Shown here: in pieces, positions 1-43,265 of the stretch
How the letters are laid out: every line of letters begins with the position of its first letter
Position numbering within the stretch: the first letter of the stretch is position 1
Source: Escherichia phage MarieHeimVoegtlin_Bas70
Sequence record: PQ850619.1
Strand: one strand, 5' to 3'
DNA length: 43,265 nucleotides
The notes under the pieces: model-generated
Databases searched by the model: none
What the model was told of the DNA's origin: nothing
The model's input: the letters and a program-made list of their open reading frames with translations, nothing else
Position numbers and translations under genes: made by a program

Positions 1-39
1 GTGCGCTCTGATGGTCAGACGCATATGCAAGGGGATTCT

Positions 40-549
40 ATGAAGCTGAAACTTAAGCAGCCATCGCCAGAGGTGGTACAAGCTGCACATGAAGAAGCTG
101 TTAGCGCAAACCGTCGCCGTAAACGACCGCGCGGTAAACAGAGCCTTTATCAATCATCCCGTAATTCCGCCGCGTTGTGGGACCCGGACTATTGCGACGA
201 ACTGATTCGTTTCTTCGACCGCACGTCATGGAAACTTGTGCCCACGTCCAAAGGTGACGAACGCCCGCTGATTCAGGATAAACCACCGTCACTGGCCCGC
301 TTCGCCTTACACATCGGAGTCACTATCCCGATTATTAAGCTTTGGCTGCGTGAGATTCCCGCATTTGCAGAAGCCTGGGAGACAGCACAGGCGCTGGAAG
401 AGGCATACTTCACTGAAACGGGGGCCGCGGGCATCTCTGCTACGTTTGCTGCCGCGAAACTGGGCCTGAATAAAACAGTTGTCGCCGAAGAAGTACGCGA
501 CGAGCCAATCAGCGAAGTAACAATTAAGGTGGTGTCCGGTGAACGTTAA
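40..549 (+). CDS. terminase small subunit (putative)
   Basis: Frame is open from position 1 (GTG). Best start is ATG at 40, preceded by an AAGGGGA Shine-Dalgarno. Basic N-terminal stretch RRRKRPRGK. Sits immediately upstream of and overlaps the large terminase gene. Function inferred from position and composition only. Confidence 0.5.
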   Translation: MKLKLKQPSPEVVQAAHEEAVSANRRRKRPRGKQSLYQSSRNSAALWDPDYCDELIRFFDRTSWKLVPTSKGDERPLIQDKPPSLARFALHIGVTIPIIKLWLREIPAFAEAWETAQALEEAYFTETGAAGISATFAAAKLGLNKTVVAEEVRDEPISEVTIKVVSGER

Positions 550-1810
550 TATCACGGCAACGGAGCCGCAAGGCGCGTTTCTCGGTATGCATTGCAAGTT
601 TCCGGCATTCGTAGCTGGCTTCGGTACGGGTAAATCCGAAGTTATGTGCAACTCTGCACTACTCGACAGCATGGAAGGTGGTAGCGATTCTATCATCGCC
701 ATGTATGAGCCGACTTATGACCTGGTGCGCCTCATCCTTGCACCGCGTATGGAAGAAAAGCTCACCGACTGGGGTATCCGGTACAAATACAACAAGTCTG
801 ACAACATAATCTATACGTCTTCCGGACAATTTGGGGATTTTGTTCTGCGTACACTTGATAATCCAGCACGAATCGTTGGCTACGAATCGTTTCGTGCGAA
901 AATCGACGAGTTGGACACCCTTAACATGGAGCACGCCGAGCACGCGTGGAACAAAGTCATCGCCCGTAACCGCCAGTTGCCGCGGACATATAAACCTATT
1001 ACACCGAAACCTGCTAATACCGTTTCCGTGTTCACTACCCCGGAAGGATTCCGTTTCGTACATGACCGCTGGGTAGTCAAAAAGAATCCAGGCTACGAGA
1101 TGATTCAGGCGTCCACCCTGTCTAACCCGTTCCTGCCAGAAGATTATGTGCAGTCGTTACGCGACACATACCCAGGTCAGTTGATTGACGCCTACATCAA
1201 CGGCGAGTTCGTCAACCTGACGGCGGGGACTGTCTATTACGCCTATGACCGCAGGAAAAACAGCAGCCGCGAAACAATAAAACCAGGCGAGACTCTGTAT
1301 ATCGGGCAGGACTTTAACGTAGGCCACATGGCTAGTACAGTTTACGTGCAACGTGGCAAAGTCTGGCATGCAGTCGCCGAGTTGGTGGATATGTTCGATA
1401 CGCCCGATGTGGTGAGAGCCGTAACAGAGCGCTGGAAAAGTAAGGGCCACTATATCGTTATGTACCCCGACGCAAGCGGTAAAAACCGTAAAAGTAACAA
1501 CGCCAGCACATCTGATATTGCCCAGTTACAGCAGGCCGGCTTCGAAGTGCGCGCTAAATCGACAAACCCACCGGTTAAAGACCGCGTAGCGGCGATGAAT
1601 AAGGCGCTTGAATCTGGTATGGTCATGATTAATGAACAGGCTTGCCCTGTTACCGCACGATGCCTGGAGCAACAGGCTTACGACAAGAACGGCGAACCGG
1701 ATAAATCAGGCGGTGTGGACCACCAGAATGATGGAACCACATACCCTATCGCGTATGAAATGCCGATTCGCAAACCAGTTATTAACGTCCCGGTGACTTT
1801 CGCACTTTAA
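539..1810 (+). CDS. terL: terminase large subunit
   Basis: 423 aa. GTG start with AAGGTGG Shine-Dalgarno 6 nt upstream. Walker A-like GFGTGKS near the N-terminus. Followed directly by the portal gene. Confidence 0.8.
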   Translation: MNVNITATEPQGAFLGMHCKFPAFVAGFGTGKSEVMCNSALLDSMEGGSDSIIAMYEPTYDLVRLILAPRMEEKLTDWGIRYKYNKSDNIIYTSSGQFGDFVLRTLDNPARIVGYESFRAKIDELDTLNMEHAEHAWNKVIARNRQLPRTYKPITPKPANTVSVFTTPEGFRFVHDRWVVKKNPGYEMIQASTLSNPFLPEDYVQSLRDTYPGQLIDAYINGEFVNLTAGTVYYAYDRRKNSSRETIKPGETLYIGQDFNVGHMASTVYVQRGKVWHAVAELVDMFDTPDVVRAVTERWKSKGHYIVMYPDASGKNRKSNNASTSDIAQLQQAGFEVRAKSTNPPVKDRVAAMNKALESGMVMINEQACPVTARCLEQQAYDKNGEPDKSGGVDHQNDGTTYPIAYEMPIRKPVINVPVTFAL

Positions 1811-1822
1811 GAGGATTATTCA

Positions 1823-3304
1823 ATGTTAACTATGAACGGTCAGAATCAGGGTGTTAAGACAAAACACCGGGAATGGCTGCATCACTTCGATAAATGGCAG
1901 AAGGTACGCCACGCTCTTGAAGGCGACCTTATCCGCTATCTGCGCAACGTCGGGAAGAACGAGCCTGACCAGACCTACGCAGCACAGCGACAGGAAGAAT
2001 ACGAGAACGGCGCTATCTGCTACAATTTCACCAAACGCACGCTGGCGGGGATGACGGGGTCAGTGATGCGCAAAGACCCTGAGCAGATTATCCCGCCTGA
2101 ACTTGAGTACCTGTTGCACAACGCTGACGGTTCAGGTGTCGGGCTGTGGCAGCACGCGCAGGATACGCTGATGGAGATTAACTCGATAGGCCGTGGCGGG
2201 TTGCTGGTGGACGCCCCGGAAACAGCCGCAGCAACGGCGGCAGAGCAGAACGCGGGATTATTAAACCCGGTAATCGCATTCTATACCGCGGAGAACATTA
2301 TCAACTGGAGACTCACCCGCATCGGTTCAGTGAACCGCGTGACGATGGTTGTATTGCGTGAGGCATGGGAATACTCGGAACCAGGCGCTGAGTTTGAAAC
2401 AAAATTCGGCGAGCAATACCGCGTCCTTGACCTGATTGACGGTCGCTACCGCCAGCGCATCTACCGCTTCGATGCCGAAGGTGGCGCACAGGATGAAGTA
2501 ATCGAAATCTTCCCGGAACTCGGCGAACAGTTGCGCGGTAAAATCCCGTTCACGTTCATTGGCGCAAGCAACAACGACGCCACTATAGACGATGCGCCTT
2601 TACTGCCGTTAGCTGAGCTAAATATAGGACACTTCAGAAATTCGGCCGATGTGGAAGAGGCCAGCTTTATAGTAGGTCAACCGACACTGTTCATTGCCCC
2701 CGGCGAGAACATGAGCATGGAGCAGTGGAAAGAAGCCAACCCACACGGCATACGCATGGGGTCGCGTTCAGGCCACAACATCGGCTCCGGCGGAAATGCG
2801 TTTCTGGTTCAGGCGGCGGAAACTAACCTCGCCAAACAGAATATGCTGGATAAAGAGAATCAGGCCATCCAGATTGGCGCGCAGCTTATCACCCCGACGC
2901 AGCAAATCACCGCGGAATCGGCCCGCCTGCAACGCGGCGCCGACACGTCAGTCATGGCAACAATAGCACGTAATGTAAGCATGGCGTATACCGATGCGTT
3001 GCGCTGGGTTGCGGGTATGCTTGGGCTTAGTGAAGATACTGAGATTGAGTTCAAGCTGAATATGGAATTCTTCCTGCAACCTATGACAGCTCAGGACCGC
3101 GCTCAGTGGATGGCGGATATTAACGCTGGCCTGCTACCCGCCACCGCTTACTATGCTGCGTTGCGCAAGGCAGGTGTGACTGACTGGACAGATGAGGACA
3201 TTCAGAACGCTATTGAAGACGCACCTCTGCCGTTGGGTTCTGTTGCTCAGGTAGCGGGAGAGATTCCGCAGTCGGCGCAGCAACAGGACACCACTCAGCA
3301 GTAA
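1823..3304 (+). CDS. portal protein
   Basis: 493 aa ORF immediately after terL and before the head morphogenesis gene. Acidic Q-rich C-terminus. Call rests on size and gene order. Confidence 0.75.
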   Translation: MLTMNGQNQGVKTKHREWLHHFDKWQKVRHALEGDLIRYLRNVGKNEPDQTYAAQRQEEYENGAICYNFTKRTLAGMTGSVMRKDPEQIIPPELEYLLHNADGSGVGLWQHAQDTLMEINSIGRGGLLVDAPETAAATAAEQNAGLLNPVIAFYTAENIINWRLTRIGSVNRVTMVVLREAWEYSEPGAEFETKFGEQYRVLDLIDGRYRQRIYRFDAEGGAQDEVIEIFPELGEQLRGKIPFTFIGASNNDATIDDAPLLPLAELNIGHFRNSADVEEASFIVGQPTLFIAPGENMSMEQWKEANPHGIRMGSRSGHNIGSGGNAFLVQAAETNLAKQNMLDKENQAIQIGAQLITPTQQITAESARLQRGADTSVMATIARNVSMAYTDALRWVAGMLGLSEDTEIEFKLNMEFFLQPMTAQDRAQWMADINAGLLPATAYYAALRKAGVTDWTDEDIQNAIEDAPLPLGSVAQVAGEIPQSAQQQDTTQQ

Positions 3305-3314
3305 GTTCACCTAT

Positions 3315-3336
3315 AGCCCCGAAAGGGGCTTTCTTA
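3315..3336 (+). terminator. hairpin with GAAA loop followed by TTCTT
   Basis: agcccc-gaaa-ggggct stem-loop followed by a short T-run, directly after the portal stop. Confidence 0.45.
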
Positions 3337-3373
3337 TAGTATGCTATTAACTTTAGCGCCACAGGGTTGATCT

Positions 3374-4417
3374 ATGAGCTTACTTACATCCCTAATCAGC
3401 CATCAGATATGGCTGCAACGCACCGCATCCGGTGAGGTGAAAGACCTCACGCCGTTCATTCAGGAGATAAGGGATGAAATCAAACGGCAGGTGCTGTTAT
3501 TCGGTGACGACGGTCGCAGCACTGCGCGACTGAATAAACTGTTACGCGACCTGGAAGAAGCACTAACCGGTATTACGGGTGACTGGCAAACAAAGCTAAC
3601 AGACGACCTTAAGGAACTGGCGGCGTACGAGGCTGAGTGGAACGTAAAGACACTGACCGCCAACGTAGACGCGGAATTTGTTACGCCTACCGCTGAGCAG
3701 GTATGGGCCGCTGCCGAGTTTCAACCATTATCATTGAGCGACAAGCCCGTTGATTTCACCAAGCTGATGTCTGGATGGGGCGAAACGGAAGTAGCACGTC
3801 TTGTAACTGGAGTTAAGATGGGCTTTGTGCAAGGTCAAACCACACGGCAGATTGTTAAGAATGTTGTTGGCGCTGGTGGACTAGCCGACATCTCAGAACG
3901 TAACGCGACTACGGTAATCCGCACCGCGCTGTCCCACGTATCCAACGAGGCCCGTAACGAGACGTACCGCCAGAACGACGACATCATCGAGAAGTACGAG
4001 TGGGTGTCAACGCTTGACAGCCGCACCAGTACGATTTGCAGGGTCAGAGACGGGATGACGTGGGAAATTGGTAAGGGGCCGATGCCCCCAGCCCATCCGA
4101 ACTGCCGGTCGTGCACGGCTCCGGTAATCAGTTCCGAGTTCGACTTCCTCGATAAAGGCGCAAAACGCGCGGCTAAAGGCGCGGAAGGTGGCACTCAGGT
4201 AAGCGCAGACACCACTTACTACGAGTTCCTTAAACAACAACCGGCGTGGTTTCAGGACCAGGCGCTCGGCCCGGTGCGAGGTAAGATTTTCCGTAACAGC
4301 GGTATATCGCCGGAAGAGTTTCGCGTAATATCTGTAGATGGTTTCGGGAATCCGCTCACGCTTAAGCAGATGGCGGAACTCGATAAACGTGTTGCTGATT
4401 ATCTGAAAGGGGAATAA
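3374..4417 (+). CDS. head morphogenesis protein (Mu F-like / SPP1 gp7-like minor head protein)
   Basis: 347 aa ORF after the portal gene, the usual position of this family. ATG start. Confidence 0.65.
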   Translation: MSLLTSLISHQIWLQRTASGEVKDLTPFIQEIRDEIKRQVLLFGDDGRSTARLNKLLRDLEEALTGITGDWQTKLTDDLKELAAYEAEWNVKTLTANVDAEFVTPTAEQVWAAAEFQPLSLSDKPVDFTKLMSGWGETEVARLVTGVKMGFVQGQTTRQIVKNVVGAGGLADISERNATTVIRTALSHVSNEARNETYRQNDDIIEKYEWVSTLDSRTSTICRVRDGMTWEIGKGPMPPAHPNCRSCTAPVISSEFDFLDKGAKRAAKGAEGGTQVSADTTYYEFLKQQPAWFQDQALGPVRGKIFRNSGISPEEFRVISVDGFGNPLTLKQMAELDKRVADYLKGE

Positions 4418-4878
4418 TGATGGGCTTTTTCAAAGTAACTGACGTACCGTCTCGTCGCGTAGTCCAGTACGCCCGCGTGTCTGGCTCTGGCGAGAACGTG
4501 GTATTTATTGAGGACGAAAGTGTACTCGGTACACCGGTAGATGATATGCCGTTTGCAGATAAAACCGGTATTGCGTTGCCCGCCGCCGGTATGCTTTATG
4601 AAATTCCGTATCTGGCGGACGCTGGCGACGTGTATTTCTCTGCGCAACCGCAGGACGCTGAACTGGCGGGCGGCAGCGCAACCATCACTGTCGAGGTTAA
4701 GGCAGGCAAAGCGCCGTATTCTCTGACCTGGTACAAAGACGGTAAGGAAGTGGTGAATGCGCCTGAGGAGGCTCTGTCTCTGACGGTTAATGCGGTCGGC
4801 GAATACTTCGTTAAAGTTACTGATGCCGATGGAGTAGAGGCGGTAAGCAAAGCGGCGAAGGTTACTAAGCCAGAATGA
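4417..4878 (+). CDS. Ig-like domain protein (possible capsid decoration or accessory)
   Basis: 153 aa. C-terminal segment KAPYSLTWYKDGKEV...GEYFVKVTDADG matches the Ig-like strand pattern also seen in the 8189-8539 protein. TAATG overlap with the upstream gene. Confidence 0.5.
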   Translation: MMGFFKVTDVPSRRVVQYARVSGSGENVVFIEDESVLGTPVDDMPFADKTGIALPAAGMLYEIPYLADAGDVYFSAQPQDAELAGGSATITVEVKAGKAPYSLTWYKDGKEVVNAPEEALSLTVNAVGEYFVKVTDADGVEAVSKAAKVTKPE

Positions 4879-4883
4879 TAAAA

Positions 4884-4908
4884 GGCCCCATTATGGGGCC
4901 TTAGTTTT
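4884..4908. terminator. bidirectional intrinsic terminator
   Basis: ggcccc-attat-ggggcc hairpin flanked by AAAA on the 5' side and TTAGTTTT on the 3' side. Sits between convergent genes ending at 4878 (+) and 4908 (-). Confidence 0.6.
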
Positions 4909-5111
4909 CAACGGAATCTTGTGTTTAAATCCTGCTCATGGACAACCCTCAGAACAGTGTCATAATCCCCGTATCTTCCAGGTTCAAATATATCTAATGC
5001 CTTGTAAGCAGACATTGCGTCAGGGAAAACCTGCAGAACCTTTTTAACCCGGCACAAGTCACCGTCGAACTCTTCATCGAACTCTTGAACTACTTCGCAA
5101 ATTGCATACAT
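4908..5111 (-). CDS. hypothetical protein (antisense moron in head module)
   Basis: 67 aa. ATG with strong AGGAGGTG Shine-Dalgarno. Own promoter at 5136-5167 and terminator at 4884-4908. Opposite orientation to the surrounding structural genes. Confidence 0.55.
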   Translation of the reverse strand: MYAICEVVQEFDEEFDGDLCRVKKVLQVFPDAMSAYKALDIFEPGRYGDYDTVLRVVHEQDLNTRFR

Positions 5112-5135
5112 TTTTCACCTCCTGTTTAAGTTAAC

Positions 5136-5167
5136 TGAATAGTACCCTATTATATTGGGGTGTGCAA
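5136..5167 (-). promoter_or_regulatory. sigma70-like promoter (TTGCAC-N17-TACTAT) with embedded AATAG-N4-CTATT palindrome
   Basis: Read on the minus strand: TTGCAC, 17-nt spacer accccaatataataggg, TACTAT. The 32-bp block is identical to 14240-14271. Confidence 0.55.
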
Positions 5168-5442
5168 ACTATTTATTTACGTATTCCAGTTATTCCTCCG
5201 AATTGTAAATGTTGGAATAAACTATTCGAATAGTTGACTTTTCACTAAAAATATGATAAGCTCCACCTGAGCTTGTGAAGTATGAACAAGCGACCGCGGC
5301 GCGGGCAGGTAACGGAGCGGGACGTAAGTCCTGAGTGTAGTTACGCTGACGCGTTCGGAAGGGCCATACTCTATTGCTTGTGTAAAAAGTAACTGGTTTA
5401 CTGAGATTACGCCGTTTCTATGTTTAAATGATAAGGACTAGC

Positions 5443-5469
5443 GCCCCGCTTTATGGCGGGGCTTTACTT
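5443..5469 (+). terminator. hairpin, weak terminator or attenuator
   Basis: gccccgc-tttatg-gcggggc perfect 7-bp stem followed by TTTACTT, just upstream of the spanin gene Shine-Dalgarno. Confidence 0.35.
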
Positions 5470-5486
5470 ATCGAGAAAGGGGAAAC

Positions 5487-5873
5487 ATGAATCTTAAAGC
5501 AACTGTCGTAGCAGGAGCATGTTTCATCATCCTGGTTTACGCACACGGCATCTACCAGTATCGCAGCGGATGGAACGAAGGCCGGGCTAATCTCGTTTCG
5601 CAGCAACAGCAGAAAGCACAGGCTGAGTTAGCGAAGAAAACACAACGGCAGCAGCAGGATGAATCGAAGGCCGCCGCCGCTGACAACGAAGGCAAGACGA
5701 AATCAGAGGTGATTACCCGTGAAGTCGTTAAGTACATTAAAACGCCTGGTCGCAGTGTGTGCGCTTTTGACCCTGAGCGCGTGCAGCTCAAGTCCCGCGC
5801 CGTCGCAAACGCCAACTCCATCCCCGGATACGACGATGATGCAGCCGCCGTGCAAACTGGCACCGCCAAGTAG
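5487..5873 (+). CDS. i-spanin (Rz-like inner membrane spanin)
   Basis: 128 aa. N-terminal transmembrane segment ATVVAGACFIILVYAHGIY. Then a Q/K/E-rich predicted coiled-coil periplasmic region. An overlapping +1-frame lipoprotein gene follows. Confidence 0.6.
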   Translation: MNLKATVVAGACFIILVYAHGIYQYRSGWNEGRANLVSQQQQKAQAELAKKTQRQQQDESKAAAADNEGKTKSEVITREVVKYIKTPGRSVCAFDPERVQLKSRAVANANSIPGYDDDAAAVQTGTAK

Positions 5874-5982
5874 CGACGCCGACGAGGATTTGGCTATCGA
5901 CGTTCAGAACGCTGAATGTGTACGGCAACTGAGGCTGAAAGTGTTTATGTTGCAGGATTACGTGAGGAATATTCTGGAATAG
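5719..5982 (+). CDS. o-spanin (Rz1-like outer membrane lipoprotein)
   Basis: 87 aa. GTG start with AGAGGTGA Shine-Dalgarno. Signal peptide ending in lipobox LSAC. Proline-rich mature region SSSPAPSQTPTPSP. Starts inside the i-spanin gene in another frame and extends past its stop. Confidence 0.55.
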   Translation: MKSLSTLKRLVAVCALLTLSACSSSPAPSQTPTPSPDTTMMQPPCKLAPPSSDADEDLAIDVQNAECVRQLRLKVFMLQDYVRNILE

Positions 5983-6064
5983 TTGCCTTGCATGTTGGAA
6001 TAATTTATTCTTGACATGTAAATCCGGGTGGCCCGGGTTCCAACGTCCAGGGGACATACTGACT

Positions 6065-6769
6065 ATGAATCGTTTTTTACGTTATCCGTTCCAGGAAGAA
6101 GCTGGGGCAGAAGATAAAGCTGGTGGCGGTGACGCGCCGAAAATGTTCACCGCTGAAGAAGTTCAGGCGCTGATTGAGAAAGAAGTTGCCGGGCTTAAGG
6201 CTAATCAGGAAGCATTGTTGGCGGAGAAGAAAGAAGCCGCTCGCAAAGCAAAAGAGGCCGAAGAAGAACGGCAGCGCGCGCACCAGGAGGCGTTAAAAGC
6301 CGCTGGTAAGATGGACGAGTTCGAAAAGACGATTCGTAGCCAGTATGACCCGGTGTTAGCCGAGAAAGACGGTCGCATCTCCAGAATGGCAGAGCGTATC
6401 CTCGGCAGCGAACGTAAAGCGGTGCTAGGCTCTTTCGCGGGTGACTTTATTACCCCGGAAGCAGTGGACATTCTTGCGCCGTTCGTTAAGACTGAGTTCG
6501 AAGGCGATGATGTGGTTACTAAGTTTGTTGGTGCAGACGGTAACGTAATCACGACTGACCCGGAACAGTTCCGCAAATACCTGCGCGAACACAAGGCGTT
6601 TTCGCATTTGATTAAAGCAAATGCAGCTTCCGGCGGCGGGGCTTCCGGTAGCAAAGGCGGCGGGGCCGCACCAGCGTTTAAAGACATGAGTGAAGCGGAG
6701 CGTATCGCTCTGTACGAATCGAACCCTGCCGAATTTGAACGGCAACTTAAAGCCCTGAGGAAAAAATAA
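6065..6769 (+). CDS. scaffolding protein (putative)
   Basis: ATG at 6065 with AGGGGA Shine-Dalgarno; track ORF begins upstream at 6011. Charged A/E/K-rich helical sequence. Immediately precedes the capsid gene with an ATGA overlap. Confidence 0.5.
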   Translation: MNRFLRYPFQEEAGAEDKAGGGDAPKMFTAEEVQALIEKEVAGLKANQEALLAEKKEAARKAKEAEEERQRAHQEALKAAGKMDEFEKTIRSQYDPVLAEKDGRISRMAERILGSERKAVLGSFAGDFITPEAVDILAPFVKTEFEGDDVVTKFVGADGNVITTDPEQFRKYLREHKAFSHLIKANAASGGGASGSKGGGAAPAFKDMSEAERIALYESNPAEFERQLKALRKK

Positions 6770-7818
6770 TGGCAATTACTACTATCGGCGACATCGTAAC
6801 TGGTAAAGAATCGGTAATCCTGTCCTACATGACAGAGGACCCGGTAGAGAAAACCGCGTTCTTCCAGTCCGGTATCCTTACCTCGACTCCGTATGCCGCC
6901 GCTATCGCAAACGGCCCGTCCAACAAAGCGGTCCTGCCGTACTGGAAAGCTATTGATACCTCTATCGAGCCGAACTACTCGAACGACGTATATCAGGACG
7001 TCGCCACCCCGCGTAACGTGCAAACCGGTGAGATGGATGTTCGCGTAGCTTACCTGAACGAAGGTTTTGGTCAGGCTGACCTGACGGTAGAACTGACCAG
7101 CCAGAATCCGCTGCAATCCGTGGCTTCCCGTCTGGATAACTTCTGGCAGCGTCAGGCACAACGCCGTCTTATTGCTACCGCGCTCGGTCTGTACAATGAC
7201 AACGTAGCGGCTACCGATGCATACCACGAGCAGAATGACATGGTGATCGACGTTTCCGCTACTATGGGCTTCGACTCCGGTGCGTTCATCGACGCTACCC
7301 AGACTATGGGTGACGCGCTGATGGGTAACGGCGGTGAAGTGCTGGGGGCTATCGCGATGCACAGCTTCGTTTATGCGCAGGCTCGTAAGCAGCAGCTTAT
7401 CGACTTCATCCGTGATGCTGACAACAACACCATGTTCGCCACCTACCAGGGCTACCGTGTGATTGTTGACGACAGCATGACCGTAGTCGGTACTGGCGGC
7501 AGCCGTAAGTTCATCTCCATCATCTTCGGCAACGGCGCTATCGGTTACGGTGAAGGTTCTCCGTCAAACCCGCTGGAATACGAGCGCGAAGCGTCTCGCG
7601 GCAACGGCGGTGGCGTCGAAACCCTGTGGACCCGTAAGACCTGGTTGCTGCATCCGTTTGGTTACAGCTTCACCAGCGCAGTAATCACTGGCAACGGCAC
7701 CGAGACTATCGCCCGCTCTGCTTCATGGCAGGACCTGGCGAACGCTTCCAACTGGAACCGCGTTGTTGAGCGTAAGCATGTACCGATTGCCTTCCTGGTA
7801 ACTGGTGTCGGGGCTTAA
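6769..7818 (+). CDS. major capsid protein
   Basis: 349 aa ORF after the scaffold gene, followed by a strong hairpin terminator. Call rests on position and size. Confidence 0.65.
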   Translation: MAITTIGDIVTGKESVILSYMTEDPVEKTAFFQSGILTSTPYAAAIANGPSNKAVLPYWKAIDTSIEPNYSNDVYQDVATPRNVQTGEMDVRVAYLNEGFGQADLTVELTSQNPLQSVASRLDNFWQRQAQRRLIATALGLYNDNVAATDAYHEQNDMVIDVSATMGFDSGAFIDATQTMGDALMGNGGEVLGAIAMHSFVYAQARKQQLIDFIRDADNNTMFATYQGYRVIVDDSMTVVGTGGSRKFISIIFGNGAIGYGEGSPSNPLEYEREASRGNGGGVETLWTRKTWLLHPFGYSFTSAVITGNGTETIARSASWQDLANASNWNRVVERKHVPIAFLVTGVGA

Positions 7819-7834
7819 GGTTAAGATATAATCG

Positions 7835-7862
7835 AGAGGGACTTCGGTCCCTCTTTTCATTT
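7835..7862 (+). terminator. intrinsic terminator (UUCG-loop hairpin plus T-run)
   Basis: agagggac-ttcg-gtccctct followed by TTTCATTT, directly after the capsid gene. Confidence 0.6.
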
Positions 7863-7877
7863 ACTAAGAGGTAAATT

Positions 7878-8176
7878 ATGGCTAAGACCGGAAAAGGCTT
7901 GCCTCGCAGCCTTCAGAATGTCGACTTCGGCGACTTTGACATCCCAGTAACGCCGGCTACTACCAGCGTAGTTGGTGGGGTTAAAAAGTCAGCTACTGTA
8001 GCCGCCCCGCGGCCATTACCGCTGCCGCCGGGTCGCAGTCCGCTGCGGACCCGACTAAGACCGAGTTCGATGCCCTTGTAGCCGAGTACAACAAACTTCG
8101 AACTGATGCAACCGCGCTGCGCACTACCGTAGCAAATCTGTTGACTGCGCTTAAAAATGCAGGAACTGTAAGCTAA
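7878..8176 (+). CDS. hypothetical virion protein with apparent -1 frameshift
   Basis: ATG at 7878 with AAGAGGTAA Shine-Dalgarno opens frame 0, which stops at 8081 after a Pro/Arg-rich tail. Frame -1 is open from 7985 to 8176 with a coding-like sequence (AITAAAGSQSAADPTKTEFDALVAEYNKLRTDATALRTTVANLLTALKNAGTVS), has no usable start codon, and ends right before the next gene's Shine-Dalgarno. Candidate slip site TTAAAAAG at 7981-7988. Confidence 0.4.
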
Positions 8177-8188
8177 AGGAGCTTAAAA

Positions 8189-8539
8189 ATGGTTGATGTA
8201 ATCAAACGTCGTATTACTGGTGTTTCTGATGATTCTCCTGCCGATGGTCAGGTTGAAATCGATATGGCGAATATCTCGCCCGCATCTTTTTCTACCGCAC
8301 TTGCCGCTACCACTACCAAGTCTACGGGGCAGACGATGACTCTTACCGTAGCCGTAACTGGCGGTCTGGCCCCGTACACATACCAGTGGTACAAAGATAA
8401 CAACGCTATCCCAGGCGCTACCGCCGCCACCTACGAGAAAACTTCGCTCGCTACTACCGATTCCGGTACGTATAAAGTGGTTGTCCACGATGTATATGGT
8501 AATATTATCTCCAGCAGCACCGTAGCAACTGTATCTTAA
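8189..8539 (+). CDS. Ig-like domain protein
   Basis: 116 aa. Segment GGLAPYTYQWYKDNNAIPG...GTYKVVVHDVYGN parallels the Ig-like segment of the 4417-4878 protein. AAGGAG Shine-Dalgarno. Confidence 0.5.
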   Translation: MVDVIKRRITGVSDDSPADGQVEIDMANISPASFSTALAATTTKSTGQTMTLTVAVTGGLAPYTYQWYKDNNAIPGATAATYEKTSLATTDSGTYKVVVHDVYGNIISSSTVATVS

Positions 8540-8575
8540 TACCGCGGCCCTTCGGGGCCGTAATAAGGAAAGGTC

Positions 8576-8755
8576 ATGGCAGATAATTATGTAATCCGCG
8601 AAAAGTACACCCACGTTGATGTTGTTGACGGTCAGGTTATGCCCGTTCGCGGTGTTGTAGAAGCGGATGAACTGGTAGCGGTTCAACCGGACAACGAAGA
8701 AGCGCACAACAACGGCGGTGGCACTAAGCGTCGCCGCCGTAAGTCAGAGGAATAA
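8576..8755 (+). CDS. hypothetical small protein (59 aa)
   Basis: ATG with AAGGAAAGG Shine-Dalgarno. Basic C-terminus KRRRRK. Tightly packed between neighbouring genes. Below the ORF-track length cutoff. Confidence 0.4.
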   Translation: MADNYVIREKYTHVDVVDGQVMPVRGVVEADELVAVQPDNEEAHNNGGGTKRRRRKSEE

Positions 8756-8758
8756 TTT

Positions 8759-9271
8759 ATGCCGCTAATCGTGGAAACTGGGGCAATCGTCCCGAATGCC
8801 GACAGTTACATTAGTCTGGCTGACGCCCGCGCGTTAGCGGCTAATTATGGCCTTGAGCTACCGGAAGACGATACCGCCGCGGAGGTGGCCTTGCGTAACG
8901 GCGCCACTTATGTCGGGCTTGCGGAACCGCAGATGTGCGGTCGCCGGGTATCCGCCGAACAGTCTCTGGCGTACCCACGTACGGGAACAACACTGAACGG
9001 CTTCACTGTAGCGGATAATGATATTCCGTCGCAGTTAATCCGGGCGCAGGTAATCGCCGCTGTTACATATGGCGCAGGAACTGATGTTCGGGCTAACTCT
9101 GATGGGCGTTCCGTGCAGACTGAGCGCGTAGAAGGCGCGGTGACCGTGACATACTTCAACAACGGCAACAGTGGCGCTACGACCGCGATTACCGCTGCTG
9201 ACGACGCTTTACGCCCGTTATTGTGTGGCGGTCTTAACAATGGTTTCTCGTTTAACGTGTACCGGGGTTAA
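8759..9271 (+). CDS. head-tail adaptor / connector-like protein (putative)
   Basis: 170 aa ORF in the head-to-tail joining region. Assignment from gene order only. Confidence 0.4.
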   Translation: MPLIVETGAIVPNADSYISLADARALAANYGLELPEDDTAAEVALRNGATYVGLAEPQMCGRRVSAEQSLAYPRTGTTLNGFTVADNDIPSQLIRAQVIAAVTYGAGTDVRANSDGRSVQTERVEGAVTVTYFNNGNSGATTAITAADDALRPLLCGGLNNGFSFNVYRG

Positions 9272-9273
9272 AA

Positions 9274-9888
9274 ATGGCGAAGACTAAATCAGAGATATTC
9301 ACGCTAATCGGTTCCGAGCTACCGGACAACACGACCGGACTTATTACGCCTGCGAAGTTGCGCAGGGTATTAACCCCGATGGCTGACTCACCTATTTACG
9401 CCACTCCGGGTGTTAAAGAGGTTGAAGTTCTCCGCGCTGCGTCGACAGTAGCGCAAGCGCCTACCGCAGTAGATACGGCGTTGCAGTTAACTTTCGGCGC
9501 TGCGCAGGGTAGTGCATCCGACCCGGTAATGATTAATGCCGCTGGCCTGGTTACATTTAACACCGCTGGCAACTACGCCGTTCGCATCAAGTTACAGGCG
9601 GGGCGCACAGGGGCCAGCGGCACGTCCATCCTGTTATCGCGCATTCTTCTTAACGGAGCTCAATACGGCTCACCAGCTGCCACGAAACTGGTAAGCGCCG
9701 ATGTAACAATCCCGATTGAATCCCGCGTCGTTATTAACCCAGCCGCAGGCCAGACGTTTGCCGTTCAGATTATGCGGGATAGCGTCGGAACTAACTTCGG
9801 TGGTGTATACCCGCAAGTAGCTACCGTAACCGCATGGGGTACAGCACCATCCGCGCTACTGGTTATCTCGAGACTGGAGGCCGCGTAA
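9274..9888 (+). CDS. hypothetical structural protein
   Basis: 204 aa ORF in the structural operon, tightly spaced after the previous gene. Confidence 0.45.
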   Translation: MAKTKSEIFTLIGSELPDNTTGLITPAKLRRVLTPMADSPIYATPGVKEVEVLRAASTVAQAPTAVDTALQLTFGAAQGSASDPVMINAAGLVTFNTAGNYAVRIKLQAGRTGASGTSILLSRILLNGAQYGSPAATKLVSADVTIPIESRVVINPAAGQTFAVQIMRDSVGTNFGGVYPQVATVTAWGTAPSALLVISRLEAA

Positions 9889-9997
9889 TGGAGGTTAAAA
9901 AACGCCTAGTAATAAAACGTAGTTACGGTTATAAGAAGCGGTTGTCTGATGCAAGTAAGGAATTAGCCAACATTCTTTCGACCAAGAGAGGGTTAGA

Positions 9998-10357
9998 ATG
10001 AGCACCGCTTTCAGTAAACGTATGCAAGGCGTAGGCACACGCCTGCTAACCAAGTTCGGCAGCACGGTATCTCTCGTCCGCGCTGGCTCGAAAGTGTGGG
10101 ATGAAGTTCTCGGTGAATACGTCTGGTCTGCGGATGAAGTGTTGCCGTTGAAGGCTGTTCCGGTTCCGGTAAACGCGGGACTGGTAAACGGTACGACGAT
10201 TCAGGCTGGCGACATGATTGTTAAAGCGGATTGCAGCGTCGTTCCGAAGATGGAAGACAAAGTGCAATTCGGTGGCGAGCAGTGGTCTGTCGTAGCCATT
10301 GAGAAGAAGATGGTTAACGATGATGTCGTGGCATACTTTATTCAGGTGAGAAAATGA
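9998..10357 (+). CDS. head closure / head-tail joining protein (putative)
   Basis: 119 aa ORF. Overlaps the next gene (ATGA). Assignment from position. Confidence 0.4.
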   Translation: MSTAFSKRMQGVGTRLLTKFGSTVSLVRAGSKVWDEVLGEYVWSADEVLPLKAVPVPVNAGLVNGTTIQAGDMIVKADCSVVPKMEDKVQFGGEQWSVVAIEKKMVNDDVVAYFIQVRK

Positions 10358-10854
10358 GTTTCGCGCTTGATGTCTCTAAGTTCGTGGAAAAGGCGAAGAA
10401 GAACCCTGAGAAGGTGATGCGTCAGGTGTCTATCAAGCTGTTTTCCGCTATTATAAAGGCGAGTCCGGTGGATACTGGCCGCTTTCGTATGAACTGGATG
10501 GCCTCTGGCGGTACTCCTGCTTCCGGTACGAGTCGCGGTACCGACCCTAGCGGGGCGAACGCGATAAGCGCTATGGTTTCTACGGTGTCAGGTTTACCCG
10601 ACTGGAGCGAGTTTACCCTGACAAATAACCTGCCGTATGCGGAAGTTATAGAGTTCGGGGGTTACGCTACTGGCTTCCACGGCCCTAAGCGCCCTTCTAA
10701 CTTAGGCTCTAAATTTGTTGGCCCATTGAGGCCGAAAGCGCCCAGCAGAACAACCACAGACGGATATTCCCTTCAGGCTCCGCAAGGTGTTGTCCGGGTT
10801 AACGTTCAGCGATTCAATAAACTGCTCGAAGAAGAAGCGAGGAAGTATAAATAA
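10354..10854 (+). CDS. tail completion / neck protein (HK97 gp10-like)
   Basis: 166 aa with the PVDTGRFRMNW motif typical of the HK97 gp10 family. Located between head-joining genes and the major tail gene. Confidence 0.5.
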   Translation: MSFALDVSKFVEKAKKNPEKVMRQVSIKLFSAIIKASPVDTGRFRMNWMASGGTPASGTSRGTDPSGANAISAMVSTVSGLPDWSEFTLTNNLPYAEVIEFGGYATGFHGPKRPSNLGSKFVGPLRPKAPSRTTTDGYSLQAPQGVVRVNVQRFNKLLEEEARKYK

Positions 10855-11267
10855 TGGGCTACTTTGAGGACTTAACAAAAGCGTTCGATGTTCCGCTGGT
10901 AGCCTTCGGAACCGCCAACGGCATCAAGGTTGCGCTTGAAAACATCGACGCGCCGACGTCAACCGATACGCCGTATCTGGCGAGTTACATGCTACTGGCA
11001 GATACCGAGCAGGCGGATTTGTTCTTCACTGAGCAACGCTCTGGTATTTATCAGGTAGACATTAACTACGCATCGGTGAAAGGTAGCGCGCCAATCAATA
11101 AAATGGCAGACTTACTTAACACGGCGTTTAAAGCAGGTAAGTCATTTTCGCGTAACGACATCTGCGCCGAGGTTCAATCGGTTAGCCTGGGGCCGCTGAT
11201 TGTAGAAAACGGATGGGCCAAACGACCATTGTCAATTAACTTTATTGCATTCACCAAGAGGCTGTGA
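10854..11267 (+). CDS. tail terminator-like protein (putative)
   Basis: 137 aa ORF immediately upstream of the major tail protein gene, overlapping both neighbours. Confidence 0.4.
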   Translation: MGYFEDLTKAFDVPLVAFGTANGIKVALENIDAPTSTDTPYLASYMLLADTEQADLFFTEQRSGIYQVDINYASVKGSAPINKMADLLNTAFKAGKSFSRNDICAEVQSVSLGPLIVENGWAKRPLSINFIAFTKRL

Positions 11268-12436
11268 ATATGGCTACAACTCCTTTTAAGGGCGCGAATA
11301 CCGCGCAATTCTATGTGGCGGAAACTACCCCTGGCGTAACACCGACTAACCCGGTATGGTCGCCGTTGCGTAACACGGGCGGCGTTCCCGCTGTAACCCG
11401 CGATGCACTGACTTCCAACGAACTGGACGGCAGCCGTGAAACTACATCCATCCGAACCGGTAACAAGCAGGTTAGCGGGGAGTATGCCATCGAACTTAGC
11501 TCTCGTAGCCAGGATGATTTCCTTGCGGGAGCGATGACTTCTACGTGGCAAGCTGGGGTAGAGATTACTGGCGCCGAAATTACGGTCGCCCCAGCAGGTA
11601 AAACATTCACCCGCGCTGCCGGTAGCTTCATTACTGACGGTGTAGAAGTTGGCGACCTTATTGCGTTCACCGACTTAACCGGCGACAACGCAAAACCGTT
11701 TATCGTGACCGCGGTTTCCGCTCTGGTAGTTACGGGCGCAGGTATTCAGCACACGCTGACAGCAGAGACAGTAACCACTGACGCAAAAACTGGCGACAAG
11801 CTGGAAACCGGTAACGCGTGTAAGACGTTCTCCATCCTGACGTGGTTCAAGGGCCAGTGTGGTAACCCGGACGCGTACATGCTGACCAAAGGTGTGGAAA
11901 TCTCTGGCTTTACCGTAGAGCAGGCGGTTAACGCCATGGTCACCGGCAGCTTCCCGTTCATCGGCCTGAGTCAGGAGATTCTTACCGCGCCGCCGTCTGG
12001 CTCTGATTTCTCTCGGGTTACGTTCACCGATGAGCCGTTCTCGTCGGTAGATGTGTCGGTGTTCGATGGCTCCACGCCGTTGCGTTGCGATACTCTCACC
12101 ATCACCAACGACAACGGAGCTTCCGCGCAGTTCGAACTCGGTAACAGTAGCGTGGCGTTCGTCGAACGTGGACGCGCAGCTAACACATTCTCTATCTCTG
12201 GCAAGCTGTACGACATGGCGATGATTCAGAAGTTTATCAACGAGCAGCAGGTAGAGATTAACTCTATTCTGGCAGGGGTAAACGGGGCTATGTCTTTCAG
12301 TTTGAAACGTGCAGAGCTTACGGCGGTTACACCTGAGATTGGTGGGCCTGAGTCAATCACTCAGTCCATTGAAGGCCAGGCTACCGGCAATCAGTACCAG
12401 TCGTCTATCGTAATTCAACGTATCACCTACGCATAA
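11264..12436 (+). CDS. major tail (tube) protein
   Basis: 390 aa T/S/G-rich ORF, last gene before a strong terminator and upstream of chaperone and tape measure genes. Confidence 0.55.
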   Translation: MNMATTPFKGANTAQFYVAETTPGVTPTNPVWSPLRNTGGVPAVTRDALTSNELDGSRETTSIRTGNKQVSGEYAIELSSRSQDDFLAGAMTSTWQAGVEITGAEITVAPAGKTFTRAAGSFITDGVEVGDLIAFTDLTGDNAKPFIVTAVSALVVTGAGIQHTLTAETVTTDAKTGDKLETGNACKTFSILTWFKGQCGNPDAYMLTKGVEISGFTVEQAVNAMVTGSFPFIGLSQEILTAPPSGSDFSRVTFTDEPFSSVDVSVFDGSTPLRCDTLTITNDNGASAQFELGNSSVAFVERGRAANTFSISGKLYDMAMIQKFINEQQVEINSILAGVNGAMSFSLKRAELTAVTPEIGGPESITQSIEGQATGNQYQSSIVIQRITYA

Positions 12437-12440
12437 AACT

Positions 12441-12466
12441 AAGGCCCCTTTCGGGGCCTTTTTCTC
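12441..12466. terminator. bidirectional intrinsic terminator
   Basis: aaggcccc-tttc-ggggcctt hairpin with AAAACT on the 5' side and TTTTTCT on the 3' side. Sits between convergent genes ending at 12436 (+) and 12465 (-). Confidence 0.7.
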
Positions 12467-12695
12467 ACTCATCAATATTACTTCGATACTCCCGTAACTT
12501 CTCCAGACTTTCAATTGCTTCTGCTAAGTCGGTTCCGGTGTCCTTATGCCCGCGAAGACCCATGCACAATAACTTCTTCAATGCGTGCTGTAGTGCGGGG
12601 TCACGGATGTCGAAGGCACGGAGAACATCGTAAACGTCTACGGTCATAGTGCTGCCGTGAGTGTTTGTCATTGTTCGGTTGTATTTTGAAGTCAT
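12465..12695 (-). CDS. hypothetical protein (76 aa), cassette member
   Basis: ATGA overlap with the upstream phosphoesterase gene, so likely co-translated. Last gene before the terminator. Confidence 0.5.
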   Translation of the reverse strand: MTSKYNRTMTNTHGSTMTVDVYDVLRAFDIRDPALQHALKKLLCMGLRGHKDTGTDLAEAIESLEKLREYRSNIDE

Positions 12696-13822
12696 CCCAG
12701 CATCTCCGGTGAAATAGTTAAACGTGCGACCTCGCCATATTCGGCGCTATAAGTAATTACATTTGCACTACGGCCTGACATCCACCCGCCGCGGGAGGCA
12801 TAGGCGTCTTTAGCCGCTAAGGTGCGGTGTTGCTCAACAATCATGTTACGGCTTTCTACAATCTTCTGGTGGTGCAGGTGGCCTACGTGGGCGTAGCTAT
12901 AGACACTCTCACCGAACGCTTTGCGGAATTTGGCAATCATAACCGGTTCGATAGCATCGAATCGCGCCTTATGCCCGTGGTGAAAGAACAACGTCGTTTT
13001 TCCGTGTTGCACCATCTTGTAAACATCCGGCGACGTATCGACAATCACTCGGCTGTCGTTCGAATATAAAACTGTGAACATTTCAGCCAGCCATACAGAG
13101 CCTACAGGGTCATGGTTCCCCTGTACGATAAGCAAGCGAACATTTTTATGTTTAACCAGTGCCATATCTACAACACGGCGTACCATACGAATCATGTAGC
13201 GGACGAGTTTCTGGTAGCGAGTGTCTGCGTCCAACACGTGACGCGACTCAGGTGTAACGGCATCCAGACTATCGAAGTGCGCGAAATCACCCAGCAGGTT
13301 AATAACTCCTGTTCCTGCATCCGGTGCTTTCTGAAACGCCGCGTCGAACCAACGAGAGAACAGGTCTTCCGCAATCTTTATATCCCAGTCGTCGCCGCTC
13401 TCGTCGGCCCAGGCAAGCATACCGAGATGGAAATCAGATACCGTGTAAAGATTGAGTAGCTTGTCGTCGCGTTTGGCTCGAGTCGCTTTAGCCGGCGCAA
13501 CTGGCGTAATCTCTGACTTCATGCCTTCAATCACGGCTTTCATCAACTCGACCTGACGTTCAGCGTCGGTGTCTGTCTTAACCCATTGCAACTTAGTATT
13601 GCCGAACTCGTCTACCAGAGACGACGTCCCTTTAATCTTGTAGCCGTCTGGGACAAGGTGGCTAACGTCACGCCCGTGGCCTACACCTTTCTTAGCCAGC
13701 TTCGCTTTACGGATACGAATAACTCGGTCTGAGATGCCGTATTTACGGGCGATGTCTACATTCTTCATCCCGGCGTTCAATTCTTCCTGTAACTGTTCGT
13801 CGGTTATTTTCTTCTGGGCCAT
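12692..13822 (-). CDS. HTH domain-calcineurin-like metallophosphoesterase fusion
   Basis: 376 aa. N-terminal helix-turn-helix NVDIARKYGISDRVIRIRKAK. Then ordered metallophosphoesterase motifs: SDFH (DxH), LLGDFAHFD (GDxxD-like), QGNHD (GNHD/E), HHGH, VGHLHH (GHxH). Encoded antisense to the tail genes. Confidence 0.7.
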   Translation of the reverse strand: MAQKKITDEQLQEELNAGMKNVDIARKYGISDRVIRIRKAKLAKKGVGHGRDVSHLVPDGYKIKGTSSLVDEFGNTKLQWVKTDTDAERQVELMKAVIEGMKSEITPVAPAKATRAKRDDKLLNLYTVSDFHLGMLAWADESGDDWDIKIAEDLFSRWFDAAFQKAPDAGTGVINLLGDFAHFDSLDAVTPESRHVLDADTRYQKLVRYMIRMVRRVVDMALVKHKNVRLLIVQGNHDPVGSVWLAEMFTVLYSNDSRVIVDTSPDVYKMVQHGKTTLFFHHGHKARFDAIEPVMIAKFRKAFGESVYSYAHVGHLHHQKIVESRNMIVEQHRTLAAKDAYASRGGWMSGRSANVITYSAEYGEVARLTISPEMLG

Positions 13823-13887
13823 GCTTACTTCCTCGTGTTTAGGATTTGTCCTATTTAACCACAGTGGATTCCTTTAAATAAAGGCAA

Positions 13888-14214
13888 CTATTTACTTTCT
13901 GCGCCTATCGCCCACCCTGTCATTACCATTTGCAGACGGGTGGCTGTCAGTAGGCTATAGAAAGCATCTCCGTTTTTCTCTACCGAACGTATCACTGTGT
14001 AGGTTACGGCCTGCGGGGGTAGGCCCGATTTACCAACCTCCACGGCGGCCTCACACTCGCGAACTGTAGAGTCCTTGAACGCCTTTACAATAGTAGGGTC
14101 GGCTTTATCAAGCACACCAGAAGTCATAAGAACAGATTCACTAAATACCTGTTCGCACGGGGCTCCAAAAGTAGCAAAAGACATAAAACCCAGAGCTAGT
14201 ACTAATTTACGCAT
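13888..14214 (-). CDS. small secreted/periplasmic protein (108 aa)
   Basis: N-terminal signal-peptide-like MRKLVLALGFMSFATFGA. GAGGAA Shine-Dalgarno. Own promoter at 14240-14271. Confidence 0.55.
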   Translation of the reverse strand: MRKLVLALGFMSFATFGAPCEQVFSESVLMTSGVLDKADPTIVKAFKDSTVRECEAAVEVGKSGLPPQAVTYTVIRSVEKNGDAFYSLLTATRLQMVMTGWAIGAESK

Positions 14215-14239
14215 AATTATTTCCTCAGTAAGTTACATG

Positions 14240-14271
14240 TGAATAGTACCCTATTATATTGGGGTGTGCAA
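14240..14271 (-). promoter_or_regulatory. sigma70-like promoter (TTGCAC-N17-TACTAT) with embedded AATAG-N4-CTATT palindrome
   Basis: 32 bp identical to 5136-5167. Positioned about 25 nt upstream of the 13888-14214 start codon on the minus strand. Confidence 0.55.
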
Positions 14272-14378
14272 GTAGTGTGCTAGAATAAGTTTGCGCCTAG
14301 TGTCGCACACGAAAAGCGGGTGGTTCCCGCCTGGCGCATTAACCATAACCAGTAACCTCTTAACCAAAGGACTAAAGA

Positions 14379-14795
14379 ATGAAACTTTCTGATTTCTATT
14401 TTGCCGACCGCCACGCCGCCGGTACTAAAATGCCTATCCTTCTGCCCAGTGGTAAAGATTCCGGTGAATGGTTGCAGGTCATCGGCCCCGATTGTGACGC
14501 TGGTGTTCGTGCGGGCCGTGCCTACACAACGGCAATTCGACGCCTTACGGAAGAACTTGCGCCATTAGATAAAGAGTGCGAGGCGCTGAATAACTGGGCG
14601 CGCTATAATGATGAGAAGGGCTGGCGGGTGATGGACCTGAACAAGCAGCTTGCCGTGGAAATCGTCACCGGTTGGTCATTCGACGAACCATTCAGCAAAG
14701 AGGCGCTTGCTAACCTGTTCGACCAGTACAGTGGGTTGGCAGAGGCCGTAGTTAAGCATCACACCGATAGCCGTGAGAAACTCTCGGAAAAGTAA
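14379..14795 (+). CDS. tail assembly chaperone (lambda G-like)
   Basis: 138 aa ORF directly upstream of the tape measure gene. Ends ...CTC TCG GAA AAG TAA, with an overlapping -1 frame open to 15157. Confidence 0.6.
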   Translation: MKLSDFYFADRHAAGTKMPILLPSGKDSGEWLQVIGPDCDAGVRAGRAYTTAIRRLTEELAPLDKECEALNNWARYNDEKGWRVMDLNKQLAVEIVTGWSFDEPFSKEALANLFDQYSGLAEAVVKHHTDSREKLSEK

Positions 14796-15157
14796 AAGCG
14801 CTGTATGAATTTGCGCAATGGTGCTTTGTCGACCGCCACAAACGTAAGCAATTCGACGACATCGCGGCGGGCCACCAGGCGGCTTTGATTGCAATGGGCG
14901 TGATTAAAGAACCGCAGATGAAAGAAGCGACGGGGCCGGAATGCCCCGTTTCTCTTATCGACGTGTTCGAGAAATACCGTGCCATTAAATTCCTACAGCG
15001 CGAAACAGATGATACTATCGTTATAATCCCGCGCGATGCGCTCAAATGGCAAGATTTGGTAGCGTTTCGTGATGTCGCCGGTTACGGCATAAGTTTGTTC
15101 GAAGCCGAGGTTATCATGGGCTTAGACGGAATATTTGAGGGCAGAGAAGATGGCTGA
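14379..15157 (+). CDS. tail assembly chaperone frameshift product (G-T-like), -1 programmed frameshift
   Basis: The -1 frame is open from 14777 to 15157 with no ATG until 14894. It overlaps the last codons of the G-like ORF. Candidate slip site GGAAAAG at 14786-14792. The product ends inside the tape measure start region. Confidence 0.5.
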
Positions 15158-17462
15158 TACGGCTTCCCTAATCGCCAGAGTAAAAACAGAAGGTGCTGAC
15201 GTAGCTGCCAAACAGCTTGACGCTATGGCGTCGTCTGCAGACCGCGCTGATACCGCGGTAAACAAGCTGACTCCGGACGTTAATAAAGTAAACTCCGCTA
15301 CGTCTAAAGCGGCTTCTGACGGTTTCGCTAAGTTCCGTAACGCTGCCGGGCAGGTAGGCTTCCAGGTGCAGGACATGGTTGTCCAGCTGCAATCCGGTAC
15401 GTCAGCATTTGTGGCAATAGGCCAGCAAGGTTCGCAACTTGCGGGTGCTTTCGGCCCTGGTGGTGCTGTGCTTGGGGCCGTAATCGCACTAGCGTCGGCT
15501 GTTGGTGGAGTACTGTATAAATCACTAACCGAAGCAGAAGGCAGTTCAAAAGACCTCGAAGCCGCGCAGAAACAGTTAAAAGATACTTTCCAGCAAACGG
15601 CATCTGGCTCTCTCGAGCTGACAGACGGCCTTATCCAGCTTACCCAAATCAGCAGAGAAGCAGCGGAGACTCAGCTTGCTCTGGCTAAGGCTAACGCGGA
15701 CCTTATCGCGCAGCAAACCGCTAAAGCTGTTCGTGAAGATGCCGAATCATGGGAAACGTGGAAAGCCTCCACGGCGTCGGCGATTAGCCAGTATGATGCA
15801 TTAGTCTCTAAGGGCGCAGATGTAGGCGACACATTAGAAAAACTCGGCGGCACTTACGAGGGCAACATCGTAGGCGTCAACATGCTGGCGCAGAATATCG
15901 CGGAGCTTAGCAGTAAGTTCGGAGTTAACCGTGACCAGGCGCTGGAGATGATAGCGGCGCAGAGTGCGTTTAACAAAGAGCCAACCGCCGAGAATGCCCG
16001 TCGCATCGCCGATGTGTTTACCGACTGGCTCGGTAACACAAAACAGTTGAACCCGGAACTTATCCGCCTGACGGACAACGCCAACAAGAACGCCACGGCA
16101 CTGGAGAACGCGGAGAAGTCAGCAAACGCGGCGGCAGAGGCCCAAAAGAATCTTGGTCGCAACGTCAACTCAACCACGCAGAGATTCCAGGAACAGAACG
16201 AAGCTATCGTCAAAAACCAGCAAATCGCCATCTTAAGCGACCGTGAGCGTATCCGGGCGCAAGCTGAACTTGATAAACAGGCGTTCGCTAAACGTGAAGC
16301 CGTCACCAAAGAACAGATAGCCGCGTATAATGCGGCCCGCGACGCGGAAGCGCAGCAAGACATCGCCCGCATTGACAAGACCGAGAAAGAGAAGGCCGAC
16401 CGCGAGGCTAAATCGAACGAGGAACGTCTGGCGGCACAAGCCAAACGCGAAGAAACAGCGGCACAACGTCAGAAAAAAGCGGCGGAAGATTTCCTGGCTA
16501 CTGTCGACCGCACAACCGGAGACGAAATTTCACGTATCACAGCGGCAGAAGAACAGAAACTGGCGAAACTTGAAGAGTTCAACCGCGCCGGAACGATAAG
16601 CCAGCAGCAGTACGAAAACGCCAAAACTCAAATTATGCTCACCGCCGAGCAGGCCAGACAGGAAGAACTGGATAAGAAAAGAAAAGAGCAGCAGGAAAAG
16701 CAGCAGAAAGGCGACGACTTCATGGCCCAGATTATGGGTCAGAACGCCGCTGAGCTTGAGCTTCTCGACATCCAGGAACAGCAGAAACTGTCGGTAGCAG
16801 ATAAGTACCGCGAGCAGGGTTTGATTAGTGAGAAGCAGTATCAGGCTGCGCTTAATGCCATCAACGAGCAGTACGCCACGAAGCGTGCCGACGCAACGGC
16901 AACGGCCTTCGGTAACATGGCCTCAAACATCGGTTCGGCTTTGGGCGAGGCTTCTGGCGCGTACAAGGCATTCGCTATCGTGCAGGCCACTATAGCCACG
17001 TACACCGCGGCTATTGAGGCGTATAAGTCAACAGCGGCTATCCCTGTAGTTGGCCCGTTCCTGGCTCCTGTAGCTGCCGCTGCTGCCGTTGGGGCGGGTA
17101 TGGCGCAGATTTCCGCTATCAGGTCCGCACGTGAACAGGGCGGACAGTTATCCGCGGGGCAGGCTTCAACCATCGCCGAACGCGGTAAACCAGAAGTTAT
17201 CATGCCCGCTGGTGCGTCACGTGTACGCACCGCACAGCAGATGAAAGAAATTATGGGGCAAAACGGGTCTTCTTCCGGACCGTCTAATGTTACTATCGTA
17301 AACAACACGAGTTCTCAAATCGGCAACGTATCCACTGAGCAAGATGATGAAGGCCGTTTGCGTATCATCATCGAGGAGCAAGTGGCTGCCTCTTTGCGGA
17401 ACAGTAACAGTAAGATTAGCAAGGCCCGCAAGGCCACAAGAAATGCGCCGGGGTTTAAATAA
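15150..17462 (+). CDS. tail tape measure protein
   Basis: 771 aa from ATG 15150 (track ORF starts at TTG 15135). Long A/Q/E/K-rich predicted coiled coil. Directly after the chaperone pair. Confidence 0.8.
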   Translation: MADTASLIARVKTEGADVAAKQLDAMASSADRADTAVNKLTPDVNKVNSATSKAASDGFAKFRNAAGQVGFQVQDMVVQLQSGTSAFVAIGQQGSQLAGAFGPGGAVLGAVIALASAVGGVLYKSLTEAEGSSKDLEAAQKQLKDTFQQTASGSLELTDGLIQLTQISREAAETQLALAKANADLIAQQTAKAVREDAESWETWKASTASAISQYDALVSKGADVGDTLEKLGGTYEGNIVGVNMLAQNIAELSSKFGVNRDQALEMIAAQSAFNKEPTAENARRIADVFTDWLGNTKQLNPELIRLTDNANKNATALENAEKSANAAAEAQKNLGRNVNSTTQRFQEQNEAIVKNQQIAILSDRERIRAQAELDKQAFAKREAVTKEQIAAYNAARDAEAQQDIARIDKTEKEKADREAKSNEERLAAQAKREETAAQRQKKAAEDFLATVDRTTGDEISRITAAEEQKLAKLEEFNRAGTISQQQYENAKTQIMLTAEQARQEELDKKRKEQQEKQQKGDDFMAQIMGQNAAELELLDIQEQQKLSVADKYREQGLISEKQYQAALNAINEQYATKRADATATAFGNMASNIGSALGEASGAYKAFAIVQATIATYTAAIEAYKSTAAIPVVGPFLAPVAAAAAVGAGMAQISAIRSAREQGGQLSAGQASTIAERGKPEVIMPAGASRVRTAQQMKEIMGQNGSSSGPSNVTIVNNTSSQIGNVSTEQDDEGRLRIIIEEQVAASLRNSNSKISKARKATRNAPGFK

Positions 17463-18862
17463 TGAGCGACTTATATTTCCCACGTAGCCTTAAGCCGGTG
17501 GTATCGAAAGGCTACTCAATGACCAGACGCAACAACGTCTGGAGTGTAGATTTAGCCGGTGGCGGAGTGCGTCAAGGCCGTGACACGTATTATGATGTGT
17601 TCCCAATAAGCGTAACTCTGATTACATCTGCACTAGGGCGACAGGCGTTCCTGTCGTTCCTTGAGAAAGTGGACGGCGGCGCGTCAAGTTTCTGGATGGC
17701 GCATGACTTCGGCATGGGTATTGAAGATTATCAGGTAACCATCACGTCCACCATCGCGGAGTCCACCGAAGACGGCATTAACTGGACGATTACTTTCACG
17801 GCAACCGCCGAGAAATCCCCGTTCCAGGACCTCGAGAACCAGTGTCTTGTCAATAATCTGCCGGATTTGTATGGTTGCTATGGTGACGGGCTGGGGTGTT
17901 TCCTTAAAGCCTACGGAACCGCGCAATCAACGTTTCCACGAATCTGGAGTAATGAAGGCCCTGCCGGATATCCGCCGATTAACCTTCTGGCGTCGACTCT
18001 TGATAGCCGCATTGTGTATGAAGGGCCGCAGGTTTATTACATCAACCGCAACGGCAATCTTGTGCAGTCCGCCACTAATGAATGGCCTCTTACGTTTATT
18101 GACGGAACTGCAGTTGGGCGTGTGCCGCCGGAAAAGGCTGCTACCAATGTGGTAGAACATTCTAACAACTTACTATCTACATCATTTTCACGTGCCAGAA
18201 CAACAACCACGGCGAGTTCTTTGGCGTTATTCCAAGAAACTTATGCTGCTAAATTAACCGCAACGTCGGTATCAGGTAACCATTATATAAACAAGGCAGA
18301 GGCCCCAGAACAAGAAACAAGATACTCTATTAGTGCTATTATAAAAGCAGATGAGTACCAGTCGGCAGCGGTAGCCATCGGCAACCGAGCCGCTTTAGAT
18401 AATTTCCAGTATGCCTATGTTGACTTAGCCTCCGGCTATTTGATATCAGGCGACACCTCAAGGTCGTTCGTAAGCAATCTTGGTGGTGGGTGGTATCACG
18501 TTTCAATGTCAGCGGACACTAACGACTCCGGCGGATTGATTTATTCGCAGATAAACATGTTGTCTCCGTCTAACTCCCTCACCTTCACAGGGGATGATGT
18601 CAGTGGGTTCATTATAGCCCTAATCCAGATGGAGCCTTCAGAGTTTGCCTCCTCCCCGATAGTGACCGAGGAGTCACCGGTAACTCGTCCAACGGCATCA
18701 GCAAAAGTGGCAATGAACGGCGCGACAAGCATCGACATTACCTATTCCGACGGCTCTGTGGTAAACGTTCTGGCGGCAGATGATTACGCAACCATCCCGC
18801 AGGCTGATTCCGCGTGGGGTAGCAAGTACATCACTCGTATTGATTTTAATGTGGACGGTTAA
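17462..18862 (+). CDS. minor/distal tail protein
   Basis: 466 aa ORF immediately after the tape measure gene (TAATG overlap). Confidence 0.5.
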   Translation: MSDLYFPRSLKPVVSKGYSMTRRNNVWSVDLAGGGVRQGRDTYYDVFPISVTLITSALGRQAFLSFLEKVDGGASSFWMAHDFGMGIEDYQVTITSTIAESTEDGINWTITFTATAEKSPFQDLENQCLVNNLPDLYGCYGDGLGCFLKAYGTAQSTFPRIWSNEGPAGYPPINLLASTLDSRIVYEGPQVYYINRNGNLVQSATNEWPLTFIDGTAVGRVPPEKAATNVVEHSNNLLSTSFSRARTTTTASSLALFQETYAAKLTATSVSGNHYINKAEAPEQETRYSISAIIKADEYQSAAVAIGNRAALDNFQYAYVDLASGYLISGDTSRSFVSNLGGGWYHVSMSADTNDSGGLIYSQINMLSPSNSLTFTGDDVSGFIIALIQMEPSEFASSPIVTEESPVTRPTASAKVAMNGATSIDITYSDGSVVNVLAADDYATIPQADSAWGSKYITRIDFNVDG

Positions 18863-18865
18863 TTT

Positions 18866-19381
18866 ATGAGCCAGGAATCTGTAGAAGCCGCCTATCGCCG
18901 TAAGCTGGCCTCAAATCCCGACGGCGAGATGGACTACATCACGTTGCAAATCAGCCACCCGTTGTTGTCAAAGACGTACTATCTTGTTCGTGGGCTACAG
19001 GAACTCACGGCAACACTGGAGACAGGCGAAATTATCACGTTCGAGCCAACCCCGATGGAGGCGTCGGGGGCGGCTAACAACAGTGATATGGACCAGACGA
19101 CTACGTTTACTTTACCGGATATTCTCAATCAACTTGACGATGAGATGGATAAAATCCCTATGAGTAACACCGAGTTGCCGAAGTTCGTCTTCCGTCGTTA
19201 CGTCAGCACAGACCTGTCTTATCCGGCTGACGGTCCTGTCATGTATGAGTTGCAGGCCATCAACCAGGAGAAGGGCGAGTTCTCCGCGGATGTTGGTACA
19301 CCTATGCTGAACCAGCGAAGCACTGGTATACTGATGACACCTAAAGAGATACCGTTATTACGCGGCCTGTTGACCACATGA
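18866..19381 (+). CDS. minor tail protein (lambda L-like position)
   Basis: 171 aa ORF between the distal tail gene and the K-like gene. Assigned by order. Confidence 0.4.
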   Translation: MSQESVEAAYRRKLASNPDGEMDYITLQISHPLLSKTYYLVRGLQELTATLETGEIITFEPTPMEASGAANNSDMDQTTTFTLPDILNQLDDEMDKIPMSNTELPKFVFRRYVSTDLSYPADGPVMYELQAINQEKGEFSADVGTPMLNQRSTGILMTPKEIPLLRGLLTT

Positions 19382-19743
19382 ATATTAACGACTACACGGG
19401 CATACCTTACGACTTTCGCAAGCGCAATTGCTGGCATCACGTTCGCATTGTACGGGCCGATGCCGGGTTAGAAACCCCGGCGTTCGACGTTACAAGCCCA
19501 ACGGCGATTAACGAAGCGTTCGACGAAGGCCATCGTGACACGAAGGGGCTTACAAAAATTGATAAGCCTGAAAACTTCTGTGCGGTTCTTATGGGGTATC
19601 GCCGTGGCGGTCGTATCGTGTGGCACGCGGGAGTTTACTTCGACGGGATGGTGAGTCATTGCGAGCTTGCGTCCCGTCAGGTACGGCTTGACAGGCTGGC
19701 GGATCTCAGAGACACGTACACGGAGATTGAATTTTGGCGATAA
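19378..19743 (+). CDS. tail assembly protein with NlpC/P60-like domain (lambda K-like)
   Basis: 121 aa. Candidate Cys-His catalytic residues in NCWHHVR and WHAGVY. Overlaps both neighbours. Confidence 0.5.
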   Translation: MNINDYTGIPYDFRKRNCWHHVRIVRADAGLETPAFDVTSPTAINEAFDEGHRDTKGLTKIDKPENFCAVLMGYRRGGRIVWHAGVYFDGMVSHCELASRQVRLDRLADLRDTYTEIEFWR

Positions 19744-22301
19744 TCCTGCACTACACGCGAAACGCTGATGGCGCTTTCAACCGTACAAAACACGTCGGGA
19801 TGCCGATGGAGTTTGTCGTTAACCGTATCCCGGACGGCGTTCCGGTACGCGTCTATCTTGGCGAGATTGGTGATGATACTGATGTTACAGACGACTTCGA
19901 CGCGCTCAAAGACGAGGACGCCGTGTACCACATTATTGAGGGCGCTGGCGGCGGCATTGGCGACGCCATCGGGAGTGTATTCAGTTTCATCCTTAAGCCA
20001 ATCGCCAAATTGTTCGGGCTAAACACAGCGGCTAACGCTAATTATTCCGCTACCAACAATCAGGCTACGTCGCCTAACAACAGTCTCACCGACCGCTCAA
20101 ACAAGCCACGACCTTATGAGCGTTCCTATGATATCTGCGGGACAGTGCAGACCATCCCCAATGACCTGATGCAGACATATAAGGTGTTTAATGCCGCGGG
20201 TGCGCTTATTGAATATGCGTACTATGACGCCGGTCGAGGGTATCTGCATATTGAGGAAGACGGTGTAACTGAGGCAGATACCCGAATCAGCGAGATAACT
20301 GGCTCGTCGGTGACGGTGTATTCTCCTTACACTTCGCCGAATAACACCAGCACACCACAATTGCATATCGGCGACCCTATAGACCAGAAATTGTACGTTA
20401 CATTTAAAAACGCCGATGTCGATGGCGCTGTTCTTCCCGCCCCTAATGATATCGCTATAGACGTGCAGGACTACACTGTCCAGCGGCAGGGAACAACCGG
20501 CGTTGTAGTAGGCGATGACGCTGGTTTCGATGAGTTTTTGGCGGTCGGGGACCTGGCATACTTCGATAAAGTATATGCAGATACAACCCCAGGGTCTTTG
20601 GGTAATGAGGTTAACCTGGACGGGAGGTACACGGTTCTTTCGGTTAGTGAAACCACCCTTATTGTGGACGTCAGTACAAATCAATCAGTATGGAACCGGC
20701 TAGGGGCGTCTGTGTGGTTTATAGGTGAAGAGGGTAACCATCTTATAGGCCCGGCGGACACTTACGCGGCTTCCCTCTCTGAATGGGCGTACATCACCCG
20801 CGGAACCGTCGACCGTGTTGTAGCCAATGTGGCTGCCAGCAACGGCATGTACAAATACAACGGCGACTATAACCGCGCTTCAGTGACAGTCGAACTGCAA
20901 TACCAGATGGTAGATGAATTGAAACAGCCTGTAGGTGACATATTTACCGTACGAGGAACCGTAACAGGCCGGAACACGGATTACACAGGGATTACTCTTT
21001 ACGGAAGTTTACCAACTGCTTCCAGATTCCGCGCCCGTATGCGTCGTGTTTCTGACACCGATAAAGATTTTGAGGGTACTGTTAGCGACGAGGTTACTTT
21101 CACTAACCTGTACGGACAGTCTCTGGACACAACACCGCACTACGGCAACCGCACTACGGTGCACTGTACCCGTAAACAAACCCCACGTGCAGCCGAGGTG
21201 TCAGAACCGGAACTGCGCATGATTGCTACCGAGATGTGCTACAAATACTTAGGTAACGGCGTATTCGATACGGTAATGACACCGAACACTCAGGCCGTGC
21301 AGTCGCTAATCAGGCTGGCGCGTGACCCTGTGGTGGGTAATCTGGAACTGACAACGGCAAATATGGACAAGTTACTTGCCGTGCAGGAAGAAATTGAGTC
21401 GTATTTTGACAGTGAATTAGCCGGGCAGTTCTGCTACACATTCGACGACTACGACACAACCATGCAAGACATCGTTCAGACCATCGCGGAAGCCGTGTTT
21501 TGTACGGCATACCGTAAAGGTGCTGATATTATGCTGCGATTCGACCGTCCTGTTGCGGGGCCTGAGATGGTTTTCACCCACCGCAGCAAAACGACCGGTA
21601 CGGAGAAATGGACGCGCACGTTCAACGATTCGACAACCTACGATAGCCTGTCGTTCTCGTACATTGACCCGGATACAAACGTACAGGAGACGATTTATAT
21701 CCCGGAAGAACTCGGCGCGAACACCGAGAAGTACGAATCGAAGGGTGTACGTAACTATCAGCAAGCGTACTGGCTGGCGTGGCGTCGCTACCAGCGCAAT
21801 GCGTTAAGTAAAGTTGTCGTAGAGTTCGAAGCTACCGAAGAAGGCGCTCTAGCTACTCCCGGCGGCGTAATCAGCGTGGTTAAAGGCTCCCGCATCGCGC
21901 CGCAGGATGGTTATGTTGTCGCCGTTAATGGGCTTACGCTTACGCTGTCGCAGCCGGTTACGTTTACTCCCGGTGATGACCATTCCATCATTCTTAAGAA
22001 GCGCGACGGCTCTGTGCAGAGTATTTCTGTTATCAAAGGAAGCCACGACCGCGAAGTGATTATGCTCTCCGCGCCGGAGGAGGCAATCTACACGGGGAAT
22101 AGTGCGCTAAAAACTGAGTTTTCATTCGGCAACGAAGCAAGGCATAATGCTCAGAAGATAGTTGTTTCTTCAATCGACCCCGGCGACGACCGCACGGTCA
22201 AGATTACGGGCTACAACTATGATGACGGATTCTATAAATACGACGGCGTCGCGCCATACGGCAGCGGTTTCTCCGACGGATTCAGCAATGGTTTTAATTA
22301 A
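19734..22301 (+). CDS. tail tip / host specificity protein (lambda I-J-like)
   Basis: 855 aa, the largest tail-tip ORF, after the K-like gene. The N-terminal roughly 100 aa may correspond to an I-like domain. Confidence 0.55.
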   Translation: MAIILHYTRNADGAFNRTKHVGMPMEFVVNRIPDGVPVRVYLGEIGDDTDVTDDFDALKDEDAVYHIIEGAGGGIGDAIGSVFSFILKPIAKLFGLNTAANANYSATNNQATSPNNSLTDRSNKPRPYERSYDICGTVQTIPNDLMQTYKVFNAAGALIEYAYYDAGRGYLHIEEDGVTEADTRISEITGSSVTVYSPYTSPNNTSTPQLHIGDPIDQKLYVTFKNADVDGAVLPAPNDIAIDVQDYTVQRQGTTGVVVGDDAGFDEFLAVGDLAYFDKVYADTTPGSLGNEVNLDGRYTVLSVSETTLIVDVSTNQSVWNRLGASVWFIGEEGNHLIGPADTYAASLSEWAYITRGTVDRVVANVAASNGMYKYNGDYNRASVTVELQYQMVDELKQPVGDIFTVRGTVTGRNTDYTGITLYGSLPTASRFRARMRRVSDTDKDFEGTVSDEVTFTNLYGQSLDTTPHYGNRTTVHCTRKQTPRAAEVSEPELRMIATEMCYKYLGNGVFDTVMTPNTQAVQSLIRLARDPVVGNLELTTANMDKLLAVQEEIESYFDSELAGQFCYTFDDYDTTMQDIVQTIAEAVFCTAYRKGADIMLRFDRPVAGPEMVFTHRSKTTGTEKWTRTFNDSTTYDSLSFSYIDPDTNVQETIYIPEELGANTEKYESKGVRNYQQAYWLAWRRYQRNALSKVVVEFEATEEGALATPGGVISVVKGSRIAPQDGYVVAVNGLTLTLSQPVTFTPGDDHSIILKKRDGSVQSISVIKGSHDREVIMLSAPEEAIYTGNSALKTEFSFGNEARHNAQKIVVSSIDPGDDRTVKITGYNYDDGFYKYDGVAPYGSGFSDGFSNGFN

Positions 22302-22313
22302 AGAGGACTCTAT

Positions 22314-24245
22314 ATGTCAAGCGGATGCGGTGACGTTTTAAGCCTGGCGGATTTACAAACCGCCAAGAAACACCAAATTTTTGAAGCCGAGGTTATCACC
22401 GGTAAAGCTGGCGGTGTAGCTACGGGTGCTGATATCGATTACGCGACAAATCAGGTTACAGGGCAGACTCAGAAGACGCTCCCGGCCGTGTTGCGTGACG
22501 CCGGGTTCAGACCTGCGCCATTCACATTCGAAACAGGTGGGACTTTGGGCGTTAACGACGCTGACCTGGCGGTGTTGTGGCCAGGGCCATCAGGCGACGG
22601 CAACTATTATGCATGGAAAGGTGCCCTGCCAAAAACCATCCCGGCATCTTCAACCCCGGCGTCTACGGGCGGAGTAGGCCAGACCGCATGGGTTGCCGTT
22701 AGTGAAGCTGCATTGCGCCGTGATTTGGCCCTAAGCACTGGCGCAGGGCTAGTCGGTACGTCTTCGGGTCGCACAGTGCAAGGCGAGGTTGACCATTTCA
22801 AAATAGGGTATATGACACCCGATGATTTCGGCGCGGTGGGTGATGGTGTTACCGACGACACCGCGCCTTTGCAACAGGCTATTGACTATTGCTCAAGCAA
22901 CGGTATCGCGTTAAGAATCCCCGCAAAATCTTATGTTTGGAATGGCGGTATTATAACTTCACCCGTAACAATAATCGGTGACAGACGTCCTGATTACAAT
23001 CTTAGCTCCAATTCTATGTCTAACGGGTCTGTTATAATTGGCAATTTAAGATTTTCCGCAAGCCAGGTGATTATTAAGTCACTTGGTGTGCGTAGGCCTA
23101 CAGGCTCCCCCGGAGATTGTCTGGTGTTATCGACCGATAACTATGCTGGTGGGTCTTGTATTGTTCAAGATGTAGTTGCCGCGGGCCTTTCCGGTTCGGA
23201 CACGTACCACAGCGTTCTTGTTGAAGGCTACGATTCCGCGCATGTATCTCAAATAACTGGCGGTTATAATCTTTTTGGCCTCGCGATTAAGTCAAGAAAC
23301 GTTGTTGCCAGAGGCGTAATAACCGTAAGCTGTGATACTGGCGTTATCATTAAATCTGATAGTGAGTTCAGCACGGCAAAAAATGTGGTGCTGGACGGGC
23401 ACATTAATGTCGGTAATGGTGTTTCTAGTCAAGGTGTTTGGATTTACAGCACAACCGCACAACTTGAGCGTATTACCTGCGCAAACTTACAAAGCATCGA
23501 TTCCGCTATACATATGCGGATTAAGTCCGAAAACGTAGCTAATGACGTGCAAATTGTTGGGGCAAATTATTCAGGATCTACTTATGCGGATGTGCTCGTC
23601 GAAGGCACTTCGGCTGGCACGTTGTACAATGTTAGTTTAGATAGTATAACCGCAGTAAATAGCCAGAAATTTATGGCTGCAGGTTTCTGTGAACAACTGA
23701 TGGTAACAGGATTCTATGGGTCCCTGAAACCTGGCGCTCCCGCCGATACTGCGTTTGAGGTTAGCGCCGCCGTAGGGCTTTTTAGCGGGTCAAATATCCA
23801 ACTAGTCCGTCAATACCGCCGTGACCTAATGACAATGAATCTCGGTAACAGTTATCTTAATAATAGATTATCATCTGTTAAGGCGAAAGTAATAGGAAAC
23901 GGCAAACCTAGGCCGGGGTATAAAGAACAGAATCTTAGCGGCGCTGCGGCTACAATGATTGTTGGCGACAGTTTGGGGCCCTCTGGGGTTGTGTCTGTCA
24001 CCGCGTTATCCACCGGCAGTTCATTCAGCAGTATTGCTATTAATGACGACTATGGTCAGCCGGTTAAGCCAGGTTTTCTTCTAATAATCCGAAACGCATC
24101 CACTATCCCGTTCGTTATGAACCATAATCCAGGGTCTGGTGGAATCGCAAATAACGGGGCGGTGGGTAAGACCATTATGGGCGGAGACACTATAATGTAC
24201 GTTTTTGACGGGGCGAATTGGCGTCAAACTCCATCTATAGCTTAA
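22314..24245 (+). CDS. tailspike / tail fiber with pectate-lyase-like beta-helix domain
   Basis: 643 aa. Motif GYMTPDDFGAVGDGVTDDTAPLQQAIDYC is typical of pectate-lyase-fold right-handed beta-helix enzymes. Last structural gene before a bidirectional terminator. Confidence 0.6.
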   Translation: MSSGCGDVLSLADLQTAKKHQIFEAEVITGKAGGVATGADIDYATNQVTGQTQKTLPAVLRDAGFRPAPFTFETGGTLGVNDADLAVLWPGPSGDGNYYAWKGALPKTIPASSTPASTGGVGQTAWVAVSEAALRRDLALSTGAGLVGTSSGRTVQGEVDHFKIGYMTPDDFGAVGDGVTDDTAPLQQAIDYCSSNGIALRIPAKSYVWNGGIITSPVTIIGDRRPDYNLSSNSMSNGSVIIGNLRFSASQVIIKSLGVRRPTGSPGDCLVLSTDNYAGGSCIVQDVVAAGLSGSDTYHSVLVEGYDSAHVSQITGGYNLFGLAIKSRNVVARGVITVSCDTGVIIKSDSEFSTAKNVVLDGHINVGNGVSSQGVWIYSTTAQLERITCANLQSIDSAIHMRIKSENVANDVQIVGANYSGSTYADVLVEGTSAGTLYNVSLDSITAVNSQKFMAAGFCEQLMVTGFYGSLKPGAPADTAFEVSAAVGLFSGSNIQLVRQYRRDLMTMNLGNSYLNNRLSSVKAKVIGNGKPRPGYKEQNLSGAAATMIVGDSLGPSGVVSVTALSTGSSFSSIAINDDYGQPVKPGFLLIIRNASTIPFVMNHNPGSGGIANNGAVGKTIMGGDTIMYVFDGANWRQTPSIA

Positions 24246-24249
24246 AACT

Positions 24250-24275
24250 AAGGCCCCGTTTGGGGCCTTTTCTCT
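24250..24275. terminator. bidirectional intrinsic terminator
   Basis: aggcccc-gttt-ggggcct hairpin with AAAACTA on the 5' side and TTTTCTCT on the 3' side. Sits at the boundary between + structural and - replication genes. Confidence 0.7.
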
Positions 24276-24276
24276 A

Positions 24277-24411
24277 CTCTTCTGATAACTTCTCCAGCAC
24301 AAACGCCAGTTGCGCATTAGCGGCGTCTCTTTGCTGCCGTAGTCGTAGAACCTCTTCTTCCAGTTCCTTGATACGTTTTTGCAATGCTGGAATAGGAGCT
24401 ATGATGTTCAT
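24277..24411 (-). CDS. hypothetical small coiled-coil protein (44 aa)
   Basis: ATGA overlap with the helicase stop. Heptad-like MNIIAPIPALQKRIKELEEEVLRLRQQRDAANAQLAFVLEKLSEE. Below the ORF-track cutoff, hand-translated. Confidence 0.3.
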
Positions 24412-25832
24412 TTCTTACCTCGTCTCTTCATGTAATTAAGCAACTCTTCCTGGACCGATTTCTTCTCGTCCGTACGCGCCGCAACAACCTCATCCAGCGT
24501 GTCTTTAGCAACGATGTGATAGAGGAACACCGGGCGCTCGTGGCCCGCCTGTTTCTGACGGACCGGGCCTATACGCTCGACAACCTGCAAATAGTGCTCA
24601 AGGTTCCAGCCTTGTGAGATGAATGCCAGATGATGTCCGCCGTCTTGTAAATTCAAACCATGGCCCGCTGACGCAGGATGTACGCATAAGATTTCTACTT
24701 CACCGCGGTTCCACGCTTCCATCTGCTTATTACCCCTGGCACCTTTGGCAAAGGCCTGTGCTTGTGGGAATCGCTTAAGGATGCGCTCCAGTTCGTGCTT
24801 GAACTGATAGGCCACCAGTAACGGTGCCCCCTGTAACTCCTCAACAATGGACTCGAGCGCATCAAGTTTCGTGTCGTGCACTTTCTCCCATTCTTTGGTT
24901 GATTCGCCATCTGGCCCCGATACATACACGGCACCGGAGGCAATCTGTAGGCACTTCGACGTCTTCGCCGCAGCGTTAGCCGCTTCAACTTCTCCGCTTT
25001 CCAGTTCCGCGAATAACTTCTCCTCCATATCGATGTACGCCTGACGTGCTTTCTTCGGCAGGTCGATTTCAACCGGCACAATAATCGGCGCTTCACACCC
25101 GAACCACTCGGCGGCGTCAATCGTGAGACTAATGTCCTTCATCTTCTGGTGAATTTCATTATCCGCACCCGGGCGTGCGTGGTATTCACGGGCCATCGCA
25201 GATTTCCCTTTCTGTACCGAGTTAAACCAGCGGTCGGTGAATGCTGTGTACGATGACCCCAGGCGCTCGCCTGCGTCGATAAACCAGTTCTGCCCCCACA
25301 AGTCCTTGAGGCCGTTTGGTGACGGCGTGCCAGTCAGGTTAATGAAACGCTTAACTTTGCCAAATGCCACTTTACTAAGCGCCTTTGCCCTCTTGCTGCC
25401 TCCAGAACGGCTACGGAATGACTTGAGCTTCGTGCTTTCATCGGCGACGATAACCGTAAAAGGCCAGTCGTCTTTGCCGTAGTAGTCAATAAGCCACTCG
25501 ATAACTTCGTAGTTCGTGCACACCACGTTAGCATCTGACTCCAGCGCCGCGATGCGGCGCTTCTCTGAACCGGTCGCGTCTACGACACGCAGACATGGGA
25601 AATTCCACTTAGTTTGTTCCGCCGGCCATGTACCTGATGCAACGCGCAACGGGGCGAGGATTAACACGCGGTCCTCTTCTGTAAGCTGCCCGTTGCGGAA
25701 CAGTCGGTTTAATGTCCACAGTACGCTGCCAGTCTTCCCGGCGCCCATGCTCGCCCAAATATTACAGCGATGGTGCCGCAACATGAACGAAGTCATTAGC
25801 TTCTGGTATTCGCGCCTTTGAAACTTACTCAT
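24408..25832 (-). CDS. SNF2/DEAD-like superfamily 2 helicase
   Basis: 474 aa. Walker A GAGKTG, DExx box VADESTK, C-terminal helicase motifs. Confidence 0.75.
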   Translation of the reverse strand: MSKFQRREYQKLMTSFMLRHHRCNIWASMGAGKTGSVLWTLNRLFRNGQLTEEDRVLILAPLRVASGTWPAEQTKWNFPCLRVVDATGSEKRRIAALESDANVVCTNYEVIEWLIDYYGKDDWPFTVIVADESTKLKSFRSRSGGSKRAKALSKVAFGKVKRFINLTGTPSPNGLKDLWGQNWFIDAGERLGSSYTAFTDRWFNSVQKGKSAMAREYHARPGADNEIHQKMKDISLTIDAAEWFGCEAPIIVPVEIDLPKKARQAYIDMEEKLFAELESGEVEAANAAAKTSKCLQIASGAVYVSGPDGESTKEWEKVHDTKLDALESIVEELQGAPLLVAYQFKHELERILKRFPQAQAFAKGARGNKQMEAWNRGEVEILCVHPASAGHGLNLQDGGHHLAFISQGWNLEHYLQVVERIGPVRQKQAGHERPVFLYHIVAKDTLDEVVAARTDEKKSVQEELLNYMKRRGKK

Positions 25833-26618
25833 TTACGGCCCCATGAACGCCTTTATAAATTCAGCGGCTACTTGCGGGACGATAGCATTGCCGTAACCGC
25901 GCAATCGTCCCACTCTGGCGGGTACCCCATTAGCCAGCGGGAATGTGCTGGGTTCAACTGGCCTGAATTTTCCATCCCGGCATCCGAGCCAGTCAGCATC
26001 TGACCAGAACCCGTTAGGCGGATTGGCTGTGTCAGAGATGCCTCTGTTTGCAGATTGTGGCCCCCGTTCCTGCCCTGATGGCCTGCTCCCGCCGAGTTGT
26101 TCGCACACGGTGTTGGCCAGTTGCTGCGCTCCGAAGAACAATCGATTCCTTTTGTGCGGTGCGCCGACGCTACAAGCTGGGAGTACGGCAAACCCGACGG
26201 CGTAGTCTTCTCTTTCCAGGTGAGTTTGTAAATCGCACATCCACGATTTTGCAATTGCTGCCGCAACCTGCTCCCCAAAGATGACTGGAGGGTGGCACTC
26301 GCTGATGAGGTCGAGGAGCACAGGTGCGAGGTGTCTCTGGTCGAACTGTCCGAGTTGCTTTCCTGCCGTGCTAAACGGTTGGCAAGGCGGACTTCCCGTC
26401 CATATAGGCGTATCTTCAGAAACTCCCGCAAGTCTGAGCGCGAGAGGCCAGCCGCCGATACCCGCGAAAAAATGACACTGGGTGAACCCGTCAAGGTCTT
26501 CTGGCTTAACTTCGGTAATGCTTCTTTCATCTACAACTCCAAAAGGTATGTGACCCTGTTTTATCAACTCACGCAGCCACGCGGCTGCGCCTTTATCCCA
26601 TTCATTGTAATAGTTCAT
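25833..26618 (-). CDS. DNA (cytosine-5)-methyltransferase
   Basis: 261 aa. Motif I FAGIGG, motif IV PPCQPFS (catalytic PC), motif VIII-like HKRNRLF, C-terminal GNAIVPQVA. Confidence 0.8.
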
Positions 26619-26806
26619 TTCGCCACCAGAACTAACTCTTTACGCCCGAACGCCGTAATATTGCCGGTTACATCTTCGATAACCAGTTTACCGTTCGACT
26701 CGACGAACACTGTATCAACGGCAACAGGACGACGGGTCTTAACGTTGAAAATCATGTCGCCTGGTACGATGTCACGTGCAGGTTTGCGGTCATATTCGTG
26801 TTTCAT
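26615..26806 (-). CDS. hypothetical protein (63 aa)
   Basis: ATG with AAGGAA Shine-Dalgarno. ATGA overlap with the methyltransferase gene. First gene downstream of the leftward promoter at 26840-26868. Confidence 0.5.
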   Translation of the reverse strand: MKHEYDRKPARDIVPGDMIFNVKTRRPVAVDTVFVESNGKLVIEDVTGNITAFGRKELVLVAK

Positions 26807-26836
26807 TTCTCAATTCCTTATATTGTTGGTGTAGGA

Positions 26837-27121
26837 CTAACTATAATAGTTCGCTATTAGGTCGTCAACCTGTTTGAACGAACCAACGACAAAAACATTT
26901 GCACCACGTTTACGCATCCGCTCGTGCTCTCGTATCTGGTGCGGGTCTGGCTTCGTGTTTTCGTCTTTCTTAACCTCGACGAACCAGACGATGCCGCCAG
27001 GGAGAATTACCAGCAGGTCGGGAGCGCCGGAACGCCCCTCGTAGGAAAGTTTACGAACGAGGCCCCCAAGGGCCTCAAATCGCTCTTTTGCGTATTTCTG
27101 GATGCGGCCCTCTTTAGTCAT
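26837..27121 (-). CDS. VRR-NUC domain nuclease (PD-(D/E)xK)
   Basis: Start taken at internal ATG 27121 (track ORF extends to 27301 from a TTG). Motifs GAPDLLV and VWFVEVKK fit the VRR-NUC D...E.K core. Confidence 0.55.
   Translation of the reverse strand: MTKEGRIQKYAKERFEALGGLVRKLSYEGRSGAPDLLVILPGGIVWFVEVKKDENTKPDPHQIREHERMRKRGANVFVVGSFKQVDDLIANYYS
26840..26868 (-). promoter_or_regulatory. sigma70-like promoter (TTGACG-N17-TATAGT) with AATAGTTCGCTATT palindrome in spacer
   Basis: Minus-strand reading gives TTGACG, 17-nt spacer, TATAGT. Same architecture as the promoters at 30401-30429 and 32950-32978. Confidence 0.55.
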
Positions 27122-27270
27122 GACCGCAGCATCCAGGTAAGGAAAGCCCCGCCTAGAAGGGCAACACCGGCAAACTGAAAGAACAGGCCGTAACAGAACA
27201 TAGCAGCTATTCCCGCACCGAGTAACAGTGCGAGCATGGTTACTATCGACCCGAATACAAACATTCTCAT
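27118..27270 (-). CDS. hypothetical small membrane protein (50 aa)
   Basis: ATG with GAGGGG Shine-Dalgarno. Two hydrophobic segments. ATGA overlap with the VRR-NUC start. Hand-translated. Confidence 0.3.
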   Translation of the reverse strand: MRMFVFGSIVTMLALLLGAGIAAMFCYGLFFQFAGVALLGGAFLTWMLRS

Positions 27271-27352
27271 AACACGCACCCCTCACGTTTGGTATGCTCA
27301 ATACCGCAGCGCGGGCAGATTCGACAGTCTTCTTCGTAGAACCGGTAAATTT

Positions 27353-27484
27353 TCATTCCAGCACCCACAGATAAATTGCGATGAACATGCCCAATATGGC
27401 AACCATCATGCCGTATTGACCCTCGTGACAGTAGACACCTGCGGCAAATCCCGCCAGTACCGCGATAATCAGTTTACTTAGCAT
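27353..27484 (-). CDS. hypothetical small membrane protein (43 aa)
   Basis: ATG overlapping the last codons of the polymerase gene. Almost entirely hydrophobic (MLSKLIIAVLAGFAAGVYCHEG...). Hand-translated. Confidence 0.3.
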   Translation of the reverse strand: MLSKLIIAVLAGFAAGVYCHEGQYGMMVAILGMFIAIYLWVLE

Positions 27485-29654
27485 AGCGTTTTAACTCCTG
27501 ACCTTCCGCTACAAGAGGGAACCCCTCCGCCCATTCTGGTAATTCGCACATCAATCGCTCAAGCTCTGCGACATTGTATTCCGGCGTATCTGGAGTTTCG
27601 CAGATAATCTCATCGTGGACATGAAGTACAATTGGATAACCGTTTGCTTCTACGTTCAGCAGCGCGTTGGCCAGCAAATCACGGCACAACGCCTGAGTGC
27701 AGTTTTCCACCAGTTTACCAGAGTAGGTGTACTGGAAGCCCCACTGCCGGGTTAACTGGTTTTCGCCCTGGTACTTGATGCGCACGTTAGTAGACACCTT
27801 TCCATCTTCGTCTGTCTCTTTCGACACACTTAATCCGACGCCCGGGTATGACATAACGCGACCCGACGGCAACGTCATGCGCAACCACCAGCCCGCGACT
27901 TTGTCGCCGTTGTTGTCTGTCTCTATGTTACGCGAAAACTTAACGCCTCGCGGTCCTGCGGTGAACTCTTTACCTGGATTGCGGATAGCGGCCATAGCTG
28001 CGTCTTCAATATCTCGCCAGAAAGCTACTGTTTCAGGGTGTGACTCTCGCCACATACGCTTGATAGCGTCACAGGTACGCCACACTTTCTTATCAAGAAT
28101 ATACGATGGTCGGTCATCCTTCTCCCCGGGTCGCGGCGGTCGCTTGGCTTCCTGAATACGTGCCCATTCATAGCCGCGTGCAGTAGCCGCCCAGATGTGG
28201 TCCGGGAAAGTACCGTCCATTGTTTTTGACATATCAACAAGGTCAAGTCCGAGGTTCTTAGCAAACTGAACGAAAGCGCCAACACCACCAGCGTAGCCGA
28301 GGCCAAGCTCGCAGGCTTTACCAATCTGGCGCAAGTCTTTGCGTTCCTTCTTAATGTAATCCGGCTCCATGCCGAACATCTTACCCGCGGTTACACAGTA
28401 AATGTCCAGCCCGGCGCGGAACGTATCTAGCGCGGTTTCTTCGCCTGCCAGCCACGCAAGCCCCCGACCTTCAACGTTAGAGTAATCGGCGACGACAAAC
28501 TTATGTCCAGCTTCCGGTATAATGCAGCTACGAACGGTAGATGCCGTCAGCTTGGCTACGTCAAATCGGCGGTGCGCCCGGCCCTTAAGTAACGCTGAAA
28601 TGCCTTTATCCAGTTCATCATCATGATAGTACCCACGCGCCAGGTTCTGTGGCTGGAAGCCTTTACCCGCGAACCGTAACGTACGCTTTGCCCCACCGTA
28701 CTGGATACAACCGCGGCGTCGGTCGTCCGACGAGCGGCCTAACAGCAGCGGGTTATATTTCGTGGGCGCTGTTGACGCGGCCCCGAGGCGCATTTCTATA
28801 ATCGCGCGGGCGTCGTCCGGTAAATCATCGTCCGCCAGCAGGTCGTTAAGCGTTGACTTCTGTGCATTGTGTATGCGGTGCGCGGGCGCAAGTTCACGCA
28901 GAATCGGAAGGAAGTCTTTACCGGTAAGCGAGCCGCCGTATTTACGTTGAGCTTCTTCCTGTAACTGTGCCTTGTGCTTCTCTACGGCTTCAATCGCGGC
29001 TTCCGCCAGTGCGACGTCAACCTTAAATCCGCGGTCGTTGATTAACTGGTCAAGTTCCAGTACACGGTCTTCGAATTCGGAGTTACCCCACCGCGGCAGC
29101 TTATGGAACACTTCACGCATCGCTGTGATGTCACTCACGGCATACTTGATAAACAGCGCCCACTCATCCGGGTGCGTTTCCGCGGTATAGCGGCGGATTT
29201 TGTAGTTCTTCGGCGTCGGTTTAGAGAAACGCTTAATCAGAGCCTTGCCGCGTTTATCTTTCGCGTTGTCTGCAGACACGCCCAGCACTTCGCACAGCGC
29301 ATCAAGAGAACCCGGCAGCGCGTGACGGAACGCCCAAATCATAGTATCAATGGTGTTGCTTACCGGAATATCAAATCCCCAGCAGTGCTTCATGACGAGC
29401 CTATCGAAAAGTCCACCGTTGTGCCACACCATCTTGATGCGGCTGTTGGGCTTAACAAGGCGGCGCAGTGCGCGGTGTAAATCCCCCGGCATGTCGCTGC
29501 CGTCGGTGCAATCCCATACCCGCACAGGTTCGTCGTCAAAAGCATATGTACAGATAAGCACTTCGGTTGACGGGTGTTCGGCGTAAGCGTAAGAACCGAC
29601 TTTCTTCAAATCGGCTTCTGAGAATGTTTCAAAGTCTAAGAACAGGTAACTCAT
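27474..29654 (-). CDS. DNA polymerase, family A, with 3'-5' exonuclease domain
   Basis: 726 aa. Exo I motif LDFETFS. Motif B-like RQIGKACELGLGYAGG. Motif C VLHVHDEI. ATG with AGGGG Shine-Dalgarno. Confidence 0.85.
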   Translation of the reverse strand: MSYLFLDFETFSEADLKKVGSYAYAEHPSTEVLICTYAFDDEPVRVWDCTDGSDMPGDLHRALRRLVKPNSRIKMVWHNGGLFDRLVMKHCWGFDIPVSNTIDTMIWAFRHALPGSLDALCEVLGVSADNAKDKRGKALIKRFSKPTPKNYKIRRYTAETHPDEWALFIKYAVSDITAMREVFHKLPRWGNSEFEDRVLELDQLINDRGFKVDVALAEAAIEAVEKHKAQLQEEAQRKYGGSLTGKDFLPILRELAPAHRIHNAQKSTLNDLLADDDLPDDARAIIEMRLGAASTAPTKYNPLLLGRSSDDRRRGCIQYGGAKRTLRFAGKGFQPQNLARGYYHDDELDKGISALLKGRAHRRFDVAKLTASTVRSCIIPEAGHKFVVADYSNVEGRGLAWLAGEETALDTFRAGLDIYCVTAGKMFGMEPDYIKKERKDLRQIGKACELGLGYAGGVGAFVQFAKNLGLDLVDMSKTMDGTFPDHIWAATARGYEWARIQEAKRPPRPGEKDDRPSYILDKKVWRTCDAIKRMWRESHPETVAFWRDIEDAAMAAIRNPGKEFTAGPRGVKFSRNIETDNNGDKVAGWWLRMTLPSGRVMSYPGVGLSVSKETDEDGKVSTNVRIKYQGENQLTRQWGFQYTYSGKLVENCTQALCRDLLANALLNVEANGYPIVLHVHDEIICETPDTPEYNVAELERLMCELPEWAEGFPLVAEGQELKRYAK

Positions 29655-29671
29655 TATTTTTGACCCCTAGT

Positions 29672-29698
29672 AAAAAGGCCCAATGAAGGGCCTTAGTT
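29672..29698 (-). terminator. intrinsic terminator (minus-strand orientation)
   Basis: On the minus strand: aggccc-ttcatt-gggcct followed by TTTTTAC. Lies between the ssDNA-binding protein gene and the polymerase gene. Confidence 0.6.
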
Positions 29699-29714
29699 AA
29701 AATTGATTCAGATA

Positions 29715-30341
29715 TTAGCGGCGACGACGTTCACGGCGCGGTGCTTCATCTTCTTCGTCATCTTCCAGGTCATTGACGCTCGCGGCGACTTTAGAACCGC
29801 CGAACGCTTTGCCTTCGCCAACGTATTTAATCGCCAGCAGGTTAACGCCGAGGACTTTGTATTTCTGGCTGAACCAGATTTCAACGCTTACGTTAGCTAA
29901 GCATCCGCTGTAAACCTGTTCACCTTCAATCTGTTCGCCGTCTACGTTGAAGTCCTGCTCTACCTGAGTCTCACCTTTTTTAGAGGTTACAATCAGCGGC
30001 TGTTTCTGTGCCTTCGCTTTGAAGTAGAAGCCTTCCGGGAAGTCTTCAAACGGATTGTCGCGCTCGGCAATGTCTTTAATCGCGCATTTATCCATGTGCT
30101 TACCTTCACCGTAGTTGGACTTCATCCATTTCTCGGCAGCGGCTGCGCCTAACGCTTCTTCAACTACAGCGTAAACGGTGTCGTAGAGTGCATCGATTTG
30201 AGCATGGTCAGACGGCAGGATGATAGTCGCGCTGTACTGGCCTTTAGTGATTGAGCCATCATCGTTTTCACGGTCTTTTTCACGTTCAAATACGTTAACC
30301 CAAGCAGTGTTTACTTTACGCAGATTCAGTTTAATACCCAT
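29715..30341 (-). CDS. putative ssDNA-binding protein (DUF2815-like)
   Basis: 208 aa with highly charged C-terminal tail DLEDDEEDEAPRRERRRR. Adjacent to the polymerase and a PD-(D/E)xK nuclease, the usual neighbourhood for such proteins. Followed by its own terminator. Confidence 0.45.
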   Translation of the reverse strand: MGIKLNLRKVNTAWVNVFEREKDRENDDGSITKGQYSATIILPSDHAQIDALYDTVYAVVEEALGAAAAEKWMKSNYGEGKHMDKCAIKDIAERDNPFEDFPEGFYFKAKAQKQPLIVTSKKGETQVEQDFNVDGEQIEGEQVYSGCLANVSVEIWFSQKYKVLGVNLLAIKYVGEGKAFGGSKVAASVNDLEDDEEDEAPRRERRRR

Positions 30342-30400
30342 CGTGATTTCTCGCTTTTAAGTTTCGTTTACTCCGGGAAGCTGCCCGGTCAGTGATTAGA

Positions 30401-30429
30401 ACTATAATAGCTAACTATTCAGGTGTCAA
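30401..30429 (-). promoter_or_regulatory. sigma70-like promoter (TTGACA-N17-TATAGT) with AATAGCTAACTATT palindrome in spacer
   Basis: Minus-strand reading gives TTGACA, 17-nt spacer, TATAGT. Embedded in the 3' end of the 30415-30618 ORF. Confidence 0.55.
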
Positions 30430-30618
30430 ATAAAATTTCGCAATACGGACTATGTTCTCGAAATCATTCATATCAACGGGTTCGAATTCATCCTCCACAT
30501 GGTTGTATCGCACCATCGTGCCGTTCAGGAACGTAAACGATTCCGAATGGATATAACCGCCCCAGCGCCATATCATCACAAAATCTTTATCTGTGGGCAT
30601 TTCATTTACTTGAATCAT
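30415..30618 (-). CDS. hypothetical protein (67 aa)
   Basis: ATG with GGAGGA Shine-Dalgarno. Overlaps the stop of the upstream nuclease gene. Confidence 0.45.
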   Translation of the reverse strand: MIQVNEMPTDKDFVMIWRWGGYIHSESFTFLNGTMVRYNHVEDEFEPVDMNDFENIVRIAKFYLTPE

Positions 30619-31856
30619 TCTAAATCCTCCTCTGTTACCCTATTCCACTCAGGACGTTTGTCGTCTGCCGTTGCAACACATGGTGCGCCTGGCTTACGGG
30701 TAATGAAGTCTTTCAGTTCTTCTTCCGGTATGACTTTAACCGCTTCGGTTGGCGTCATGAGCACTTGCTTCATTAGCGCTATGCCATACTTGCCAGCCAC
30801 TTTCTCTGCGTCTTTCCACGCACGATTGCCCGGGCGGCCCTCAACCAGCTTGTACCCCGGCACTTTCTTACCGGAATGCAACGCGGTGGCCATCGCTTTC
30901 TCAACCTTGTCGATGTGCTGGCGCAACAACGGCAACTTCTCATATTCAGCTACGAGTTGCTCCGGCGTAAGTTCCAGCGCAAAGTCGTCCTCCAGTTCTT
31001 CCGCCAGTACAGAGTTAACGGTTTTTGTACGCGCGGCACACTGTTCAGAGAACCGACACCACTGACAACCATCTACAGACGGCTTGAAATCAGATGCTTT
31101 CAGGTTCTTCTTACCGCGGAAATACGCATCAAGCGCCAACAGTGCACGTTTCTTGGCAAACTTAGCGAACAGTTCAAGGCCTTCAACCGAGATGTCCCAC
31201 TCCGACGCGCCGCCAGTGTACGGCTGGAAGATTACCAGACGAACAACTGTTATGTTATAACGTCTCTTGAGTCGGCGATAAACACCGAGAGCGTAAAGCA
31301 TAAGCTGTTTGTTTTCTTTCGCTTCGACACGATGCCGCCCGGTTTTCAGGTCGCCGATAATGAGCATGTGCTCGTCGGTGTTTGCCAGTTCCTGTACAGC
31401 AACGAGGTCAGCGGTTCCGAACGTCTCAACGCCTTCATACCCCGGATGCAATACCTCAGTAAGATTGACACGCATTTCCAGCTTGGCGTAAGTCGCTACG
31501 TCTATAATCGCTTTGCAGTAGTCGGTGTACTTGCGCACCTGCTCAATCATGTCCGCCGTAATCAGTACCGCGCCTTTCATCGGGCTGATTAGCGCCTTAA
31601 TCTGACCTTTACCCTCATCCAGCACGTAAGCACCGACTTCACGTTCTAACGGCAGCGCAGTGCCACGGATATAGGCGTTTAGGTGCACTTCTGCGATTGT
31701 ATGGCATGCGGTCCCCGTAACGGCAGCTTTACCTGACGTGTTAGGAATATCTTTTTCACAGGCCAGTGATGCACTGCACGTCAGCCACTTCTTAGCACCT
31801 GACGGCGACAATAAGGCGTGCACATCATTATTGCCACCGCGTTCTTTTAGAATCAT
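30615..31856 (-). CDS. PD-(D/E)xK nuclease with Cys cluster (Cas4/RecB-like, DUF2800-like)
   Basis: Start taken at ATG 31856 with GGGAGAA Shine-Dalgarno (track begins at GTG 31871). Motif GDLKTG...QLMLYALG. Cysteines in WLTCSASLAC and CQWCRFSEQC suggest an Fe-S cluster. Confidence 0.6.
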   Translation of the reverse strand: MILKERGGNNDVHALLSPSGAKKWLTCSASLACEKDIPNTSGKAAVTGTACHTIAEVHLNAYIRGTALPLEREVGAYVLDEGKGQIKALISPMKGAVLITADMIEQVRKYTDYCKAIIDVATYAKLEMRVNLTEVLHPGYEGVETFGTADLVAVQELANTDEHMLIIGDLKTGRHRVEAKENKQLMLYALGVYRRLKRRYNITVVRLVIFQPYTGGASEWDISVEGLELFAKFAKKRALLALDAYFRGKKNLKASDFKPSVDGCQWCRFSEQCAARTKTVNSVLAEELEDDFALELTPEQLVAEYEKLPLLRQHIDKVEKAMATALHSGKKVPGYKLVEGRPGNRAWKDAEKVAGKYGIALMKQVLMTPTEAVKVIPEEELKDFITRKPGAPCVATADDKRPEWNRVTEEDLE

Positions 31857-32125
31857 GCTCTGTTCTCCCACTGGTCAATTAAATGCCGTGTCTTGTGGTC
31901 GCAATGTAAGGCCCATCCATACATCGACTCGAAGACATAAAAGTCGGGCTTGGCGAATGTCGTGCGTTTAATCCGCGACACGTGACGACCTATATCTTTA
32001 GGACGCGGTACTTTGCCTAAGTACGCCATCTCTTCCATCTGGTGCGCACCGGACGGCGCACGCAACAGCCACAACGCCTCTGTGTTATCCCGCCTGTCTA
32101 CGGCGCGGTAGAGTTGGTAAATCAT
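31853..32125 (-). CDS. hypothetical protein (90 aa)
   Basis: ORF with ATGA overlap to the downstream nuclease gene. No motif recognised with confidence. Confidence 0.4.
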   Translation of the reverse strand: MIYQLYRAVDRRDNTEALWLLRAPSGAHQMEEMAYLGKVPRPKDIGRHVSRIKRTTFAKPDFYVFESMYGWALHCDHKTRHLIDQWENRA

Positions 32126-32168
32126 ATTTCCGCCCCTCCGTTAAAGCGGCCCGAAGGCCGCCTGATAG

Positions 32169-32669
32169 TTATTCTTCTTCGAAATACTTGTTCTTGATTG
32201 CTGTCAAGCGTTCCAGGTATTCAGCCAGGTCTTCGTCTTTAATCGCTGCAATCTTCATTTTCTTACCTGTGAACTCTTCCAGCAGTTCATCAGAATCATC
32301 GCACGCGGCATCGCTCGGACCTTCGTTAATTGCATCGTCGATAGCCTGAATCTGGTCGCGCAGAGACTTATAGTCTACTTCTTCTTTCTCTTCTTCCGGC
32401 TCTGGCGTCGTTTCCTCTACTTTAGCTTTACGCGGCTTGCGTTTTGGCTTCTCTTCTTCTGCCGGTTTAGTGTCAACGATGTCTTCACCTTCTGCCGGGA
32501 TTTCTTTTGTTGCTTCTTCAGCGCACTCAGCTACCGCTTCTTTGGTGTACGATACAGTCTCTACTTCCAGCGGCGCGGCAACCTGAACAACTTGTTTCGC
32601 ACTGTTCGCGGCAATCAGTTCATGTGCAACTACGAAACGTTCCAGCAATACTAAGAATTTCTCTAACAT
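32169..32669 (-). CDS. highly acidic hypothetical protein
   Basis: 166 aa, very rich in E/D (for example PEPEEEKEEVDY, DDSDELLEEF). In the replication operon. Confidence 0.5.
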   Translation of the reverse strand: MLEKFLVLLERFVVAHELIAANSAKQVVQVAAPLEVETVSYTKEAVAECAEEATKEIPAEGEDIVDTKPAEEEKPKRKPRKAKVEETTPEPEEEKEEVDYKSLRDQIQAIDDAINEGPSDAACDDSDELLEEFTGKKMKIAAIKDEDLAEYLERLTAIKNKYFEEE

Positions 32670-32693
32670 TTGTTTCTCTCCTGTTTGTGTAAG

Positions 32694-32921
32694 TTACTCA
32701 CCGTCGCCTTCAGTAAGGCTATCGTCTATTAGTTCAAATTTACCGTTTGAGTGTTGAATAGCTTCTTGCCCGCAATGGTCACAGACAACAAGTTTATCGA
32801 ACCCATCAAACTCATCCCCTACTACGCAAGAAAGTACAAATTTATGTTTTGTGCACACTTCTTGCGGAGCGCCGAAAATTGCTCGAAAACCTTTAGCTAT
32901 GGCCCCAGTGATTGTGTTCAT
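32694..32921 (-). CDS. small zinc-ribbon-like protein
   Basis: 75 aa with four Cys/His spaced as C...C...CDHC. GAGAGGGG Shine-Dalgarno. First gene downstream of the leftward promoter at 32950-32978. Confidence 0.45.
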   Translation of the reverse strand: MNTITGAIAKGFRAIFGAPQEVCTKHKFVLSCVVGDEFDGFDKLVVCDHCGQEAIQHSNGKFELIDDSLTEGDGE

Positions 32922-32949
32922 ATCTGCCCCTCTCGTTTGGTATGGGCTA

Positions 32950-32978
32950 ACTATAATAGCGAACTATTCACATGTCAA
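32950..32978 (-). promoter_or_regulatory. sigma70-like promoter (TTGACA-N17-TATAGT) with AATAGCGAACTATT palindrome
   Basis: Minus-strand reading gives TTGACA, 17-nt spacer, TATAGT. Divergent from the HTH regulator gene at 33043. Confidence 0.6.
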
Positions 32979-33042
32979 TGGGCTTTTCTAAAATAATTAA
33001 TATGGTACTATTCACATATCAACTGACTAAGGAGTAATTGAC

Positions 33043-33258
33043 ATGCAACCATCTGAACTAGGTATCCGTGTAGAACAACGCCGTAAAGAACTCGGCATCT
33101 CCCAGCGCCGTTTGGCGGCCCTGACCGGCGTTTCCCAGGGCGCGATTAACCAACTGGCACTTGGAGTAACTCAGGACGTCCGCCCGGCAACGCTGTTCAA
33201 ACTGGCGGAAGTTCTGGAAGTAGACGCCAAGTGGCTGGCGTTAGGTGAAGGGGCTTAA
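33043..33258 (+). CDS. XRE-family HTH transcriptional regulator (Cro/CI-like)
   Basis: 71 aa. Classic HTH ISQRRLAALTGVSQGAINQL. AAGGAG Shine-Dalgarno. Sits in a divergent promoter region carrying the repeated palindrome. Confidence 0.7.
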   Translation: MQPSELGIRVEQRRKELGISQRRLAALTGVSQGAINQLALGVTQDVRPATLFKLAEVLEVDAKWLALGEGA

Positions 33259-33275
33259 AGCCCCTTTCTTTTTAC
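33248..33275 (+). terminator. intrinsic terminator
   Basis: ggggct-taa-agcccc hairpin overlapping the stop codon, followed by TTTCTTTTTACC. Confidence 0.6.
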
Positions 33276-35510
33276 CTATTCCAAATCCTCCTCTGTCACC
33301 ACCAGCATCTCATTTGGTTCGTATAGTGTCTTCGGCCTTAATCTATCCCCTATTCTTTCGGGTATACGATATGTTCTCGGTACTACTTCGCCGTTAGCAT
33401 CGCAACCAAGCATTAGTTCTCCATCTTTCAACATTTTATCAAGATGGGTGTTAGTCACAGAGAAGTCACCGGAACGAGCCACTATCTGCTGCTGAGTAAA
33501 ACCGCGACCTGTGTCATCTGACTGTTGCAGGTCTTCCAGTGCCGAAAGTATTGACTCCTTCCTTACTTCATCCCTGCCGCGTTTAACTTCTTCCTTTACT
33601 TTTTGCTTACCTTCTTTCGTCAACCCTTCTTCCCGCTCTTTCTCCTCGTCAGTTTTGAACGGCTCGAAACCCCACGGCATCAACACAAGCGCCTTGTGTG
33701 GTTCAGGCAGGTCCAGGTTTACGATTGTGCCGTATTCCTCTGTGCTACCCAGGAACTCAACCGCTCGGTATTCTTTAGGCGGCGGCGCTTCACGGAACTG
33801 TACCGACTCCAGCACCATGCCAACCGTCTTCTGCTGAGGCCCGTGCTTGAATTTCGAGTGATATACGTTTATCTGACGGTCGGTTGCACGTTCGATTGTC
33901 AGTTCCACGTCAACACCCGCATACAGCGCCCCACTGCCGCGTGCTTTCTTTCCACCCTTCGGCGTATGGTGGACAACGCCTACTGCGGCTTTAGTTGCAT
34001 CGCGTACTTCTTTCAGAATGGCGATAACTTTACCCATGCCGATTGCTGTTGATGAACTGTTCTCGTCGAACTTATCAATCGTCAGGGCCAGCGTCTGGTT
34101 AAGGGTGTCGAAGGCAACCATGCCAATAGGTTCATCCCCTGCGGTTTCGCGCATTAACTTAATCAGGCTTTTAAGTTTGCCGACTTCGCCCATATCGATG
34201 ACGTGTACATAATCTTTACCTTCCCCGCCATATTTAGCCGCTAGTGCATCAATACGGGTGCGTGTAGCTGCGCCACCCTCACCATCAATATAGAAATGGT
34301 GGCAACGCTGGGTATCCGCCCCCGCAAACCGGTACCCGGCGGCGCTCAGGTACATCATCCCCAGCGTATAGAATGATTTGTACGTGCCAGATTCCCCGAC
34401 GATATCCCATATACAATCTGATGGCATGTACCCTTCAACGACGAAATCAGCCTTTACCGGCTCCGGTAACTCGTCCCCCTCTGAGTCCTCCTCTGAGTCC
34501 TCGTCGTCTTCCAGGTCGTCGAGGCTGCAAGTTACTGGGTCCTCGTTCTCTGTGCGGTGTAGTTCTTCAATCTCTTCTTCCGGTAAATCAGGCAGAGCCG
34601 CACGAATGCTGTTAATGCTGATAGGTTGCTTGTCTACGTTAAGCTCGTCTGGCAGGCCGCACATACGCAGGGCCAAATGCTGTCGGCGGTTAAGCTCGGT
34701 GCAAGCGCCGTTGTTTGTATGCTGGCAGACAAAGCGCACTTCTTTACCGTCGAGCATTATGCTGGTGGAGCCCTTGCCTGTATGCAGATGTTCGTTAGGG
34801 CATGGCACTTCGTACCCGCGCCCGGAAGATAAAGCGTCAAGGCCAAGCTCGGCTTCGCAGAAGTGTGCTATATCCGCGTTAAGCCCATGCTCATCAGCGG
34901 CAAGTGTTTTAGCCTCACGCTTACGCAACCCCATCTCTTCGGCTTTCTTGATGTACCGCTCGGCACGGATAACACGCCCTTCTGTAACCGTTATCTTCGA
35001 CTCTTTGTGCGGCAGGTAGATAAGGCGGTTGCCATCTTCCGTGCAGTGGTCGCGCAACGCTTCGTCTATTTCTAACTCTGCACAAATAGCACGTTGCACC
35101 ATCCACGCGTCGTTAGAGTTAAACGGCGTGCGAGCTGGAACCAGAACGCGGAAAGCGTAATCTCCGTTTTTACACACATGCTGATGCGATGCCGTTGTAT
35201 GCAGAATATTGAAGAACGGTGCGTTCTTGAATTTGCGGGTAAGGTCGCGGTACTGAGTACGGTTGAGATGGTCAAAATCGAACTTAACCACACTGTCTTC
35301 CAGAATAGCGTTCTTACGGCGACCGCCAACAGGCGCAATAGCTTTCTGTTTAATCTTGGCCGCGTCGTACTCTTCCTTAGTCCATGACGGGTCCACGGAT
35401 AAACGCTTCGATGTATCGCAGACATACTCCACAAACTGCTCGAGCGGCATCTCACGCGCTACAGGGTTTTTATCGAATGTGTTACGCAGCGTTGCAAAAA
35501 CAATATTCAT
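33276..35510 (-). CDS. putative primase/helicase (RecA-fold AAA ATPase with N-terminal primase-like region)
   Basis: 744 aa. Walker A GESGTYKS and Walker B-like MVAFD in the central domain. Cys/His cluster CPNEHLH...CQHTNNGAC in the N-terminal half. C-terminal region resembles a winged helix. Confidence 0.65.
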   Translation of the reverse strand: MNIVFATLRNTFDKNPVAREMPLEQFVEYVCDTSKRLSVDPSWTKEEYDAAKIKQKAIAPVGGRRKNAILEDSVVKFDFDHLNRTQYRDLTRKFKNAPFFNILHTTASHQHVCKNGDYAFRVLVPARTPFNSNDAWMVQRAICAELEIDEALRDHCTEDGNRLIYLPHKESKITVTEGRVIRAERYIKKAEEMGLRKREAKTLAADEHGLNADIAHFCEAELGLDALSSGRGYEVPCPNEHLHTGKGSTSIMLDGKEVRFVCQHTNNGACTELNRRQHLALRMCGLPDELNVDKQPISINSIRAALPDLPEEEIEELHRTENEDPVTCSLDDLEDDEDSEEDSEGDELPEPVKADFVVEGYMPSDCIWDIVGESGTYKSFYTLGMMYLSAAGYRFAGADTQRCHHFYIDGEGGAATRTRIDALAAKYGGEGKDYVHVIDMGEVGKLKSLIKLMRETAGDEPIGMVAFDTLNQTLALTIDKFDENSSSTAIGMGKVIAILKEVRDATKAAVGVVHHTPKGGKKARGSGALYAGVDVELTIERATDRQINVYHSKFKHGPQQKTVGMVLESVQFREAPPPKEYRAVEFLGSTEEYGTIVNLDLPEPHKALVLMPWGFEPFKTDEEKEREEGLTKEGKQKVKEEVKRGRDEVRKESILSALEDLQQSDDTGRGFTQQQIVARSGDFSVTNTHLDKMLKDGELMLGCDANGEVVPRTYRIPERIGDRLRPKTLYEPNEMLVVTEEDLE

Positions 35511-35635
35511 TTCTTTTTCTCCGCACGTTCTAAGGCTTCCTGCATACGGCGCATTGCGCGGTTCATCTTTACCGGTGCGAAGAAGTCAGCGCCGTGTTTC
35601 TGGCGGCGTAGCTGTGGAACTATTAACTTTGTCAT
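35507..35635 (-). CDS. hypothetical small basic protein (41 aa)
   Basis: ATG at 35635. Its stop overlaps the primase-helicase ATG (ATGA). Hand-translated as MTKLIVPQLRRQKHGADFFAPVKMNRAMRRMQEALERAEKKK. Confidence 0.3.
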   Translation of the reverse strand: MTKLIVPQLRRQKHGADFFAPVKMNRAMRRMQEALERAEKKK

Positions 35636-35704
35636 TGTATAATCCTTATGCTTACTTTGATGATTTGTACTTTAGCCCCGACGTTCTGGCGTTGGGGTTT
35701 CTTT

Positions 35705-35995
35705 TTACCGTTTAGCCAACCCTTCCAGCAAATTTTTATACTCTTCAAAATATTCCTCGACCAAATCATCGCCGAAATAGAAGTCGATATACTCGAGATT
35801 ATCTCTTACGTTAAGCGATGCCGACATGGTGCTTAGTTGGCGTAAGCTAATTAGCTTCATTTCTGTTTCTACGCAGAAAGGCCGGTAGGTATCAAGATGG
35901 CAAGAGATATTGAAGCATAAAGCGAACTCTCCGGCCACGGAGTGAACCGTATACACTTCGTTTTCTGCTTTATTGTGGAAAATTACGCCTTTCAT
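35705..35995 (-). CDS. hypothetical protein (96 aa)
   Basis: ORF overlapping the upstream HTH gene stop. No recognisable motif. Confidence 0.4.
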   Translation of the reverse strand: MKGVIFHNKAENEVYTVHSVAGEFALCFNISCHLDTYRPFCVETEMKLISLRQLSTMSASLNVRDNLEYIDFYFGDDLVEEYFEEYKNLLEGLAKR

Positions 35996-36174
35996 TTCAC
36001 GTTCTCCTTAATCCATGCTTCGACTTTATTACGGTCAAATGTTCCCGGTAAACGGCGGCCCATAACCTTAATACAGCAGTCAGGGAATTTGCCGCTGCGC
36101 AACCAGTTATTAATCGTCTGACGTGTCACCCCGATACGTTCAGCTACTTCATTCTGCGTCATATAATGCGACAT
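35992..36174 (-). CDS. small HTH DNA-binding protein (excisionase/AlpA-like fold)
   Basis: Start taken at ATG 36174 with AGGAG Shine-Dalgarno (track ORF extends to 36288). HTH in MTQNEVAERIGVTRQTINNWL. 60 aa. Confidence 0.55.
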   Translation of the reverse strand: MSHYMTQNEVAERIGVTRQTINNWLRSGKFPDCCIKVMGRRLPGTFDRNKVEAWIKENVK

Positions 36175-36205
36175 TTTTATATCTCCTGTTTGTTTGGTGA
36201 AACTG

Positions 36206-36234
36206 AGTATAGGATAGCGGGAATGTAAAAGCAA
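36206..36234 (-). promoter_or_regulatory. sigma70-like promoter (TTGCTT-N17-TATACT)
   Basis: Minus-strand reading gives TTGCTT, 17-nt spacer, TATACT, about 30 nt upstream of the HTH gene start. Confidence 0.45.
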
Positions 36235-36271
36235 CCAATCTCTGTAATATTTAATCTTTACAAAAATGTTA

Positions 36272-36301
36272 TTGAAAGTTCTTGACACATGTTTGTATAA
36301 T
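36272..36301 (+). promoter_or_regulatory. sigma70-like promoter (TTGAAA-N18-TATAAT)
   Basis: TTGAAA at 36272-36277, 18-nt spacer, TATAAT at 36296-36301. Rightward, divergent from the HTH gene promoter. Confidence 0.5.
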
Positions 36302-36307
36302 GGTTTT

Positions 36308-36527
36308 GGGACTTGTATATATTACGGAGTTGACGAACCCTCCCCGAGGGATTCGTCAACCCCTCCCAGACAGCTGAGATGCTTGCCTTGTGGTTTAAGG
36401 ATAAGTGTATCTAAATCTCATTTAAAGAAGTAACCCGCTGAAATATCTACTGTTTCTTAATGTGCCGTAGATTCGCAACCGTAAAAATGTAACGATTATT
36501 GGGCAGGCTTAAGCCTGCCCTTTAGTT
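36308..36527 (+). ncRNA. candidate small noncoding RNA or structured leader
   Basis: Bounded by the promoter at 36272-36301 and a hairpin terminator at 36501-36527. No ORF longer than about 11 codons. Strong 5' hairpin at 36329-36360 (9-bp plus 5-bp stem). Confidence 0.25.
36501..36527 (+). terminator. intrinsic terminator
   Basis: gggcaggc-ttaa-gcctgccc perfect 8-bp stem followed by TTTAGTT. Confidence 0.5.
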
Positions 36528-36592
36528 ACCAAGTAATAAGAATAAAGGCACAACCCTCCCCGAAGAATCACAACGGCAACGTAACTATTCTC

Positions 36593-36621
36593 TTGCACAC
36601 CCCAACATAATAGGTTACTAT
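36593..36621 (+). promoter_or_regulatory. sigma70-like promoter (TTGCAC-N17-TACTAT) with AATAG-N4-CTATT palindrome
   Basis: Reverse-orientation copy of the 5136/14240 promoter block with two mismatches. About 35 nt upstream of the gene at 36656. Confidence 0.55.
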
Positions 36622-36655
36622 TCACTTATCGAAACGAGACATAAGGAATTTAGAA

Positions 36656-36874
36656 ATGAACAAAGCGACCGCAAGCGTAGTTTCCGCAATCAAACAAGTT
36701 TACGGCATCGATATTTCAGAGCGCGTAATTATCGGGAACAAGCGCAACTTCTTTACGTTCGACACCGACGGAATGGATGAAAATGATTTTGTTAACGTAC
36801 AACGTTTCGCTAACGGTAAAGGACTTCGTAACGAGCCAGCGGGTTACAAGAAATTTGCTATCTACTTTAAATAA
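36656..36874 (+). CDS. hypothetical early protein (72 aa)
   Basis: ATG with AAGGAA Shine-Dalgarno. First gene of the rightward small-gene cluster. Confidence 0.5.
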   Translation: MNKATASVVSAIKQVYGIDISERVIIGNKRNFFTFDTDGMDENDFVNVQRFANGKGLRNEPAGYKKFAIYFK

Positions 36875-36886
36875 GACAGAGGAGTG

Positions 36887-37078
36887 ATGGTTATGTTTAA
36901 GAAGGGTCAGTTGGTTCGGAATAAATCCACCGGCGATTTATTTACGGTAATAGAGTCGGAGTTAATGTGGTTCGGTTTTGTAGAGGTTAATAGCGTAGTT
37001 GGGTTTGGTAAAGGGTTACTCCGTAAATGTGATTTAGAACTCATCGGCAACAATTTTAAATTCAAAGGGGCGAAGTGA
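36887..37078 (+). CDS. hypothetical protein
   Basis: ATG at 36887 (or 36893) after AGAGGAG Shine-Dalgarno. Track ORF begins at GTG 36884. Confidence 0.45.
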   Translation: MVMFKKGQLVRNKSTGDLFTVIESELMWFGFVEVNSVVGFGKGLLRKCDLELIGNNFKFKGAK

Positions 37079-37296
37079 TGATTAAGCTAGAGATTAAATC
37101 GAAAGAGACAAGACAAACCGTAGCCAGTAAAGAATTCAACAGTAAATCTGAAATTGGCCCCTGGCTAAAACAGTACGCACATTTGCAGACTGTTTACATC
37201 CTTCTAACGAAAGCAAGTGGTGTAGTCACTTTACTTGAACCGGCATCTAATCATGATGCTCGTGCCGACGACTCTGAGGGAGGTTGCCGTGGATAA
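37075..37296 (+). CDS. hypothetical protein (73 aa)
   Basis: ATGA overlap with the upstream gene. ORF only. Confidence 0.4.
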   Translation: MMIKLEIKSKETRQTVASKEFNSKSEIGPWLKQYAHLQTVYILLTKASGVVTLLEPASNHDARADDSEGGCRG

Positions 37297-37338
37297 TATT
37301 TTAATTGTCAGCGCTGTTTATGTGGGGTGGAGGTTGAT

Positions 37339-37533
37339 ATGAGTCCATATAATGAATTCCGCTTACGCCGTCTTGTTGGTGGGCTGCGCGCCGCCGAGTT
37401 TGGCGTTGAATGTTGGGAAAAGGCGAAGTACACCCCATGGAAGTCGTGGAATTTGGCCCACGCTAAGGCGGTAGCGCAGTACCGGGAGTACAAGTTAAAT
37501 AGTTTCCTAAAGCACCACGGGGTAGAGCTATGA
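37339..37533 (+). CDS. hypothetical protein (64 aa)
   Basis: ATG with GGAGG Shine-Dalgarno. Track ORF begins at GTG 37327. Confidence 0.45.
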   Translation: MSPYNEFRLRRLVGGLRAAEFGVECWEKAKYTPWKSWNLAHAKAVAQYREYKLNSFLKHHGVEL

Positions 37534-37673
37534 GAGAAGCATTCGAACGATGGGCCGTAGTCGAGGGTCTGCCGGTTAACAAGGGTTCGAAGAAAGAGTA
37601 CCTGAACGTTAAGACGCGTCTTGCGTGGCGGGCGTGGAAAGCTGGTGCGCAAGCTGTGATGAATAAGGGGTGA
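37530..37673 (+). CDS. hypothetical small protein (47 aa)
   Basis: ATGA overlap with the upstream stop. Ends 3 nt before the next ATG. Hand-translated. Confidence 0.3.
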   Translation: MREAFERWAVVEGLPVNKGSKKEYLNVKTRLAWRAWKAGAQAVMNKG

Positions 37674-37676
37674 TTT

Positions 37677-37871
37677 ATGGGTAAGTGGATTAAGTGTAGT
37701 GAGCGGATGCCGGGTGACTTTGAAGATGTCCTGGTTTCGGATGGGGGTAACGTTGAGGTGATGTGGTGGGACTGCGACGGTTTCTGGGATTGTTGGGCGC
37801 CGCGCAACTCAAACATCGATATAGACGATGTGACTCACTGGATGCCGTTACCTGAGCCGCCAGAAGTGTGA
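37677..37871 (+). CDS. hypothetical protein, DUF551-like (W/C-rich, C-terminal WMPLPEPP)
   Basis: 64 aa. The C-terminal W.PLPEPP motif is characteristic of a widespread small phage protein family. Confidence 0.45.
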   Translation: MGKWIKCSERMPGDFEDVLVSDGGNVEVMWWDCDGFWDCWAPRNSNIDIDDVTHWMPLPEPPEV

Positions 37872-38014
37872 TGTTATATTGTAACAATAGTTTGGGATTT
37901 TACTGAGTGACTTACGCTGCTACACAGCAGCGTACAACTTTAGATTAGTGTCGTCAAAAAGCGACACTTTCACCAAACGCAACAATCGAAGTGACTATTG
38001 CAGGAGACGCAACA

Positions 38015-38182
38015 ATGATTACTAAAGAACAAGCGCAATCATTATATGATGCGATTATCGCAGTTGCAGAGGCACACGCGGACTACGCAACAGCGGATTA
38101 CTATAGTGTTGACGACGCTGGGGGTAGGAAACGCGAGGCCGAGACAAATTTATGGGATGTGTTGCAGAGGATGACCTCGTAA
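38015..38182 (+). CDS. hypothetical protein (55 aa)
   Basis: ATG with AGGAG Shine-Dalgarno. Track ORF begins at GTG 37991. Confidence 0.4.
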   Translation: MITKEQAQSLYDAIIAVAEAHADYATADYYSVDDAGGRKREAETNLWDVLQRMTS

Positions 38183-38222
38183 CCTGTCCCGTGGTGACAA
38201 TACAAACACCAATAAAATTTAC

Positions 38223-38251
38223 TTGCGCACTTATATAGAATAGGATACTAT
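38223..38251 (+). promoter_or_regulatory. sigma70-like promoter (TTGCGC-N17-TACTAT) with AATAG-N4-CTATT palindrome
   Basis: TTGCGC, 17-nt spacer, TACTAT. Palindrome AATAGGATACTATT at 38239-38252. Confidence 0.5.
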
Positions 38252-38262
38252 TCATTTACACG

Positions 38263-38286
38263 AACGAGAGGAGAGACAGAAGATGG
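38263..38286 (+). repeat. 24-bp perfect direct repeat spanning Shine-Dalgarno and start codon (copy 1)
   Basis: AACGAGAGGAGAGACAGAAGATGG is identical to 38694-38717. Confidence 0.8.
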
Positions 38287-38432
38287 TTACTTTGATGGTT
38301 ATGGAATTCAAAAACAGCGCAGCAACTTATCGCGAGATGACTATGGCGCAGGCGTACCACCTGGCCTCAAACGGCAACTTCTACAAGGCGCAAATCATCA
38401 ACGAGTTCGGGGTAATTGACTATGAATTTTAG
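38283..38432 (+). CDS. hypothetical small protein (49 aa)
   Basis: ATG inside repeat copy 1 with GAGAGGAGAGA Shine-Dalgarno. Hand-translated as MVTLMVMEFKNSAATYREMTMAQAYHLASNGNFYKAQIINEFGVIDYEF. Confidence 0.35.
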   Translation: MVTLMVMEFKNSAATYREMTMAQAYHLASNGNFYKAQIINEFGVIDYEF

Positions 38433-38694
38433 CAGCTACACCGTGAATGTTGATTTTGAGGGGCTGGAGTTGCCCCTCCCTAACAACTACCGGTATATAA
38501 CTCGTGACCGTTTCGGTTTTATTCAGGGGTGGAGGAACAAACCGACAGACACTGAGTTTGGTATGACAGGTGGGGAAGAGCTGCCGATTACTTTCGGGCA
38601 TCAGAGTAGTAACGAAGAGCTTAAAACTGTGATTCGTAAGTATCGCCGCCGTGGTAATACCGGGCTTATAGCGATAACCGGCGCTGTTGAGTAA
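38422..38694 (+). CDS. hypothetical protein (90 aa)
   Basis: ATG at 38422 (track ORF starts at TTG 38416). Overlaps the end of the preceding small ORF. Confidence 0.4.
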   Translation: MNFSSYTVNVDFEGLELPLPNNYRYITRDRFGFIQGWRNKPTDTEFGMTGGEELPITFGHQSSNEELKTVIRKYRRRGNTGLIAITGAVE

Positions 38695-38717
38695 ACGAGA
38701 GGAGAGACAGAAGATGG
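38694..38717 (+). repeat. 24-bp perfect direct repeat spanning Shine-Dalgarno and start codon (copy 2)
   Basis: Identical to 38263-38286. Supplies the ribosome-binding site and ATG of the 38714 gene. Confidence 0.8.
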
Positions 38718-39229
38718 GTAACAAAAACGAAGTATTCGAGTACCTGATTGGCCAACTACGGCAGCAGCTACCAGTCATAGATGTAATGGGCGAAATCAAA
38801 CTGTGGAGCATAGACCGTAGTATTGCTGGTCGCGGTAACTATACCGACGAGGAAAACGCCATAATCGACGCTTACATCGGCCTGGAGCACAACCCGCACA
38901 AGCAACAGTGCGAAGACCTGGCGCATGAGGTGCAGTCACTTAAAAACCAGTTACGTGATGCTTCGTCGCAGATTAAGGATTTGCATCTGGCGCTGGTTCG
39001 GGCTACGGGTGACGCGGAAGCGTACAAACTTATCCGCAAACAGGAGCAATCTGGTTGCTGTAAAGAAGATACTCAGGAATGCCGCCATAACTGGCGATTC
39101 GTTAACGGAAAGGCTCCCGCCGTATGTATTAATTGCGGCGTGACCAAAACTGAGGAGTGTGGACACGTGTGGGAATATTATTACCCAAACGGCCGGCGTT
39201 GTACCAAATGCGGGGCGATAAACTTATGA
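38714..39229 (+). CDS. hypothetical protein with C-terminal zinc-ribbon-like Cys cluster
   Basis: 171 aa from ATG 38714. C-terminal CINCG...CTKCG. Confidence 0.5.
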   Translation: MGNKNEVFEYLIGQLRQQLPVIDVMGEIKLWSIDRSIAGRGNYTDEENAIIDAYIGLEHNPHKQQCEDLAHEVQSLKNQLRDASSQIKDLHLALVRATGDAEAYKLIRKQEQSGCCKEDTQECRHNWRFVNGKAPAVCINCGVTKTEECGHVWEYYYPNGRRCTKCGAINL

Positions 39230-39429
39230 CCAGCATCTTATTTATCTGGGTATTATCTGCAGGCCAGATGCAACTAGCGGCATCGGAAACGTTTTACTCG
39301 ATGGAGGCGTGCCAGTCAGCGGCACGCGCCGCTGAGAACGCGCACTTTCTGTTTCAGGGTGACAAGCCCAACGATTCAGAGGTACGCGCTATCTGCTCAC
39401 CTAAGCGACTTGGAAAACAGGAGAAATAA
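39226..39429 (+). CDS. hypothetical small protein with hydrophobic N-terminus
   Basis: ATGA overlap with the upstream stop. N-terminus MTSILFIWVLSAGQMQLAASE looks like a signal peptide or membrane anchor. Confidence 0.4.
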   Translation: MTSILFIWVLSAGQMQLAASETFYSMEACQSAARAAENAHFLFQGDKPNDSEVRAICSPKRLGKQEK

Positions 39430-39430
39430 C

Positions 39431-39634
39431 ATGGTACAGAGATATTCTAAGTATGGGTCCGACAACCATTTCATTGACCGCCACGGGAAGTGGGTTAAGT
39501 TTGAGGACTACCAGAATCTTGACCTAAAGCTGTTGGAAGTTGAAGCTGAGTTACAGAAATACAAAGACCAGTACCCTGATTACGTCGAGTGCGCGAACTG
39601 TGGGTCAGTTACACATGTGGAAGGGGTGGAGTGA
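39431..39634 (+). CDS. hypothetical protein (67 aa), tandem paralog A
   Basis: ATG with AGGAG Shine-Dalgarno. Shares a WV.FEDY...L...L pattern with the next gene. Confidence 0.45.
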   Translation: MVQRYSKYGSDNHFIDRHGKWVKFEDYQNLDLKLLEVEAELQKYKDQYPDYVECANCGSVTHVEGVE

Positions 39635-39813
39635 TGGTGCATAGATACGAAAACGACCACGGCGATATGTTTCAGGCCGCGGAAGGGCGCTGGGTCCTAT
39701 ACGAAGACTACGCGGAGCTGGCGCGTAAACTGCGCGAGCTTGCTAAGCAGGTAGTAAACAGTCCGTGCGACTGGAAGACGGATGAATTAGCGCGCGAGAT
39801 TCTGGACCTATGA
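39634..39813 (+). CDS. hypothetical protein (59 aa), tandem paralog B
   Basis: ATG overlapping the upstream TGA. Pattern WVLYEDYAELARKLRELAK parallels the upstream protein. Confidence 0.45.
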   Translation: MVHRYENDHGDMFQAAEGRWVLYEDYAELARKLRELAKQVVNSPCDWKTDELAREILDL

Positions 39814-40103
39814 GCCTTGCAACTGACATCCTGAAACGGAGCGGCCTTGCGCCGCTGTCGCCGAGAGCGAACACACGAATATACAAGCGCCGCCGTAATG
39901 CGCTGTACCCTGAGATTCAGGCCAGACGCAAAGCAGTCCGCGCCTGCGGATTCCAGAACGGGAAGGCTGTGAATCTCGGTGAGTTTAAAACAAAGGAACG
40001 TGCGGCTATCGCTAATCGGTTATTTAATTACTGGAAATCGCTGGGTTATGAAGATATTCCGACGAAACCACAGAGACGACAATACATCTGGCGTCATAAA
40101 TAA
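39810..40103 (+). CDS. hypothetical basic protein (97 aa)
   Basis: ATGA overlap with the upstream gene. R/K-rich. Confidence 0.45.
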   Translation: MSLATDILKRSGLAPLSPRANTRIYKRRRNALYPEIQARRKAVRACGFQNGKAVNLGEFKTKERAAIANRLFNYWKSLGYEDIPTKPQRRQYIWRHK

Positions 40104-40133
40104 ACCGTTATTAAGATAATTCCTAACCGTGCT

Positions 40134-40173
40134 ATCCTCCAGTTACTGCATACTTAATACGCACCTGGAGGAT
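40134..40173 (+). promoter_or_regulatory. hairpin that sequesters the holin Shine-Dalgarno
   Basis: Perfect 9-bp inverted repeat ATCCTCCAG (40134-40142) and CTGGAGGAT (40165-40173). The right arm contains the GGAGG ribosome-binding site of the gene starting at 40179. Confidence 0.4.
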
Positions 40174-40178
40174 TCATC

Positions 40179-40487
40179 TTGGATAAATTTACTGAAACAG
40201 TGACAGGCTGGCTTCTCGCTGCCGCACTAGCCGGAGGGGTAATCGGACTAAGGCAACATAAGTCCGCTATTTCCGGCCCTATCGACGGCTTCTGCTTTAT
40301 TGCAACTGGCTTCACTTGCGCCGTATTTGGCGCACCTCTCGCAGCTCAATGGTTTGGAATCACGGGCGACCGTGAAATCGCAGGCCTGGGCTTCATTATC
40401 GCTATGCTCTGGACGCCTATCTATTCCCGTCTGTCCGGTATCGTCGCCGGAGAATACATCGCACGTCGAGGAGGCCCGGATGAATGA
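40179..40487 (+). CDS. putative holin (three hydrophobic segments)
   Basis: 102 aa. TTG start 8 nt after GGAGG. Hydrophobic segments TGWLLAAALAGGVIGL, FCFIATGFTCAVFGAPLAA, AGLGFIIAMLW. Two genes upstream of the endolysin. Confidence 0.5.
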   Translation: MDKFTETVTGWLLAAALAGGVIGLRQHKSAISGPIDGFCFIATGFTCAVFGAPLAAQWFGITGDREIAGLGFIIAMLWTPIYSRLSGIVAGEYIARRGGPDE

Positions 40488-40752
40488 GTTATTCTGGTTC
40501 TGCGGTATGCTGGCAATCGGAGGCACATCGCTGTTTAATGTGTATCATCCCAGCGTTGACGACGGGCTATTTGGCCGGGTGCTCTATATCCTGACTGCTA
40601 TTGTCTGCGCCGCAGGATGTATCCACCTGTTACAGGGCAGCATGTCTCCGACGCTGCCTGAGACATTAATCACATTAGTTGCGCTGCGCCAGATTCGTCA
40701 GGCGTGGCTGTCATACGGAGGACATAAGCGTGTCTCGAAATATTTCAGATAA
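40480..40752 (+). CDS. small membrane protein (second holin-like or antiholin candidate)
   Basis: ATG at 40480 with AGGAGG Shine-Dalgarno (track ORF starts further upstream at 40300). Two hydrophobic segments. Overlaps the holin stop and the endolysin start. Confidence 0.4.
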   Translation: MNELFWFCGMLAIGGTSLFNVYHPSVDDGLFGRVLYILTAIVCAAGCIHLLQGSMSPTLPETLITLVALRQIRQAWLSYGGHKRVSKYFR

Positions 40753-41218
40753 TGGATTGCATTTCACCGCTGCGTTCGAGGGATTCCGCGGAACTGCATA
40801 CCGCGCTACGCCGAACGAGAAGTACCTGACTATCGGGTACGGGCACTATGGGCCGGACGTAACCCCGGGTAAGACCATCACACCGGGGCAAGGCCTCCTG
40901 TTACTGAATCGCGATATGGCTAAGGCCGTAGCTGCGGTTGATGTGGCGGCACACCATTCGCTGACACAGGCACAGTTCGACGCTGTGTGCGACCTGGTCT
41001 ATAACGCCGGTGCTGGTGTGATTGCAGCTGCTACCGGCACAGGAAAGGCGCTGCGTTCTGGTGACATCGCGACACTGCGGGCTAAACTGGCGCTGTTTAT
41101 CAACCAGAACGGCAAACCGTTACTTGGTCTGCGCCGCCGTACTGCCGGGCGTCTTGCACTGTTTGACGGCAAGCCGTGGCAGGAGGCGGGGGCCATTGGG
41201 CGCGCGGTGAAAGGTTGA
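40729..41218 (+). CDS. endolysin, glycoside hydrolase family 24 lysozyme
   Basis: GTG start at 40729 (track ORF begins 40679). Motifs NGLHFTAAFEGFRGTAYRATPNEKYLTIGYGH, TQAQFDAVCDLVYNAG and C-terminal LLGLRRRTAGRLALF match the phage lysozyme pattern. Confidence 0.75.
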
Positions 41219-41282
41219 CACCTGAGACTAATCCGACGATACTTAAATCACCCCCTGTTCCATACCTCTGCTCTCCAGTTTT

Positions 41283-41315
41283 ATCCCGGCCCTGACCCAG
41301 CCGGGATTTTTTTTA
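41283..41315 (+). terminator. intrinsic terminator
   Basis: atcccggc-cctgaccca-gccgggat hairpin followed by TTTTTTTT, after the endolysin gene. Confidence 0.7.
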
Positions 41316-41336
41316 TCTATTTTCTGCAATGACTAG

Positions 41337-41365
41337 TTGACTATTACCTACGACCCTATTATATT
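41337..41365 (+). promoter_or_regulatory. sigma70-like promoter (TTGACT-N17-TATATT)
   Basis: TTGACT at 41337-41342, 17-nt spacer, TATATT at 41360-41365. About 35 nt upstream of the gene at 41399. Confidence 0.5.
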
Positions 41366-41398
41366 TACTCCATCGACAACGAGAACGGAGTAGAGAAG

Positions 41399-41647
41399 AT
41401 GAGTAACGTACAGACAATCGCAATAACCGAGGAACTTGAAGCCAAATGTATCGCATGGACTATGGGTAATGACCAGGTTGCTATGCGTAAATTTCCAATG
41501 AAAATCACAGACATCGAAGCATTCAAAGATGCACAACTGATGGCACGTATTGCCGTTGGCAACCTGAGCAACAATATCCCGGCGGACGCGTTCTGGGCTG
41601 CGGCGATGCAGACACTTAAAGCAGCTTATGCAGGAGAGAAGAAATGA
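41399..41647 (+). CDS. hypothetical protein (82 aa)
   Basis: ATG with GGAG Shine-Dalgarno, downstream of the promoter. Confidence 0.45.
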   Translation: MSNVQTIAITEELEAKCIAWTMGNDQVAMRKFPMKITDIEAFKDAQLMARIAVGNLSNNIPADAFWAAAMQTLKAAYAGEKK

Positions 41648-41796
41648 CAGTCTATGTCGTAGAAGGGCGTAACGAATATGAAGACCCCGAAGTATTGGGT
41701 GTGTTCGGCGCCGAGGAATCGGCGAAGCACTTTGTTGACATGGAACAGGGCACTTACGACTTTTTCTCAGTTACAGAATGGGAGGTACAACAATGA
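41644..41796 (+). CDS. hypothetical small protein (50 aa)
   Basis: ATGA overlap with the upstream gene. Hand-translated. Confidence 0.3.
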   Translation: MTVYVVEGRNEYEDPEVLGVFGAEESAKHFVDMEQGTYDFFSVTEWEVQQ

Positions 41797-41951
41797 GTGA
41801 ACAAGGACCAGTAAGCCAACCATTACGGGTAGGCCGTAAAGTCAGTAACACCCCGTTCCCGTCACGCGAGGAACTGATGAAACGCAACAGTTTCCCCGGG
41901 CCGGACAAGAACAAGTATCTTAATCGCATGTGGGGAGAGCGTAAAGAATGA
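41793..41951 (+). CDS. hypothetical small protein (52 aa)
   Basis: ATG with GGAGG Shine-Dalgarno, overlapping the upstream stop. Hand-translated. Confidence 0.3.
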   Translation: MSEQGPVSQPLRVGRKVSNTPFPSREELMKRNSFPGPDKNKYLNRMWGERKE

Positions 41952-42133
41952 CTGACCGCGAATATGAAAAGATGATGGTTGAGGCCGTTAACAGCGGCGT
42001 AGACATCGGACACGTGATGCGCGTCCTGAATACTAAAATCGCGGTAGCCGAGCAAATGGTGGAGTCGCTTTATGAGACGCGCCGCGAACTGATTAACCGC
42101 TTCAACCTGAACAAAGGTGACACCAATGCCTAA
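41948..42133 (+). CDS. hypothetical protein (61 aa)
   Basis: ATGA overlap. ORF only. Confidence 0.4.
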   Translation: MTDREYEKMMVEAVNSGVDIGHVMRVLNTKIAVAEQMVESLYETRRELINRFNLNKGDTNA

Positions 42134-42425
42134 AATCACAATTGCATCGCTCGAGCGCCGTATTATGGTGCTTGAGTCGGAGAAACAGACGTTAGGCGGG
42201 CAACTGTCAATTAACGGTGAGTTTCAACTGGAGGCGTATAAAGAACTTCTAGAGGCGTTTAAAGAGCTACAAGCCATCGCGTCTGACATAGAAAATATGA
42301 TTGGATTGTTGCAATCCGGGGAGTGGGCCGAACACTGCACTAAATCGGCGTTAGGAAAACGGCTTGAGACGGAGATTACTGACATGCTGAGTTGTCTTGT
42401 TGAGGCGCCAGATGAGCACGCCTGA
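42126..42425 (+). CDS. hypothetical coiled-coil protein
   Basis: ATG at 42126 with AAAGGTGA Shine-Dalgarno (track starts at GTG 42117). Heptad-like sequence. Confidence 0.4.
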   Translation: MPKITIASLERRIMVLESEKQTLGGQLSINGEFQLEAYKELLEAFKELQAIASDIENMIGLLQSGEWAEHCTKSALGKRLETEITDMLSCLVEAPDEHA

Positions 42426-42594
42426 GCCGGTAGTTATCGATGGCGTCCTGTGGAAACCTTACTCGGTTAACCACATCGACGCCGATGGGAAGAAGTTCAG
42501 TTTCTACATTTTTGCGATTAGCCGTGAGCACGCTGCGTGTGTAGTAGACGATATACGAGAAACGGCGTGGCTTGGCGATGAGATAGTGGGGTGA
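42412..42594 (+). CDS. hypothetical protein (60 aa)
   Basis: ATG at 42412 with GAGG Shine-Dalgarno (track starts at TTG 42397). Overlaps the upstream stop. Confidence 0.35.
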   Translation: MSTPEPVVIDGVLWKPYSVNHIDADGKKFSFYIFAISREHAACVVDDIRETAWLGDEIVG

Positions 42595-42681
42595 GAGCAT
42601 GAGTCTTGAGGTTGTTATAAGTCTGGTTGGTCTTAGTTACTTCATTGGGCTATTGGTCGGTTTTCTGTGGGGTAGATACTA

Positions 42682-42852
42682 GTGTTCAGCGACATCAACG
42701 CAGCAATCGAAGAAGCAATCTGGCGCCGTTACAACGGCGAGCAACAGCGTCACTTCTGCCTGGTGCAACGTGGTAACATGGTCGCCGTGGTGCAGGACCG
42801 CGATAACAAATATCCGAATGCGATGTGGACAACGAGGAATTTCTTAGGATGA
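42682..42852 (+). CDS. hypothetical small protein (56 aa, GTG start)
   Basis: Protein-like hand translation. ATGA overlap with the following gene. Confidence 0.25.
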   Translation: MFSDINAAIEEAIWRRYNGEQQRHFCLVQRGNMVAVVQDRDNKYPNAMWTTRNFLG

Positions 42853-43085
42853 TTACCAGCATTCCTAACCTGATTAAAGAATATGGCACGATGGCCGAGA
42901 CATGCCGACAAACCGGCATCAACGAAATGACTATTGCTAAGTACAGCAAAGACGTGAAATGCGAGCGCCATGTAATTTATAATAACCGCCTTATGACGCA
43001 CGTTAAGACAAGCCCGGTGTTATTCACGCGCCGTGGTATCACTAAAACAGAGCAACGCATTGCGCGAGAGGAGAGCGGGGAATGA
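42849..43085 (+). CDS. hypothetical protein with HTH-like segment
   Basis: ATG at 42849 (track ORF starts 42825). Segment CRQTGINEMTIAKYSKD resembles a helix-turn-helix. Confidence 0.4.
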   Translation: MITSIPNLIKEYGTMAETCRQTGINEMTIAKYSKDVKCERHVIYNNRLMTHVKTSPVLFTRRGITKTEQRIAREESGE

Positions 43086-43187
43086 GACTACTAGTCTTTC
43101 CGAATTCCTGGGCTATCGCCGTAGCTAACGACCATTACGGCGGCGACGGTAAACGAGCGCCACGCCACGGCCTATATAACTGATACA

Positions 43188-43210
43188 AGCCCTCTACGGA
43201 GGGCTTTTCT
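43188..43210 (+). terminator. intrinsic terminator
   Basis: agccctc-tacg-gagggct hairpin followed by TTTTCT. Confidence 0.55.
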
Positions 43211-43265
43211 GTACATCCCGCCCAATCCCCTTATATAATCCCTTTAGACGCGTAGGGCGCGTCTG

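Follow-up and report, generated by a model that had tools for sequence, protein, structure and literature searches.

Why should a phage carry, within a head module whose genes all run in one direction, a single small ORF that runs the other way? The locus that raises this question lies in Escherichia phage MarieHeimVoegtlin_Bas70 (sequence record PQ850619.1); the whole stretch of 43,265 nt that was analysed is called the window below. All genes around the 67-aa ORF, from terminase to major capsid, are on the + strand, and the local order is terminase, portal, Mu F-like, Hoc-like, 67-aa cassette, Rz-like spanin, scaffold and major capsid (Table 1). An earlier note, made from the sequence alone, had described the ORF as an antisense moron of the kind that modifies host physiology or excludes other phages. 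Its antisense placement is readily confirmed: the Hoc-like gene, which follows the Mu F-like gene, and the spanin gene flank it, and both are on the + strand.

The window belongs to a Kagunavirus (Guernseyvirinae) and is about 99% identical to the BASEL phages Bas71-76. A megablast search with positions 4400-5900 matched 300 phage records, the top matches being Escherichia phages 590B, NTEC3, KMB35 and Bas71-76, at 97-99.5% identity over the full query. Because no integrase is annotated in Bas74, we call the phage virulent. The cassette is, in our view, an ordinary but cleanly documented phage moron, and its gene is already annotated as hypothetical in GenBank, the counterpart in Bas74 being hypothetical protein Bas74_0006.

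Table 1. Coordinates of features in the window discussed in the text.
Feature	Position	Strand	Remarks
Mu F-like head morphogenesis gene	3374-4417	+	
Hoc-like head-decoration gene	4417-4878	+	directly after Mu F-like gene
Whole accessory cassette	4879-5181	-	terminator, ORF, RBS and promoter; absent from empty-slot relatives
Hairpin terminator	4882-4902	both	common to convergent head operon (+) and 67-aa gene (-)
Gene for 67-aa protein, PHROG 27256	4908-5111	-	ATG start; from ORF listing and translation
Shine-Dalgarno site AGGAGGTG	5116-5123	-	4 nt before ATG (5111-5109)
Cassette promoter (putative)	5136-5167	-	-35 TTGCAC 5162-5167, 17-nt spacer, -10 TACTAT 5139-5144
Dyad AATAG-N4-CTATT, putative operator	5138-5151		overlaps -10 of cassette promoter
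Perfect dyads AATAG-N4-CTATT	5138, 14242, 26845, 30406, 32955, 36609, 38239		
One-mismatch dyads	3335, 32999		also with promoter core
71-aa DicA/Cro-like HTH gene	33043-33258	+	two dyads upstream
Candidate structured RNA gene	5220-5470	+	promoter, near-invariant stretch of about 200 nt, terminator, covariation; predicted RNA at 5269-5470
RNA-gene promoter (putative)	5234-5262	+	TTGACT 5234-5239, 17-nt spacer containing TGN, TAAGCT 5257-5262
RNA-gene terminator hairpin	5443-5462	+	24 nt before spanin ATG
Rz-like spanin gene	5487-5873	+	

Coding status and predicted product of the 67-aa ORF

The ATG-initiated ORF is present as the earlier note had claimed, and its translation reads MYAICEVVQEFDEEFDGDLCRVKKVLQVFPDAMSAYKALDIFEPGRYGDYDTVLRVVHEQDLNTRFR. 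By tblastn, homologues with 44-100% identity were found in 32 records of phages of Escherichia, Salmonella and Klebsiella. Among E. coli Kagunavirus records, 18 reach 98.5-100% identity and one further has 84%; the Salmonella phage records VSt10, vB_St_LL_sp9 and S.Ent 1-35-3 are at 62-67%, and Klebsiella Jedunavirus and other phages, together with the Salmonella Cornellvirus Shemara, are at 44-58%. Among plasmids, tblastn returned zero homologues. Profile searches gave 22 family clusters among 1.8 billion representative proteins and, in a second, broader set of 5.8 billion proteins, 40 clusters, none of them named. The matches in both searches were unannotated small phage proteins only. Three profile hits (P0028, P0036 and P0038) are repetitive proteins and were discarded as false positives.

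In a codon-level comparison of nine homologues, synonymous differences were saturated (pS 0.73-1.0) and pN was 0.11-0.45. The family alignment has a nearly invariant hydrophobic pattern and five invariant residues, D16, V22, A35, F66 and R67, the last two forming a C-terminal Phe-Arg. On this comparative evidence we take the ORF to be a protein-coding gene under purifying selection. The earlier note had said that its reading would fall if the ORF were not conserved even in the closest relatives; the homologues in Escherichia, Salmonella and Klebsiella phages, with their signature of purifying selection, show the opposite.

The protein has a mass of 7.9 kDa, a pI of 4.5, a net charge of about -6 (-6.4) and a GRAVY value of -0.31, and the acidity is family-wide (pI 4.2-5.0 across homologues). 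Sequence analysis found neither a signal peptide, nor a hydrophobic stretch, nor a membrane segment. The AlphaFold2 model is compact and confident (pLDDT 89.9), with a beta hairpin (residues 2-29), two helices (32-41, 44-47) and a further strand (53-58). We infer from the model that the product is a soluble, acidic, compact alpha/beta protein.

The absence of a recognisable motif, which had been apparent by eye, held up in searches of Pfam, NCBIfam and PADLOC, which gave zero matches; the sole match was to PHROG 27256. Residues 2-67 align with positions 4-65 of the 65-position profile (E = 4e-4), and 21 of the 22 family members match the same PHROG, with a best E-value of 8.5e-21. Because PHROG 27256 is without functional annotation, this membership is uninformative on mechanism. 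The homology searches that the earlier note had proposed thus returned relatives within PHROG 27256 and, when the AlphaFold2 model was compared with solved structures in the PDB, no convincing match. Two candidate kinships, with T7 Gp2 and with the ClpS or ClpS-like adaptor fold (E. coli ClpS), were dropped after hhalign gave a probability below 1% for each.

An accessory slot between the Hoc-like and spanin genes

We fetched 48 spanin-encoding IMG/VR loci and located the Hoc-like gene as well in 46 of them, which together with the window gives 47 slots. The interval is empty in 19, with a gap of 317-343 nt, and filled in 28 (27 loci and the window) by cargo on the - strand, with a gap of 507-1117 nt; the gap in the window is 608 nt. 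All ten Jerseyvirus-like loci, whose Hoc-like and spanin proteins are only about 65% identical to those of the window, are among the empty ones. In three empty loci (L023, L045 and L053) the Hoc-like stop and terminator are followed almost at once by TTATTCCAGTTATTCC, which matches the window from about position 5182. A regular expression for the cassette promoter matched 24 of the 28 filled slots and 0 of the 19 empty ones.

About 12 different cargos occupy the 28 filled slots, and the 67-aa family accounts for four of the 47 (the window and three loci). The small cargos include a 33-aa membrane peptide and a 114-aa lipoprotein; in L025, L022 and L030 the cargo is a lipoprotein with an LSGC lipobox or a small membrane peptide. 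There are unrelated ORFs of 57, 81, 83/101, 94, 106 and 70/75 aa, and eight loci carry a 173-aa beta-clamp-like protein (PHROG 3007). A DNA methyltransferase (242 aa) and an endonuclease VII/HNH protein (179 aa) also occur, and in GenBank relatives the slot further holds a 63-aa ORF or a Dam-type methylase. The 173-aa protein (for example at 1507-2028 (-) in L003) is the commonest slot cargo. It is variously labelled "DNA polymerase III sliding clamp" and "RusA-like resolvase", its match to the beta-clamp central domain is weak, and it is probably neither.

The cassette also differs in composition from its surroundings, at 40.9% G+C versus 53-55% in the flanking genes; the ORF itself, at 43.1%, falls in the lowest 6% of 204-nt windows. 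A homologous promoter-ORF-terminator unit lies in the portal/Mu F gap of the Jerseyvirus Salmonella phage VSt10, with the promoter TTGCTT-17-TACTAT and its dyad, and with a terminator hairpin nearly identical to that of the window. Since the VSt10 unit has the same type of promoter and almost the same hairpin in a different slot, the cassette seems to move as a whole.

By virtue of the slot survey, its own predicted promoter and terminator, and its A+T-rich composition, the cassette qualifies as a moron by a sequence-level definition, and we hold with high confidence both that the gene is real and that its architecture is that of a moron. The description of a self-contained insert has therefore stood up well, given the 19 empty slots among 47, the dozen or so alternative cargos, the promoter seen only with cargo, and the G+C content of 41% against 53-55%. 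Expression from a prophage, a further criterion for morons, does not apply here because the phage is virulent. The comparisons support a horizontally exchanged, monocistronic accessory unit in a hypervariable slot of a virulent Kagunavirus. All of Bas71-76 carry the gene, as do about 19 of the E. coli Kagunavirus records (approximately 113), and its presence in a minority both of these records and of the slots suggests that it is dispensable.

The usefulness of the locus comes from its context: a single standard set of promoter, RBS and terminator serves some dozen alternative cargos. The phages Bas71-76 are simple to work with and can be propagated on E. coli K-12 derivatives in which the O16 O-antigen has been restored, Bas74-76 only on a host cured of cryptic prophages. 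A slot with many cargos in easily handled phages gives convenient access to a collection of candidate host-interaction genes that is open to genetic work, and the Hoc-like/spanin interval is a natural site for engineering payloads into Kagunaviruses.

Two other places in the window have a similar look. In the portal/Mu F gap, at 3305-3373, a degenerate promoter core (AATAGCATACTAT, - strand) runs into a hairpin (AAAGCCCCTTTCGGGGCT), and the whole looks like an emptied cassette; in relatives the same gap holds the 67-aa family (VSt10) or the 173-aa clamp-like gene (SHAK7693). A second antisense island, in the tail module (12692-14271, - strand), is headed by an exact copy of the 32-nt promoter motif described below. 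It encodes a 376-aa DNA-repair exonuclease and a 108-aa protein (PHROG 14165, without known function) whose N-terminus, MRKLVLALGF, resembles a signal peptide. The corresponding island of Bas74 holds different small genes, among them one annotated "superinfection immunity protein".

Expression signals of the cassette

The ribosome-binding site is strong, as the earlier note had said: the + strand reads CACCTCCT, that is, AGGAGGTG on the - strand, 4 nt from the start codon. In XY2 and SHAK7693, unrelated cargos lie behind the same 5' leader and RBS as in the window. K1H keeps the leader with a close RBS variant that has a CTCC core, and in EM1 the RBS stretch differs.

A generic sigma-70 scan produced only a weak hit, nothing convincing, at the cassette promoter, and the -35 element (TTGCAC) matches the consensus at three of six positions. 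The case for a promoter comes from recurrence. Self-comparison showed that the 32-nt motif TTGCACACCCCAATATAATAGGGTACTATTCA is duplicated exactly at 14240-14271 (-) and, with 2 mismatches, at 36593-36624 (+), where zero chance matches are expected; looser copies of its core, AATAGGNTACTAT, occur at 3336, 26846, 32955, 32999 and 38239. An RBS and ATG follow roughly 15-30 nt downstream at seven of the eight sites, the exception being the copy at 3336, which leads straight into a terminator hairpin. In most copies TACTAT is preceded, at a distance of 17 nt, by a -35 element that is of the TTGC type or reads TTGACG; at 32955 and 32999 a -35 element is not obvious. The genes behind the other copies include the DNA-repair exonuclease, the small-ORF cluster at 36.6 kb and the DicA-like HTH gene. 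The promoter that had been attributed to the ORF is thus best described as a recurring TTGCAC-17-TACTAT element, predicted from its repetition and found only with cargo-filled slots. The same motif (on the other strand, tgAATAGTa-ccTATTat-T) has been reported as seven "phage promoters" in Kagunavirus fBC-Eco01 (PMC9825357). It could alternatively act as an operator only, or serve a modified polymerase at another stage of infection.

Overlapping the -10 element is a perfect dyad, AATAG-N4-CTATT, which occurs seven times in the window versus about one expected, with conserved arms and a variable centre. Two of the copies (26846 and 30406) fall in the replication module. Two dyads precede the 71-aa HTH gene, as would be expected if they were the operators through which a repressor controls its own gene, and the HTH protein is, judging by this arrangement, the likely regulator of the dyad-bearing promoters. 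The set as a whole looks like the early-promoter/operator regulon of the phage.

Downstream of the ORF, AAGGCCCCATTATGGGGCCTT forms a 9-bp G+C-rich hairpin whose folding energy is -16.3 kcal/mol whichever strand is folded (z about -3). On the - strand the hairpin leads into UUUUAUCAUU, on the + strand into (UU)AGUUUUC. The U-rich tail is clearer on the - strand, and our scan scored that version alone as terminator-like. The earlier note had called the element a bidirectional terminator; the - strand half of that claim stands, with hairpin and U-rich tail, whereas termination on the + strand is plausible but weaker.

These signals also bear on whether the ORF matters at all. Conceivably the ORF is non-functional and it is the antisense transcript, or the promoter/terminator pair, that counts, for instance by insulating or modulating transcription of the head operon. 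The cassette is indeed convergent with that operon and has a terminator in common with it, and the promoter-like remnant with its terminator at 3305-3373 is without an ORF. Against this, amino acids are conserved while synonymous sites are saturated, the protein recurs in quite different contexts and orientations, its AlphaFold2 model is confident, and 19 related phages live without any cassette. We regard a non-coding role as very improbable.

Contexts of the homologues and candidate functions

The neighbourhoods of the homologues are varied. The gene is antisense between the portal and Mu F genes in Klebsiella Jedunavirus Geezett, antisense next to the portal gene in contig L016, and within antisense islands of the head or neck module in contigs L073/L074 and L071. 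In L015, L018 and L019 it is co-directional and directly follows DNA polymerase A, the next gene being an endonuclease (phrog_93) or a SNF2 helicase. In vB_Kpn2-P2 and L017 its neighbours are a weakly Acb1-like 2H-phosphoesterase on one side and an ORF of 172-175 aa on the other, and in vB_Kpn2-P2 the primase gene follows this region. It is found inside a long small-ORF array that includes KilR in L069/L070, and it comes first in a small-ORF cluster after the endolysin gene in Salmonella phage Shemara.

No conserved partner gene was found among the ORFs downstream of the homologues, and the candidates, ORFs of 167-175 aa (Geezett, Kpn2-P2, L017) and of 112-115 aa (L015, L018, L019), are unrelated to each other. 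One metagenomic protein (P0026) is a fusion of a homologue to DUF905, which we set aside as a functional clue because DUF905 is itself uncharacterised. As we read these neighbourhoods, their common thread is early or replication-time genes or accessory islands, and the gene stands alone. With different neighbours in each context, guilt by association has little force.

The timing of expression can be judged with somewhat more assurance. The positions of homologues after DNA polymerase A, before primase, and in early-type small-ORF arrays near KilR point to early or replication-time expression, and on balance we think early expression of the 67-aa gene probable. Host sigma-70 RNA polymerase would fire the cassette promoter early, alongside the other promoters of the same type. 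After DNA entry, transcription would start near 5132, about 7 nt past TACTAT, and yield a monocistronic RNA of about 250 nt ending at the 4882-4902 hairpin, which would also stop convergent transcripts of the head operon. The strong Shine-Dalgarno site would ensure efficient translation of the 67-aa protein. The Cro/DicA-like HTH protein (33043-33258) would bind the dyad at the -10 element and later shut this class of promoters off.

Once made, the protein may act stoichiometrically, binding and blocking a host protein that is conserved among Enterobacteriaceae; the target would be a component of a defence system or one of DNA metabolism or host takeover. A conditional advantage gained from such a block fits the presence of the gene in a minority of relatives. 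Inhibition of a host protein, for counter-defence or takeover, is a tentative reading that we put somewhat below even chances. The three-part explanation taken as a whole – a real gene in a moron, early expression, and inhibition of a host protein – has, as a compromise, about an even chance of being correct. The BASEL Kagunavirus isolates Bas70-76 are reported to be highly sensitive to restriction-modification (RM) systems and variably sensitive to Old (PMC11990801). Since Bas71-76 carry the gene and are RM-sensitive nonetheless, the 67-aa protein is probably not a broad anti-restriction factor. The family is absent from the supplementary tables of the accessory-gene screens of Silas et al. 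(bioRxiv 10.1101/2023.04.06.535777; Nat Commun 2025, PMC12373910).

The homologues in replication operons lend themselves to another interpretation, namely that the protein assists phage DNA replication or recombination or protects DNA ends, for instance as an inhibitor of RecBCD or another nuclease, and has no general counter-defence role. The position of the homologues may be compared with that of T7 gp5.9 after the DNA polymerase gene, and P2 Old probably responds to a loss of RecBCD function. Three independent contigs have the homologue between DNA polymerase A and the phrog_93 endonuclease or SNF2 helicase, vB_Kpn2-P2 has it just upstream of primase, and the promoter dyad recurs in the replication module (26846, 30406); the small size and acidity of the protein and the variable Old sensitivity of Kagunaviruses (PMC11990801) are in keeping with such a role. 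However, most relatives with the same replication module are without the 67-aa gene, the gene also occurs far from replication genes in head-module islands and early small-ORF arrays, and the protein has no similarity to known nuclease inhibitors. We consider this function unlikely.

Superinfection exclusion or inter-phage competition, in which the protein would protect the infected cell, was among the roles suggested by the earlier note, and morons classically often mediate the exclusion of other phages. In L025, L022 and L030 this slot does hold small membrane peptides or a lipoprotein whose lipobox reads LSGC, and the other antisense island has a gene annotated "superinfection immunity protein" in Bas74. 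The 67-aa protein, however, has no signal peptide or hydrophobic segment, a GRAVY of -0.31 and a charge of -6; a soluble, acidic protein of this kind makes membrane-type (envelope-level) exclusion unlikely. Moreover, a virulent phage has no lysogen to protect, and homologues also lie inside replication operons. We judge exclusion to be quite improbable. Counter-defence or takeover therefore likely ranks first among the candidate functions, followed by replication or DNA-end protection and then by phage exclusion.

A bolder form of the host-inhibition reading, which is doubtful and which we offer as speculation, is that PHROG 27256 is a new family of early inhibitors with a fold so far missing from solved structures, in which the acidic surface and the invariant Phe-Arg terminus block a defence or DNA-end-processing protein that Enterobacteriaceae have in common, the slot with its standard promoter and operator acting as an "expression socket". 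If this were true, the dozen or so cargos of the slot would be a ready-made catalogue of counter-defence candidates.

Comparison with known systems

The moron concept reportedly goes back to Juhala, Hendrix and colleagues and to lambdoid and other tailed phages. Like those morons, the cassette is an additional transcription unit, complete with promoter and terminator, at a point where relatives have two adjoining genes; it deviates in composition from the backbone, it sits in a structural operon, and its content varies among close relatives. Unlike the classical cases, it has a virulent carrier, so that neither lysogenic conversion nor expression from a repressed prophage comes into play, and its putative promoter is not foreign: it is the recurring promoter/operator of the phage itself and would drive about 12 alternative cargos.

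A close parallel to the slot is the phage "accessory regions" that served Silas et al. (PMC12373910) in the search for counter-defence genes, likewise hypervariable slots between conserved genes with small, fast-evolving cargos. The cargos of the present slot include DNA methyltransferases, which are plausible anti-restriction genes. The 67-aa family is missing from the tables of Silas et al., and counter-defence is here only a candidate function.

At the level of the protein, the size range (about 50-120 aa), acidity, accessory distribution and likely early expression resemble those of small acidic proteins with which phages inhibit host proteins, such as T7 Gp2, T7 Gp5.9, Ocr and the anti-CRISPRs AcrIC8 and AcrIF9. 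The secondary-structure order of T7 Gp2 resembles the beta hairpin, helix and strand of the 67-aa protein, but hhalign found no profile homology between the two. The protein differs from the anti-restriction DNA mimics Ocr and ArdA in having no Pfam or PDB match and in belonging to phages (Bas70-76) that are reported as RM-sensitive (PMC11990801), and from the envelope exclusion proteins Imm, Sie, Cor and Llp in having no signal peptide, lipobox or transmembrane segment.

A candidate RNA gene beside the cassette

We also wish to draw attention to the interval between the cassette and the spanin gene, as the RNA gene predicted there may be more interesting than the 67-aa cassette itself. A perfect 16-bp palindrome (AACTATTCGAATAGTT, 5220-5235) abuts a + strand promoter, and the next 200 nt or so are almost invariant among Kagunaviruses, the flanking genes being only about 93% identical. 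In one alignment with diverged Jerseyvirus copies, 9 of 33 predicted pairs show compensatory double changes; in an alignment of the core RNA (Kagunavirus, Jerseyvirus and a paralogous copy) compensatory changes affect 9 of 20 pairs. The G-U pairs fit the + strand only. Rfam has no family at its gathering thresholds in the window, and only chance-level hits in 4850-5550. We do not regard the 36-aa ORF annotated here in Bas74 (5281-5391) as coding, since it is not conserved: Jerseyvirus copies of the RNA have lost the region of its start.

Three IMG/VR Kagunavirus contigs (L119 at 4076-4530, L085 and L090) hold a second, diverged copy with the same promoter, compensated helices and a terminator of its own (GGTGCCTTCGGCACC). 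Immediately downstream of this paralogue comes the early promoter equivalent to the one at 36593 in the window, which heads the + strand small-ORF cluster. A separate paralogue with its own promoter and terminator makes the RNA look like a gene in its own right and not just a leader of the spanin operon. From its structure and position, the RNA could be a stand-alone sRNA or an antitermination leader of the late operon (of the lambda PR'/6S or put type). A literature search found no transcriptome or ncRNA work on Guernseyvirinae, and the structured RNA and the AATAG-N4-CTATT operator are leads to transcription control in this little-studied subfamily.

Two further elements were observed. Where the paralogue would lie in the window there is a different unit (36273-36521, + strand), consisting of a TTGAAA-18-TATAAT promoter, about 220 nt and the terminator GGGCAGGCTTAAGCCTGCCC; it is unrelated to the paralogue, has no convincing ORF and is, by its signals, a second candidate small RNA. 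The inverted repeat TTATTCC-N17-GGAATAA (5190-5220), which precedes the RNA promoter beside the cassette, is kept even in the empty slots of Jerseyvirus and may be a binding site for a regulator of that promoter.

Follow-up and report, generated by a model that had tools for sequence, protein, structure and literature searches.

An AATAG-N4-CTATT palindrome in host-type promoters of a Kagunavirus genome: a candidate operator for a phage-encoded 434-Cro-like protein

The window analysed here, the whole 43,265-nucleotide stretch of Escherichia phage MarieHeimVoegtlin_Bas70 (PQ850619.1), is a complete Kagunavirus (Guernseyvirinae) genome. All of its large open reading frames (ORFs) were assigned to packaging, structural, or replication proteins, and ORF and family searches turned up neither an RNA polymerase nor a sigma factor, and no recognizable sequence-specific DNA binder besides an XRE protein (33043-33258) and an HTH_17 protein (35992-36174). 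An initial annotation had drawn attention to a recurrent palindrome, AATAG-N4-CTATT; its seven exact copies (starting at 5138, 14242, 26845, 30406, 32955, 36609, and 38239) and a one-mismatch copy at 32999 were all recovered.

The seven exact copies compare with 0.02 expected genome-wide, and none of 100 dinucleotide shuffles contained seven or more. With up to one mismatch allowed, 12 copies were observed against 0.98 expected, four of the five one-mismatch copies lying in promoter-like intergenic DNA. The enrichment over shuffled sequence also holds against AT-rich intergenic DNA alone (4.4 kb, 43% GC, 2,000 shuffles): 7 exact copies versus 0.009 expected, and 11 versus 0.27 with up to one mismatch. 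The motif ranks first in an unbiased count of all 5-Nx-5 palindromes, both in this genome and in phage Jersey. In its extended form it is a 7-4-7 dyad, (T/A)(G/T)AATAG-N4-CTATT(C/A)(A/T). The sites and their surroundings are as follows.

5139..5167, minus strand: promoter A1 with predicted operator; -35 TTGCAC (5167-5162), 17-bp spacer, -10 TACTAT (5144-5139); intergenic palindrome AATAGGGTACTATT (minus-strand reading) at 5138-5151, centre -12.5; predicted target, a 67-aa moron (4908-5111, minus strand)
5229..5262, plus strand: possible weak operator AATAGTTGACTTTT (5229-5242) over the -35 of TTGACT-N17-TAAGCT (5234-5262), centre -33.5; faces rightward
14243..14271, minus strand: promoter A2 with predicted operator, a 29-bp sequence identical to A1; palindrome 14242-14255, centre -12.5; predicted target, a minus-strand moron operon (14214-12465) encoding a 108-aa secreted/lipoprotein-like protein, a 376-aa metallophosphatase/exonuclease, and a 76-aa protein
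26840..26868, minus strand: promoter B1 with predicted operator, within the last codons of the VRR-NUC/resolvase gene; TTGACG-N17-TATAGT (10/12); palindrome 26845-26858, centre -18.5; predicted targets on the minus strand, orf63, C5 methylase, and helicase
30401..30429, minus strand: promoter B2 with predicted operator; TTGACA-N17-TATAGT (11/12); palindrome 30406-30419, centre -18.5; predicted targets on the minus strand, an SSB-like gene (29715-30341) and DNA polymerase
32950..32978, minus strand: promoter B3 with predicted operator O1, divergent from the XRE gene; TTGACA-N17-TATAGT (11/12); palindrome 32955-32968, centre -18.5; predicted target, a leftward operon (32921 to 30415) of 75-aa, 166-aa, and 90-aa ORFs, an exonuclease, and others
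32999..33012, plus strand: predicted operator O2 AATATGGTACTATT, one mismatch, in the XRE gene's own promoter, overlapping the -10 TACTAT (33006-33011)
33043..33258, plus strand: XRE/HTH_3 gene, 71 aa, putative repressor, followed by an intrinsic terminator at 33247-33267
36593..36621, plus strand: promoter A3 with predicted operator; TTGCAC-N17-TACTAT; palindrome 36609-36622, centre -12.5; predicted target, a rightward early operon starting at 36656 (plus strand)
38223..38251, plus strand: promoter A4 with predicted operator; TTGCGC-N17-TACTAT; palindrome 38239-38252, centre -12.5; predicted target, a plus-strand operon from 38283, running from a DUF7170 gene through holins and endolysin
41332..41365, plus strand: possible weak operator ACTAGTTGACTATT (41332-41345) over the -35 of TTGACT-N17-TATATT (41337-41365, 10/12), centre -33.5; directly past a terminator, facing small-gene, terminase, and structural genes; the Jersey counterpart has its mismatch in the opposite half (AATAGTTGACTAGT)

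A base-by-base check placed every main copy inside a sigma70-type promoter with a 17-bp spacer, directly upstream of a gene, and at all eight sites an ORF preceded by a Shine-Dalgarno sequence follows on the correct strand, its distance from the -10 hexamer being 23-59 nt. The sigma70-like context first described thus holds for all main copies, but the TTGCAC-type promoters are weak by consensus and the 32999 copy essentially lacks a -35 hexamer; O2 may alternatively lie over the transcription start of a better-scoring promoter, TTCACA(32967)-16-TAAAAT(32994). The leftward TTGAC(A/G)-N17-TATAGT promoters (26845, 30406, 32955) carry the dyad in the spacer, centred at -18.5, and are among the genome's best sigma70 matches (10-11/12). 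The TTGC(A/G)C-N17-TACTAT promoters at 5138 and 14242 (minus strand) and 36609 and 38239 (plus strand) carry it over the -10, centred at -12.5, and match the consensus at 7/12, under the scanner's threshold. The dyad centre falls at -12.5 at five sites, at -18.5 at three, and at -33.5 at two degenerate sites; the two registers originally distinguished are therefore real, but the degenerate copies at 5229 and 41332, which overlap the -35 of rightward promoters, add a third. One orthologous dyad in phage Jersey, 7 bp from its -35, is centred at -15.5 by base count, a fourth register.

Across about 50 Kagunavirus and Jerseyvirus genomes both half-sites are invariant, whereas the 4-bp centre and the remaining spacer vary; in logos of orthologous sites (2-39 unique sequences each) conservation is at its maximum in the half-sites and information drops at the N4 centre. 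The B2 ortholog retains a perfect palindrome even in Serratia phage Otaku. Because the half-sites are constant while the centre and spacer vary, the element resembles an operator for a dimeric repressor rather than an RNA polymerase contact. Neither a polymerase contact at a fixed position nor a face-specific activator could accommodate register shifts of 3 and 6 bp. Registers, half-sites, and centre together uphold the earlier suggestion that the palindrome is the site of a dimeric DNA-binding protein.

Two proteins had been put forward as that binder, and only the XRE protein survives. Its gene had been placed between two palindromes, which is wrong: the copies at 32955 and 32999, 44 bp apart (O1 to O2), both lie upstream of its start at 33043, in a 121-bp divergent region. 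Family searches detected an HTH_3 domain, and the best relatives among solved structures were 434 Cro, also 71 aa long and aligned over its full length (E = 8.5e-6), the DNA-binding domain of the 434 repressor, and P22 c2. The structural model is a five-helix fold that matches 434 Cro (2cro and 3cro, 39-40% identity), P22 c2-operator complexes, SinR, and C.AhdI. By sequence and predicted fold, XRE is 434-Cro-like. No genome with the motif, and no motif-anchored locus with three or more copies, lacked it. The base at position -8, which flanks the core, tracks the recognition-helix type of XRE (G at a frequency of about 0.45 with SQGAINQ and 0.01 with SQSLITH), a covariation confounded with clade, there being essentially two independent lineages; the same base showed no covariation with HTH_17 helix variants or HTH_17 absence.

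Operators of phage 434 are likewise 14 bp long, conserved at their outer bases and free of contacts in the centre; here the variable 4-bp centre is presumably uncontacted too. As with 434 OR1-3 and OL1-3, the sites overlap core promoter elements, and a divergent promoter region next to the gene of the regulator itself contains two of them. Unlike 434, this phage is virulent, without a CI partner, integrase, or lysogeny module; its sites are spread over 8-10 promoters genome-wide rather than gathered in one immunity region; the half-site is AATAG rather than ACAA; and XRE differs at recognition-helix positions 29, 30, and 32. P22 operators have the 7-4-7 layout of the extended dyad TGAATAG-N4-CTATTCA, and the innermost AG-N4-CT of the synthetic P22 operator ATTTAAG-ATAT-CTTAAAT (c2 complexes 2r1j, 3jxb) is the same as in this motif. 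P22 c2 is among both the sequence and the fold matches of XRE, but XRE is less similar to it than to 434 Cro in sequence and has no C-terminal oligomerization domain. Top fold matches also include C proteins of restriction-modification systems (C.AhdI, C.BclI), small XRE-fold dimers that time expression via palindromic promoter boxes; these, in contrast, control no operon but their own, activating or repressing at paired boxes according to their concentration, and no restriction-modification context exists in this phage.

We therefore propose, with moderate confidence and from sequence and modelling, that AATAG-N4-CTATT serves as operator for a dimeric repressor that the phage itself encodes, most probably XRE. 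Besides the gene of the regulator itself, the implied regulon would take in the replication operons, the early operons read rightward, and the minus-strand morons. Transcription would proceed from host sigma70 promoters, the phage having no RNA polymerase of its own, and because each putative operator overlaps a promoter core element (spacer, -10, or -35), a bound dimer would block RNA polymerase. Early in infection all these promoters would fire, including that of XRE, with its weaker O2 beside O1. Accumulating XRE would then turn down three replication-operon, two rightward early, and two minus-strand moron promoters together with its own gene, while the two promoters facing late genes, which carry only degenerate sites, would be spared longer. 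We infer binding by XRE, repression through it, and this temporal logic alike; the sole Kagunavirus RNA-seq study is too coarse for the expression timing of such a switch. At the -12.5 class, binding may activate, since those promoters are weak by consensus. The small early repressors lambda Cro and Mu Ner, which turn down early promoters including their own during infection, offer a functional analogy for lytic-phase shut-off; they act, however, on one or two early promoters within a temperate switch, whereas the putative regulon here adds replication and moron promoters in a virulent phage. If the proposal is true, an ordinary kind of genetic switch operates in a virulent E. coli phage across eight to ten promoters.

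There is a modest chance that the operator is real but bound by something other than XRE, either a phage protein without a recognizable DNA-binding domain or a host transcription factor common to E. coli and Salmonella. Kagunavirus and Jerseyvirus share one 5-bp core, yet their XRE proteins are only 48% identical and differ in the recognition helix (Q-G-A-I-N-Q versus Q-S-L-I-T-H). Two further points count against XRE itself: St162-like, Klebsiella 37P2-like, and Otaku genomes encode homologs of it (about 40% identity) without a comparable regulon, and the palindromes next to its gene are less perfect than the others, especially in Jersey. Many small early proteins lack a known function, and the hosts of the two phage genera are closely related. 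Against this, when all proteins of the genome were profiled phyletically, just three small conserved ones proved confined to the motif-bearing clade: orf63, orf43, and HTH_17. The orf63 product is an SH3/KOW-like all-beta barrel for which no DNA-binding match was significant, and a lineage in which 19 of its residues are deleted retains the palindromes it covers; both orf63 and HTH_17 are dispensable for motif retention. A motif search and a spaced-palindrome count showed the element to be absent from St162, which infects Salmonella, so the host alone does not determine its presence. We know of no E. coli regulator with an AATAG-N4-CTATT dyad, and the OxyR-type ATAG-N7-CTAT differs in spacing.

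It is improbable that no dedicated binder exists and that the repeats are duplicated promoter cassettes or an intrinsic sigma70 feature, such as overlapping -10-like elements or bidirectional promoters. A1, A2, and A3 have about 33 bp in common and are clearly products of duplication; the right half-site extends into the -10 hexamer (TACTAT, or for TATAGT its first T); the opposite strand at 14242 reads GTTACA-17-TATATT (9/12); and St162, which has related dyads, carries a similar spacer element joined to the -10 in its promoters. The dyad is nevertheless the sole feature common to the -12.5 and -18.5 classes, and no sigma70 element occupies both -19 to -15 and -25 to -21, the two positions of the left half-site. 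Non-dyad bases vary around invariant half-sites, as described above, and most opposite-strand readings lack a usable -35 hexamer.

HTH_17, a 60-aa excisionase/MerR-like protein, could in principle bind the palindrome as a repressor or as an AlpA/Q-like promoter-loaded factor, a reading we regard as very improbable. In the ten complete genomes first compared, motif and HTH_17 co-occurred perfectly (both present in six of six, both absent in four of four); the protein is 80-84% conserved between Kagunavirus and Jerseyvirus, its own promoter has no palindrome, and one of four early genes in K1B4 RNA-seq is annotated with an HTH domain, only possibly HTH_17. Natural variants, however, largely refute it: in two Kagunavirus loci (L019 and L020) the HTH_17 and orf96 module is replaced by unrelated 47-aa and 149-aa genes and every orthologous palindrome is kept. 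Otaku, with its perfect site, and St162 have no HTH_17 gene, and at least four recognition-helix variants accompany an unchanged motif. With its helix-turn-helix beginning at residue 5, the protein has no room for an N-terminal segment like that of AlpA; loading of the Q/AlpA type would not tolerate a varying register; and no significant relative was found among solved structures.

The motif itself was already known. It was predicted by PHIRE in fBC-Eco01 (PMC9825357; GenBank OM272052), where the record labels the sites "phage promoter" and the paper attributes them to a phage-encoded RNA polymerase, and it was published as a PHIRE phage promoter of VB_EcoS-Golestan (PMC7203180, Table S4). The consensus, tgAATAGTa-ccTATTat-T, the dominant repeated 20-mer, has seven copies per genome (PMC9825357, PMC7203180). 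Gene content refutes the polymerase reading, which is almost certainly wrong: the large ORFs are all otherwise assigned, small-ORF family searches gave neither polymerase nor sigma factor, every copy lies between or over host-type -35/-10 hexamers with 17-bp spacing, and promoters of single-subunit polymerases do not work as palindromes read both ways relative to transcription. Those reports concern the same element at orthologous positions but treat it as a promoter, with no mention of dyad symmetry, host promoters in multiple registers, or a repressor; the operator reading appears to be new.

The sequence is a complete, collinear Kagunavirus genome (Guernseyvirinae; virulent E. coli siphophages) of 43,265 bp whose first gene encodes the small terminase, and it shares 96–97% identity with KMB35, Bas73, and Bas75 over long stretches. 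Its gene layout, obtained by annotation transfer, is listed here.

1–24245, plus strand: packaging, head, and tail genes
4908–5111 and 12465–14214, minus strand: two "moron" units interrupting the structural block
24274–32921, minus strand: replication genes
33043–33258, plus strand: the gene for XRE (a 71-amino-acid HTH_3 protein), alone on its strand
36174–33276, minus strand: operon with HTH_17 (60 amino acids) as its first gene and primase-helicase as its last
from 36656 on, plus strand: early and lysis genes

XRE and HTH_17 are the two helix-turn-helix proteins encoded in the window; annotation transfer and family searches found no RNA polymerase, sigma factor, integrase, or CI-type repressor in it.

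Seven exact copies of the palindrome AATAG-N4-CTATT, each where the initial annotation had placed it, were recovered against 0.02 expected, and 12 copies with at most one mismatch against about one expected in the whole window. The AT-rich context of promoters, raised earlier as a possible source of this frequency, does not account for it: under a null confined to the 4.4 kb of intergenic DNA (43% GC, 2000 shuffles), 0.009 exact copies are expected against the seven observed and 0.27 copies with at most one mismatch against 11, with at most one and four, respectively, in any shuffle. When all 5-Nx-5 palindromes were counted without bias, this one came out on top for both the window and Salmonella phage Jersey, followed by terminator stems. 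Although the genome is 90% coding, five of the seven exact copies are wholly intergenic, and the other two lie at gene junctions. One further one-mismatch copy, at 35337 within the primase gene, is probably due to chance.

The palindrome-bearing promoters, all with 17-bp spacers, are as follows.

26868–26840, 30429–30401, and 32978–32950, leftward: TTGAC(A/G)-N17-TATAGT, dyad in the spacer, centre at −18.5, sigma70 match 10–11/12
5167–5139(−), 14271–14243(−), 36593–36621(+), and 38223–38251(+): TTGC(A/G)C-N17-TACTAT, dyad centre at −12.5, match 7/12
32999: a fifth TACTAT-type site, the one-mismatch copy before the XRE gene, dyad centre at −12.5
5229: degenerate copy AATAGTTGACTTTT over the −35 of a rightward TTGACT-N17 promoter, centre at −33.5
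41332: degenerate copy ACTAGTTGACTATT over the −35 of a rightward TTGACT-N17 promoter, centre at −33.5

The three leftward promoters are among the best sigma70 matches of the genome; the TACTAT class was missed by the promoter scanner because it scores only 7/12. At all eight sites of these two classes a Shine-Dalgarno sequence and start codon follow on the correct strand, 23–59 nt past the −10. Both registers described in the initial annotation, within the spacer and over the −10, are thus present, to which the degenerate copies add a third, and at all three the dyad overlaps core promoter elements; this is a statement about position, repression itself being part of the proposal below. In the Jersey ortholog of the 41332 site the mismatch falls in the opposite half-site, and one Jersey ortholog carries the dyad 7 bp from the −35, a further register.

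Across about 50 sequences the dyad is found at orthologous promoters in every Kagunavirus or Jerseyvirus genome or locus examined, with two to eight exact copies per locus. Loci of more distant relatives (St162-like, Klebsiella 37P2-like, Dhillonvirus, and prophage-like) are essentially devoid of it. The placement of the dyads and their conservation are direct observations. Per-site footprints show both half-sites maximally conserved and information falling exactly over the N4 centre; other spacer bases vary as well. Invariant half-sites around a variable centre in about 50 genomes are what is expected of a short palindromic operator of 14–18 bp. Since a half-site stays unchanged whether it occupies −25 to −21, as in one promoter class, or −19 to −15, as in the other, and in both orientations relative to transcription, it is neither a sigma70 contact nor a face-specific activator site. 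As judged from these alignments, the dyad has the properties of a repressor operator and not of an RNA polymerase contact; the earlier proposal that a dimeric DNA-binding protein recognizes it is supported by this invariance of the half-sites across registers and orientations.

The repeat itself is already published and is not new. For VB_EcoS-Golestan, PHIRE lists TAATAGGGTACTATTCATTA, TAATAGCGAACTATTCACAT, TAATATGGTACTATTCACAT, and others (Table S4; PMC7203180), all of which are the same repeat; for fBC-Eco01 a PHIRE consensus, tgAATAGTa-ccTATTat-T, was ascribed to a phage-encoded RNA polymerase (PMC9825357), and the GenBank record (OM272052) annotates the repeat as "phage promoter 1-7." Several of the same promoters are annotated simply as sigma70-like in the Jersey record. 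In the literature we found the motif described neither as a dyad nor as an operator or regulon. The only Kagunavirus RNA-seq study sampled from 5 to 120 min, which spans several infection cycles and is too coarse for timing; it counts an HTH-domain-annotated gene as one of four early genes and assigns a "sequence-specific DNA binding" gene beside the AAA primase to the middle class, under a gene numbering that could not be reconciled with the deposited record.

XRE is the favored candidate for the binding protein. It matches PF01381 (HTH_3) with E = 3.9e-13 and 49.7 bits (cut-off 23), and its PHROG matches are transcriptional repressor families. The closest solved structures by phmmer are 434 Cro, which is also 71 amino acids long and aligns end to end, the DNA-binding domain of 434 repressor, and P22 c2; its AlphaFold model has five helices (pLDDT 78) in a Cro/CI fold and gives Foldseek TM scores of 0.72–0.80 to 2cro, 3cro, 1pra, and 3jxb, the matches including operator complexes. 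In the operators of 434, which are 14 bp long, the outer bases are conserved and the centre is not contacted; those of P22 are arranged 7-4-7; the extended dyad, (T/A)(G/T)AATAG-N4-CTATT(C/A)(A/T), has the same geometry. The XRE gene was described earlier as sitting between two copies, which is incorrect: the exact copy at 32955 (O1) and the one-mismatch copy at 32999 (O2) both lie upstream of its start at 33043, within a 121-bp region, a position suited to autoregulation. Every motif-bearing genome has the gene, as does every IMG/VR locus anchored on the motif that carries three or more copies; no palindrome-rich locus lacking it was found in that scan, in which many fragments did not cover the XRE region.

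The base just outside the core tracks the type of XRE recognition helix. G occurs there at a frequency of about 0.45 with the Kagunavirus helix SQGAINQ, whichever HTH_17 variant is present and also where HTH_17 is missing, versus 0.01 with the Jerseyvirus helix SQSLITH, including cases in which the HTH_17 helix is the same. This co-variation lies in the expected direction but is confounded with clade. Three caveats apply to XRE: its recognition helices differ between Kagunavirus and Jerseyvirus, yet the 5-bp core is identical; homologs of about 40% identity occur in relatives without a comparable regulon; and the weakest operators are those adjoining the XRE gene, above all in Jersey.

We infer that XRE binds the operator, and likewise the direction and timing of regulation, according to the following scheme. 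Host RNA polymerase would transcribe all genes. XRE would be made from a promoter with the weaker O2 beside O1 and then build up, and the accumulated protein would occlude the core of three replication-operon, two rightward early, and two moron promoters as well as its own. The two late-facing promoters, with degenerate sites only, would be spared longer. The promoter of the HTH_17/primase operon and the neighboring non-coding unit have no palindrome site.

By analogy, XRE resembles 434, P22, and lambda Cro as a candidate small repressor acting on early promoters. Lacking both a CI partner and a lysogeny module, the arrangement is no lambdoid immunity switch: no CI, integrase, or second XRE gene was found in the window or in annotated relatives, and the gene divergent from XRE is the first of a replication operon. 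A broader reading, which we offer tentatively and think somewhat improbable, is that a lineage of strictly virulent siphophages (Kagunavirus plus Jerseyvirus) has placed its entire early and middle programme under one 434-Cro-like protein with no CI partner. At least eight promoters would be involved, including the minus-strand moron promoters inside the structural block, and perfect operators on early, replication, and moron promoters, together with deliberately degenerate ones over the −35 of two late-facing promoters, would set the early-to-late switch, making a "Cro-only" genome-wide timer.

Among the phages isolated most frequently and put forward for therapy and biocontrol of E. coli and Salmonella are the Kagunaviruses and Jerseyviruses; several hundred of their genomes are deposited, but their transcription programme is essentially unstudied. 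Although no new type of mechanism is involved, interpreting the repeat as an operator for a repressor within promoters of host type corrects its mis-annotation in the literature and GenBank as a phage RNA polymerase promoter, and this corrected assignment, with a testable regulatory model for phages in wide therapeutic and biocontrol use, is the main value of the analysis. The model would provide concrete temporal control in a virulent siphophage without its own polymerase, would explain how minus-strand morons are wired into the phage programme, and offers a compact candidate repressor-operator pair (a 71-amino-acid protein and a 14–18-bp site) for engineering.

HTH_17, the other binder suggested initially, co-occurs perfectly with the motif in the first ten genomes compared, but a larger sample overturned this: in two Kagunavirus loci (L019 and L020) HTH_17 and orf96 are swapped for unrelated genes of 47 and 149 amino acids, and every orthologous palindrome is kept. 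At least four variants of the HTH_17 recognition helix occur with the motif unchanged, so HTH_17 is rejected. Its dispensability is also one ground for rejecting MerR-like activation from a spacer operator, which has an over-long spacer of 19–20 bp and a coiled-coil dimer; the spacers here are all 17 bp, and the 60-residue HTH_17 has no coiled-coil. A Q/AlpA-type antiterminator loading site, likewise rejected, would hold a fixed position with respect to the −10 or pause site and depend on an AlpA/Q-like protein; the register varies by 3, 6, and 21 bp, and the motif persists without HTH_17. A phyletic profile of all window proteins flagged orf63 (26615–26806) as conserved and confined to the motif-bearing clade; it is rejected as binder because its fold is an all-beta SH3/KOW-like barrel without a significant structural or DNA-binding match and because the palindromes covered by the locus persist in a lineage whose orf63 has lost 19 internal residues. 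A promoter for a phage RNA polymerase, the literature's reading, is rejected because no polymerase gene was found by annotation transfer or family searches. Bidirectional promoters or overlapping −10 elements fail because opposite-strand readings mostly lack a −35; an RNA-level function, because the dyads precede the transcription starts and the window gives no Rfam match; and a C5 methylase target, because fBC-Eco01 keeps the motif without a methylase gene.

The C-5 cytosine DNA methylase (PF00145) at 25833–26618(−), within the replication operon, has nothing to do with the palindrome. Jersey has one annotated at the same position, without detectable similarity to that of the window. The neighboring orf63 (phrog_4879, minus strand; P0047, P0048; L209 10001–10135) is 92–96% identical between Kagunavirus and Jerseyvirus, occurs in that clade only, and is confidently predicted as a beta barrel (pLDDT 90); viable lineages carry in-frame internal deletions of 18–19 residues.

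HTH_17 and orf96 form a swappable cassette 5′ of the primase-helicase gene (window 35705–36174(−), L019 3624–4209, L020 12559–13144), replaced in some Kagunaviruses by a 47-amino-acid Zn-ribbon-like ORF and a 149-amino-acid ORF without a Pfam match. In L019 and L020 the primase-helicase, too, diverges over its N-terminal third, which suggests that cassette and N-terminus are linked as one module, perhaps concerned with specificity for the origin or initiator.

Among more distant relatives with XRE (St162, Otaku, Klebsiella 37P2, and locus L055), whole-genome palindrome counts are noise-limited and yielded nothing beyond imperfect AWTA-N6-TAWT dyads in St162 and a single perfect site in Otaku. 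Those of St162 (L003) lie at orthologous promoters (9671, 9734, 13004, 13665, 25360, and 26799; nine versus 2.2 expected); that of Otaku (L007), AATAGAATACTATT at 32211, lies 4 bp after TTGACA, upstream of an SSB-like gene. Both phages lack HTH_17. The operator may predate the Kagunavirus/Jerseyvirus clade.

Directly 3′ of the portal-gene terminator, a one-mismatch copy at 3335–3348, TATAGTATGCTATT, is a remnant of a leftward TACTAT-type promoter without a −35. At the same spot fBC-Eco01 (L005 3371–3919) has a minus-strand moron with a complete palindrome-bearing promoter, and the spot is a recurrent moron insertion point. An extra exact copy not present in the window, AATAGCTTACTATT / AATAGGTTACTATT, occurs without an obvious −35 in the early rightward region of some Kagunaviruses (LM02P1 (L004) 36765; L020 14662).

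The region 36272–36528(+), flanked by the HTH_17/primase operon and the early rightward operon, has a near-consensus promoter, TTGAAA-18-TATAAT (11/12), followed by about 215 nt without a convincing ORF and an intrinsic terminator at 36501–36520. Its RNA folds much more stably than shuffled sequence (MFE −70.5 versus −48.9 ± 4.1 kcal/mol; z = −5.3) and has no Rfam match; it is a candidate phage small RNA. At 5229–5470(+), a promoter TTGACT-17-TAAGCT precedes a short Arg-rich ORF (MNKRPRR..., annotated as 36 amino acids in Bas75) and a terminator at 5443–5462, with a fold z-score of only −1.9; this cassette is also copied at L020 13240–13400, where the replaced HTH_17 module and the early operon flank it, and so it acts like a small mobile unit. 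A conserved hairpin, CCGGGCAGCTTCCCGG, lies in the leader of the SSB-like gene (30341–30401(−)), downstream of the 30406 promoter; Jersey and other relatives retain it, and it may serve as a regulatory or stabilizing 5′-UTR element.

Follow-up and report, generated by a model that had tools for sequence, protein, structure and literature searches.

The window, which is the whole 43,265-nucleotide stretch of record PQ850619.1, comprises the complete genome of a virulent siphovirus of the genus Kagunavirus (Guernseyvirinae), with 98% identity to Escherichia phage Bas75. A 32-bp block, TGAATAGTACCCTATTATATTGGGGTGTGCAA as written on the + strand, is present in exact copies at 5136-5167 and 14240-14271, as the original prediction had stated, and matches to it were found in 0 of 100 shuffled controls. 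A third copy with two mismatches lies on the opposite strand at 36593-36624; its mismatches and orientation had been described correctly, but its end had been placed at 36621, 3 nt short. We find an additional copy with seven mismatches at 38223-38254, and TACTATTCA is found upstream of 33043 too.

The two exact copies lie 24 and 25 nt from the ATG of the leftward ORFs 4908-5111 and 13888-14214, respectively, in agreement with the distance of about 25 nt first reported; we refer to these positions as slots B and C. The slot B cargo is a 67-aa ORF (4908-5111, - strand) followed by the hairpin AAGGCCCCATTATGGGGCCTT (4882-4902), a predicted bidirectional terminator that would end transcription of the packaging/head operon rightward and of the cassette leftward. 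The AF2 model of the 67-aa protein is confident and has a small alpha/beta fold, for which no analogue was found in the PDB; matches to the family occur only on contigs of Guernseyvirinae size, in three different genomic contexts. In slot C, the ORF at 13888-14214 (- strand; 108 aa, phrog_14165, with an N-terminal signal-peptide-like segment) is not the sole leftward gene, as had been supposed, but the first of a three-gene unit. It is followed by a conserved second gene encoding a 376-aa metallophosphoesterase or ‘DNA repair exonuclease’ (phrog_704; 12692-13822, - strand), a 76-aa ORF (12465-12695, - strand) and the terminator hairpin AAGGCCCCGAAAGGGGCCTT (12441-12460, - strand), whose stem sequence is identical to that of the slot B hairpin. 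At the position of the 108-aa ORF, other Kagunaviruses have either a 63-aa Imm-type superinfection-immunity protein or a 97-aa membrane protein. The third copy (slot D, + strand) is 31 nt upstream of ORF 36656-36874 and heads a rightward small-gene cluster that starts at 36656, while the diverged copy (slot E, + strand) is upstream of a 49-aa DUF7170 gene (38283-38432).

The anatomy of the block bears out its reading as a promoter. In gene orientation it is TTGCAC-N17-TACTAT, running from a -35-like hexamer through 3 nt past a -10-like hexamer with a spacing of 17 bp, and an SD and ATG follow 22-32 nt downstream at nearly all sites in the window and in 68 related genomes or genome fragments. 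The -35 and -10 hexamers are at 5167-5162 and 5144-5139 in slot B, 14271-14266 and 14248-14243 in slot C, and 36593-36598 and 36616-36621 in slot D; the slot E copy reads TTGCGC-N17-TACTAT. No alternative promoter candidates were found for the leftward genes, which terminate at intrinsic-terminator hairpins. Thus, the block is a predicted sigma-70-type core promoter, which we call class I. The flanks of the two exact copies, described earlier as unrelated, are not wholly so, as TAACTTA plus the SD is common to both 5' UTRs. Of the six consensus positions, TTGCAC and TACTAT match only four each, and the block spacer holds a perfect TATAAT.

A dyad within the block and its candidate regulator

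The block contains a 14-bp dyad, AATAG-N4-CTATT (5138-5151 in slot B, 14242-14255 in C, 36609-36622 in D and 38239-38252 in E), and the window has seven exact dyads compared to 0.06 expected. Besides the block copies, three more promoters hold the same core in reverse orientation; these class II promoters are on the - strand. The first, TTGACA-N17-TATAGT at 32950-32978 (dyad 32955-32968, in the spacer), is predicted to head the leftward replication/recombination operon from 32921; the second, with the same hexamers, at 30401-30429 (dyad 30406-30419) is upstream of the ssDNA-binding and DNA polymerase genes; and the third, TTGACG-N17-TATAGT at 26840-26868 (dyad 26845-26858), is upstream of a 63-aa gene, a C5-methylase-like gene and an SNF2 helicase gene. 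A dyad with one mismatch (32999-33012, + strand) overlaps the extended -10 (TGgTACTAT) that precedes the XRE-type HTH gene (33043-33258), and a vestigial one, TATAGTATGCTATT, also with one mismatch (3335-3348), adjoins a hairpin at 3315-3330. In slots B and D an additional AATAG half-site abuts the -35. Several copies score equally in reverse, and the dyad may partly reflect -10-like hexamers on both strands.

All predicted promoters of the antisense-cassette, early small-gene and replication operons contain the dyad; both orientations occur, as do three registers (starting 4, 7 or 10-11 nt past the -35 hexamer), and the three leftward sigma-70 sites that score highest in the genome each hold it. 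In each of eight complete genomes, 5-9 exact dyads lie at orthologous promoters, with both arms conserved and the 4-nt centre varying freely. Similarly, the Jerseyvirus slot C promoter, defined by synteny as TTGCAT-N17-TATTAT, retains an exact dyad despite a changed -10 hexamer and register. Given this presence in all these promoters, both orientations and three registers, the dyad is most likely a repressor operator, a putative assignment made from its sequence distribution.

If the dyad were instead a by-product of a compact divergent promoter, with a -10 on each strand, one promoter would fire leftward into the cargo and the other would restart the rightward structural operon that the cassette terminator breaks. 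Indeed, the reverse score equals the forward score at both perfect copies, slot C has on the + strand a GTTACA-N17-TATATT directed at the tail genes, and in the three complete genomes whose slot A is occupied, the reverse direction invariably reads TTGATA/TTGATG/TTCAAT-N17/18-TATATT/TATTAT, 55-59 nt upstream of the head-morphogenesis gene. We nevertheless consider this explanation unlikely. The -10 takes three registers relative to the CTATT arm (TA|CTAT, C|TATTAT and CTAT|TATAGT) while the dyad is invariant; most copies in slots B and D, like the Imm-type copies in slot C, have a poor reverse -35 or none; and in class II sites one arm is kept although it could not serve as a -10 (AACTAT, CGCTAT). 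Some copies may truly be bidirectional as well, which would still not account for the dyad.

With the dyad as an operator, a small phage-encoded helix-turn-helix repressor would bind it and coordinate or shut off all these promoters. The best candidate is a 60-aa HTH_17/excisionase-family DNA-binding protein (35992-36174, - strand), and the alternative is the 71-aa XRE protein encoded at 33043-33258; identity between the two genera is 82% for the HTH_17 protein versus 48% for the XRE protein. The predicted promoter of the HTH_17 gene (36234-36206) has no dyad. Conservation is the sole tie of either HTH protein to the dyad site. In lambda, Cro at OR and OL exerts operator-within-promoter control as a small phage HTH repressor. 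The present arrangement is similar in that several early operons have core promoter elements overlapped by a short dyad, two dyads occur in a divergent promoter pair (32950-33012) beside a small HTH gene, and a small HTH gene is transcribed early. It differs in that the arms of the putative operator are 5 bp with a centre of 4 bp, the virulent Guernseyvirinae phage has no CI counterpart, and the better-conserved candidate is an excisionase-type HTH_17 rather than a Cro/XRE fold. In the only RNA-seq study of a Kagunavirus, K1B4 (coarse multi-cycle time points without 5' ends; PMC12645636), the HTH_17 homologue is the sole functionally annotated gene among four ‘early’ genes.

Conserved slots and turnover of their cargo

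About 260 Guernseyvirinae records from two genera (Kagunavirus/Jerseyvirus-type) bear the block at matching syntenic positions, in 1-4 places per block-bearing record. In the large set of individual sites, which were gathered by a regex on the core, part of the core's conservation is due to ascertainment. Each slot has a specific upstream signature that is kept across genomes: the upstream flank and the first ∼11 nt of the block are constant per slot, regardless of cargo. These orthologous positions and slot-specific signatures run counter to the recent duplication first proposed for the two perfect copies, and point to long-term purifying selection rather than a young repeat. We therefore see little probability in the idea that the two copies arose by duplication or gene conversion in this genome and share no further function. 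The copies in slots B and C are identical at 32 of 32 positions in the window, and in many relatives slot B differs from slot C at 1-4 -35-proximal positions, such that the slot B copy of the window may be a ‘C-type’ variant acquired via recombination; however, the same slots bear the block in both genera, and slot A and C copies keep their slot signatures, so that orthologues are more alike than paralogues.

The cargo is far from constant. Among the 68 related genomes or genome fragments, the slots hold at least 20 unrelated cargo families, including an N6/N4 DNA methylase, an Imm-type immunity protein and an endonuclease VII-like protein. Six families are common to slots A and B, and some slots are empty; slot A separates the portal gene from the head-morphogenesis gene, and in the window it has no cargo but does contain the vestigial dyad. 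The limits of cassette homology lie a little upstream of the -35 and a little beyond the terminator hairpin: between slots A and B it begins ∼10 nt before the block and extends to 25-28 nt beyond the stop codon, and the hairpin at 4882-4902 is its 3' limit. Thus, the suggestion of a portable cassette holds, in that promoter and terminator bracket differing genes in relatives and the same genes are found in different slots. The block does not simply travel with its gene, since the slot keeps its flank and the ∼11 nt and the 67-aa gene also sits elsewhere, downstream of DNA polymerase, with no block.

We consider it probable that the block combines a family-specific non-late sigma-70 promoter, an operator dyad and fixed slots for swappable genes. 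On this reading, the block would be the core of a Guernseyvirinae promoter for non-late genes that depends on host sigma-70, with the same dyad placed in the opposite orientation within near-consensus replication-operon promoters. The slot B and slot C copies (5136-5167 and 14240-14271) would head self-contained leftward units of promoter, 5' UTR with SD, ORF(s) and GC-rich hairpin terminator; since these units are wedged between rightward structural operons, transcription of their genes would not depend on that of the adjacent genes. At the fixed slots, the conserved promoter/UTR and terminator hairpin may act as short homology arms, in which case recombination between co-infecting relatives would replace, delete or move the ORF between them.

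We regard it as very improbable that the block serves mainly for recombination or homing, as an attachment site for cassettes, and not for transcription. Cassette homology does run from block to hairpin, endonuclease VII/HNH-like genes are among the cargo, and identical cargo is found in differing slots, but no integrase or dedicated recombinase is annotated, the orientation of the block and its distance to the SD and ATG are fixed, and the core is also in the promoters of essential, non-variable replication operons. Moreover, short-homology recombination at any conserved sequence suffices for exchange.

Slot architecture of this promoter-to-terminator kind is real, yet largely of a kind familiar in phage genomes. 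Morons were defined in temperate phages, where they are expressed from the prophage, and those of lambdoid phages were reportedly described by Juhala et al. 2000 and Hendrix et al. 2000. Like them, the units have their own promoter and terminator, are inserted between genes that are adjacent in relatives, have GC content below that of the flanks, and are present or absent among relatives. The original prediction called both leftward genes morons. The 67-aa gene is moron-like (GC of 43% versus 53% in the flanks; slot B is empty in ER1 and STP03), while the slot C unit is a conserved multi-gene operon that varies in its first gene only. In addition, the Guernseyvirinae phages are virulent, and promoter and terminator belong to the conserved slots and to the phage's non-late regulon rather than being imported with each gene. 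Lambdoid morons are also discussed with the promoter-early stem-loop (PeSL) cassettes of T4-like phages (Arbiol et al. 2010, PMC2839356; PeSL also in Comeau et al. 2014, PMC4122927), which share with the present units strong conserved sigma-70-like promoters and GC-rich stem-loop terminators around small ORFans, indels and replacements between relatives that are bounded by the promoter and stem-loop motifs, and cargo that is insulated from adjacent genes and either imports or is given its own expression signals. PeSLs are composite intergenic motifs in tandem arrays and hyperplastic regions, whereas the Guernseyvirinae promoter and hairpin are at opposite ends of single antisense cassettes within structural operons of a 43-kb siphovirus, and the block holds a dyad common to the replication promoters. 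New here are this embedded dyad and the perfect copies that head promoter-to-terminator units in slots with turnover.

Earlier promoter assignments and expression class

The same element has been listed before. In the fBC-Eco01 genome paper (PMC9825357, Table S2), PHIRE yielded ‘phage promoters’ PP1-PP7, attributed to a phage RNA polymerase, and seven PHIRE promoters are likewise given for vB_EcoS-Golestan (PMC7203180). PP1 and PP2 of fBC-Eco01 are TGAATAGTACCCTATTATAT, the same element as the window block; PP1-PP7 correspond in position to slots A, B and C, the 26.8-kb site, the XRE promoter, and slots D and E; and HP1 and HP3 match the window's promoters at 5234 and 36272. That paper gives 20-mers only, without the sigma-70 geometry, the dyad in two orientations, the slot architecture or the cargo turnover. 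PHIRE does find a phage-specific repeat (consensus tgAATAGTa-ccTATTat-T) that is conserved much more tightly than usual host promoters, but a promoter for a phage-encoded RNA polymerase is hardly credible given that neither an RNA polymerase nor a sigma factor is annotated in the close relative Bas75, none of the scanned ORFs of at least 400 aa yielded an RNA polymerase domain, the block geometry is canonical sigma-70, and the core also lies inside reversed perfect TTGACA-N17-TATAGT promoters, which a single-subunit polymerase promoter would not tolerate.

The K1B4 study (PMC12645636) classed the first gene of slot C as ‘late’, alongside the methylase and DNA polymerase genes, which fits co-regulation with the replication genes rather than a simple ‘early’ label.

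The repeated block and its predicted promoter function

The 32-mer TGAATAGTACCCTATTATATTGGGGTGTGCAA is identical at 5136-5167 and 14240-14271, as the original prediction had it, and the expected opposite-strand copy with two mismatches is present at 36593-36624. The repeat is genuine and well outside chance expectation, with no match to the 32-mer in any of 100 shuffles. A fourth, diverged copy with 7 mismatches lies at 38223-38254, and the 3' part of the block, TACTATTCA, is also found upstream of the gene at 33043. In the direction of the genes next to it, the block reads TTGCACACCCCAATATAATAGGGTACTATTCA, and the ATG of the next ORF lies 24 nt beyond the first copy (leftward ORF 4908-5111), 25 nt beyond the second (leftward ORF 13888-14214) and 31 nt beyond the third (rightward ORF 36656-36874).

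The window is the complete genome of a Kagunavirus (Guernseyvirinae); over the 12 kb compared, it shares 98% identity with Escherichia phage AnnaReinhart_Bas75, and there are hundreds of relatives in Escherichia and Salmonella. Rightward packaging, head and tail operons are accompanied by leftward replication operons at 24.4-32.9 kb and 33.3-36.2 kb, and by a rightward small-gene cluster and lysis genes from 36.6 kb. Both perfect copies of the block head leftward units that are lodged between rightward structural genes. At the first position (slot B), the block is followed by a 67-aa ORF and a bidirectional hairpin at 4882-4902, while at the second (slot C) it is followed by a 108-aa ORF, a 376-aa metallophosphoesterase, a 76-aa ORF and a hairpin at 12441-12460. 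Both hairpins are GC-rich and of the type AAGGCCCC...GGGGCCTT, and a related one is found at 3315-3330. The GC content of the 67-aa ORF is 43.1%, compared to 53.5% in both flanking genes, and that of the 108-aa ORF is 48.6%, compared to 53-54%. The 76-aa ORF (12465-12695, minus strand) matches only the C-terminal third of the longer PHROG families phrog_2452 and phrog_17613 ('ATPase'). K1H has an ATP-binding protein at the equivalent operon end, and a polynucleotide kinase is found there too; the 76-aa ORF has no BLASTP similarity to the K1H protein, and an origin as its remnant was rejected.

The first 6 nt of the block form a -35-like hexamer, TTGCAC, and the block ends 3 nt past a -10-like hexamer, TACTAT, with a spacing of 17 bp. 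Copies 1-3 read TTGCAC-N17-TACTAT and copy 4 reads TTGCGC-N17-TACTAT, such that T-12, A-11 and T-7 are kept and the spacing falls within the 16-18 bp of sigma-70 promoters; the copies were missed by a simple 9-of-12 sigma-70 scan because each hexamer has only 4/6 consensus matches. The placement is likewise that of a sigma-70 promoter, upstream of a gene and facing it, with a short 5' UTR and an SD; at almost every promoter site, in the window and in 68 related loci, 22-32 nt separate the block end from the SD and ATG. The predicted promoter function is thus well supported by anatomy and by comparative data.

The block is identical to the PHIRE 'phage promoters' of Kagunaviruses already in print. 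The fBC-Eco01 genome paper reported seven PHIRE hits, PP1-PP7, with the consensus tgAATAGTa-ccTATTat-T, at positions that correspond to sites found in the window, and labelled them phage-RNA-polymerase promoters (PMC9825357); seven PHIRE promoters were also reported for Golestan phage (PMC7203180). A promoter of the T7/SP6 type is expected to come with an encoded cognate RNA polymerase. However, no RNA polymerase domain was detected in the ten window ORFs scanned against Pfam (including all those of at least 400 aa except the 775-aa tape-measure and 493-aa portal ORFs), in which the domains found were only those of terminase, tail, tailspike, SNF2 helicase, DNA polymerase A, PD-(D/E)XK nuclease, primase-helicase and methylase, with no Pfam match for the 466-aa ORF (17462-18862); nor is an RNA polymerase annotated in Bas75. 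From these searches, the host sigma-70 RNA polymerase appears to be the only plausible reader of the block, which, if confirmed, would correct the published attribution of these motifs.

A shared dyad as a putative operator

Embedded in the block is a 14-bp dyad, AATAG-N4-CTATT, with seven exact copies in the window where Markov shuffles predict 0.06, and five one-mismatch copies where they predict 1.0. Four of the seven exact dyads lie in copies of the block (class I promoters). The remaining three are in the opposite orientation with respect to transcription and fall in spacers of class II promoters (TTGACA/TTGACG-N17-TATAGT) at 32978-32950, 30429-30401 and 26868-26840. These promoters face leftward upstream of replication and recombination operons and are the best leftward sigma-70 matches of the genome. 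All seven exact copies of this over-represented, symmetric element are located between a -35 hexamer and the predicted start.

Exact dyads are found at orthologous promoters in each of eight complete genomes from both Kagunavirus and Jerseyvirus, with 5-9 per genome, and 50 of the 51 dyads fall within a promoter-like site (the exception is at 40792 of M01); at nearly every such site, one direction faces an SD and ORF. The dyad starts 4, 7 or 10-11 nt past the -35 hexamer, its central 4 nt are freely variable, and the -10 hexamers with which it is paired differ (TATAGT or TATATT, TATTAT, TACTAT). The Jerseyvirus slot C promoter, TTGCAT-N17-TATTAT, which was located by synteny rather than by motif, retains an exact dyad. 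The invariance of the core in our set of 100 sites is in part due to ascertainment, because these sites were collected by a regular expression on the core, but the synteny-defined sites and the enrichment test are free of this bias.

Conservation of the dyad is independent of RNA polymerase contacts, given that it occurs in both orientations, at shifting offsets and with differing -10 hexamers. A dyad that stays constant while its register and orientation change, and that always falls within the footprint of RNA polymerase, looks like a repressor operator. Neither an activator site nor a by-product of the -10 region fits this pattern.

The window encodes two small candidate binders of this putative operator, an XRE-type protein of 71 aa (33043-33258) and a protein of the HTH_17/excisionase family of 60 aa (35992-36174). 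The XRE gene is back-to-back with the 32978 promoter and its extended -10 overlaps a one-mismatch dyad, while the predicted HTH_17 promoter (36234-36206) has no dyad. We infer that HTH_17 is the favoured candidate, because both genera share one class I core and cross-genus identity is 82% for HTH_17 versus 48% for XRE, and because, of the four 'early' genes in RNA-seq of K1B4, only an HTH_17 homologue is annotated (PMC12645636). The XRE proteins of the two genera differ in the likely recognition helix. A search for distant XRE homologues, made for co-occurrence with the dyad, returned almost only Kagunaviruses, and the two remote homologues had no dyad; a PDB sequence search with HTH_17 gave only generic HTH matches.

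The only Kagunavirus transcriptome is that of K1B4, in which the first gene of slot C was classed with genes for methylase and DNA polymerase, apart from the structural genes around it, although the sampling was coarse and multi-cycle and did not define 5' ends (PMC12645636). This class is compatible with a shared promoter type, but is not decisive. The paper and its supplements list no temporal classes per gene (PMC12645636); our guess is that the 11 'late' genes are those of slot C and the distal replication genes, a count that fits. If the operator reading is confirmed, the block would serve Kagunavirus and Jerseyvirus as a compact promoter/operator common to the family, by which their non-late regulon is defined.

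Conserved slots and turnover of their cargo

The identity of the two perfect copies had been attributed to recent duplication or to a portable promoter cassette, and recent duplication is rejected by the distribution of the block among relatives. BLAST with the 32-nt sequence found it in 260 phage records, with hosts that were all Escherichia, Salmonella and similar, at 2-4 places per genome in Kagunaviruses and 1-3 in Jerseyviruses. In seven complete relatives, the copies occupy shared syntenic sites, here called slots. Slot A lies between the genes for portal and head morphogenesis, slot B between those for decoration and spanin, and slot C between those for the major tail and the tail chaperone, while slots D and E are in the small-gene region. 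Upstream signatures specific to each slot (TAAAAATAATAT-TTGCAGACACC for slot A and CTAGCACACTAC-TTGCACACCCC for slot C) are kept across genomes, whichever gene comes next, and conservation of the block is therefore orthologous and not paralogous.

We scanned IMG/VR for exact matches to a 16-nt core, which gave 61 loci (4 unrelated chance matches, the rest Guernseyvirinae), and mapped the flanks of every core site onto the window. Upstream homology continues right to the block, but downstream homology picks up again only at the hairpin (window ~4908, ~3288, and ~14237 or ~13854), and the ORF in between varies from phage to phage. Clustering of the first ORFs in slots A and B gave at least 20 families, six of which are common to the two slots: the 67-aa family, a 173-aa clamp-like family, families of 94, 57 and 61 aa, and an N6/N4 DNA methylase. 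In slot C, the first gene upstream of the conserved phosphoesterase is one of three, the 108-aa signal-peptide protein, a 63-aa Imm-type superinfection-immunity protein or a 97-aa membrane protein. The slot B unit is wholly absent from ER1 and STP03, in which the hairpin abuts the late-promoter region, and slot A is empty in the window, where a hairpin and a one-mismatch dyad (3335-3348) are left.

The expectation that the block would travel with each gene was not borne out by alignment of relatives; instead, ORFs swap into standing promoter-terminator slots. The portable cassette is supported in this modified form, as turnover of ORFs bounded by promoter and hairpin, while the upstream flank and about the first 11 nt of the block stay with the slot. 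Within the six shared families, the nucleotide sequences of the slot A and slot B versions are homologous over a stretch that begins ~10 nt before the -35 and extends 25-28 nt beyond the stop codon, and thus spans promoter through hairpin. The same cargo is found with differing 5' UTR types and differing -35-proximal variants, and crossovers are therefore placed within the conserved ~60 bp. The 67-aa family was found only in contigs of Guernseyvirinae size, in some of which it occupies slot A behind a block of the slot A type. A third genomic context is seen in two Logan contigs (L108, 2435-2500, and L109), in which a 67-aa homologue directly follows DNA polymerase in the same direction; upstream of it are a one-mismatch dyad, AATAGTGTTGTATT, and a hairpin in place of a class I block.

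Most of the cargo is without known function. Neither the 67-aa nor the 108-aa protein belongs to a Pfam or NCBIfam family. AF2 modelled the 67-aa protein with confidence (pLDDT 90), but a Foldseek search returned only uncharacterised small phage proteins and no analogue in the PDB; the model of the 108-aa protein is weak (pLDDT 70, single sequence input).

Some copies may also restart the rightward operon that they interrupt. Three complete genomes have an occupied slot A, and in these the reverse strand of the block carries TTGATA/TTGATG/TTCAAT-N17/18-TATATT/TATTAT, 55-59 nt upstream of the head-morphogenesis gene (VSt10 3579, M01 4510 and STP03 19642), such that the slot A cassette appears to bring its own restart promoter. 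The reverse strand of slot C in the window has GTTACA-N17-TATATT facing the tail genes. However, the reverse -35 is poor in most other copies, and we therefore treat bidirectionality as secondary and uncertain.

The units resemble the morons of lambdoid phages in several respects. Slot B has its own promoter and terminator and is wedged between genes that are adjacent in relatives, the 67-aa and 108-aa ORFs differ from their neighbours in base composition, and the units are present in some relatives and absent from others. Morons, however, are carried by temperate phages and expressed from prophages, and a temperate carrier is not indicated here; Bas75 has no annotated integrase or lysogeny module, and Guernseyvirinae are described as lytic in the literature. 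In mechanism, the nearest analogue is the PeSL cassette of T4-like phages, in which sigma-70-like early promoters and stem-loops flank ORFans and mediate modular shuffling (PMC2839356, PMC4122927). As with PeSLs, slots A-E tie a repeated, conserved promoter and a stem-loop terminator to ORFans, with insertions, deletions and replacements bounded by the motifs and the same ORF in different motif-flanked positions. The composite intergenic motif that PeSLs form in tandem arrays, in hyperplastic regions of T4-like myoviruses, was not found; here, the units are isolated, antisense and in a siphovirus, with the promoter at one end and the hairpin at the other, and promoters of essential operons share the embedded dyad. 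As far as could be found, the slot and cargo turnover and the operator reading are new, as instances of known principles. If confirmed, they would extend the T4 PeSL idea, that regulatory motifs are recombination linkers, to small siphoviruses.

A broader and doubtful possibility is that Guernseyvirinae run an integrase-free, integron-like system of gene exchange, with landing pads, circulating ORFs, an HTH-controlled regulon and possibly late antitermination. The promoter-operator block and the standard hairpin would mark a few permitted 'landing pads' inside essential operons, and accessory ORFs (methylases, superinfection-immunity proteins, nucleases and many unknowns) would move between pads and phages via short-homology recombination. 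A newcomer ORF would automatically join the regulon of one small HTH protein via AATAG-N4-CTATT, and everted half-sites at the promoter at 5234 might let this protein switch on the late genes by antitermination.

Kagunavirus and Jerseyvirus phages are popular for therapy and also as small synthetic-biology chassis. The slots, if confirmed, would be natural, transcriptionally insulated positions between structural genes that are usable for payload genes, and their cargo would be a short list of fast-turnover accessory genes with likely anti-defence or exclusion functions.

Non-coding elements near the slots

The non-coding stretch at 5168-5486 is 94-98% identical to Jerseyviruses, compared to ~70-85% in neighbouring coding DNA, and has a fold z-score of -1.9; the 36-aa ORF annotated there in Bas75 is probably spurious. 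Within it, a perfect 16-bp palindrome at 5220-5235, AACTATTCGAATAGTT, consists of the dyad half-sites, everted, and abuts the promoter TTGACT(5234)-N17-TAAGCT(5257-5262), which has an upstream TG. TATGAT was ruled out as the -10 of this promoter by its spacing of only 12 nt, while TAAGCT is correctly spaced and conserved. A leader of ~190 nt leads to an intrinsic terminator at 5443-5462, just before the spanin, scaffold and capsid genes, a layout that resembles lambda PR'-tR', where late transcription is controlled by antitermination.

At 36272-36527, immediately ahead of the slot D block, a strong promoter faces rightward (TTGAAA-N18-TATAAT; HP3 of the fBC-Eco01 paper, PMC9825357), and ~230 nt without a credible ORF come after it. 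A long hairpin at ~36329-36360 and a terminator-like hairpin, GGGCAGGCTTAAGCCTGCCC+TTT (36501-36523), are found here, and the region may encode a small RNA or serve as a leader, an origin or a packaging region. Rfam gave no match anywhere in the window at gathering thresholds, and with permissive settings 5160-5500 and 36180-36660 yielded matches at chance level only.

Among the best sigma-70 matches of the genome is TTGACT-N17-TATATT at 41337-41365, upstream of small genes that lead into the terminase genes across the window ends. Its -10 region, CCCTATTATATT, is identical to the right half of the plus strand of the 32-bp block, and its -35 is overlapped by a one-mismatch dyad. Finally, a hairpin at 14317-14331, GCGGGTGGTTCCCGC, between the slot C block and the tail-chaperone gene, is kept in both genera. 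With TTTTC next on the minus strand, it looks like a leftward terminator upstream of a leftward promoter; an insulator and a 5' stem of the tail mRNA are candidate roles.

Follow-up and report, generated by a model that had tools for sequence, protein, structure and literature searches.

The genome of Escherichia phage MarieHeimVoegtlin_Bas70, a Kagunavirus (Guernseyvirinae), carries two blocks of about 40 bp, R1 and R2, that are rich in GGAATA and flank the Rz/Rz1 spanin genes; the window analysed here is the whole stretch of 43,265 nucleotides (PQ850619.1). The likeness between the two blocks and the clustering of GGAATA within them are non-random. Judging from the sequences, we consider it about an even bet that the blocks are the regulatory regions of two sigma-70 promoters, denoted P1 and P2, in which GGAATA and TATTCC serve as half-sites for one sequence-specific binding protein. 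Docking sites of a single protein appear to be the most likely explanation because the blocks are strongly conserved and lie on two ordinary-looking host-type promoters.

Exact copies of ATGTTGGAATAA are found at 5209-5220 in R1 and at 5992-6003 in R2, with TATTC following at 5223-5227 and 6006-6010, respectively, and exact copies of GAATAGTTG at 5228-5236 and 5977-5985. Local alignment gives the two regions a top score of 28 (17 of 19 positions identical); none of 2000 shuffles (mean 14.7, s.d. 2.2) came as high, nor did any of 2129 other genome windows of 86 nt, where the maximum was 23. A second match, inverted and with a score of 24, links TATTCCAG-TTATTCCTC at 5182-5198 to the reverse complement of 5964-5981, and the conserved block of R1 begins farther to the left than first described, at 5182. 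Six of the 30 GGAATA hexamers in the genome lie inside R1 and R2; given 30 sites, the probability of two clusters of at least three within 60 bp is about 2e-4. The shared GGAATA..TATTC blocks that a sequence-only reading had proposed are thus present in both regions, at the positions it gave, and outscore every shuffle and every other window. The same reading placed the blocks in front of late genes, and they do lie directly 5' of the genes for the spanins and of those for scaffold and capsid.

The left edge of R1 consists of a tandem pair of half-sites, TATTCCAGTTATTCC, at 5182-5196 (on the minus strand, GGAATAACTGGAATA), in which 14 of the 15 columns are invariant across four lineages. Conservation sets in at exactly 5182 whether a moron promoter or a terminator lies upstream. 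The 17-nt spacer between this pair and the inverted repeat includes TGTAAAT (5205-5211, plus strand), which is kept in Kaguna- and Jerseyviruses and is replaced by ATAAAT or AATAAT in Cornell- and phiEap-2-like phages. The inverted repeat itself, GGAATA-AAC-TATTC, occupies 5214-5227, with its centre at about −48 from the predicted start of P1, and the distance from its TATTC to the −35 hexamer is a constant 6 nt in four lineages. The perfect palindrome CTATTCGAATAG that had been noticed at 5222-5233 is exact, although only Kagunaviruses have its right half, with TATTC(A/C)AAAAG standing at this position in Jersey-, Cornell- and phiEap-2-like phages. The exact shared 12-mer ATGTTGGAATAA is likewise Kagunavirus-specific, with one natural exception (L016), so that, unlike the 12-mer and the palindrome, GGAATA-N3-TATTC is the part conserved everywhere. 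Further to the right, GAATAGTTGACTTTTC at 5228-5243 is one mismatch away from the genome-wide promoter palindrome GAATAG-N4-CTATTC, overlaps the −35 of P1 and is not conserved beyond the Kagunaviruses.

The predicted promoter P1 (5234-5262, plus strand) combines a −35 hexamer TTGACT at 5234-5239, a 17-nt spacer and an extended −10, TGaTAAGCT, at 5254-5262; with 13.6 bits, it is the top sigma-70 site of region 1 in a position-weight scan, and its hexamers predict a start at about 5269, given that transcripts of such promoters begin 6-8 nt past the −10. The homologous pairs are TAGACT-17-TGtTACGCT in Jerseyviruses, TGGATT-17-TGaTAACCT in Cornellviruses and TGGACT-17-TGaTAACCT in phiEap-2, and the P1-homologous pair is the top site of region 1 in Ent3 and the second in rank in SP-031. 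The equivalent region of the Serratia phage Tsm2 scores poorly (4.5 bits). When the R1 inverted repeat itself was considered as a −10 on either strand, it lacked both a T at the last position and a −35 partner.

In R2, GGAATATTCTGGAATAG (5966-5982, plus strand), which encodes the last codons and the stop of Rz1, contains two direct GGAATA copies 10 bp apart, the first of which belongs to the palindrome GAATATTC, and abuts the −35 of P2. This element is near-invariant in Kaguna- and Jerseyviruses despite variable adjacent codons, single-base variants being found in L035/L029 and L038; Cornellviruses, with a moron inserted upstream, retain only GGAATAG of it, and phiEap-2-like phages have GAATAAATTATTCC in its place. 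The predicted promoter P2 (5983-6011, plus strand) has a −35 TTGCCT at 5983-5988, a 17-nt spacer and a −10 TATTCT at 6006-6011, is the top sigma-70 site of region 2 in the position-weight scan (10.9 bits) and recurs unchanged, again as the top site, in Ent3 and SP-031; the hexamers place its predicted start at about 6018. The inverted repeat GGAATA-ATT-TATTC (5997-6010) lies within the spacer and the −10 of P2, with its centre at about −14. The 17-mer GGAATAATTTATTCTTG is identical in 48 of 48 distinct Guernsey-type sequences, all of which were retrieved with exact GGAATAATTTATTCTTG itself as the search pattern; Ent3 is a natural variant at the R2 repeat, with GTAATA. In Tsm2, the R2 inverted repeat is absent and the position of P2 is occupied by TTGCCC-17-TATATT, a stronger promoter and the top site of its region. 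The TTGACA at 6011, considered as an alternative −35 for P2, lacks a −10 partner, and Jerseyviruses have TTGTTA in its place.

The statement of the sequence-only reading that neither region has a convincing sigma-70 −10 at the correct spacing is not supported by the scan: −35- and −10-like hexamers are 17 bp apart in both promoters, within the 16-18 bp of sigma-70 promoters. Only 25 plus-strand sites in the genome score 10 bits or more, and P1 and P2 both score above this level; both fall short of a separate, stricter consensus promoter scan. Consensus-like promoters are located just 5' of the scaffold gene in the more distant relatives Eta and Shewanella 3/49 as well.

Comparison of four lineages (Kaguna, Jersey, Cornell and phiEap-2) shows that 25 of 26 half-site columns are invariant, compared to 9 of 43 spacer columns (Fisher p = 3e-10). 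Conservation is lower in the −35 and −10 hexamers (4 of 6 columns each) than in the half-sites, and the N3 between the half-sites differs among lineages. Constrained, dyad-symmetric half-sites around a freely varying spacer are what a dimeric transcription factor would require; the tandem pair is located about 32 bp 5' of the inverted repeat. Invariant half-sites with variable spacers resemble a protein-binding site, which is in line with one part of the earlier suggestion that the regions bind a late-gene activator or an alternative sigma factor; the part concerning a sigma factor was not supported, as discussed below.

These columns also bear on the possibility that the promoter architecture is intrinsic and involves no dedicated factor, which we consider unlikely. 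Under this explanation, the P1 repeat would be a UP-like element contacted by the alpha subunit, the P2 repeat would be simply spacer and −10, and the likeness of the blocks would be the relic of a duplication that occurred when the leader-Rz-Rz1 cassette was inserted beside the scaffold promoter. The P1 repeat indeed spans about −55 to −42, is AT-rich, lies where UP elements lie and has (C/A)AAAAG next to it, at −41 to −36, in the lineages of Jersey, Cornell and phiEap-2. However, the invariant positions are the G/C ends of the half-sites and it is the AT-rich spacers that vary, the opposite of what a UP element needs; the match of P1 to the UP consensus, compared position by position by eye, appears poor; and the distal tandem pair, at −88 to −73, is outside the UP range. 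The P2 repeat provides the −10 (TATTCT), as expected for intrinsic architecture, but this repeat is not in a UP position, and inverted copies are maintained in phiEap-2. That the two blocks bracket exactly one gene cassette is compatible with a duplication, but a mere relic would not remain invariant over four lineages whose flanks are 70-75% identical.

If the half-sites are bound by a protein, the binder could be a host transcription factor, for example, a response regulator of the RcsB type acting on GGAATATTCT, which would tie late expression to host physiology; we regard this as quite unlikely. The RcsAB box has the consensus TAAGAATATTCCTA, and AGGAATATTCT at 5965-5975 shares 11 contiguous bases with its reverse complement; moreover, the motif is retained in phages of Escherichia, Salmonella and Enterobacter. 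Yet the RcsB-like element is the least conserved part and is lost from R2 of the Cornell- and phiEap-2-like phages, the host factors considered are known from Serratia as well, where the phages do not carry the motif, and the conserved repeat, GAAT-N5-ATTC, departs both from the ARG box (GAAT-N4-ATTC) and from the 15-bp G-N13-C site of Fis and NinH. Specifically, GAAT and ATTC are 5 bp apart in both repeats, not 4 as in the ArgR box (TGAAT-N4-ATTCA), and there are 11 nt between the invariant G and the invariant C, with the outer G-N13-C complete only in some copies, such as GGAATAATTTATTCC of L101, and incomplete in Bas70. The patterns of sigma-54, sigma-E, the T4 late promoter, P2 Ogr, CRP, TyrR, CpxR and ArgR were also rejected on account of their spacing.

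We assign a low probability to the explanation that the hexamer clusters are a recognition site (pac) of the terminase, as in phage P1. Pac of phage P1 consists of hexamers within 162 bp inside the pacA gene, in clusters on either side of the cut region, and here, too, a repeated hexamer is clustered in two groups, in either orientation. Unlike in P1, 0.75-1.15 kb separate the two groups, which are remote from the terminase genes and keep a fixed relation to promoter hexamers. In pac phages, pac typically lies in or adjoins the small terminase gene, whereas the blocks are 5.2-6.0 kb from the terminase genes, and the distance between R1 and R2 varies from 756 to 1158 bp among relatives, with morons in between. 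Furthermore, a pac site would need neither the fixed 6 nt to the −35 nor the embedding in the −10 of P2. In favor of this explanation, Jerseyviruses have been reported to package by a P1-like headful mechanism, probably from a pac site of unpublished position.

The distribution of the blocks among relatives reveals a mosaic. Bas70 and Ent3 carry GGAATA-N3-TATTC at two loci only; SP-031 has it at both loci and in one further copy within the Rz1 coding sequence, a Cornellvirus feature; and Tsm2 has none. In the phiEap-2-like phages, the inverted repeat occurs in both orientations, and in phiEap-2, a moron has an inverted copy of the block on either side. The entire block of L101 is inverted and lies 5' of a terminator, about 65-100 bp from the nearest promoter candidate, which counts against the explanation preferred here. 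Upstream insertions always end at 5182, the Cornellvirus moron between Rz1 and the scaffold gene spares GGAATAG-TTGCCT...GGAATAATTTATTCT, and in K1H-type phages, whose scaffold gene is a different one, R2 is retained as far as the start codon of that gene. As far as these sequences tell, the block moves together with its promoter. A scan of IMG/VR with the 15-mer TATTCCARTTATTCC, which exposed the phiEap-2-like arrangement, yielded mostly chance matches in unrelated contigs, with an inverted repeat nearby in 5 of 122.

Such an arrangement could also arise if the blocks were conserved linkers for homologous recombination, used in the exchange of modules and morons, rather than regulatory sites, an explanation to which we give only a small probability. 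Mosaic breakpoints do coincide exactly with the edges of the blocks, as seen at 5182, at the moron of Cornellviruses and where K1H has swapped its scaffold gene, and the phiEap-2 moron has inverted block copies at its flanks. However, breakpoints are expected at the edges of functionally constrained DNA in any case, and recombination needs length, not invariant half-sites of 5-6 nt with free spacers.

Finally, promoters read by an alternative sigma factor or by an RNA polymerase of the phage, which the off-consensus −10 hexamers TAAGCT and TATTCT might suggest, are very improbable given that the motif occurs at only two loci per genome, at differing distances from the predicted starts (about −48 and about −14) and in both orientations (phiEap-2 and L101), that the hexamers are of the sigma-70 type with 17-bp spacing, that the 99%-identical genome of Bas75 has neither a sigma factor nor an RNA polymerase annotated, and that Tsm2 has a near-consensus sigma-70 promoter at the position of P2. 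A search for a genome-wide late-promoter motif found GGAATA clusters with the inverted repeat at two loci only and none at the late restart at 14215-14379. Thus, of the search across the genome and relatives that had been proposed as a check, the outcome is conservation across four lineages but no occurrence before other late gene blocks.

The regions downstream of both predicted promoters contain RNA structures, with a hairpin setting in 2-6 nt after each predicted start. Together with the covarying plus-strand RNA past P1, these hairpins lend the predicted starts indirect support. The hairpin GCTTGT...ACAAGC (5271-5291, plus strand) begins 2 nt past the predicted start of P1, and Jersey- and Cornellviruses have hairpins of differing sequence in the same place (ACGCTttcAGCGT and TTCGTtctACGAA). 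It is followed at 5294-5358 (plus strand) by a conserved, covarying, structured leader RNA, with a long irregular stem and an apical hairpin, in which 98% of cells pair compared to 28-46% with the partners slid; seven pairs show compensatory changes, and G-U pairs point to the plus strand. This RNA has no Rfam family at the gathering and E-value thresholds and no ARAGORN match. A GC-rich, terminator-like hairpin with a weak T tract (5443-5462, plus strand) is located 25 nt before the Rz start codon; its stem covaries between genera, and Tsm2 has no counterpart of it. The spanin genes, identified as open reading frames and from the annotation of Bas71 and Bas75, extend over 5487-5982 (plus strand), with Rz at 5487-5873 and the embedded Rz1 at 5836-5982. 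An 8-bp hairpin at 6021-6039 (plus strand) begins 3 nt past the predicted start of P2, before the ribosome-binding site of the scaffold gene, which starts at 6065. In the outer pairs of this hairpin, which covary, Kagunaviruses have AAT/GTT or ATT, Jerseyviruses have ACA/TGT, and Cornellviruses, phiEap-2-like phages and Tsm2 have GCCGGG/CCCGGC.

The arrangement at P1 resembles that at lambda PR', where a short 6S transcript ends at the terminator tR' and the antiterminator Q acts: a promoter with regulator sites is followed by a transcript of about 200 nt that ends in a terminator hairpin, with genes for lysis and head proteins immediately beyond. Unlike in lambda, no Q-like gene was found here, the RNA is conserved and covarying, and the terminator, which Tsm2 lacks, carries a weak T tract. 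Antitermination at the P1 leader is pure speculation.

Under the explanation that we prefer, namely, two sigma-70 promoters with half-sites for one protein, host RNA polymerase with sigma-70 would drive both P1 and P2. P1 would transcribe the structured leader RNA and then, past the weak terminator hairpin, Rz and Rz1, whereas P2 would transcribe its 5' hairpin followed by the scaffold, capsid and downstream genes. A dimer would be seated on GGAATA-N3-TATTC, with further copies of the protein on the tandem half-sites about 32 bp upstream. Since the half-sites are shared and a single factor is assumed, P1 and P2 would be controlled together. At P1, the repeat near −48, 6 nt from the −35, would occupy a position typical of an activator; at P2, where the repeat covers the spacer and the −10, a bound protein would have to occlude or remodel RNA polymerase. 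Because the inverted repeat is differently placed, one simple mode, such as pure activation, fails for both promoters. The start sites, the binding of a protein, its mode (activation or repression) and its identity are what we infer in this scheme. Our literature search on Guernseyvirinae found no start-site mapping, regulator binding or pac position. A single Kagunavirus RNA-seq paper gives time classes at the gene level only, and the K1B4 time-course RNA-seq reads are public (PMC12645636).

A comparable division of labor is seen in phage phi29, where the small protein p4, which is not of the helix-turn-helix type, binds inverted repeats (CTTTTT-N15-AAAATG) between the promoters A2c, A2b and A3 and, depending on the position of the site, activates a weak late promoter or represses neighboring ones. 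Similarly to the p4 system, there are few inverted-repeat sites in one short region and a late promoter with a poor core element; unlike in phi29, P1 and P2 are 750-1150 bp apart and the binding is predicted from sequence.

In the Kagunavirus fBC-Eco01, a genome-wide promoter palindrome, tgAATAGTa-ccTATTat-T, has been detected with PHIRE (PMC9825357). It consists of the same GAATA/TATTC letters, and its copy GAATAGTTGACTTTTC at 5228-5243 overlaps the −35 of P1, but the spacing is N3 in the blocks and N6 there (GAATA-N6-TATTC). This palindrome occurs on 8-9 early or moron promoters, with 7 copies in Bas70, 4 in Ent3, none in SP-031 and 2 in Tsm2. Because its spacing, locations and phyletic pattern all differ, we consider it an independent system. 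The Kagunavirus palindrome GAATAG-N4-CTATTC, which is 16 bp long and overlaps the spacer or the −10 of sigma-70 promoters, was also rejected as the conserved element: the conserved repeats have N3, and only 5228-5243 resembles it, in Kagunaviruses alone.

The best lead for the binder, and a candidate only, is a NinH-like small helix-turn-helix protein predicted to be encoded at 42849-43085 (plus strand), the last gene before the small terminase subunit. It matches Pfam Phage_NinH with 23.7 bits (E = 4.6e-5), below the curated cut-off of 29.8; several homologs that are 65-96% identical to it are assigned to PF06322 in precomputed annotation, and one is named 'Protein ninH' in UniRef. Pfam scans of 20 small proteins identified, besides the NinH-like protein, only two helix-turn-helix regulators (HTH_3 at 33043-33258 and HTH_17 at 35992-36288). 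The NinH-like gene is present in every motif-bearing lineage and absent from the motif-less Serratia lineage. This phyletic match amounts to essentially one presence/absence contrast, and at least two other small open reading frames (39157-39429 and 41948-42133) show the same contrast in the genomes tested. Structure prediction for the NinH-like protein yielded a model of mediocre quality (pLDDT 67.6), and neither a PDB sequence search nor a fold search gave a significant match. A Klebsiella phage with a 44%-identical NinH homolog has no GGAATA clusters and, for this reason, is uninformative.

The NinH protein of phage lambda has been described as a Fis mimic (PMC7166090). The two blocks resemble the sites of Fis at rrn P1 and of lambda NinH, both dimeric helix-turn-helix proteins, in that palindromic sites with G...C ends are located upstream of a promoter in helical phase, and a NinH-family gene co-occurs with the motif. 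Fis half-sites follow the pattern GNNYA/TRNNC, which GAATA/TATTC fit. In contrast to the 15-bp G-N13-C of Fis and NinH, the invariant core here is 13 bp, G-N11-C. The most specific version of our explanation would make the NinH-like protein a dedicated regulator of the structural genes in Guernseyvirinae that binds GAATA-N3-TATTC, activates P1 from −48, gates P2 and possibly bridges the blocks; taken as a whole, this version is doubtful. The protein would be made from an early or middle rightward operon and would bind a compressed Fis-like palindrome, GAATA-N3-TATTC, together with the flanking tandem half-sites. The weak P1 would thereby be switched on from −48 and P2 simultaneously gated from its spacer and −10, and the two blocks might be bridged across the spanin cassette.

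Guernseyvirinae (Kaguna-, Jersey- and Cornellviruses), with about 500 genomes in GenBank, are among the phages most frequently isolated for the biocontrol of Salmonella and E. coli. For this group, the present analysis provides two concrete predicted promoters, a precisely bounded cis-element with its key positions and candidate regulators, along with a natural negative control, the Serratia phages, which have neither the motif nor the NinH-like gene. To our knowledge, no biological function or specific target is known for any NinH protein, so that, if the NinH-like protein proves to be the binder, this would be the first physiological function for the NinH family; should the blocks turn out to be the pac site, a different gap would be filled. 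Either way, the element matters for the engineering of these phages, which accept insertions as far as its edges and none within it.

The similarity of R1 and R2, the two GGAATA-rich blocks (around 5182-5240 and 5965-6016) that flank the spanin genes Rz and Rz1, is real, as the sequence-only reading had proposed, and all the sequences quoted there were found at the coordinates given. The top local alignment of 5176-5265 with 5960-6045, ATGTTGGAATAAnnTATTC, scored 28, a value reached by none of 2000 shuffles (mean 14.7) and none of 2129 other genome windows (highest score 23), and a second match, in inverted orientation, scored 24, exceeding every other genome window. Furthermore, six of the 30 genomic copies of GGAATA fall within 5182-5219 and 5966-6002; with 30 such hexamers in the genome, the probability of two such clusters arising by chance is ~2e-4.

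The window covers all or nearly all of the genome of a Kagunavirus (subfamily Guernseyvirinae), with about 480-500 related records from Escherichia and Salmonella hosts, and Escherichia phage Bas75 is 99% identical to it across 4800-6800. The head-decoration gene (4417-4878) is followed by a bidirectional terminator (4882-4902), a moron, that is, a small leftward gene that differs among relatives (4908-5111, − strand), and a 375-bp non-coding stretch leading to Rz (5487-5873, + strand). Rz1 (5836-5982, +) is separated by 82 bp from the scaffold gene (6065-6769, +), which is followed by the capsid gene (6769-7818, +) and the other head and tail genes on the same strand. Two terminator hairpins at 12431-12473 and 24240-24282 (AAGGCCCC...GGGGCCTT; 81% mutual identity) end rightward structural blocks at the onset of leftward genes; the hairpin at 4882-4902 is similar, and all three are probably bidirectional terminators insulating inserted or convergent gene blocks.

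In an alignment of 49 distinct upstream sequences (IMG/VR and GenBank), and in SP-031 (Cornellvirus) and phiEap-2, which were examined separately, R1 has one rigid layout: a distal tandem pair TATTCC-N3-TATTCC (5182-5196), a variable spacer of 16-17 nt, the inverted repeat GGAATA-N3-TATTC (5214-5227), a 6-nt gap, a −35-like hexamer that reads TTGACT, TAGACT, TGGATT or TGGACT by lineage, and, after a 17-nt spacer, TGnTA(A/C)(G/C)CT. Conservation sets in exactly at 5182, irrespective of the sequence to the left. Across four lineages, 25 of the 26 half-site columns are invariant versus 9 of the 43 spacer columns (Fisher p=3e-10), and just 4/6 in each of the −35 and −10 hexamers. The perfect palindrome noticed at 5222-5233 is present but peculiar to Kagunaviruses.

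By their hexamers, both blocks look like sigma-70 promoters, here denoted P1 (at R1, predicted start ~5269) and P2 (at R2, predicted start ~6018). The claim that neither has an acceptable −10 is not borne out, as there are hexamer pairs at 17-nt spacing, which score 13.6 bits at P1 and 10.9 bits at P2 in a scan that yields 25 + strand sites of at least 10 bits in 43 kb. The highest-scoring pair in R1 is TTGACT(5234)-17-TAAGCT, with TG upstream. The −10 hexamers of P1 and P2 are weak (3/6 and 4/6 matches, respectively), as expected of regulated promoters. The best pair in R2 is TTGCCT(5983)-17-TATTCT(6006), which places the R2 inverted repeat within the P2 spacer and −10. The same pair is found in Ent3 and SP-031, and the homologous place in Serratia phage Tsm2 holds TTGCCC-17-TATATT (13.1 bits). 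The R2 stretch AGGAATATTCTGGAATAGTTGCCTT, which covers the final five Rz1 codons and the stop, is nearly invariant in Kaguna- and Jerseyviruses (two single-base variants), and the adjoining codons vary; after 7 variable nucleotides comes the 17-mer GGAATAATTTATTCTTG, identical in all sequences retrieved with it as query, with a GTAATA variant in Ent3. Beginning 3 nt past the predicted P2 start is a hairpin of 8 bp (6021-6039) with covariation of the outer pairs between genera; an invariant ribosome-binding region comes next.

The DNA 3′ of P1 has the features of a + strand transcript. A hairpin at 5271-5291 begins 2 nt past the predicted P1 start and keeps its structure across genera while its sequence changes. 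In an irregular stem of ~65 nt (5294-5358), 98% of cells are paired versus 28-46% in slid controls; seven pairs show compensatory changes, and G-U pairs would become C-A on the opposite strand. At 5443-5462 lies a terminator-like hairpin, GC-rich and weak in its T tract. Taken together, the non-coding interval from P1 to Rz (5262-5472, +) is a conserved structured RNA, including conserved single-stranded CGGAAGGGCC and TATTGCTT, and has no family match in Rfam. A 36-aa ORF (5282-5392, annotated in Bas71 and Bas75) overlaps this leader; given the indels that relatives carry there, it is unlikely to be a gene.

Both in the window and in Ent3, R1 and R2 are the only places with the inverted repeat G(G/T)AATA-N3-TATTC; in SP-031, these two are joined by one copy within the Rz1 coding sequence, and Tsm2 has neither this repeat nor GGAATA clusters. 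By these counts, R1 and R2 are both present or both absent. The search of the genome and its relatives that had been suggested found the half-sites (GGAATA/TATTCC) kept in four lineages and their inverted repeat absent from Tsm2. The SP-031 copy (L055, 1470-1530) is a perfect GAATAAATTATTCC repeat in the first Rz1 codons, ATGAATAAATTATTCCTG (MNKLFL); the homologous place holds it also in Cornellvirus-like L237, L246, L272, L278 and L284, with more GGAATA copies within 60 bp. This repeat could be there by chance of the coding sequence, or could be a third site within the cassette.

The R2 unit travels intact. Cornellviruses carry a leftward moron inserted between Rz1 and the scaffold gene, and R2 from GGAATAG on still adjoins the latter; K1H-type phages, which have a different scaffold gene, retain R2 as far as its start codon. 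In phiEap-2-like R2, the upstream GGAATATTCTGGAATAG is replaced by a second inverted repeat, GAATAAATTATTCC, 4 nt ahead of the −35 TTGCAA. The more distant Serratia phage Eta and Shewanella phage 3/49 have consensus-like, unrelated promoters immediately upstream of the scaffold gene. In the K1H-type sequences (L006, L017, L028, L029, L031 and L033, ~1980-2110), unrelated scaffold N-terminal sequence begins precisely at the start codon, leaving the R2 promoter, hairpin and ribosome-binding region whole, which reads as a clean module exchange at a regulatory boundary. In the phiEap-2 R1 region, the block occurs twice, inverted, flanking a small leftward membrane-protein moron and its terminator, and L101, a phiEap-2-related contig, keeps the inverted copy alone, upstream of the terminator. 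On the phiEap-2 contig (L271, 58-445), the moron encodes a 70-aa membrane protein, the terminator is bidirectional and the inner 16-bp repeats match without error as inverted copies (GGAATAACTGGAATAA / TTATTCCAGTTATTCC), a layout resembling a cassette bounded by inverted repeats.

Another palindrome, GAATAG-N4-CTATTC, found with PHIRE in Kagunavirus fBC-Eco01 (PMC9825357), accompanies 8-9 promoters in the window (5137, 14241, 26844, 30405, 32954, 32998, 36608, 38238 and a related one at 41331). Although the letters are alike, spacing and phyletic pattern differ (copies: window 7, Ent3 4, SP-031 0, Tsm2 2), so that the GGAATA blocks are a separate system; within them, 5228-5243 (GAATAGTTGACTTTTC) alone resembles this palindrome, in Kagunaviruses only. 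The family (G/T)AATAG-N4-CTATT(C/A) lies in the sigma-70 spacer or −10 at 26839-26868, 30400-30429, 32949-33022, 36587-36639, 38217-38269 and 41331-41365, with one copy on either side of the HTH_3 regulator gene start (33043); it probably marks early or middle promoters, with the palindrome perhaps an operator. The 32 nt at 5136-5167 and 14240-14271 are identical (TGAATAGTACCCTATTATATTGGGGTGTGCAA), each being a leftward promoter, TTGCAC-17-TACTAT, that precedes a small inserted gene running against the rightward structural genes around it. Klebsiella phage vB_kpnM_D1 has the same 32 nt at 100% identity, and TGAATAGTACCCTATTATATTGGGGTGTGCAA looks like a portable moron promoter.

The GGAATA block behaves like a factor-binding site, and we put at about even the chances that the blocks are functional sites of this kind coupled to two sigma-70 promoters. 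An intrinsic promoter or UP-like architecture combined with a duplication relic is considerably less probable, given that the G/C ends rather than the AT core are conserved and that the distal pair lies beyond UP range. Binding of the half-sites by a host factor seems less plausible still, the sole good resemblance, an RcsB-type box, being in the least conserved part. Jerseyviruses have been reported to package by a P1-like headful mechanism with an unmapped pac; however, the blocks are distant from the terminase genes, variably spaced from one another and locked to promoter hexamers, so we doubt even more that they are the pac site, and rate recombination linkers marginally lower. The alternative sigma factor of the sequence-only reading, or a phage polymerase, is very improbable: no sigma-recognition element would work both ways round and at varying distances from the core promoter, as this motif does.

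Which protein would bind such sites? Clear helix-turn-helix domains were found in two of the small proteins scanned, HTH_3 of the Cro/CI type (33043-33258) and HTH_17 (35992-36288), and the gene that directly precedes the terminase is NinH-like (Pfam E=4.6e-5, below cut-off; several homologs carry PF06322). A tblastn comparison of four genomes detected HTH_3 in every one, Tsm2 included, but no HTH_17 in SP-031, a motif carrier. Kaguna-, Jersey- and Cornellviruses have the NinH-like gene; Tsm2 lacks it, and it was not found among the small ORFs ahead of the Tsm2 terminase either. The gene is also on the motif-bearing phiEap-2 and L101 contigs, and none of its 517 records in the phage collection is from Serratia. 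A structure model of moderate quality (pLDDT 67.6) has three helices and a beta hairpin, and a fold search with it gave no significant matches. The Fis half-site pattern matches GAATA and TATTC. Lambda NinH, which mimics Fis and is a dimer, bends DNA, and its preferred site is a palindrome of 15 bp, G-N13-C (PMC7166090). However, the GAATA-N3-TATTC spacing is 2 bp shorter than in the Fis/lambda NinH site. The NinH-like protein is a lead as the candidate binder, through what is essentially one presence/absence contrast, common to at least two other small ORFs as far as tested.

Promoter-associated regulator sites are of a well-known kind in phages. Our literature search found no description of the GGAATA element; published motif searches in Guernseyvirinae report the palindrome of the GAATAG-N4-CTATTC type, and the resolution of the sole transcriptome paper found for a Kagunavirus falls short of start sites. 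What is new is the specific GGAATA element, along with its distribution over two loci and a possible connection with the NinH family. Under the factor-binding model, P1 and P2 would be served by host polymerase, and one DNA-binding protein would read the half-sites at both. With its centre at ~−48 and a fixed distance to the −35 hexamer, the P1 dyad would have activator-like geometry; at P2, where the dyad covers the spacer and −10, binding would block the promoter or change its shape. It follows from these dyad positions that the same factor could alter the balance of expression of the spanin leader and the scaffold-capsid operon, or bridge both blocks.

Follow-up and report, generated by a model that had tools for sequence, protein, structure and literature searches.

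The two spanin genes of Escherichia phage MarieHeimVoegtlin_Bas70 lie among the head genes, apart from the holin and endolysin genes, and the question raised by this locus is whether the separation gives disruption of the outer membrane a timing of its own, as the original prediction had held. The window, that is, the whole stretch of DNA analysed, comprises 43,265 nucleotides (sequence record PQ850619.1). Its start at the small terminase gene matches the records of phages Bas71-76, so that it probably represents a complete genome of the same layout. The first 25 kb show 94-97% identity to Bas71-76 across 92-100% of their length, and the region 4300-7000 shows 93-98% identity to many Kagunavirus (Guernseyvirinae) phages of Escherichia, with the BASEL phage Bas75 as the best match; a scan of the window for tRNA and tmRNA genes found none. 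The window is a Kagunavirus genome, and the phage is one further isolate carrying a known spanin pair. Very probably, the pair is a two-component spanin of the Jersey family, overlapped in architecture and located in the head module, most likely on the late head-gene transcript, with the timing of lysis left to the holins.

The i-spanin gene, taken from the list of open reading frames, extends from an ATG at 5487 to 5873 on the plus strand and encodes 128 amino acids with a predicted N-terminal transmembrane helix, a long periplasmic helix and a conserved Cys92. Its product matches the profile phrog_2536, annotated as Rz-like spanin, from end to end (E=6.6e-57), and in tblastn shares 95% identity with the Rz-like spanin of K1G, 100% with that of Bas76, and 63-67% with those of SETP3 and SETP7. 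The N-terminal transmembrane segment that had been claimed for this frame was located at residues 3-19 (Kyte-Doolittle 2.08 in a 17-residue window), with no second hydrophobic segment in the protein. In a single-sequence, monomer AlphaFold (AF2) model, residues 3-64 form a single long helix with a pLDDT of 77-93, while residues 68-128 stay below 50, leaving the C-terminal half without a confident model. For the i-spanin of the Jersey family, two helices with a beta-strand linker between them have been described (Kongari et al. 2018, PMC6139136). Hydrophobicity and model together point to a protein with a single N-terminal transmembrane domain and the remainder outside the membrane.

The o-spanin gene was found in the +1 frame at 5719-5982 on the plus strand, starting with GTG and encoding a precursor of 87 amino acids. 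The predicted signal for signal peptidase II, MKSLSTLKRLVAVCALLT, consists of a basic n-region followed by a hydrophobic core and the lipobox L-S-A-C, in which Cys22 is encoded at 5782-5784; the residue at +2 is Ser, not Asp. The mature part, 66 amino acids long, contains 9 prolines in agreement with the proline-rich lipoprotein originally proposed, and its proline-rich linker leads into a conserved C-terminal domain with cysteines at precursor positions 45 and 67. Together with Cys92 of the i-spanin, Cys45 and Cys67 are predicted to be periplasmic and would be available for possible intermolecular disulfides. Two spanin-annotated profiles match the o-spanin, phrog_5672 over its C-terminal 47 residues (E=4.4e-30) and phrog_1267 over residues 9-86 (E=3.6e-20). 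Searches of both spanins against Pfam returned sub-threshold matches only, among them DUF2514 with E=0.007, below the cut-off of that family.

The start of the o-spanin gene deserves attention, since public records disagree on it. In the BASEL records the o-spanin is annotated from an internal ATG, at 5839 in the window, as a 47-aa product of 5839-5982 that has no signal peptide, and this annotation is one ground on which 5719-5982 might be regarded as a chance open frame, with the 128-aa protein alone being real, or with only the 47-aa piece from ATG 5839 being made. Such a reading is hardly credible. The Shine-Dalgarno-like sequence GAGGTG lies at 5706-5711 on the plus strand, 7 nt upstream of the GTG, the match to phrog_1267 reaches into the part missing from the short form, and a 47-aa protein without a signal peptide could not reach the periplasm. 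Furthermore, the long form was used by Kongari et al. (PMC6139136) and in the RefSeq record of K1G, in which the same 264-nt gene is annotated. The interval 5719-5982 is the correct o-spanin gene, and the truncated BASEL start is the only correction to public data that follows from this analysis. The correction has a practical use, as a number of recent GenBank records, those of BASEL Bas71-76 among them, carry a truncated 47-aa "spanin" or no o-spanin.

Conservation of the frame bears on the same point. The two genes overlap in different frames, as had been proposed; the overlap measures 155 nt, and the o-spanin gene extends 109 nt past the i-spanin stop. Scanning IMG/VR with the i-spanin gave 48 loci at 63-98% identity, 47 of which were readable for frame analysis after one that covers just the 3' part of the locus (L049) was left out. 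The original prediction had been made to depend on conservation of the lipoprotein frame in relatives, and in fact all 47 readable loci, down to about 60% identity, have an open +1 frame that starts with GTG or ATG and reaches the same C-terminus. The lipobox cysteine is retained in all 47 as well, amid changing residues: the box varies between LSAC, LSGC, LNGC, ITGC and LASC, the last being shifted in register by one residue, a pattern hard to reconcile with a chance frame. The extent of overlap is less constant; locus L037 has a different o-spanin N-terminus and an overlap of only 14 nt, and phages TS6 and SenTO17 have overlaps of 8 nt.

The ratio pN/pS was computed on 40 distinct sequences with identical geometry. 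The i-spanin frame gave 0.30 in the part coding for the i-spanin only and 0.41 in the overlap, and the o-spanin frame gave 1.02 in the overlap and 0.10 in the part coding for the o-spanin only, where the i-spanin frame, taken as a control, gave 2.5; the wrong-frame controls ranged from 1.07 to 2.5. Taken across regions and frames, these values indicate that both spanin genes are under purifying selection. The value near 1 for the o-spanin frame across the overlap is the second point in favor of the reading as a chance frame, against which stand the open frame, the invariant cysteine and the other evidence above. Because this value of about 1.0 spans the 155-nt overlap, the signal peptide and proline linker of the o-spanin are read as its tolerant, loosely constrained part.

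The location of the pair is as constant as its frames. In each of the 48 IMG/VR loci it is flanked by a Hoc-like decoration gene on one side and by the scaffold and major head genes on the other, and it occupies the same position in K1G, Hafnia phage TS33, TS6 and SenTO17. The other lysis genes were found near the far end of the window, on the plus strand: two holin-family genes at 40179-40487 and 40480-40752, with hydrophobic segments and matches to the holin profiles phrog_2359 and phrog_2508 in agreement with the annotation of Bas75, and an endolysin gene at 40730-41218, matching the endolysin profiles phrog_7 and phrog_33703, whose translation indicates a soluble lysozyme-type enzyme without an N-terminal hydrophobic or SAR segment. 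Counted across the window ends, 7,533 nt lie between the endolysin stop and the i-spanin start, close to the 7.6 kb first estimated; the other way round, the distance is 34.2 kb. With this gap, with a terminator at 41285-41314, and with the 48 related loci all lacking holin and endolysin homologues within 4 kb of the spanins, the genes do not form a contiguous holin-endolysin-spanin cassette of the lambda type. The location of the spanins in the head region, apart from the holin and endolysin, was thereby borne out.

A pair so placed might serve in the envelope as an accessory (moron) function other than lysis, for example as a superinfection-exclusion lipoprotein with a membrane partner. It adjoins a variable insertion slot and has a promoter-like site of its own, and the assignment of spanin function, here as for the Jersey family at large, rests on topology and on analogy to lambda. 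This possibility is nevertheless considered very slight, for the pair is universal and fixed in position in all relatives examined, unlike the variable neighboring frames; the topology of an i-spanin and an o-spanin, the gene overlap and the conserved periplasmic cysteines are diagnostic of two-component spanins; and neither PHROG matches nor the Bas75 annotation revealed another spanin candidate beside the holin and endolysin genes.

Whether the separation in position is also a separation in transcription was addressed through predicted signals. Downstream of the endolysin, at 41285-41314 on the plus strand, a strong intrinsic terminator can be read from the sequence, with CCCGGC and GCCGGG flanking a 9-nt loop and followed by A and eight T; it was overlooked by the terminator scan, since its loop exceeds 8 nt. 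The scans also returned a promoter-like site, TTGACT-17-TATATT, after this terminator at 41337-41365, a terminator-like hairpin after the portal gene at 3315-3330, and a palindromic terminator-like hairpin after the Hoc-like gene at 4882-4902, which is followed by a reverse-strand open reading frame at 4908-5111. Upstream of the spanins, a promoter-like region on the plus strand (5214-5262) comprises the palindrome GAATA-AAC-TATTC at 5215-5227, a -35 element TTGACT at 5234-5239, a 17-nt spacer, and an extended -10 element TG-a-TAAGCT at 5254-5262. The consensus promoter scan overlooked the site at 5234-5262, whose -10 hexamer matches at only 3 of 6 positions; its spacing is fixed in the Kagunavirus and Jerseyvirus loci, and TGnTAAnCT occurs in TS33, TS6 and SenTO17 as well. 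Predicted terminators, reverse frame and promoter-like site together make it plausible that the spanins and the holin-endolysin genes belong to separate transcription units, and to this extent the claim of a split between two units stands, as a reading of sequence signals.

Downstream of the spanins the signals point to the head genes. The stretch that leads from the spanins to the scaffold gene revealed no terminator, as its hairpin (6021-6039) lacks a U-tract, and the next good terminator is located at 7834-7855, after the major head gene. Because no terminator precedes that site, the spanins are most likely the first genes of a late spanin-scaffold-capsid transcript. The intergenic region, 5997-6039 on the plus strand, contains a second copy of the palindrome, GGAATAATTTATTC at 5997-6010, then TTGACA at 6011-6016 and the hairpin; the palindrome is identical in Jerseyvirus, and the base of the hairpin covaries. 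TTGACA was considered as the -35 element of a second promoter and rejected, as no acceptable -10 element lies 16-18 nt away and the hexamer reads TTGTTA in Jerseyvirus. The palindrome GAATA-N3-TATTC, found shortly upstream of the -35 element and once more between spanins and scaffold, has conserved half-sites and a variable center and looks like an operator. As a genome-wide motif of late promoters, GGAATAANNTATTC was rejected: 14 matches were counted against 3 expected, and all but the two exact sites on either side of the spanins are unconvincing. At 8749 the match, with 1 mismatch, falls in the context of a ribosome-binding site and ATG, and the others have 2 mismatches.

These signals allow the view that the spanins are a regulated unit of their own, by which outer-membrane disruption is timed independently of the holin and endolysin. 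Predicted terminators and a reverse frame do part the two loci, and the conserved promoter-like site, with its operator-like palindrome and a leader that ends in a hairpin, could provide dedicated control. However, since no terminator precedes scaffold and capsid, any such control would cover the whole head operon. In the lambda model, spanins accumulate harmlessly and act only after holin triggering and degradation of the peptidoglycan, so that it is spanin action that is gated, by peptidoglycan removal, and not spanin synthesis. Because spanin action awaits this removal, the spanins would need no timer of their own. Furthermore, the homologous pair of Dhillonvirus overlaps a head-morphogenesis gene and has no leader of its own. 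In the only RNA-seq study for the genus, on Kagunavirus K1B4, the lysozyme and the head genes share one temporal class, termed "middle", which again speaks against independent timing; that paper and its supplements, consulted for the timing of the spanins, do not mention them. Independent timing is improbable on this evidence, and "separate timing control of outer membrane disruption", the final step of the original prediction, does not follow from a split into transcription units, as the spanins appear to be co-transcribed with scaffold and capsid.

With expression on the late head-gene transcript as the preferred reading, a sequence of events may be proposed. Transcription would start at the promoter-like site at 5234-5262, pass through a structured leader into scaffold and major capsid genes, and end at 7834-7855, as the predicted signals suggest. 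The i-spanin would be held in the inner membrane through its N-terminal helix, its long helix reaching into the periplasm; the o-spanin would be translated from the internal GTG in the +1 frame, lipidated at Cys22 and, because Ser rather than Asp occupies +2, sorted to the outer membrane, steps for which sequence features and family homology argue. By the paradigm of lambda Rz/Rz1, the two proteins would assemble into a complex that extends across the periplasm, which would fuse or disrupt the outer membrane only once holin and endolysin have removed the peptidoglycan barrier. Because the pair sits in the head module on a late transcript, the spanins would accumulate during late expression, with the timing of lysis left to the holins at 40.2-40.8 kb, again as judged from predicted signals.

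The structured leader came to notice through the DNA that runs from the promoter-like site to the start of the i-spanin gene, which is non-coding and yet conserved between Kagunavirus and Jerseyvirus. A 36-aa open reading frame at 5282-5392, annotated in Bas75 (Bas75_0007), was rejected as the cause of this conservation, its ATG and frame being lost in Jerseyvirus with indels that are not multiples of three. Covariance modelling and folding instead defined, on the plus strand at 5271-5367, a hairpin P0 (5271-5291) followed by an extended hairpin of 77 nt (5291-5367; P1, P2 and P3). A covariance model seeded with Kagunavirus only matched the window with 107.7 bits and found no second copy of the 77-nt hairpin in it, the next best match scoring 12 bits. 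The same model detects the Jerseyvirus versions (E about 1e-5 to 1e-6); in the clade of TS33, TS6 and SenTO17 the hairpin was not detected at E<=1, and single-sequence folds there are comparable in layout. Minimum-free-energy folds of single sequences give the same layout in the Kagunavirus and Jerseyvirus clades, and compensatory changes occur in the variants L010, L016 and L027 and in the Jerseyvirus clade. In the model-fitted alignment, which leans towards the structure, 95% of cells are paired, compared with 25-40% after sliding of the partners, and double changes occur in 11 of the 23 pairs, a number reached in none of 500 shuffles. Because the alignment leans towards structure, these pairing and covariation figures are supportive of an RNA structure, not conclusive. 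The RNA is assigned to the plus strand because the G-U pairs are invariant. An Rfam scan of 4800-6200 at E<=1 gave no match to the leader and only a chance snoRNA match inside the scaffold gene, and in the RefSeq record of K1G the leader is a gap without annotation.

A further GC-rich hairpin returned by the scan, terminator-like and predicted at -17.9 kcal/mol, lies at 5443-5462 on the plus strand, 24 nt upstream of the i-spanin ATG, and is followed by the weak U-tract UUUACUU. Its pairs show compensatory changes among C-G, G-C, U-A and A-U; the tail UUUACUU is kept in Kagunavirus and shortened to UU in Jerseyvirus. As the U-tract is weak in the one group and nearly absent in the other, the hairpin may terminate leakily or not at all. 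It could, on the other hand, end most transcripts before the spanins; the promoter would then be wrongly assigned, and the spanins would not be co-transcribed with the head genes. The put RNA of phage HK022 consists of two adjacent stem-loops just after a promoter, which act in cis on RNA polymerase and make it read through terminators. In the leader, two adjacent predicted stem-loops (5271-5367) stand after a promoter-like site and before a terminator-like hairpin, an arrangement for which a role of the put type was considered.

It is tentatively proposed, as an idea that may well fail, that the unannotated segment 5214-5486 is a new cis-acting regulatory RNA leader, common to Guernseyvirinae, which gates the spanin-scaffold-capsid operon. 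Its parts would be the operator-like palindrome, the promoter with its extended -10 element, P0, the covarying hairpin of 77 nt and the hairpin that stands 24 nt ahead of the i-spanin gene. It might act through antitermination of the put type, through factor-dependent attenuation at 5443-5462, or through stabilization or processing of the mRNA. If so, the spanins would open a late operon under special control, and a leader that is shown to control late transcription would add a new RNA element to a group of phages in wide use for therapy and biocontrol. That a conserved promoter-like site, the covarying hairpin of 77 nt and a hairpin on the 3' side together make up an unannotated leader directly upstream of the spanins may be a new result, obtained on the side.

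The spanin family, the 155-base overlap and the separation from holin and endolysin are, in turn, already published and annotated. The Jersey family was defined with 27 two-component spanins of overlapped architecture, among them those of Jersey, SETP3, SETP7, K1G, K1H, K1ind1-3 and others, with a 155-bp overlap and constant Cys45 and Cys67 in the o-spanin (Kongari et al. 2018, PMC6139136). A genome note on Schulenberg stated that the spanin pair is separate from holin and endolysin (2019, PMC6763661), the Golestan paper lists spanins as ORF7-8 and holins and endolysin as ORF66-68, and the RefSeq record of K1G carries both genes at equivalent positions, the second labelled "overlapping gene". 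That lysis genes need not cluster, which the present locus confirms, has been known since T4 and was already recorded for this phage group.

Compared with known systems, the pair resembles lambda Rz/Rz1 in topology: a type II inner-membrane protein is combined with an outer-membrane lipoprotein, for which the same DNA codes in its +1 frame, presumably for the final step of Gram-negative lysis. In lambda, however, Rz1 lies wholly within Rz, and the two genes come after S and R as part of one cassette. The present o-spanin gene continues for 109 nt past the stop of the i-spanin gene, and the pair is placed in the head module, 7.5 kb from the endolysin; beyond the sub-threshold Pfam match to DUF2514, no sequence similarity to Rz/Rz1 was seen. 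P2 LysB/LysC is the prototype of the overlapped architecture found here, but it belongs to another sequence family and is located within a contiguous lysis cassette. T4 PseT.3/PseT.2, whose genes are not near the T4 holin and endolysin (Kongari et al. 2018, PMC6139136), provides the long-known precedent for dispersed lysis genes, and differs in having separated, non-overlapping genes outside the head module, again of another sequence family. The Dhillonvirus pair (for example genes 5 and 6 of JLBYU60; HK578/EP23 subgroup of the Jersey family) shows homology in the C-terminal part of the i-spanin, is overlapped, and is likewise located between head-morphogenesis and scaffold genes; it differs in overlapping the head-morphogenesis gene directly, so that neither promoter nor leader belongs to the pair itself, and in having two reverse-strand genes before the scaffold gene. 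Within the Jersey family, the low-overlap "separated" variant described for FSL_SP-031, with 8 bp of overlap (PMC6139136), has its counterparts here in L037, TS6 and SenTO17. In conclusion, the pair at 5487-5982 is the gene pair of the Jersey family, shares with it the overlap of 155 bp as well as Cys45 and Cys67, and in substance it is identical to that known system.

In the GenBank records of the BASEL phages, the o-spanin is begun at an internal ATG (5839-5982), giving a 47-aa product that carries neither a signal peptide nor a lipobox. The K1G RefSeq annotation and the conservation data support instead a predicted o-spanin of 87 aa, initiated at the GTG at 5719 and spanning 5719-5982.

Upstream of the spanins lies a conserved leader without annotation (5214-5486), which comprises an operator-like palindrome, GAATA-N3-TATTC (5215-5227), a promoter-like site with an extended -10 (5234-5262), the P0 hairpin (5271-5291), a covarying hairpin of 77 nt (5291-5367) and a further covarying hairpin at 5443-5462. 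The 77-nt hairpin occurs once in the window and matched no Rfam family. A 36-aa ORF within this structured leader (5282-5392) is annotated in Bas75 as the hypothetical protein Bas75_0007; judged by sequence comparison, it is probably not a gene, because both its start codon and its frame are lost in the Jerseyvirus relatives. The leader promoter also flanks a variable insertion slot (4879-5213), bounded on the other side by the terminator of the Hoc-like gene, and in relatives the Hoc-like gene and the i-spanin lie between about 346 and about 1,100 nt apart. In the window, the slot holds a reverse-strand ORF of 67 aa (4908-5111; phrog_27256, unknown function), which just 4 of the examined loci carry.

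The motif ATGTTGGAATAA..TATTC..TTGAC recurs as an exact second copy in the gap separating the scaffold gene from the spanins (5997-6039), where no usable -10 accompanies the palindrome and TTGAC. On its 3' side is a conserved hairpin (6021-6039) that lacks a U-tract; in Jerseyvirus, the base of this hairpin covaries. The element at 5997-6039 might serve as an operator or a processing site, or might be the remnant of a promoter. At the endolysin, the stop codon is followed after 67 nt by a strong intrinsic terminator with a 6-bp GC stem, a 9-nt loop and T8, which the consensus scan missed because of the loop length, and then directly by a good promoter-like sequence, TTGACT-17-TATATT (both within 41285-41365).

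Dhillonvirus JLBYU60 (L055 3312-3753), which belongs to another siphophage genus, likewise has a related overlapped spanin pair within its head module, and this pair directly overlaps the head-morphogenesis gene; therefore, the head-module placement of the Jersey spanin family predates Guernseyvirinae. Between E. coli and Salmonella phages (window 5487-7818 versus the related loci L034-L048), the spanin proteins share 60-68% identity whereas the adjoining scaffold and major head proteins share 87-92%, and this far greater divergence of the spanins would fit adaptation to the host envelope or module exchange. Some relatives carry a mosaic o-spanin (L037 4001-4589; L052 and L053 2501-3089), combining a conserved C-terminal domain with an unrelated N-terminal signal region. 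This o-spanin overlaps the i-spanin by only 8-14 nt, in agreement with the "separated" FSL_SP-031 variant described by Kongari et al. (PMC6139136).

Follow-up and report, generated by a model that had tools for sequence, protein, structure and literature searches.

A one-base deletion in a C-tract splits the head-fibre gene of Escherichia phage MarieHeimVoegtlin_Bas70

Directly downstream of its major capsid gene, Escherichia phage MarieHeimVoegtlin_Bas70 (Bas70) has a coding region that is spread over two overlapping reading frames. The initial annotation offered two explanations: programmed -1 frameshifting, which would make a virion protein of roughly 99 aa, or an indel, either a sequencing error or a real mutation. 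Which of these accounts for the locus is the question addressed here, using the 43,265-nt sequence PQ850619.1 (one strand; the window). Judged from its sequence, Bas70 is a Kagunavirus, a K1G-like siphovirus of E. coli. All features of the locus lie on the + strand.

Two reading frames where the relatives have one

Frame 0 is well initiated, as first annotated: the ATG at 7878 follows a Shine-Dalgarno motif, AAGAGG (7866–7871), with a 6-nt spacer. The ORF (7878–8081) has 67 codons and ends, as had been described, in a Pro/Arg-rich stretch (RPLPLPPGRSPLRTRLRPSSMPL) before the stop TAG at 8079–8081. A plausible N-terminal part of about 35 residues had been noted; the part is there, yet it is 44 residues long and extends through CCG at 8007–8009. 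These conserved codons 1–44 (7878–8009; tblastn q1–41, 97.6% identity) are followed by a 23-aa out-of-frame Pro/Arg tail (codons 45–67 and the TAG stop, 8010–8081). Frame -1 is open from 7985, after TAA at 7982–7984, to TAA at 8174–8176, and reading the sequence from 7985 onward gives no ATG, GTG or TTG until the TTG at 8141, in agreement with the original view of an open frame without a start. The ending was also correctly seen, since AGGAG, the ribosome-binding site for the gene with ATG 8189, comes directly after TAA 8174–8176. Family codons 45–99 and their TAA are stranded in this frame (8009–8176; tblastn q37–99), including an Ala/Pro-rich linker and a C-terminal heptad-repeat helix (encoded at about 8057–8158). 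A separate start for the frame -1 part can be ruled out, since its first possible start codon is at 8141 and it lacks a ribosome-binding site.

The frame change sits at the CCCC tract (8005–8008) and not at the G/A runs (GGTGGGGTTAAAAAG), both of which are present in the overlap as listed earlier. Bas75, phiEc3 and K1G have CCCCC here and are otherwise nearly identical.

Both neighbouring genes are intact. Upstream lies the major capsid protein gene (6769–7818, 349 aa), whose product has the same sequence as the Bas75 major head protein (100% identity), and downstream a Hoc-like Ig-domain decoration gene (8189–8539, 116 aa; Pfam Ig_3, PHROG 4069), again with 100% identity to the Bas75 protein. 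The order major capsid gene, head-fibre gene, Hoc-like Ig gene and its coordinates match those of Bas75, phiEc3 and K1G. A consensus scan found a terminator-like GC hairpin followed by a T-run in the gap between the capsid and head-fibre genes (7834–7855; GAGAGGGAC-TTCG-GTCCCTCTT), and a terminator is annotated under the match in Snoke and Schulenburg. Such a hairpin would make the decoration genes less strongly expressed than the capsid gene.

Some further features were seen around the locus and beyond it. The head module carries two distinct Hoc-like Ig-domain decoration genes (4417–4878 and 8189–8539), with Ig domains that are ~40% identical. In K1G (L003) and in L107, L108, L126 and L131 there is a 249-aa insertion just 3' of a 59-aa gene (~8756 in Bas70), annotated in K1G as a mobE-like homing endonuclease and absent from Bas70. 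Bas70 and Bas75 are collinear across most of the length of Bas70. The Bas70 tailspike (22314–24400) resembles that of Bas75 over the N-terminal ~263 aa alone (67% identity) and differs in the receptor-binding part, so the host glycan specificity is probably different.

Megablast of 6700–8600 matched 457 phage records, nearly all of them Guernseyvirinae (Kagunavirus, Jerseyvirus), with Escherichia phage AnnaReinhart_Bas75 (Bas75) as the top match (99.7%). The 1901-base query spans 1902 bases in most of the full-length matches among the top 30, all of the closest ones included, which gave a first hint of a 1-nt length difference. Bas75, phiEc3 and K1G each have one annotated 300-nt CDS at the same position ('virion structural protein' or hypothetical). 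A four-way alignment gives GCCG-CCCC-GCGG for Bas70 versus GCCG-CCCCC-GCGG for the other three, with no other length difference and 1–4 substitutions elsewhere in 332 columns. The lesion is thus a 1-nt deletion that leaves a C4 tract where relatives have C5. All 31 GenBank records that match 7950–8070 are one base longer than Bas70, and no cultured isolate among them carries C4.

The proteins of Bas75 and K1G read MAKTGK...SATVAAP|AAITAAAGSQ...LKNAGTVS, which is Bas70 frame 0 through P44 and then frame -1 from A45, and tblastn of the Bas75 protein divides exactly between these two frames. With C4 in place of C5, translation from ATG 7878 follows the family frame for 44 codons, then leaves it and terminates at 8081. 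Family members are single ORFs of about 84–123 codons, and in Bas70 the gene is instead split (7878–8081, and on to 8176) by the 1-nt deletion. In the relatives inspected, the intact product is an uninterrupted 99-aa head fibre or virion structural protein. The same holds in a sample of IMG/VR contigs, which were picked via the capsid protein and hence blind to the state of the head-fibre gene: 45 of 46 capsid-anchored loci with a recognisable gene were intact and single-frame, and the one exception was frameshifted elsewhere. Frameshifts at other positions of the gene were also seen in two GenBank records, KMB36 and the 'UNVERIFIED' GE_vB_M4. Comparison with orthologues, suggested at the outset, therefore settles on the indel: relatives have one uninterrupted, single-frame 300-nt CDS, and Bas70 is short of one C in the C5 run.

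Selection points to the same frame. Measured in 8063–8173 against 11 homologues, pN/pS was 0.17 in frame -1, as compared with 1.3 in frame 0 and 2.4 in frame +1. Frame -1 is thus the one that truly codes, and the tail rich in Pro and Arg is not under selection; the two-frame pattern is far beyond chance. We consider it likely that the C5 to C4 deletion at 8005–8008 breaks the head-fibre gene, and that C4 is a genuine, recurrent loss-of-function allele or at most a leaky one.

The head-fibre family and its predicted architecture

When frame 0 and frame -1 are joined, the repaired 99-aa product matches PHROG 4366, 'head fibre protein', over profile positions 1–91 of 91 (E = 1.2e-41) and is 99% identical to the K1G protein. 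Pfam gave no significant match for this protein, and in the PDB no relative was found among what were only spurious Ala-rich matches to L7/L12. There was no match in complete genomes and plasmids of E. coli, and our literature search turned up no paper on the head fibre of Kagunavirus or on its frameshift.

The first ~24 aa (MAKTGKGLPRSLQNVDFGDFDI) are common to head-fibre variants of 84 to 123 aa with unrelated C-terminal parts. The family is modular, with this conserved start and unrelated C-terminal types of 84, 89/90, 96 and 123 aa (L020, L033–L035, L041, L045, L055, L056). The N-terminal ~24 aa are presumed to be the capsid anchor, and their conservation across the length variants fits such a role.

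In an AlphaFold model of the intact homologue P0004, the one element predicted with confidence is a helix spanning residues 61–94 (block-mean pLDDT values of 90–97). Residues 25–55 have pLDDT below 50 and the N-terminal ~24 residues 54–62. In the alignment the helix shows a 3–4 hydrophobic spacing (F64, L67, Y71, L74, V78, L81, V85, L88, L92), which is typical of a coiled coil. The whole of this element is encoded downstream of the lesion, so that the C-terminal helical module is present in Bas70 but stranded in frame -1.

The C4 allele in natural populations

The exact 67-aa frame-0 product was found on at least 17 ENA/Logan metagenome contigs, a count that overstates the number of independent samples, as several of these contigs may re-assemble the same runs. 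The contigs include SPAdes NODE names (two, with stated coverage of 8x and 15x), MEGAHIT-style k111/k141 names and METAG scaffolds, with assembler and platform taken from the contig names. At least six local haplotypes carry C4, and the majority of them have C5 twins that are almost identical; the flanks of the C4 contigs differ by up to about 10%. The nearest neighbour is a C5 genome for Bas70 (34/3203 differences), for L009 (6/3241) and for L012 (1/3329; twin L102), which makes the C4 carriers polyphyletic. The haplotype table contains no SNP that is linked to C4 across haplotypes. One contig, L111, has C4 on a Bas75-like haplotype.

Both alleles occur in the HAYD20 cohort. Two samples gave contigs of 42,650 and 42,649 nt (L114, L116) that carry C4 and are mutually identical over 13 kb, and a 42,651-nt contig from a third sample (L130) has C5 and differs from the C4 pair by the C-run and one SNP in 19.9 kb. 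Since C4 and the linked SNP occur together in two samples, this is an inherited genotype and not noise. The same phage strain is thus found with and without the lesion in one cohort.

Sampling through the exact Hoc-like protein showed an intact 99-aa gene in 9 of the 10 places listed (three of them encoding the exact K1G protein) and C4 in one. C4 makes up about 1/17 of the places sampled through the neighbouring gene, and its 17 contigs compare with an upper scale of 114 index blocks. It is therefore a minority allele, at roughly 5–15%. The idea that the K1G-type allele exists in metagenomes as C4 only was ruled out, as L102, L108 and L109 encode the exact K1G protein. The C5 form P0118 was seen intact on 25 contigs. 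In L097, C4 is found in a second allele type, which otherwise has the C5 run, and in L098, a different allele, the same spot shows a C3 to C2 deletion.

The gene is disrupted in other ways as well. Metagenome contigs show A-run frameshifts, frameshifts of either sign elsewhere, a duplication and deletions that keep the frame. The A5 run (7983–7987), which lies 20 nt before the C-run, is intact in Bas70 and has become A6 in some metagenome relatives (P0096–P0098, L112). P0085, P0086 and P0100 are in-frame fusions in which the N-terminus of the head fibre runs on into the C-terminal half of the Hoc-like Ig protein encoded downstream; they could stem from a genuine deletion between Ala-rich regions or from chimeric assembly. 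As comparator for the frequency of disruptions we used a 119-aa neck protein, with the best 120 of 290 matches, below which shortened forms would rank. Some contigs are visibly noisy: L112 has two A-run insertions, L018 a split scaffold gene, and L097 and L099 a coverage of 0.5–1.1. Divergent frameshifts around the C-run (P0091, P0092, P0095) were dropped as a test of whether the stranded frame is conserved in the long term, being on short contigs or contigs of 0.5–1.1x.

The C4/C5 difference lies inside a near-identical module of about 700 bp (7769–8465; binned mismatch counts and haplotype table), which has 0–3 mismatches per 100 nt versus 7–25 per 100 in the flanks. The module extends from the capsid gene's 3' end through the head-fibre gene, takes in most of the Hoc-like gene, and looks like a cassette shared by recombination. 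A single C4 mutation spread by recombination within the module is not separable from recurrent mutation, but recurrent deletion is the simpler account because of the near-identical C4/C5 twins. The C-run, which lies in the loop of a perfect 5-bp GC hairpin (GCCGC-CCC-GCGGC, 8001–8013; centroid fold and sequence), seems to be a hotspot for deletions; the hairpin is a presumed context for replication slippage, which would be the mutational mechanism.

Such a run might also act as a contingency switch that toggles between C5 and C4 at a high rate and gives fibre-ON and fibre-OFF virions, with selection between them (e.g., gut versus culture). As at contingency loci, alleles differ by repeat length: L114/L116 and L130 are separated by the run and one SNP in 19.9 kb, L012 and L102 by 1/3329, and C4/C5 twins by 0–1 substitutions in 3–20 kb. 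The number of haplotypes with C4, its frequency in the places sampled through the neighbouring gene and the C4 form of the second C5-run allele (L097) would all fit a switch, as would a C5 run that varies elsewhere among near-identical genomes. This other run is intergenic, upstream of the small terminase gene, and is C4 at L117:1635 as compared with L114 and L130; Bas70 has CCCCTT there (43220–43235). The second case may mean that C5 runs are generally unstable, with a slippage-prone polymerase, or it may be an effect of data quality or platform. Against a switch, however, a run of 5 nt is short for classical phase variation, only the deletion direction is observed, with no C6 allele among 115 matches, the 25 contigs with the C5 allele P0118 have it intact, and recombination within the module could carry one C4 mutation across backbones without any hypermutation. 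We regard a switch of this kind as very unlikely. The broader proposal of a hypermutable ON/OFF switch for fibre display in wild Kagunavirus, in which fibre-less variants are repeatedly selected in vivo (e.g., in the infant gut) and -1 slippage at CC CCG|CGG possibly softens the outcome, seems to us quite unlikely; if true, it would place a contingency-type locus in a capsid decoration gene of a virulent phage.

An error in the Bas70 sequence has to be weighed too. The true phage would then be C5 with an intact 99-aa gene, one C having been lost in base-calling or consensus. A 1-nt homopolymer change is a classic type of error, the downstream frame is pristine, C4 occurs in no GenBank isolate, and some metagenome contigs do have homopolymer noise. 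The Bas70 assembly itself is not homopolymer-noisy, however, as all other genes conserved with Bas75 are intact and 20 other C5/G5 runs are present. Moreover, the identical allele is found in many independent short-read-style assemblies made with various assemblers, it co-segregates with a SNP across two samples of one cohort, and a random error would be improbable exactly on the site of a known natural variant. Of the two forms of indel considered originally, the real mutation is hence favoured by the many assemblies, the linked SNP and the intact state of the other conserved genes, and a sequencing error has little to commend it; we would be surprised to see it confirmed.

When all 81 Bas75 proteins were searched against Bas70 with tblastn, the head-fibre gene was the only conserved gene broken without a counterpart in relatives. 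A second frame split relative to Bas75, in the Holliday-junction resolvase / VRR-NUC gene (26775–27120, minus strand), proved to be natural variation: through a 1-nt difference near 26834 the gene ends ~20 codons before the Bas75 version, a length variant common to NTEC3, K1G and CM001. A C-run difference from Bas75 at 25839 was likewise rejected as a second lesion, as it lies where two genes meet, in a divergent stretch, and neither gene is disrupted. C5/G5 runs are strongly under-represented in Bas70, with 20 observed versus 60.8 ± 8.4 in dinucleotide-preserving shuffles (0/100 shuffles below 20).

Translation of the C4 allele and comparison with known systems

If C4 is real, some ribosomes might still slip by -1 on its mRNA at GCC GCC CCG|CGG and make the exact wild-type 99-aa protein in sub-stoichiometric amounts. 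The P-site tRNA-Pro would move from CCG to CCC with the A site waiting at the rare Arg codon CGG, and reading would resume with GCG. CGG is rarely used by E. coli, and ribosomes are known to slip leftward at hungry codons. The exact family sequence AAP|AAIT would be restored by a -1 slip on CCCC-G, frame -1 is stop-free from 7985 until its TAA, and C4 phages persist in nature. In a variant of this reading, a slip at U AAA AAG (7982–7988) would yield a 99-aa protein with 7 altered residues. The junction sequence of the trans-frame product is SATVAAPAAITAAAGSQ, and the peptides specific to the frame-0 and recoded products are SATVAAPRPLPLPPGR and SATVAAPAAITAAAGSQSAADPTK, respectively. Several observations speak against recoding, which we judge highly improbable: the relatives are single-frame, other contigs are frameshifted in both signs at several positions, which fits random inactivation and not a programmed site, and C4 genomes have near-identical C5 twins, which makes the C4 lineages young tips and not a maintained state. 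A low-level CCG to CCC slip in the P site would be incidental leakiness and not a programmed signal.

Programmed -1 frameshifting, the other explanation put forward initially, is not supported, as the layout is not conserved and both a heptamer and a stimulatory RNA fold are missing. The two-frame layout is absent from 31/31 GenBank matches, from 45/46 IMG/VR loci and from ~9/10 metagenome loci sampled via the neighbouring gene. The shift point, with the zero-frame sequence C CCG CGG, does not fit X XXY YYZ, and the upstream A-run, U AAA AAG, is a near-canonical slippery sequence only. No stimulatory RNA structure was found 5–9 nt downstream; 7995–8095 folds like its shuffles (z = -0.04), with the nearest sizeable hairpin beginning about 20 nt past the C-tract.

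The reading we prefer is loss of the head fibre through the deletion. An intact head fibre would bind the capsid by its N-terminal segment and continue through a flexible linker rich in Ala and Pro to a coiled-coil helix at the C-terminus. In Bas70 the ribosome would start at 7878, read 44 correct codons, find itself in the wrong frame at the C-tract and stop at 8081, and the 67-aa product would retain the anchor and lose both linker and helix. Bas70 virions would be expected to be without head fibres, or nearly so. By analogy with phi29 gp8.5 and T4 Hoc/Soc, and given the persistence of the allele, the head fibre is probably dispensable, which would allow a null allele to recur and persist in wild populations. 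The other disruptions (frameshifts, in-frame deletions, duplication, Ig fusions) fit a dispensable gene under relaxed or fluctuating constraint.

This is an ordinary homopolymer frameshift in a known gene; the recurrence of C4 is the one mildly interesting aspect. For annotation, the locus should be recorded as a frameshifted head-fibre gene, and neither as a 67-aa hypothetical protein plus a gap nor as programmed frameshifting. The data suggest that Kagunavirus can do without its head fibre in nature and that the gene is repeatedly inactivated at its C5 tract. Should loss of the fibre prove to be selected, it would offer a handle on the role of the widespread small head fibres.

Programmed -1 frameshifting as in the tail assembly chaperone G/GT, the T7 capsid 10A/10B and E. 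coli dnaX resembles the Bas70 locus in having two overlapping frames, in a virion-module gene, with an A-rich or homopolymer overlap. Those sites are conserved, have an X XXY YYZ heptamer and usually a stimulator, and both of their products are functional, whereas the Bas70 layout is that of a minority allele with its shift at CC CCG; a stimulator was looked for and not found, and the tail in frame 0 is not under selection. Homopolymer hotspots (Streisinger slippage, e.g., T4 rII) and bacterial contingency loci share with Bas70 a 1-nt change in a run that inactivates a gene and recurs on several backgrounds, but the Bas70 run has only 5 nt and has been observed to change by deletion alone.

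As a structure, the head fibre recalls phi29 gp8.5 (PF11133) and T4 Hoc/Soc, which are likewise small, presumed non-essential capsid decorations that bind the capsid through the N-terminal part and oligomerise through an extended helical part. Fibre-less phi29 is reportedly viable. Precomputed PF11133 matches are recorded for three shortened homologues of the head-fibre protein, although the 99-aa protein itself differs from gp8.5 in having no significant Pfam match or PDB relative and in being about a third of its length. The head fibre of the Guernseyvirinae (PHROG 4366; K1G gp10 YP_009168790, Bas75_0012 and the 'head fiber protein' of SETP3/SETP7) has the same locus, start, ribosome-binding site and stop as the Bas70 gene. 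At the DNA level the identity is about 99%, and the repaired protein matches the family over its full length; relative to these genes, the Bas70 copy has one C fewer in the C5 run and encodes 67 aa in place of 99.
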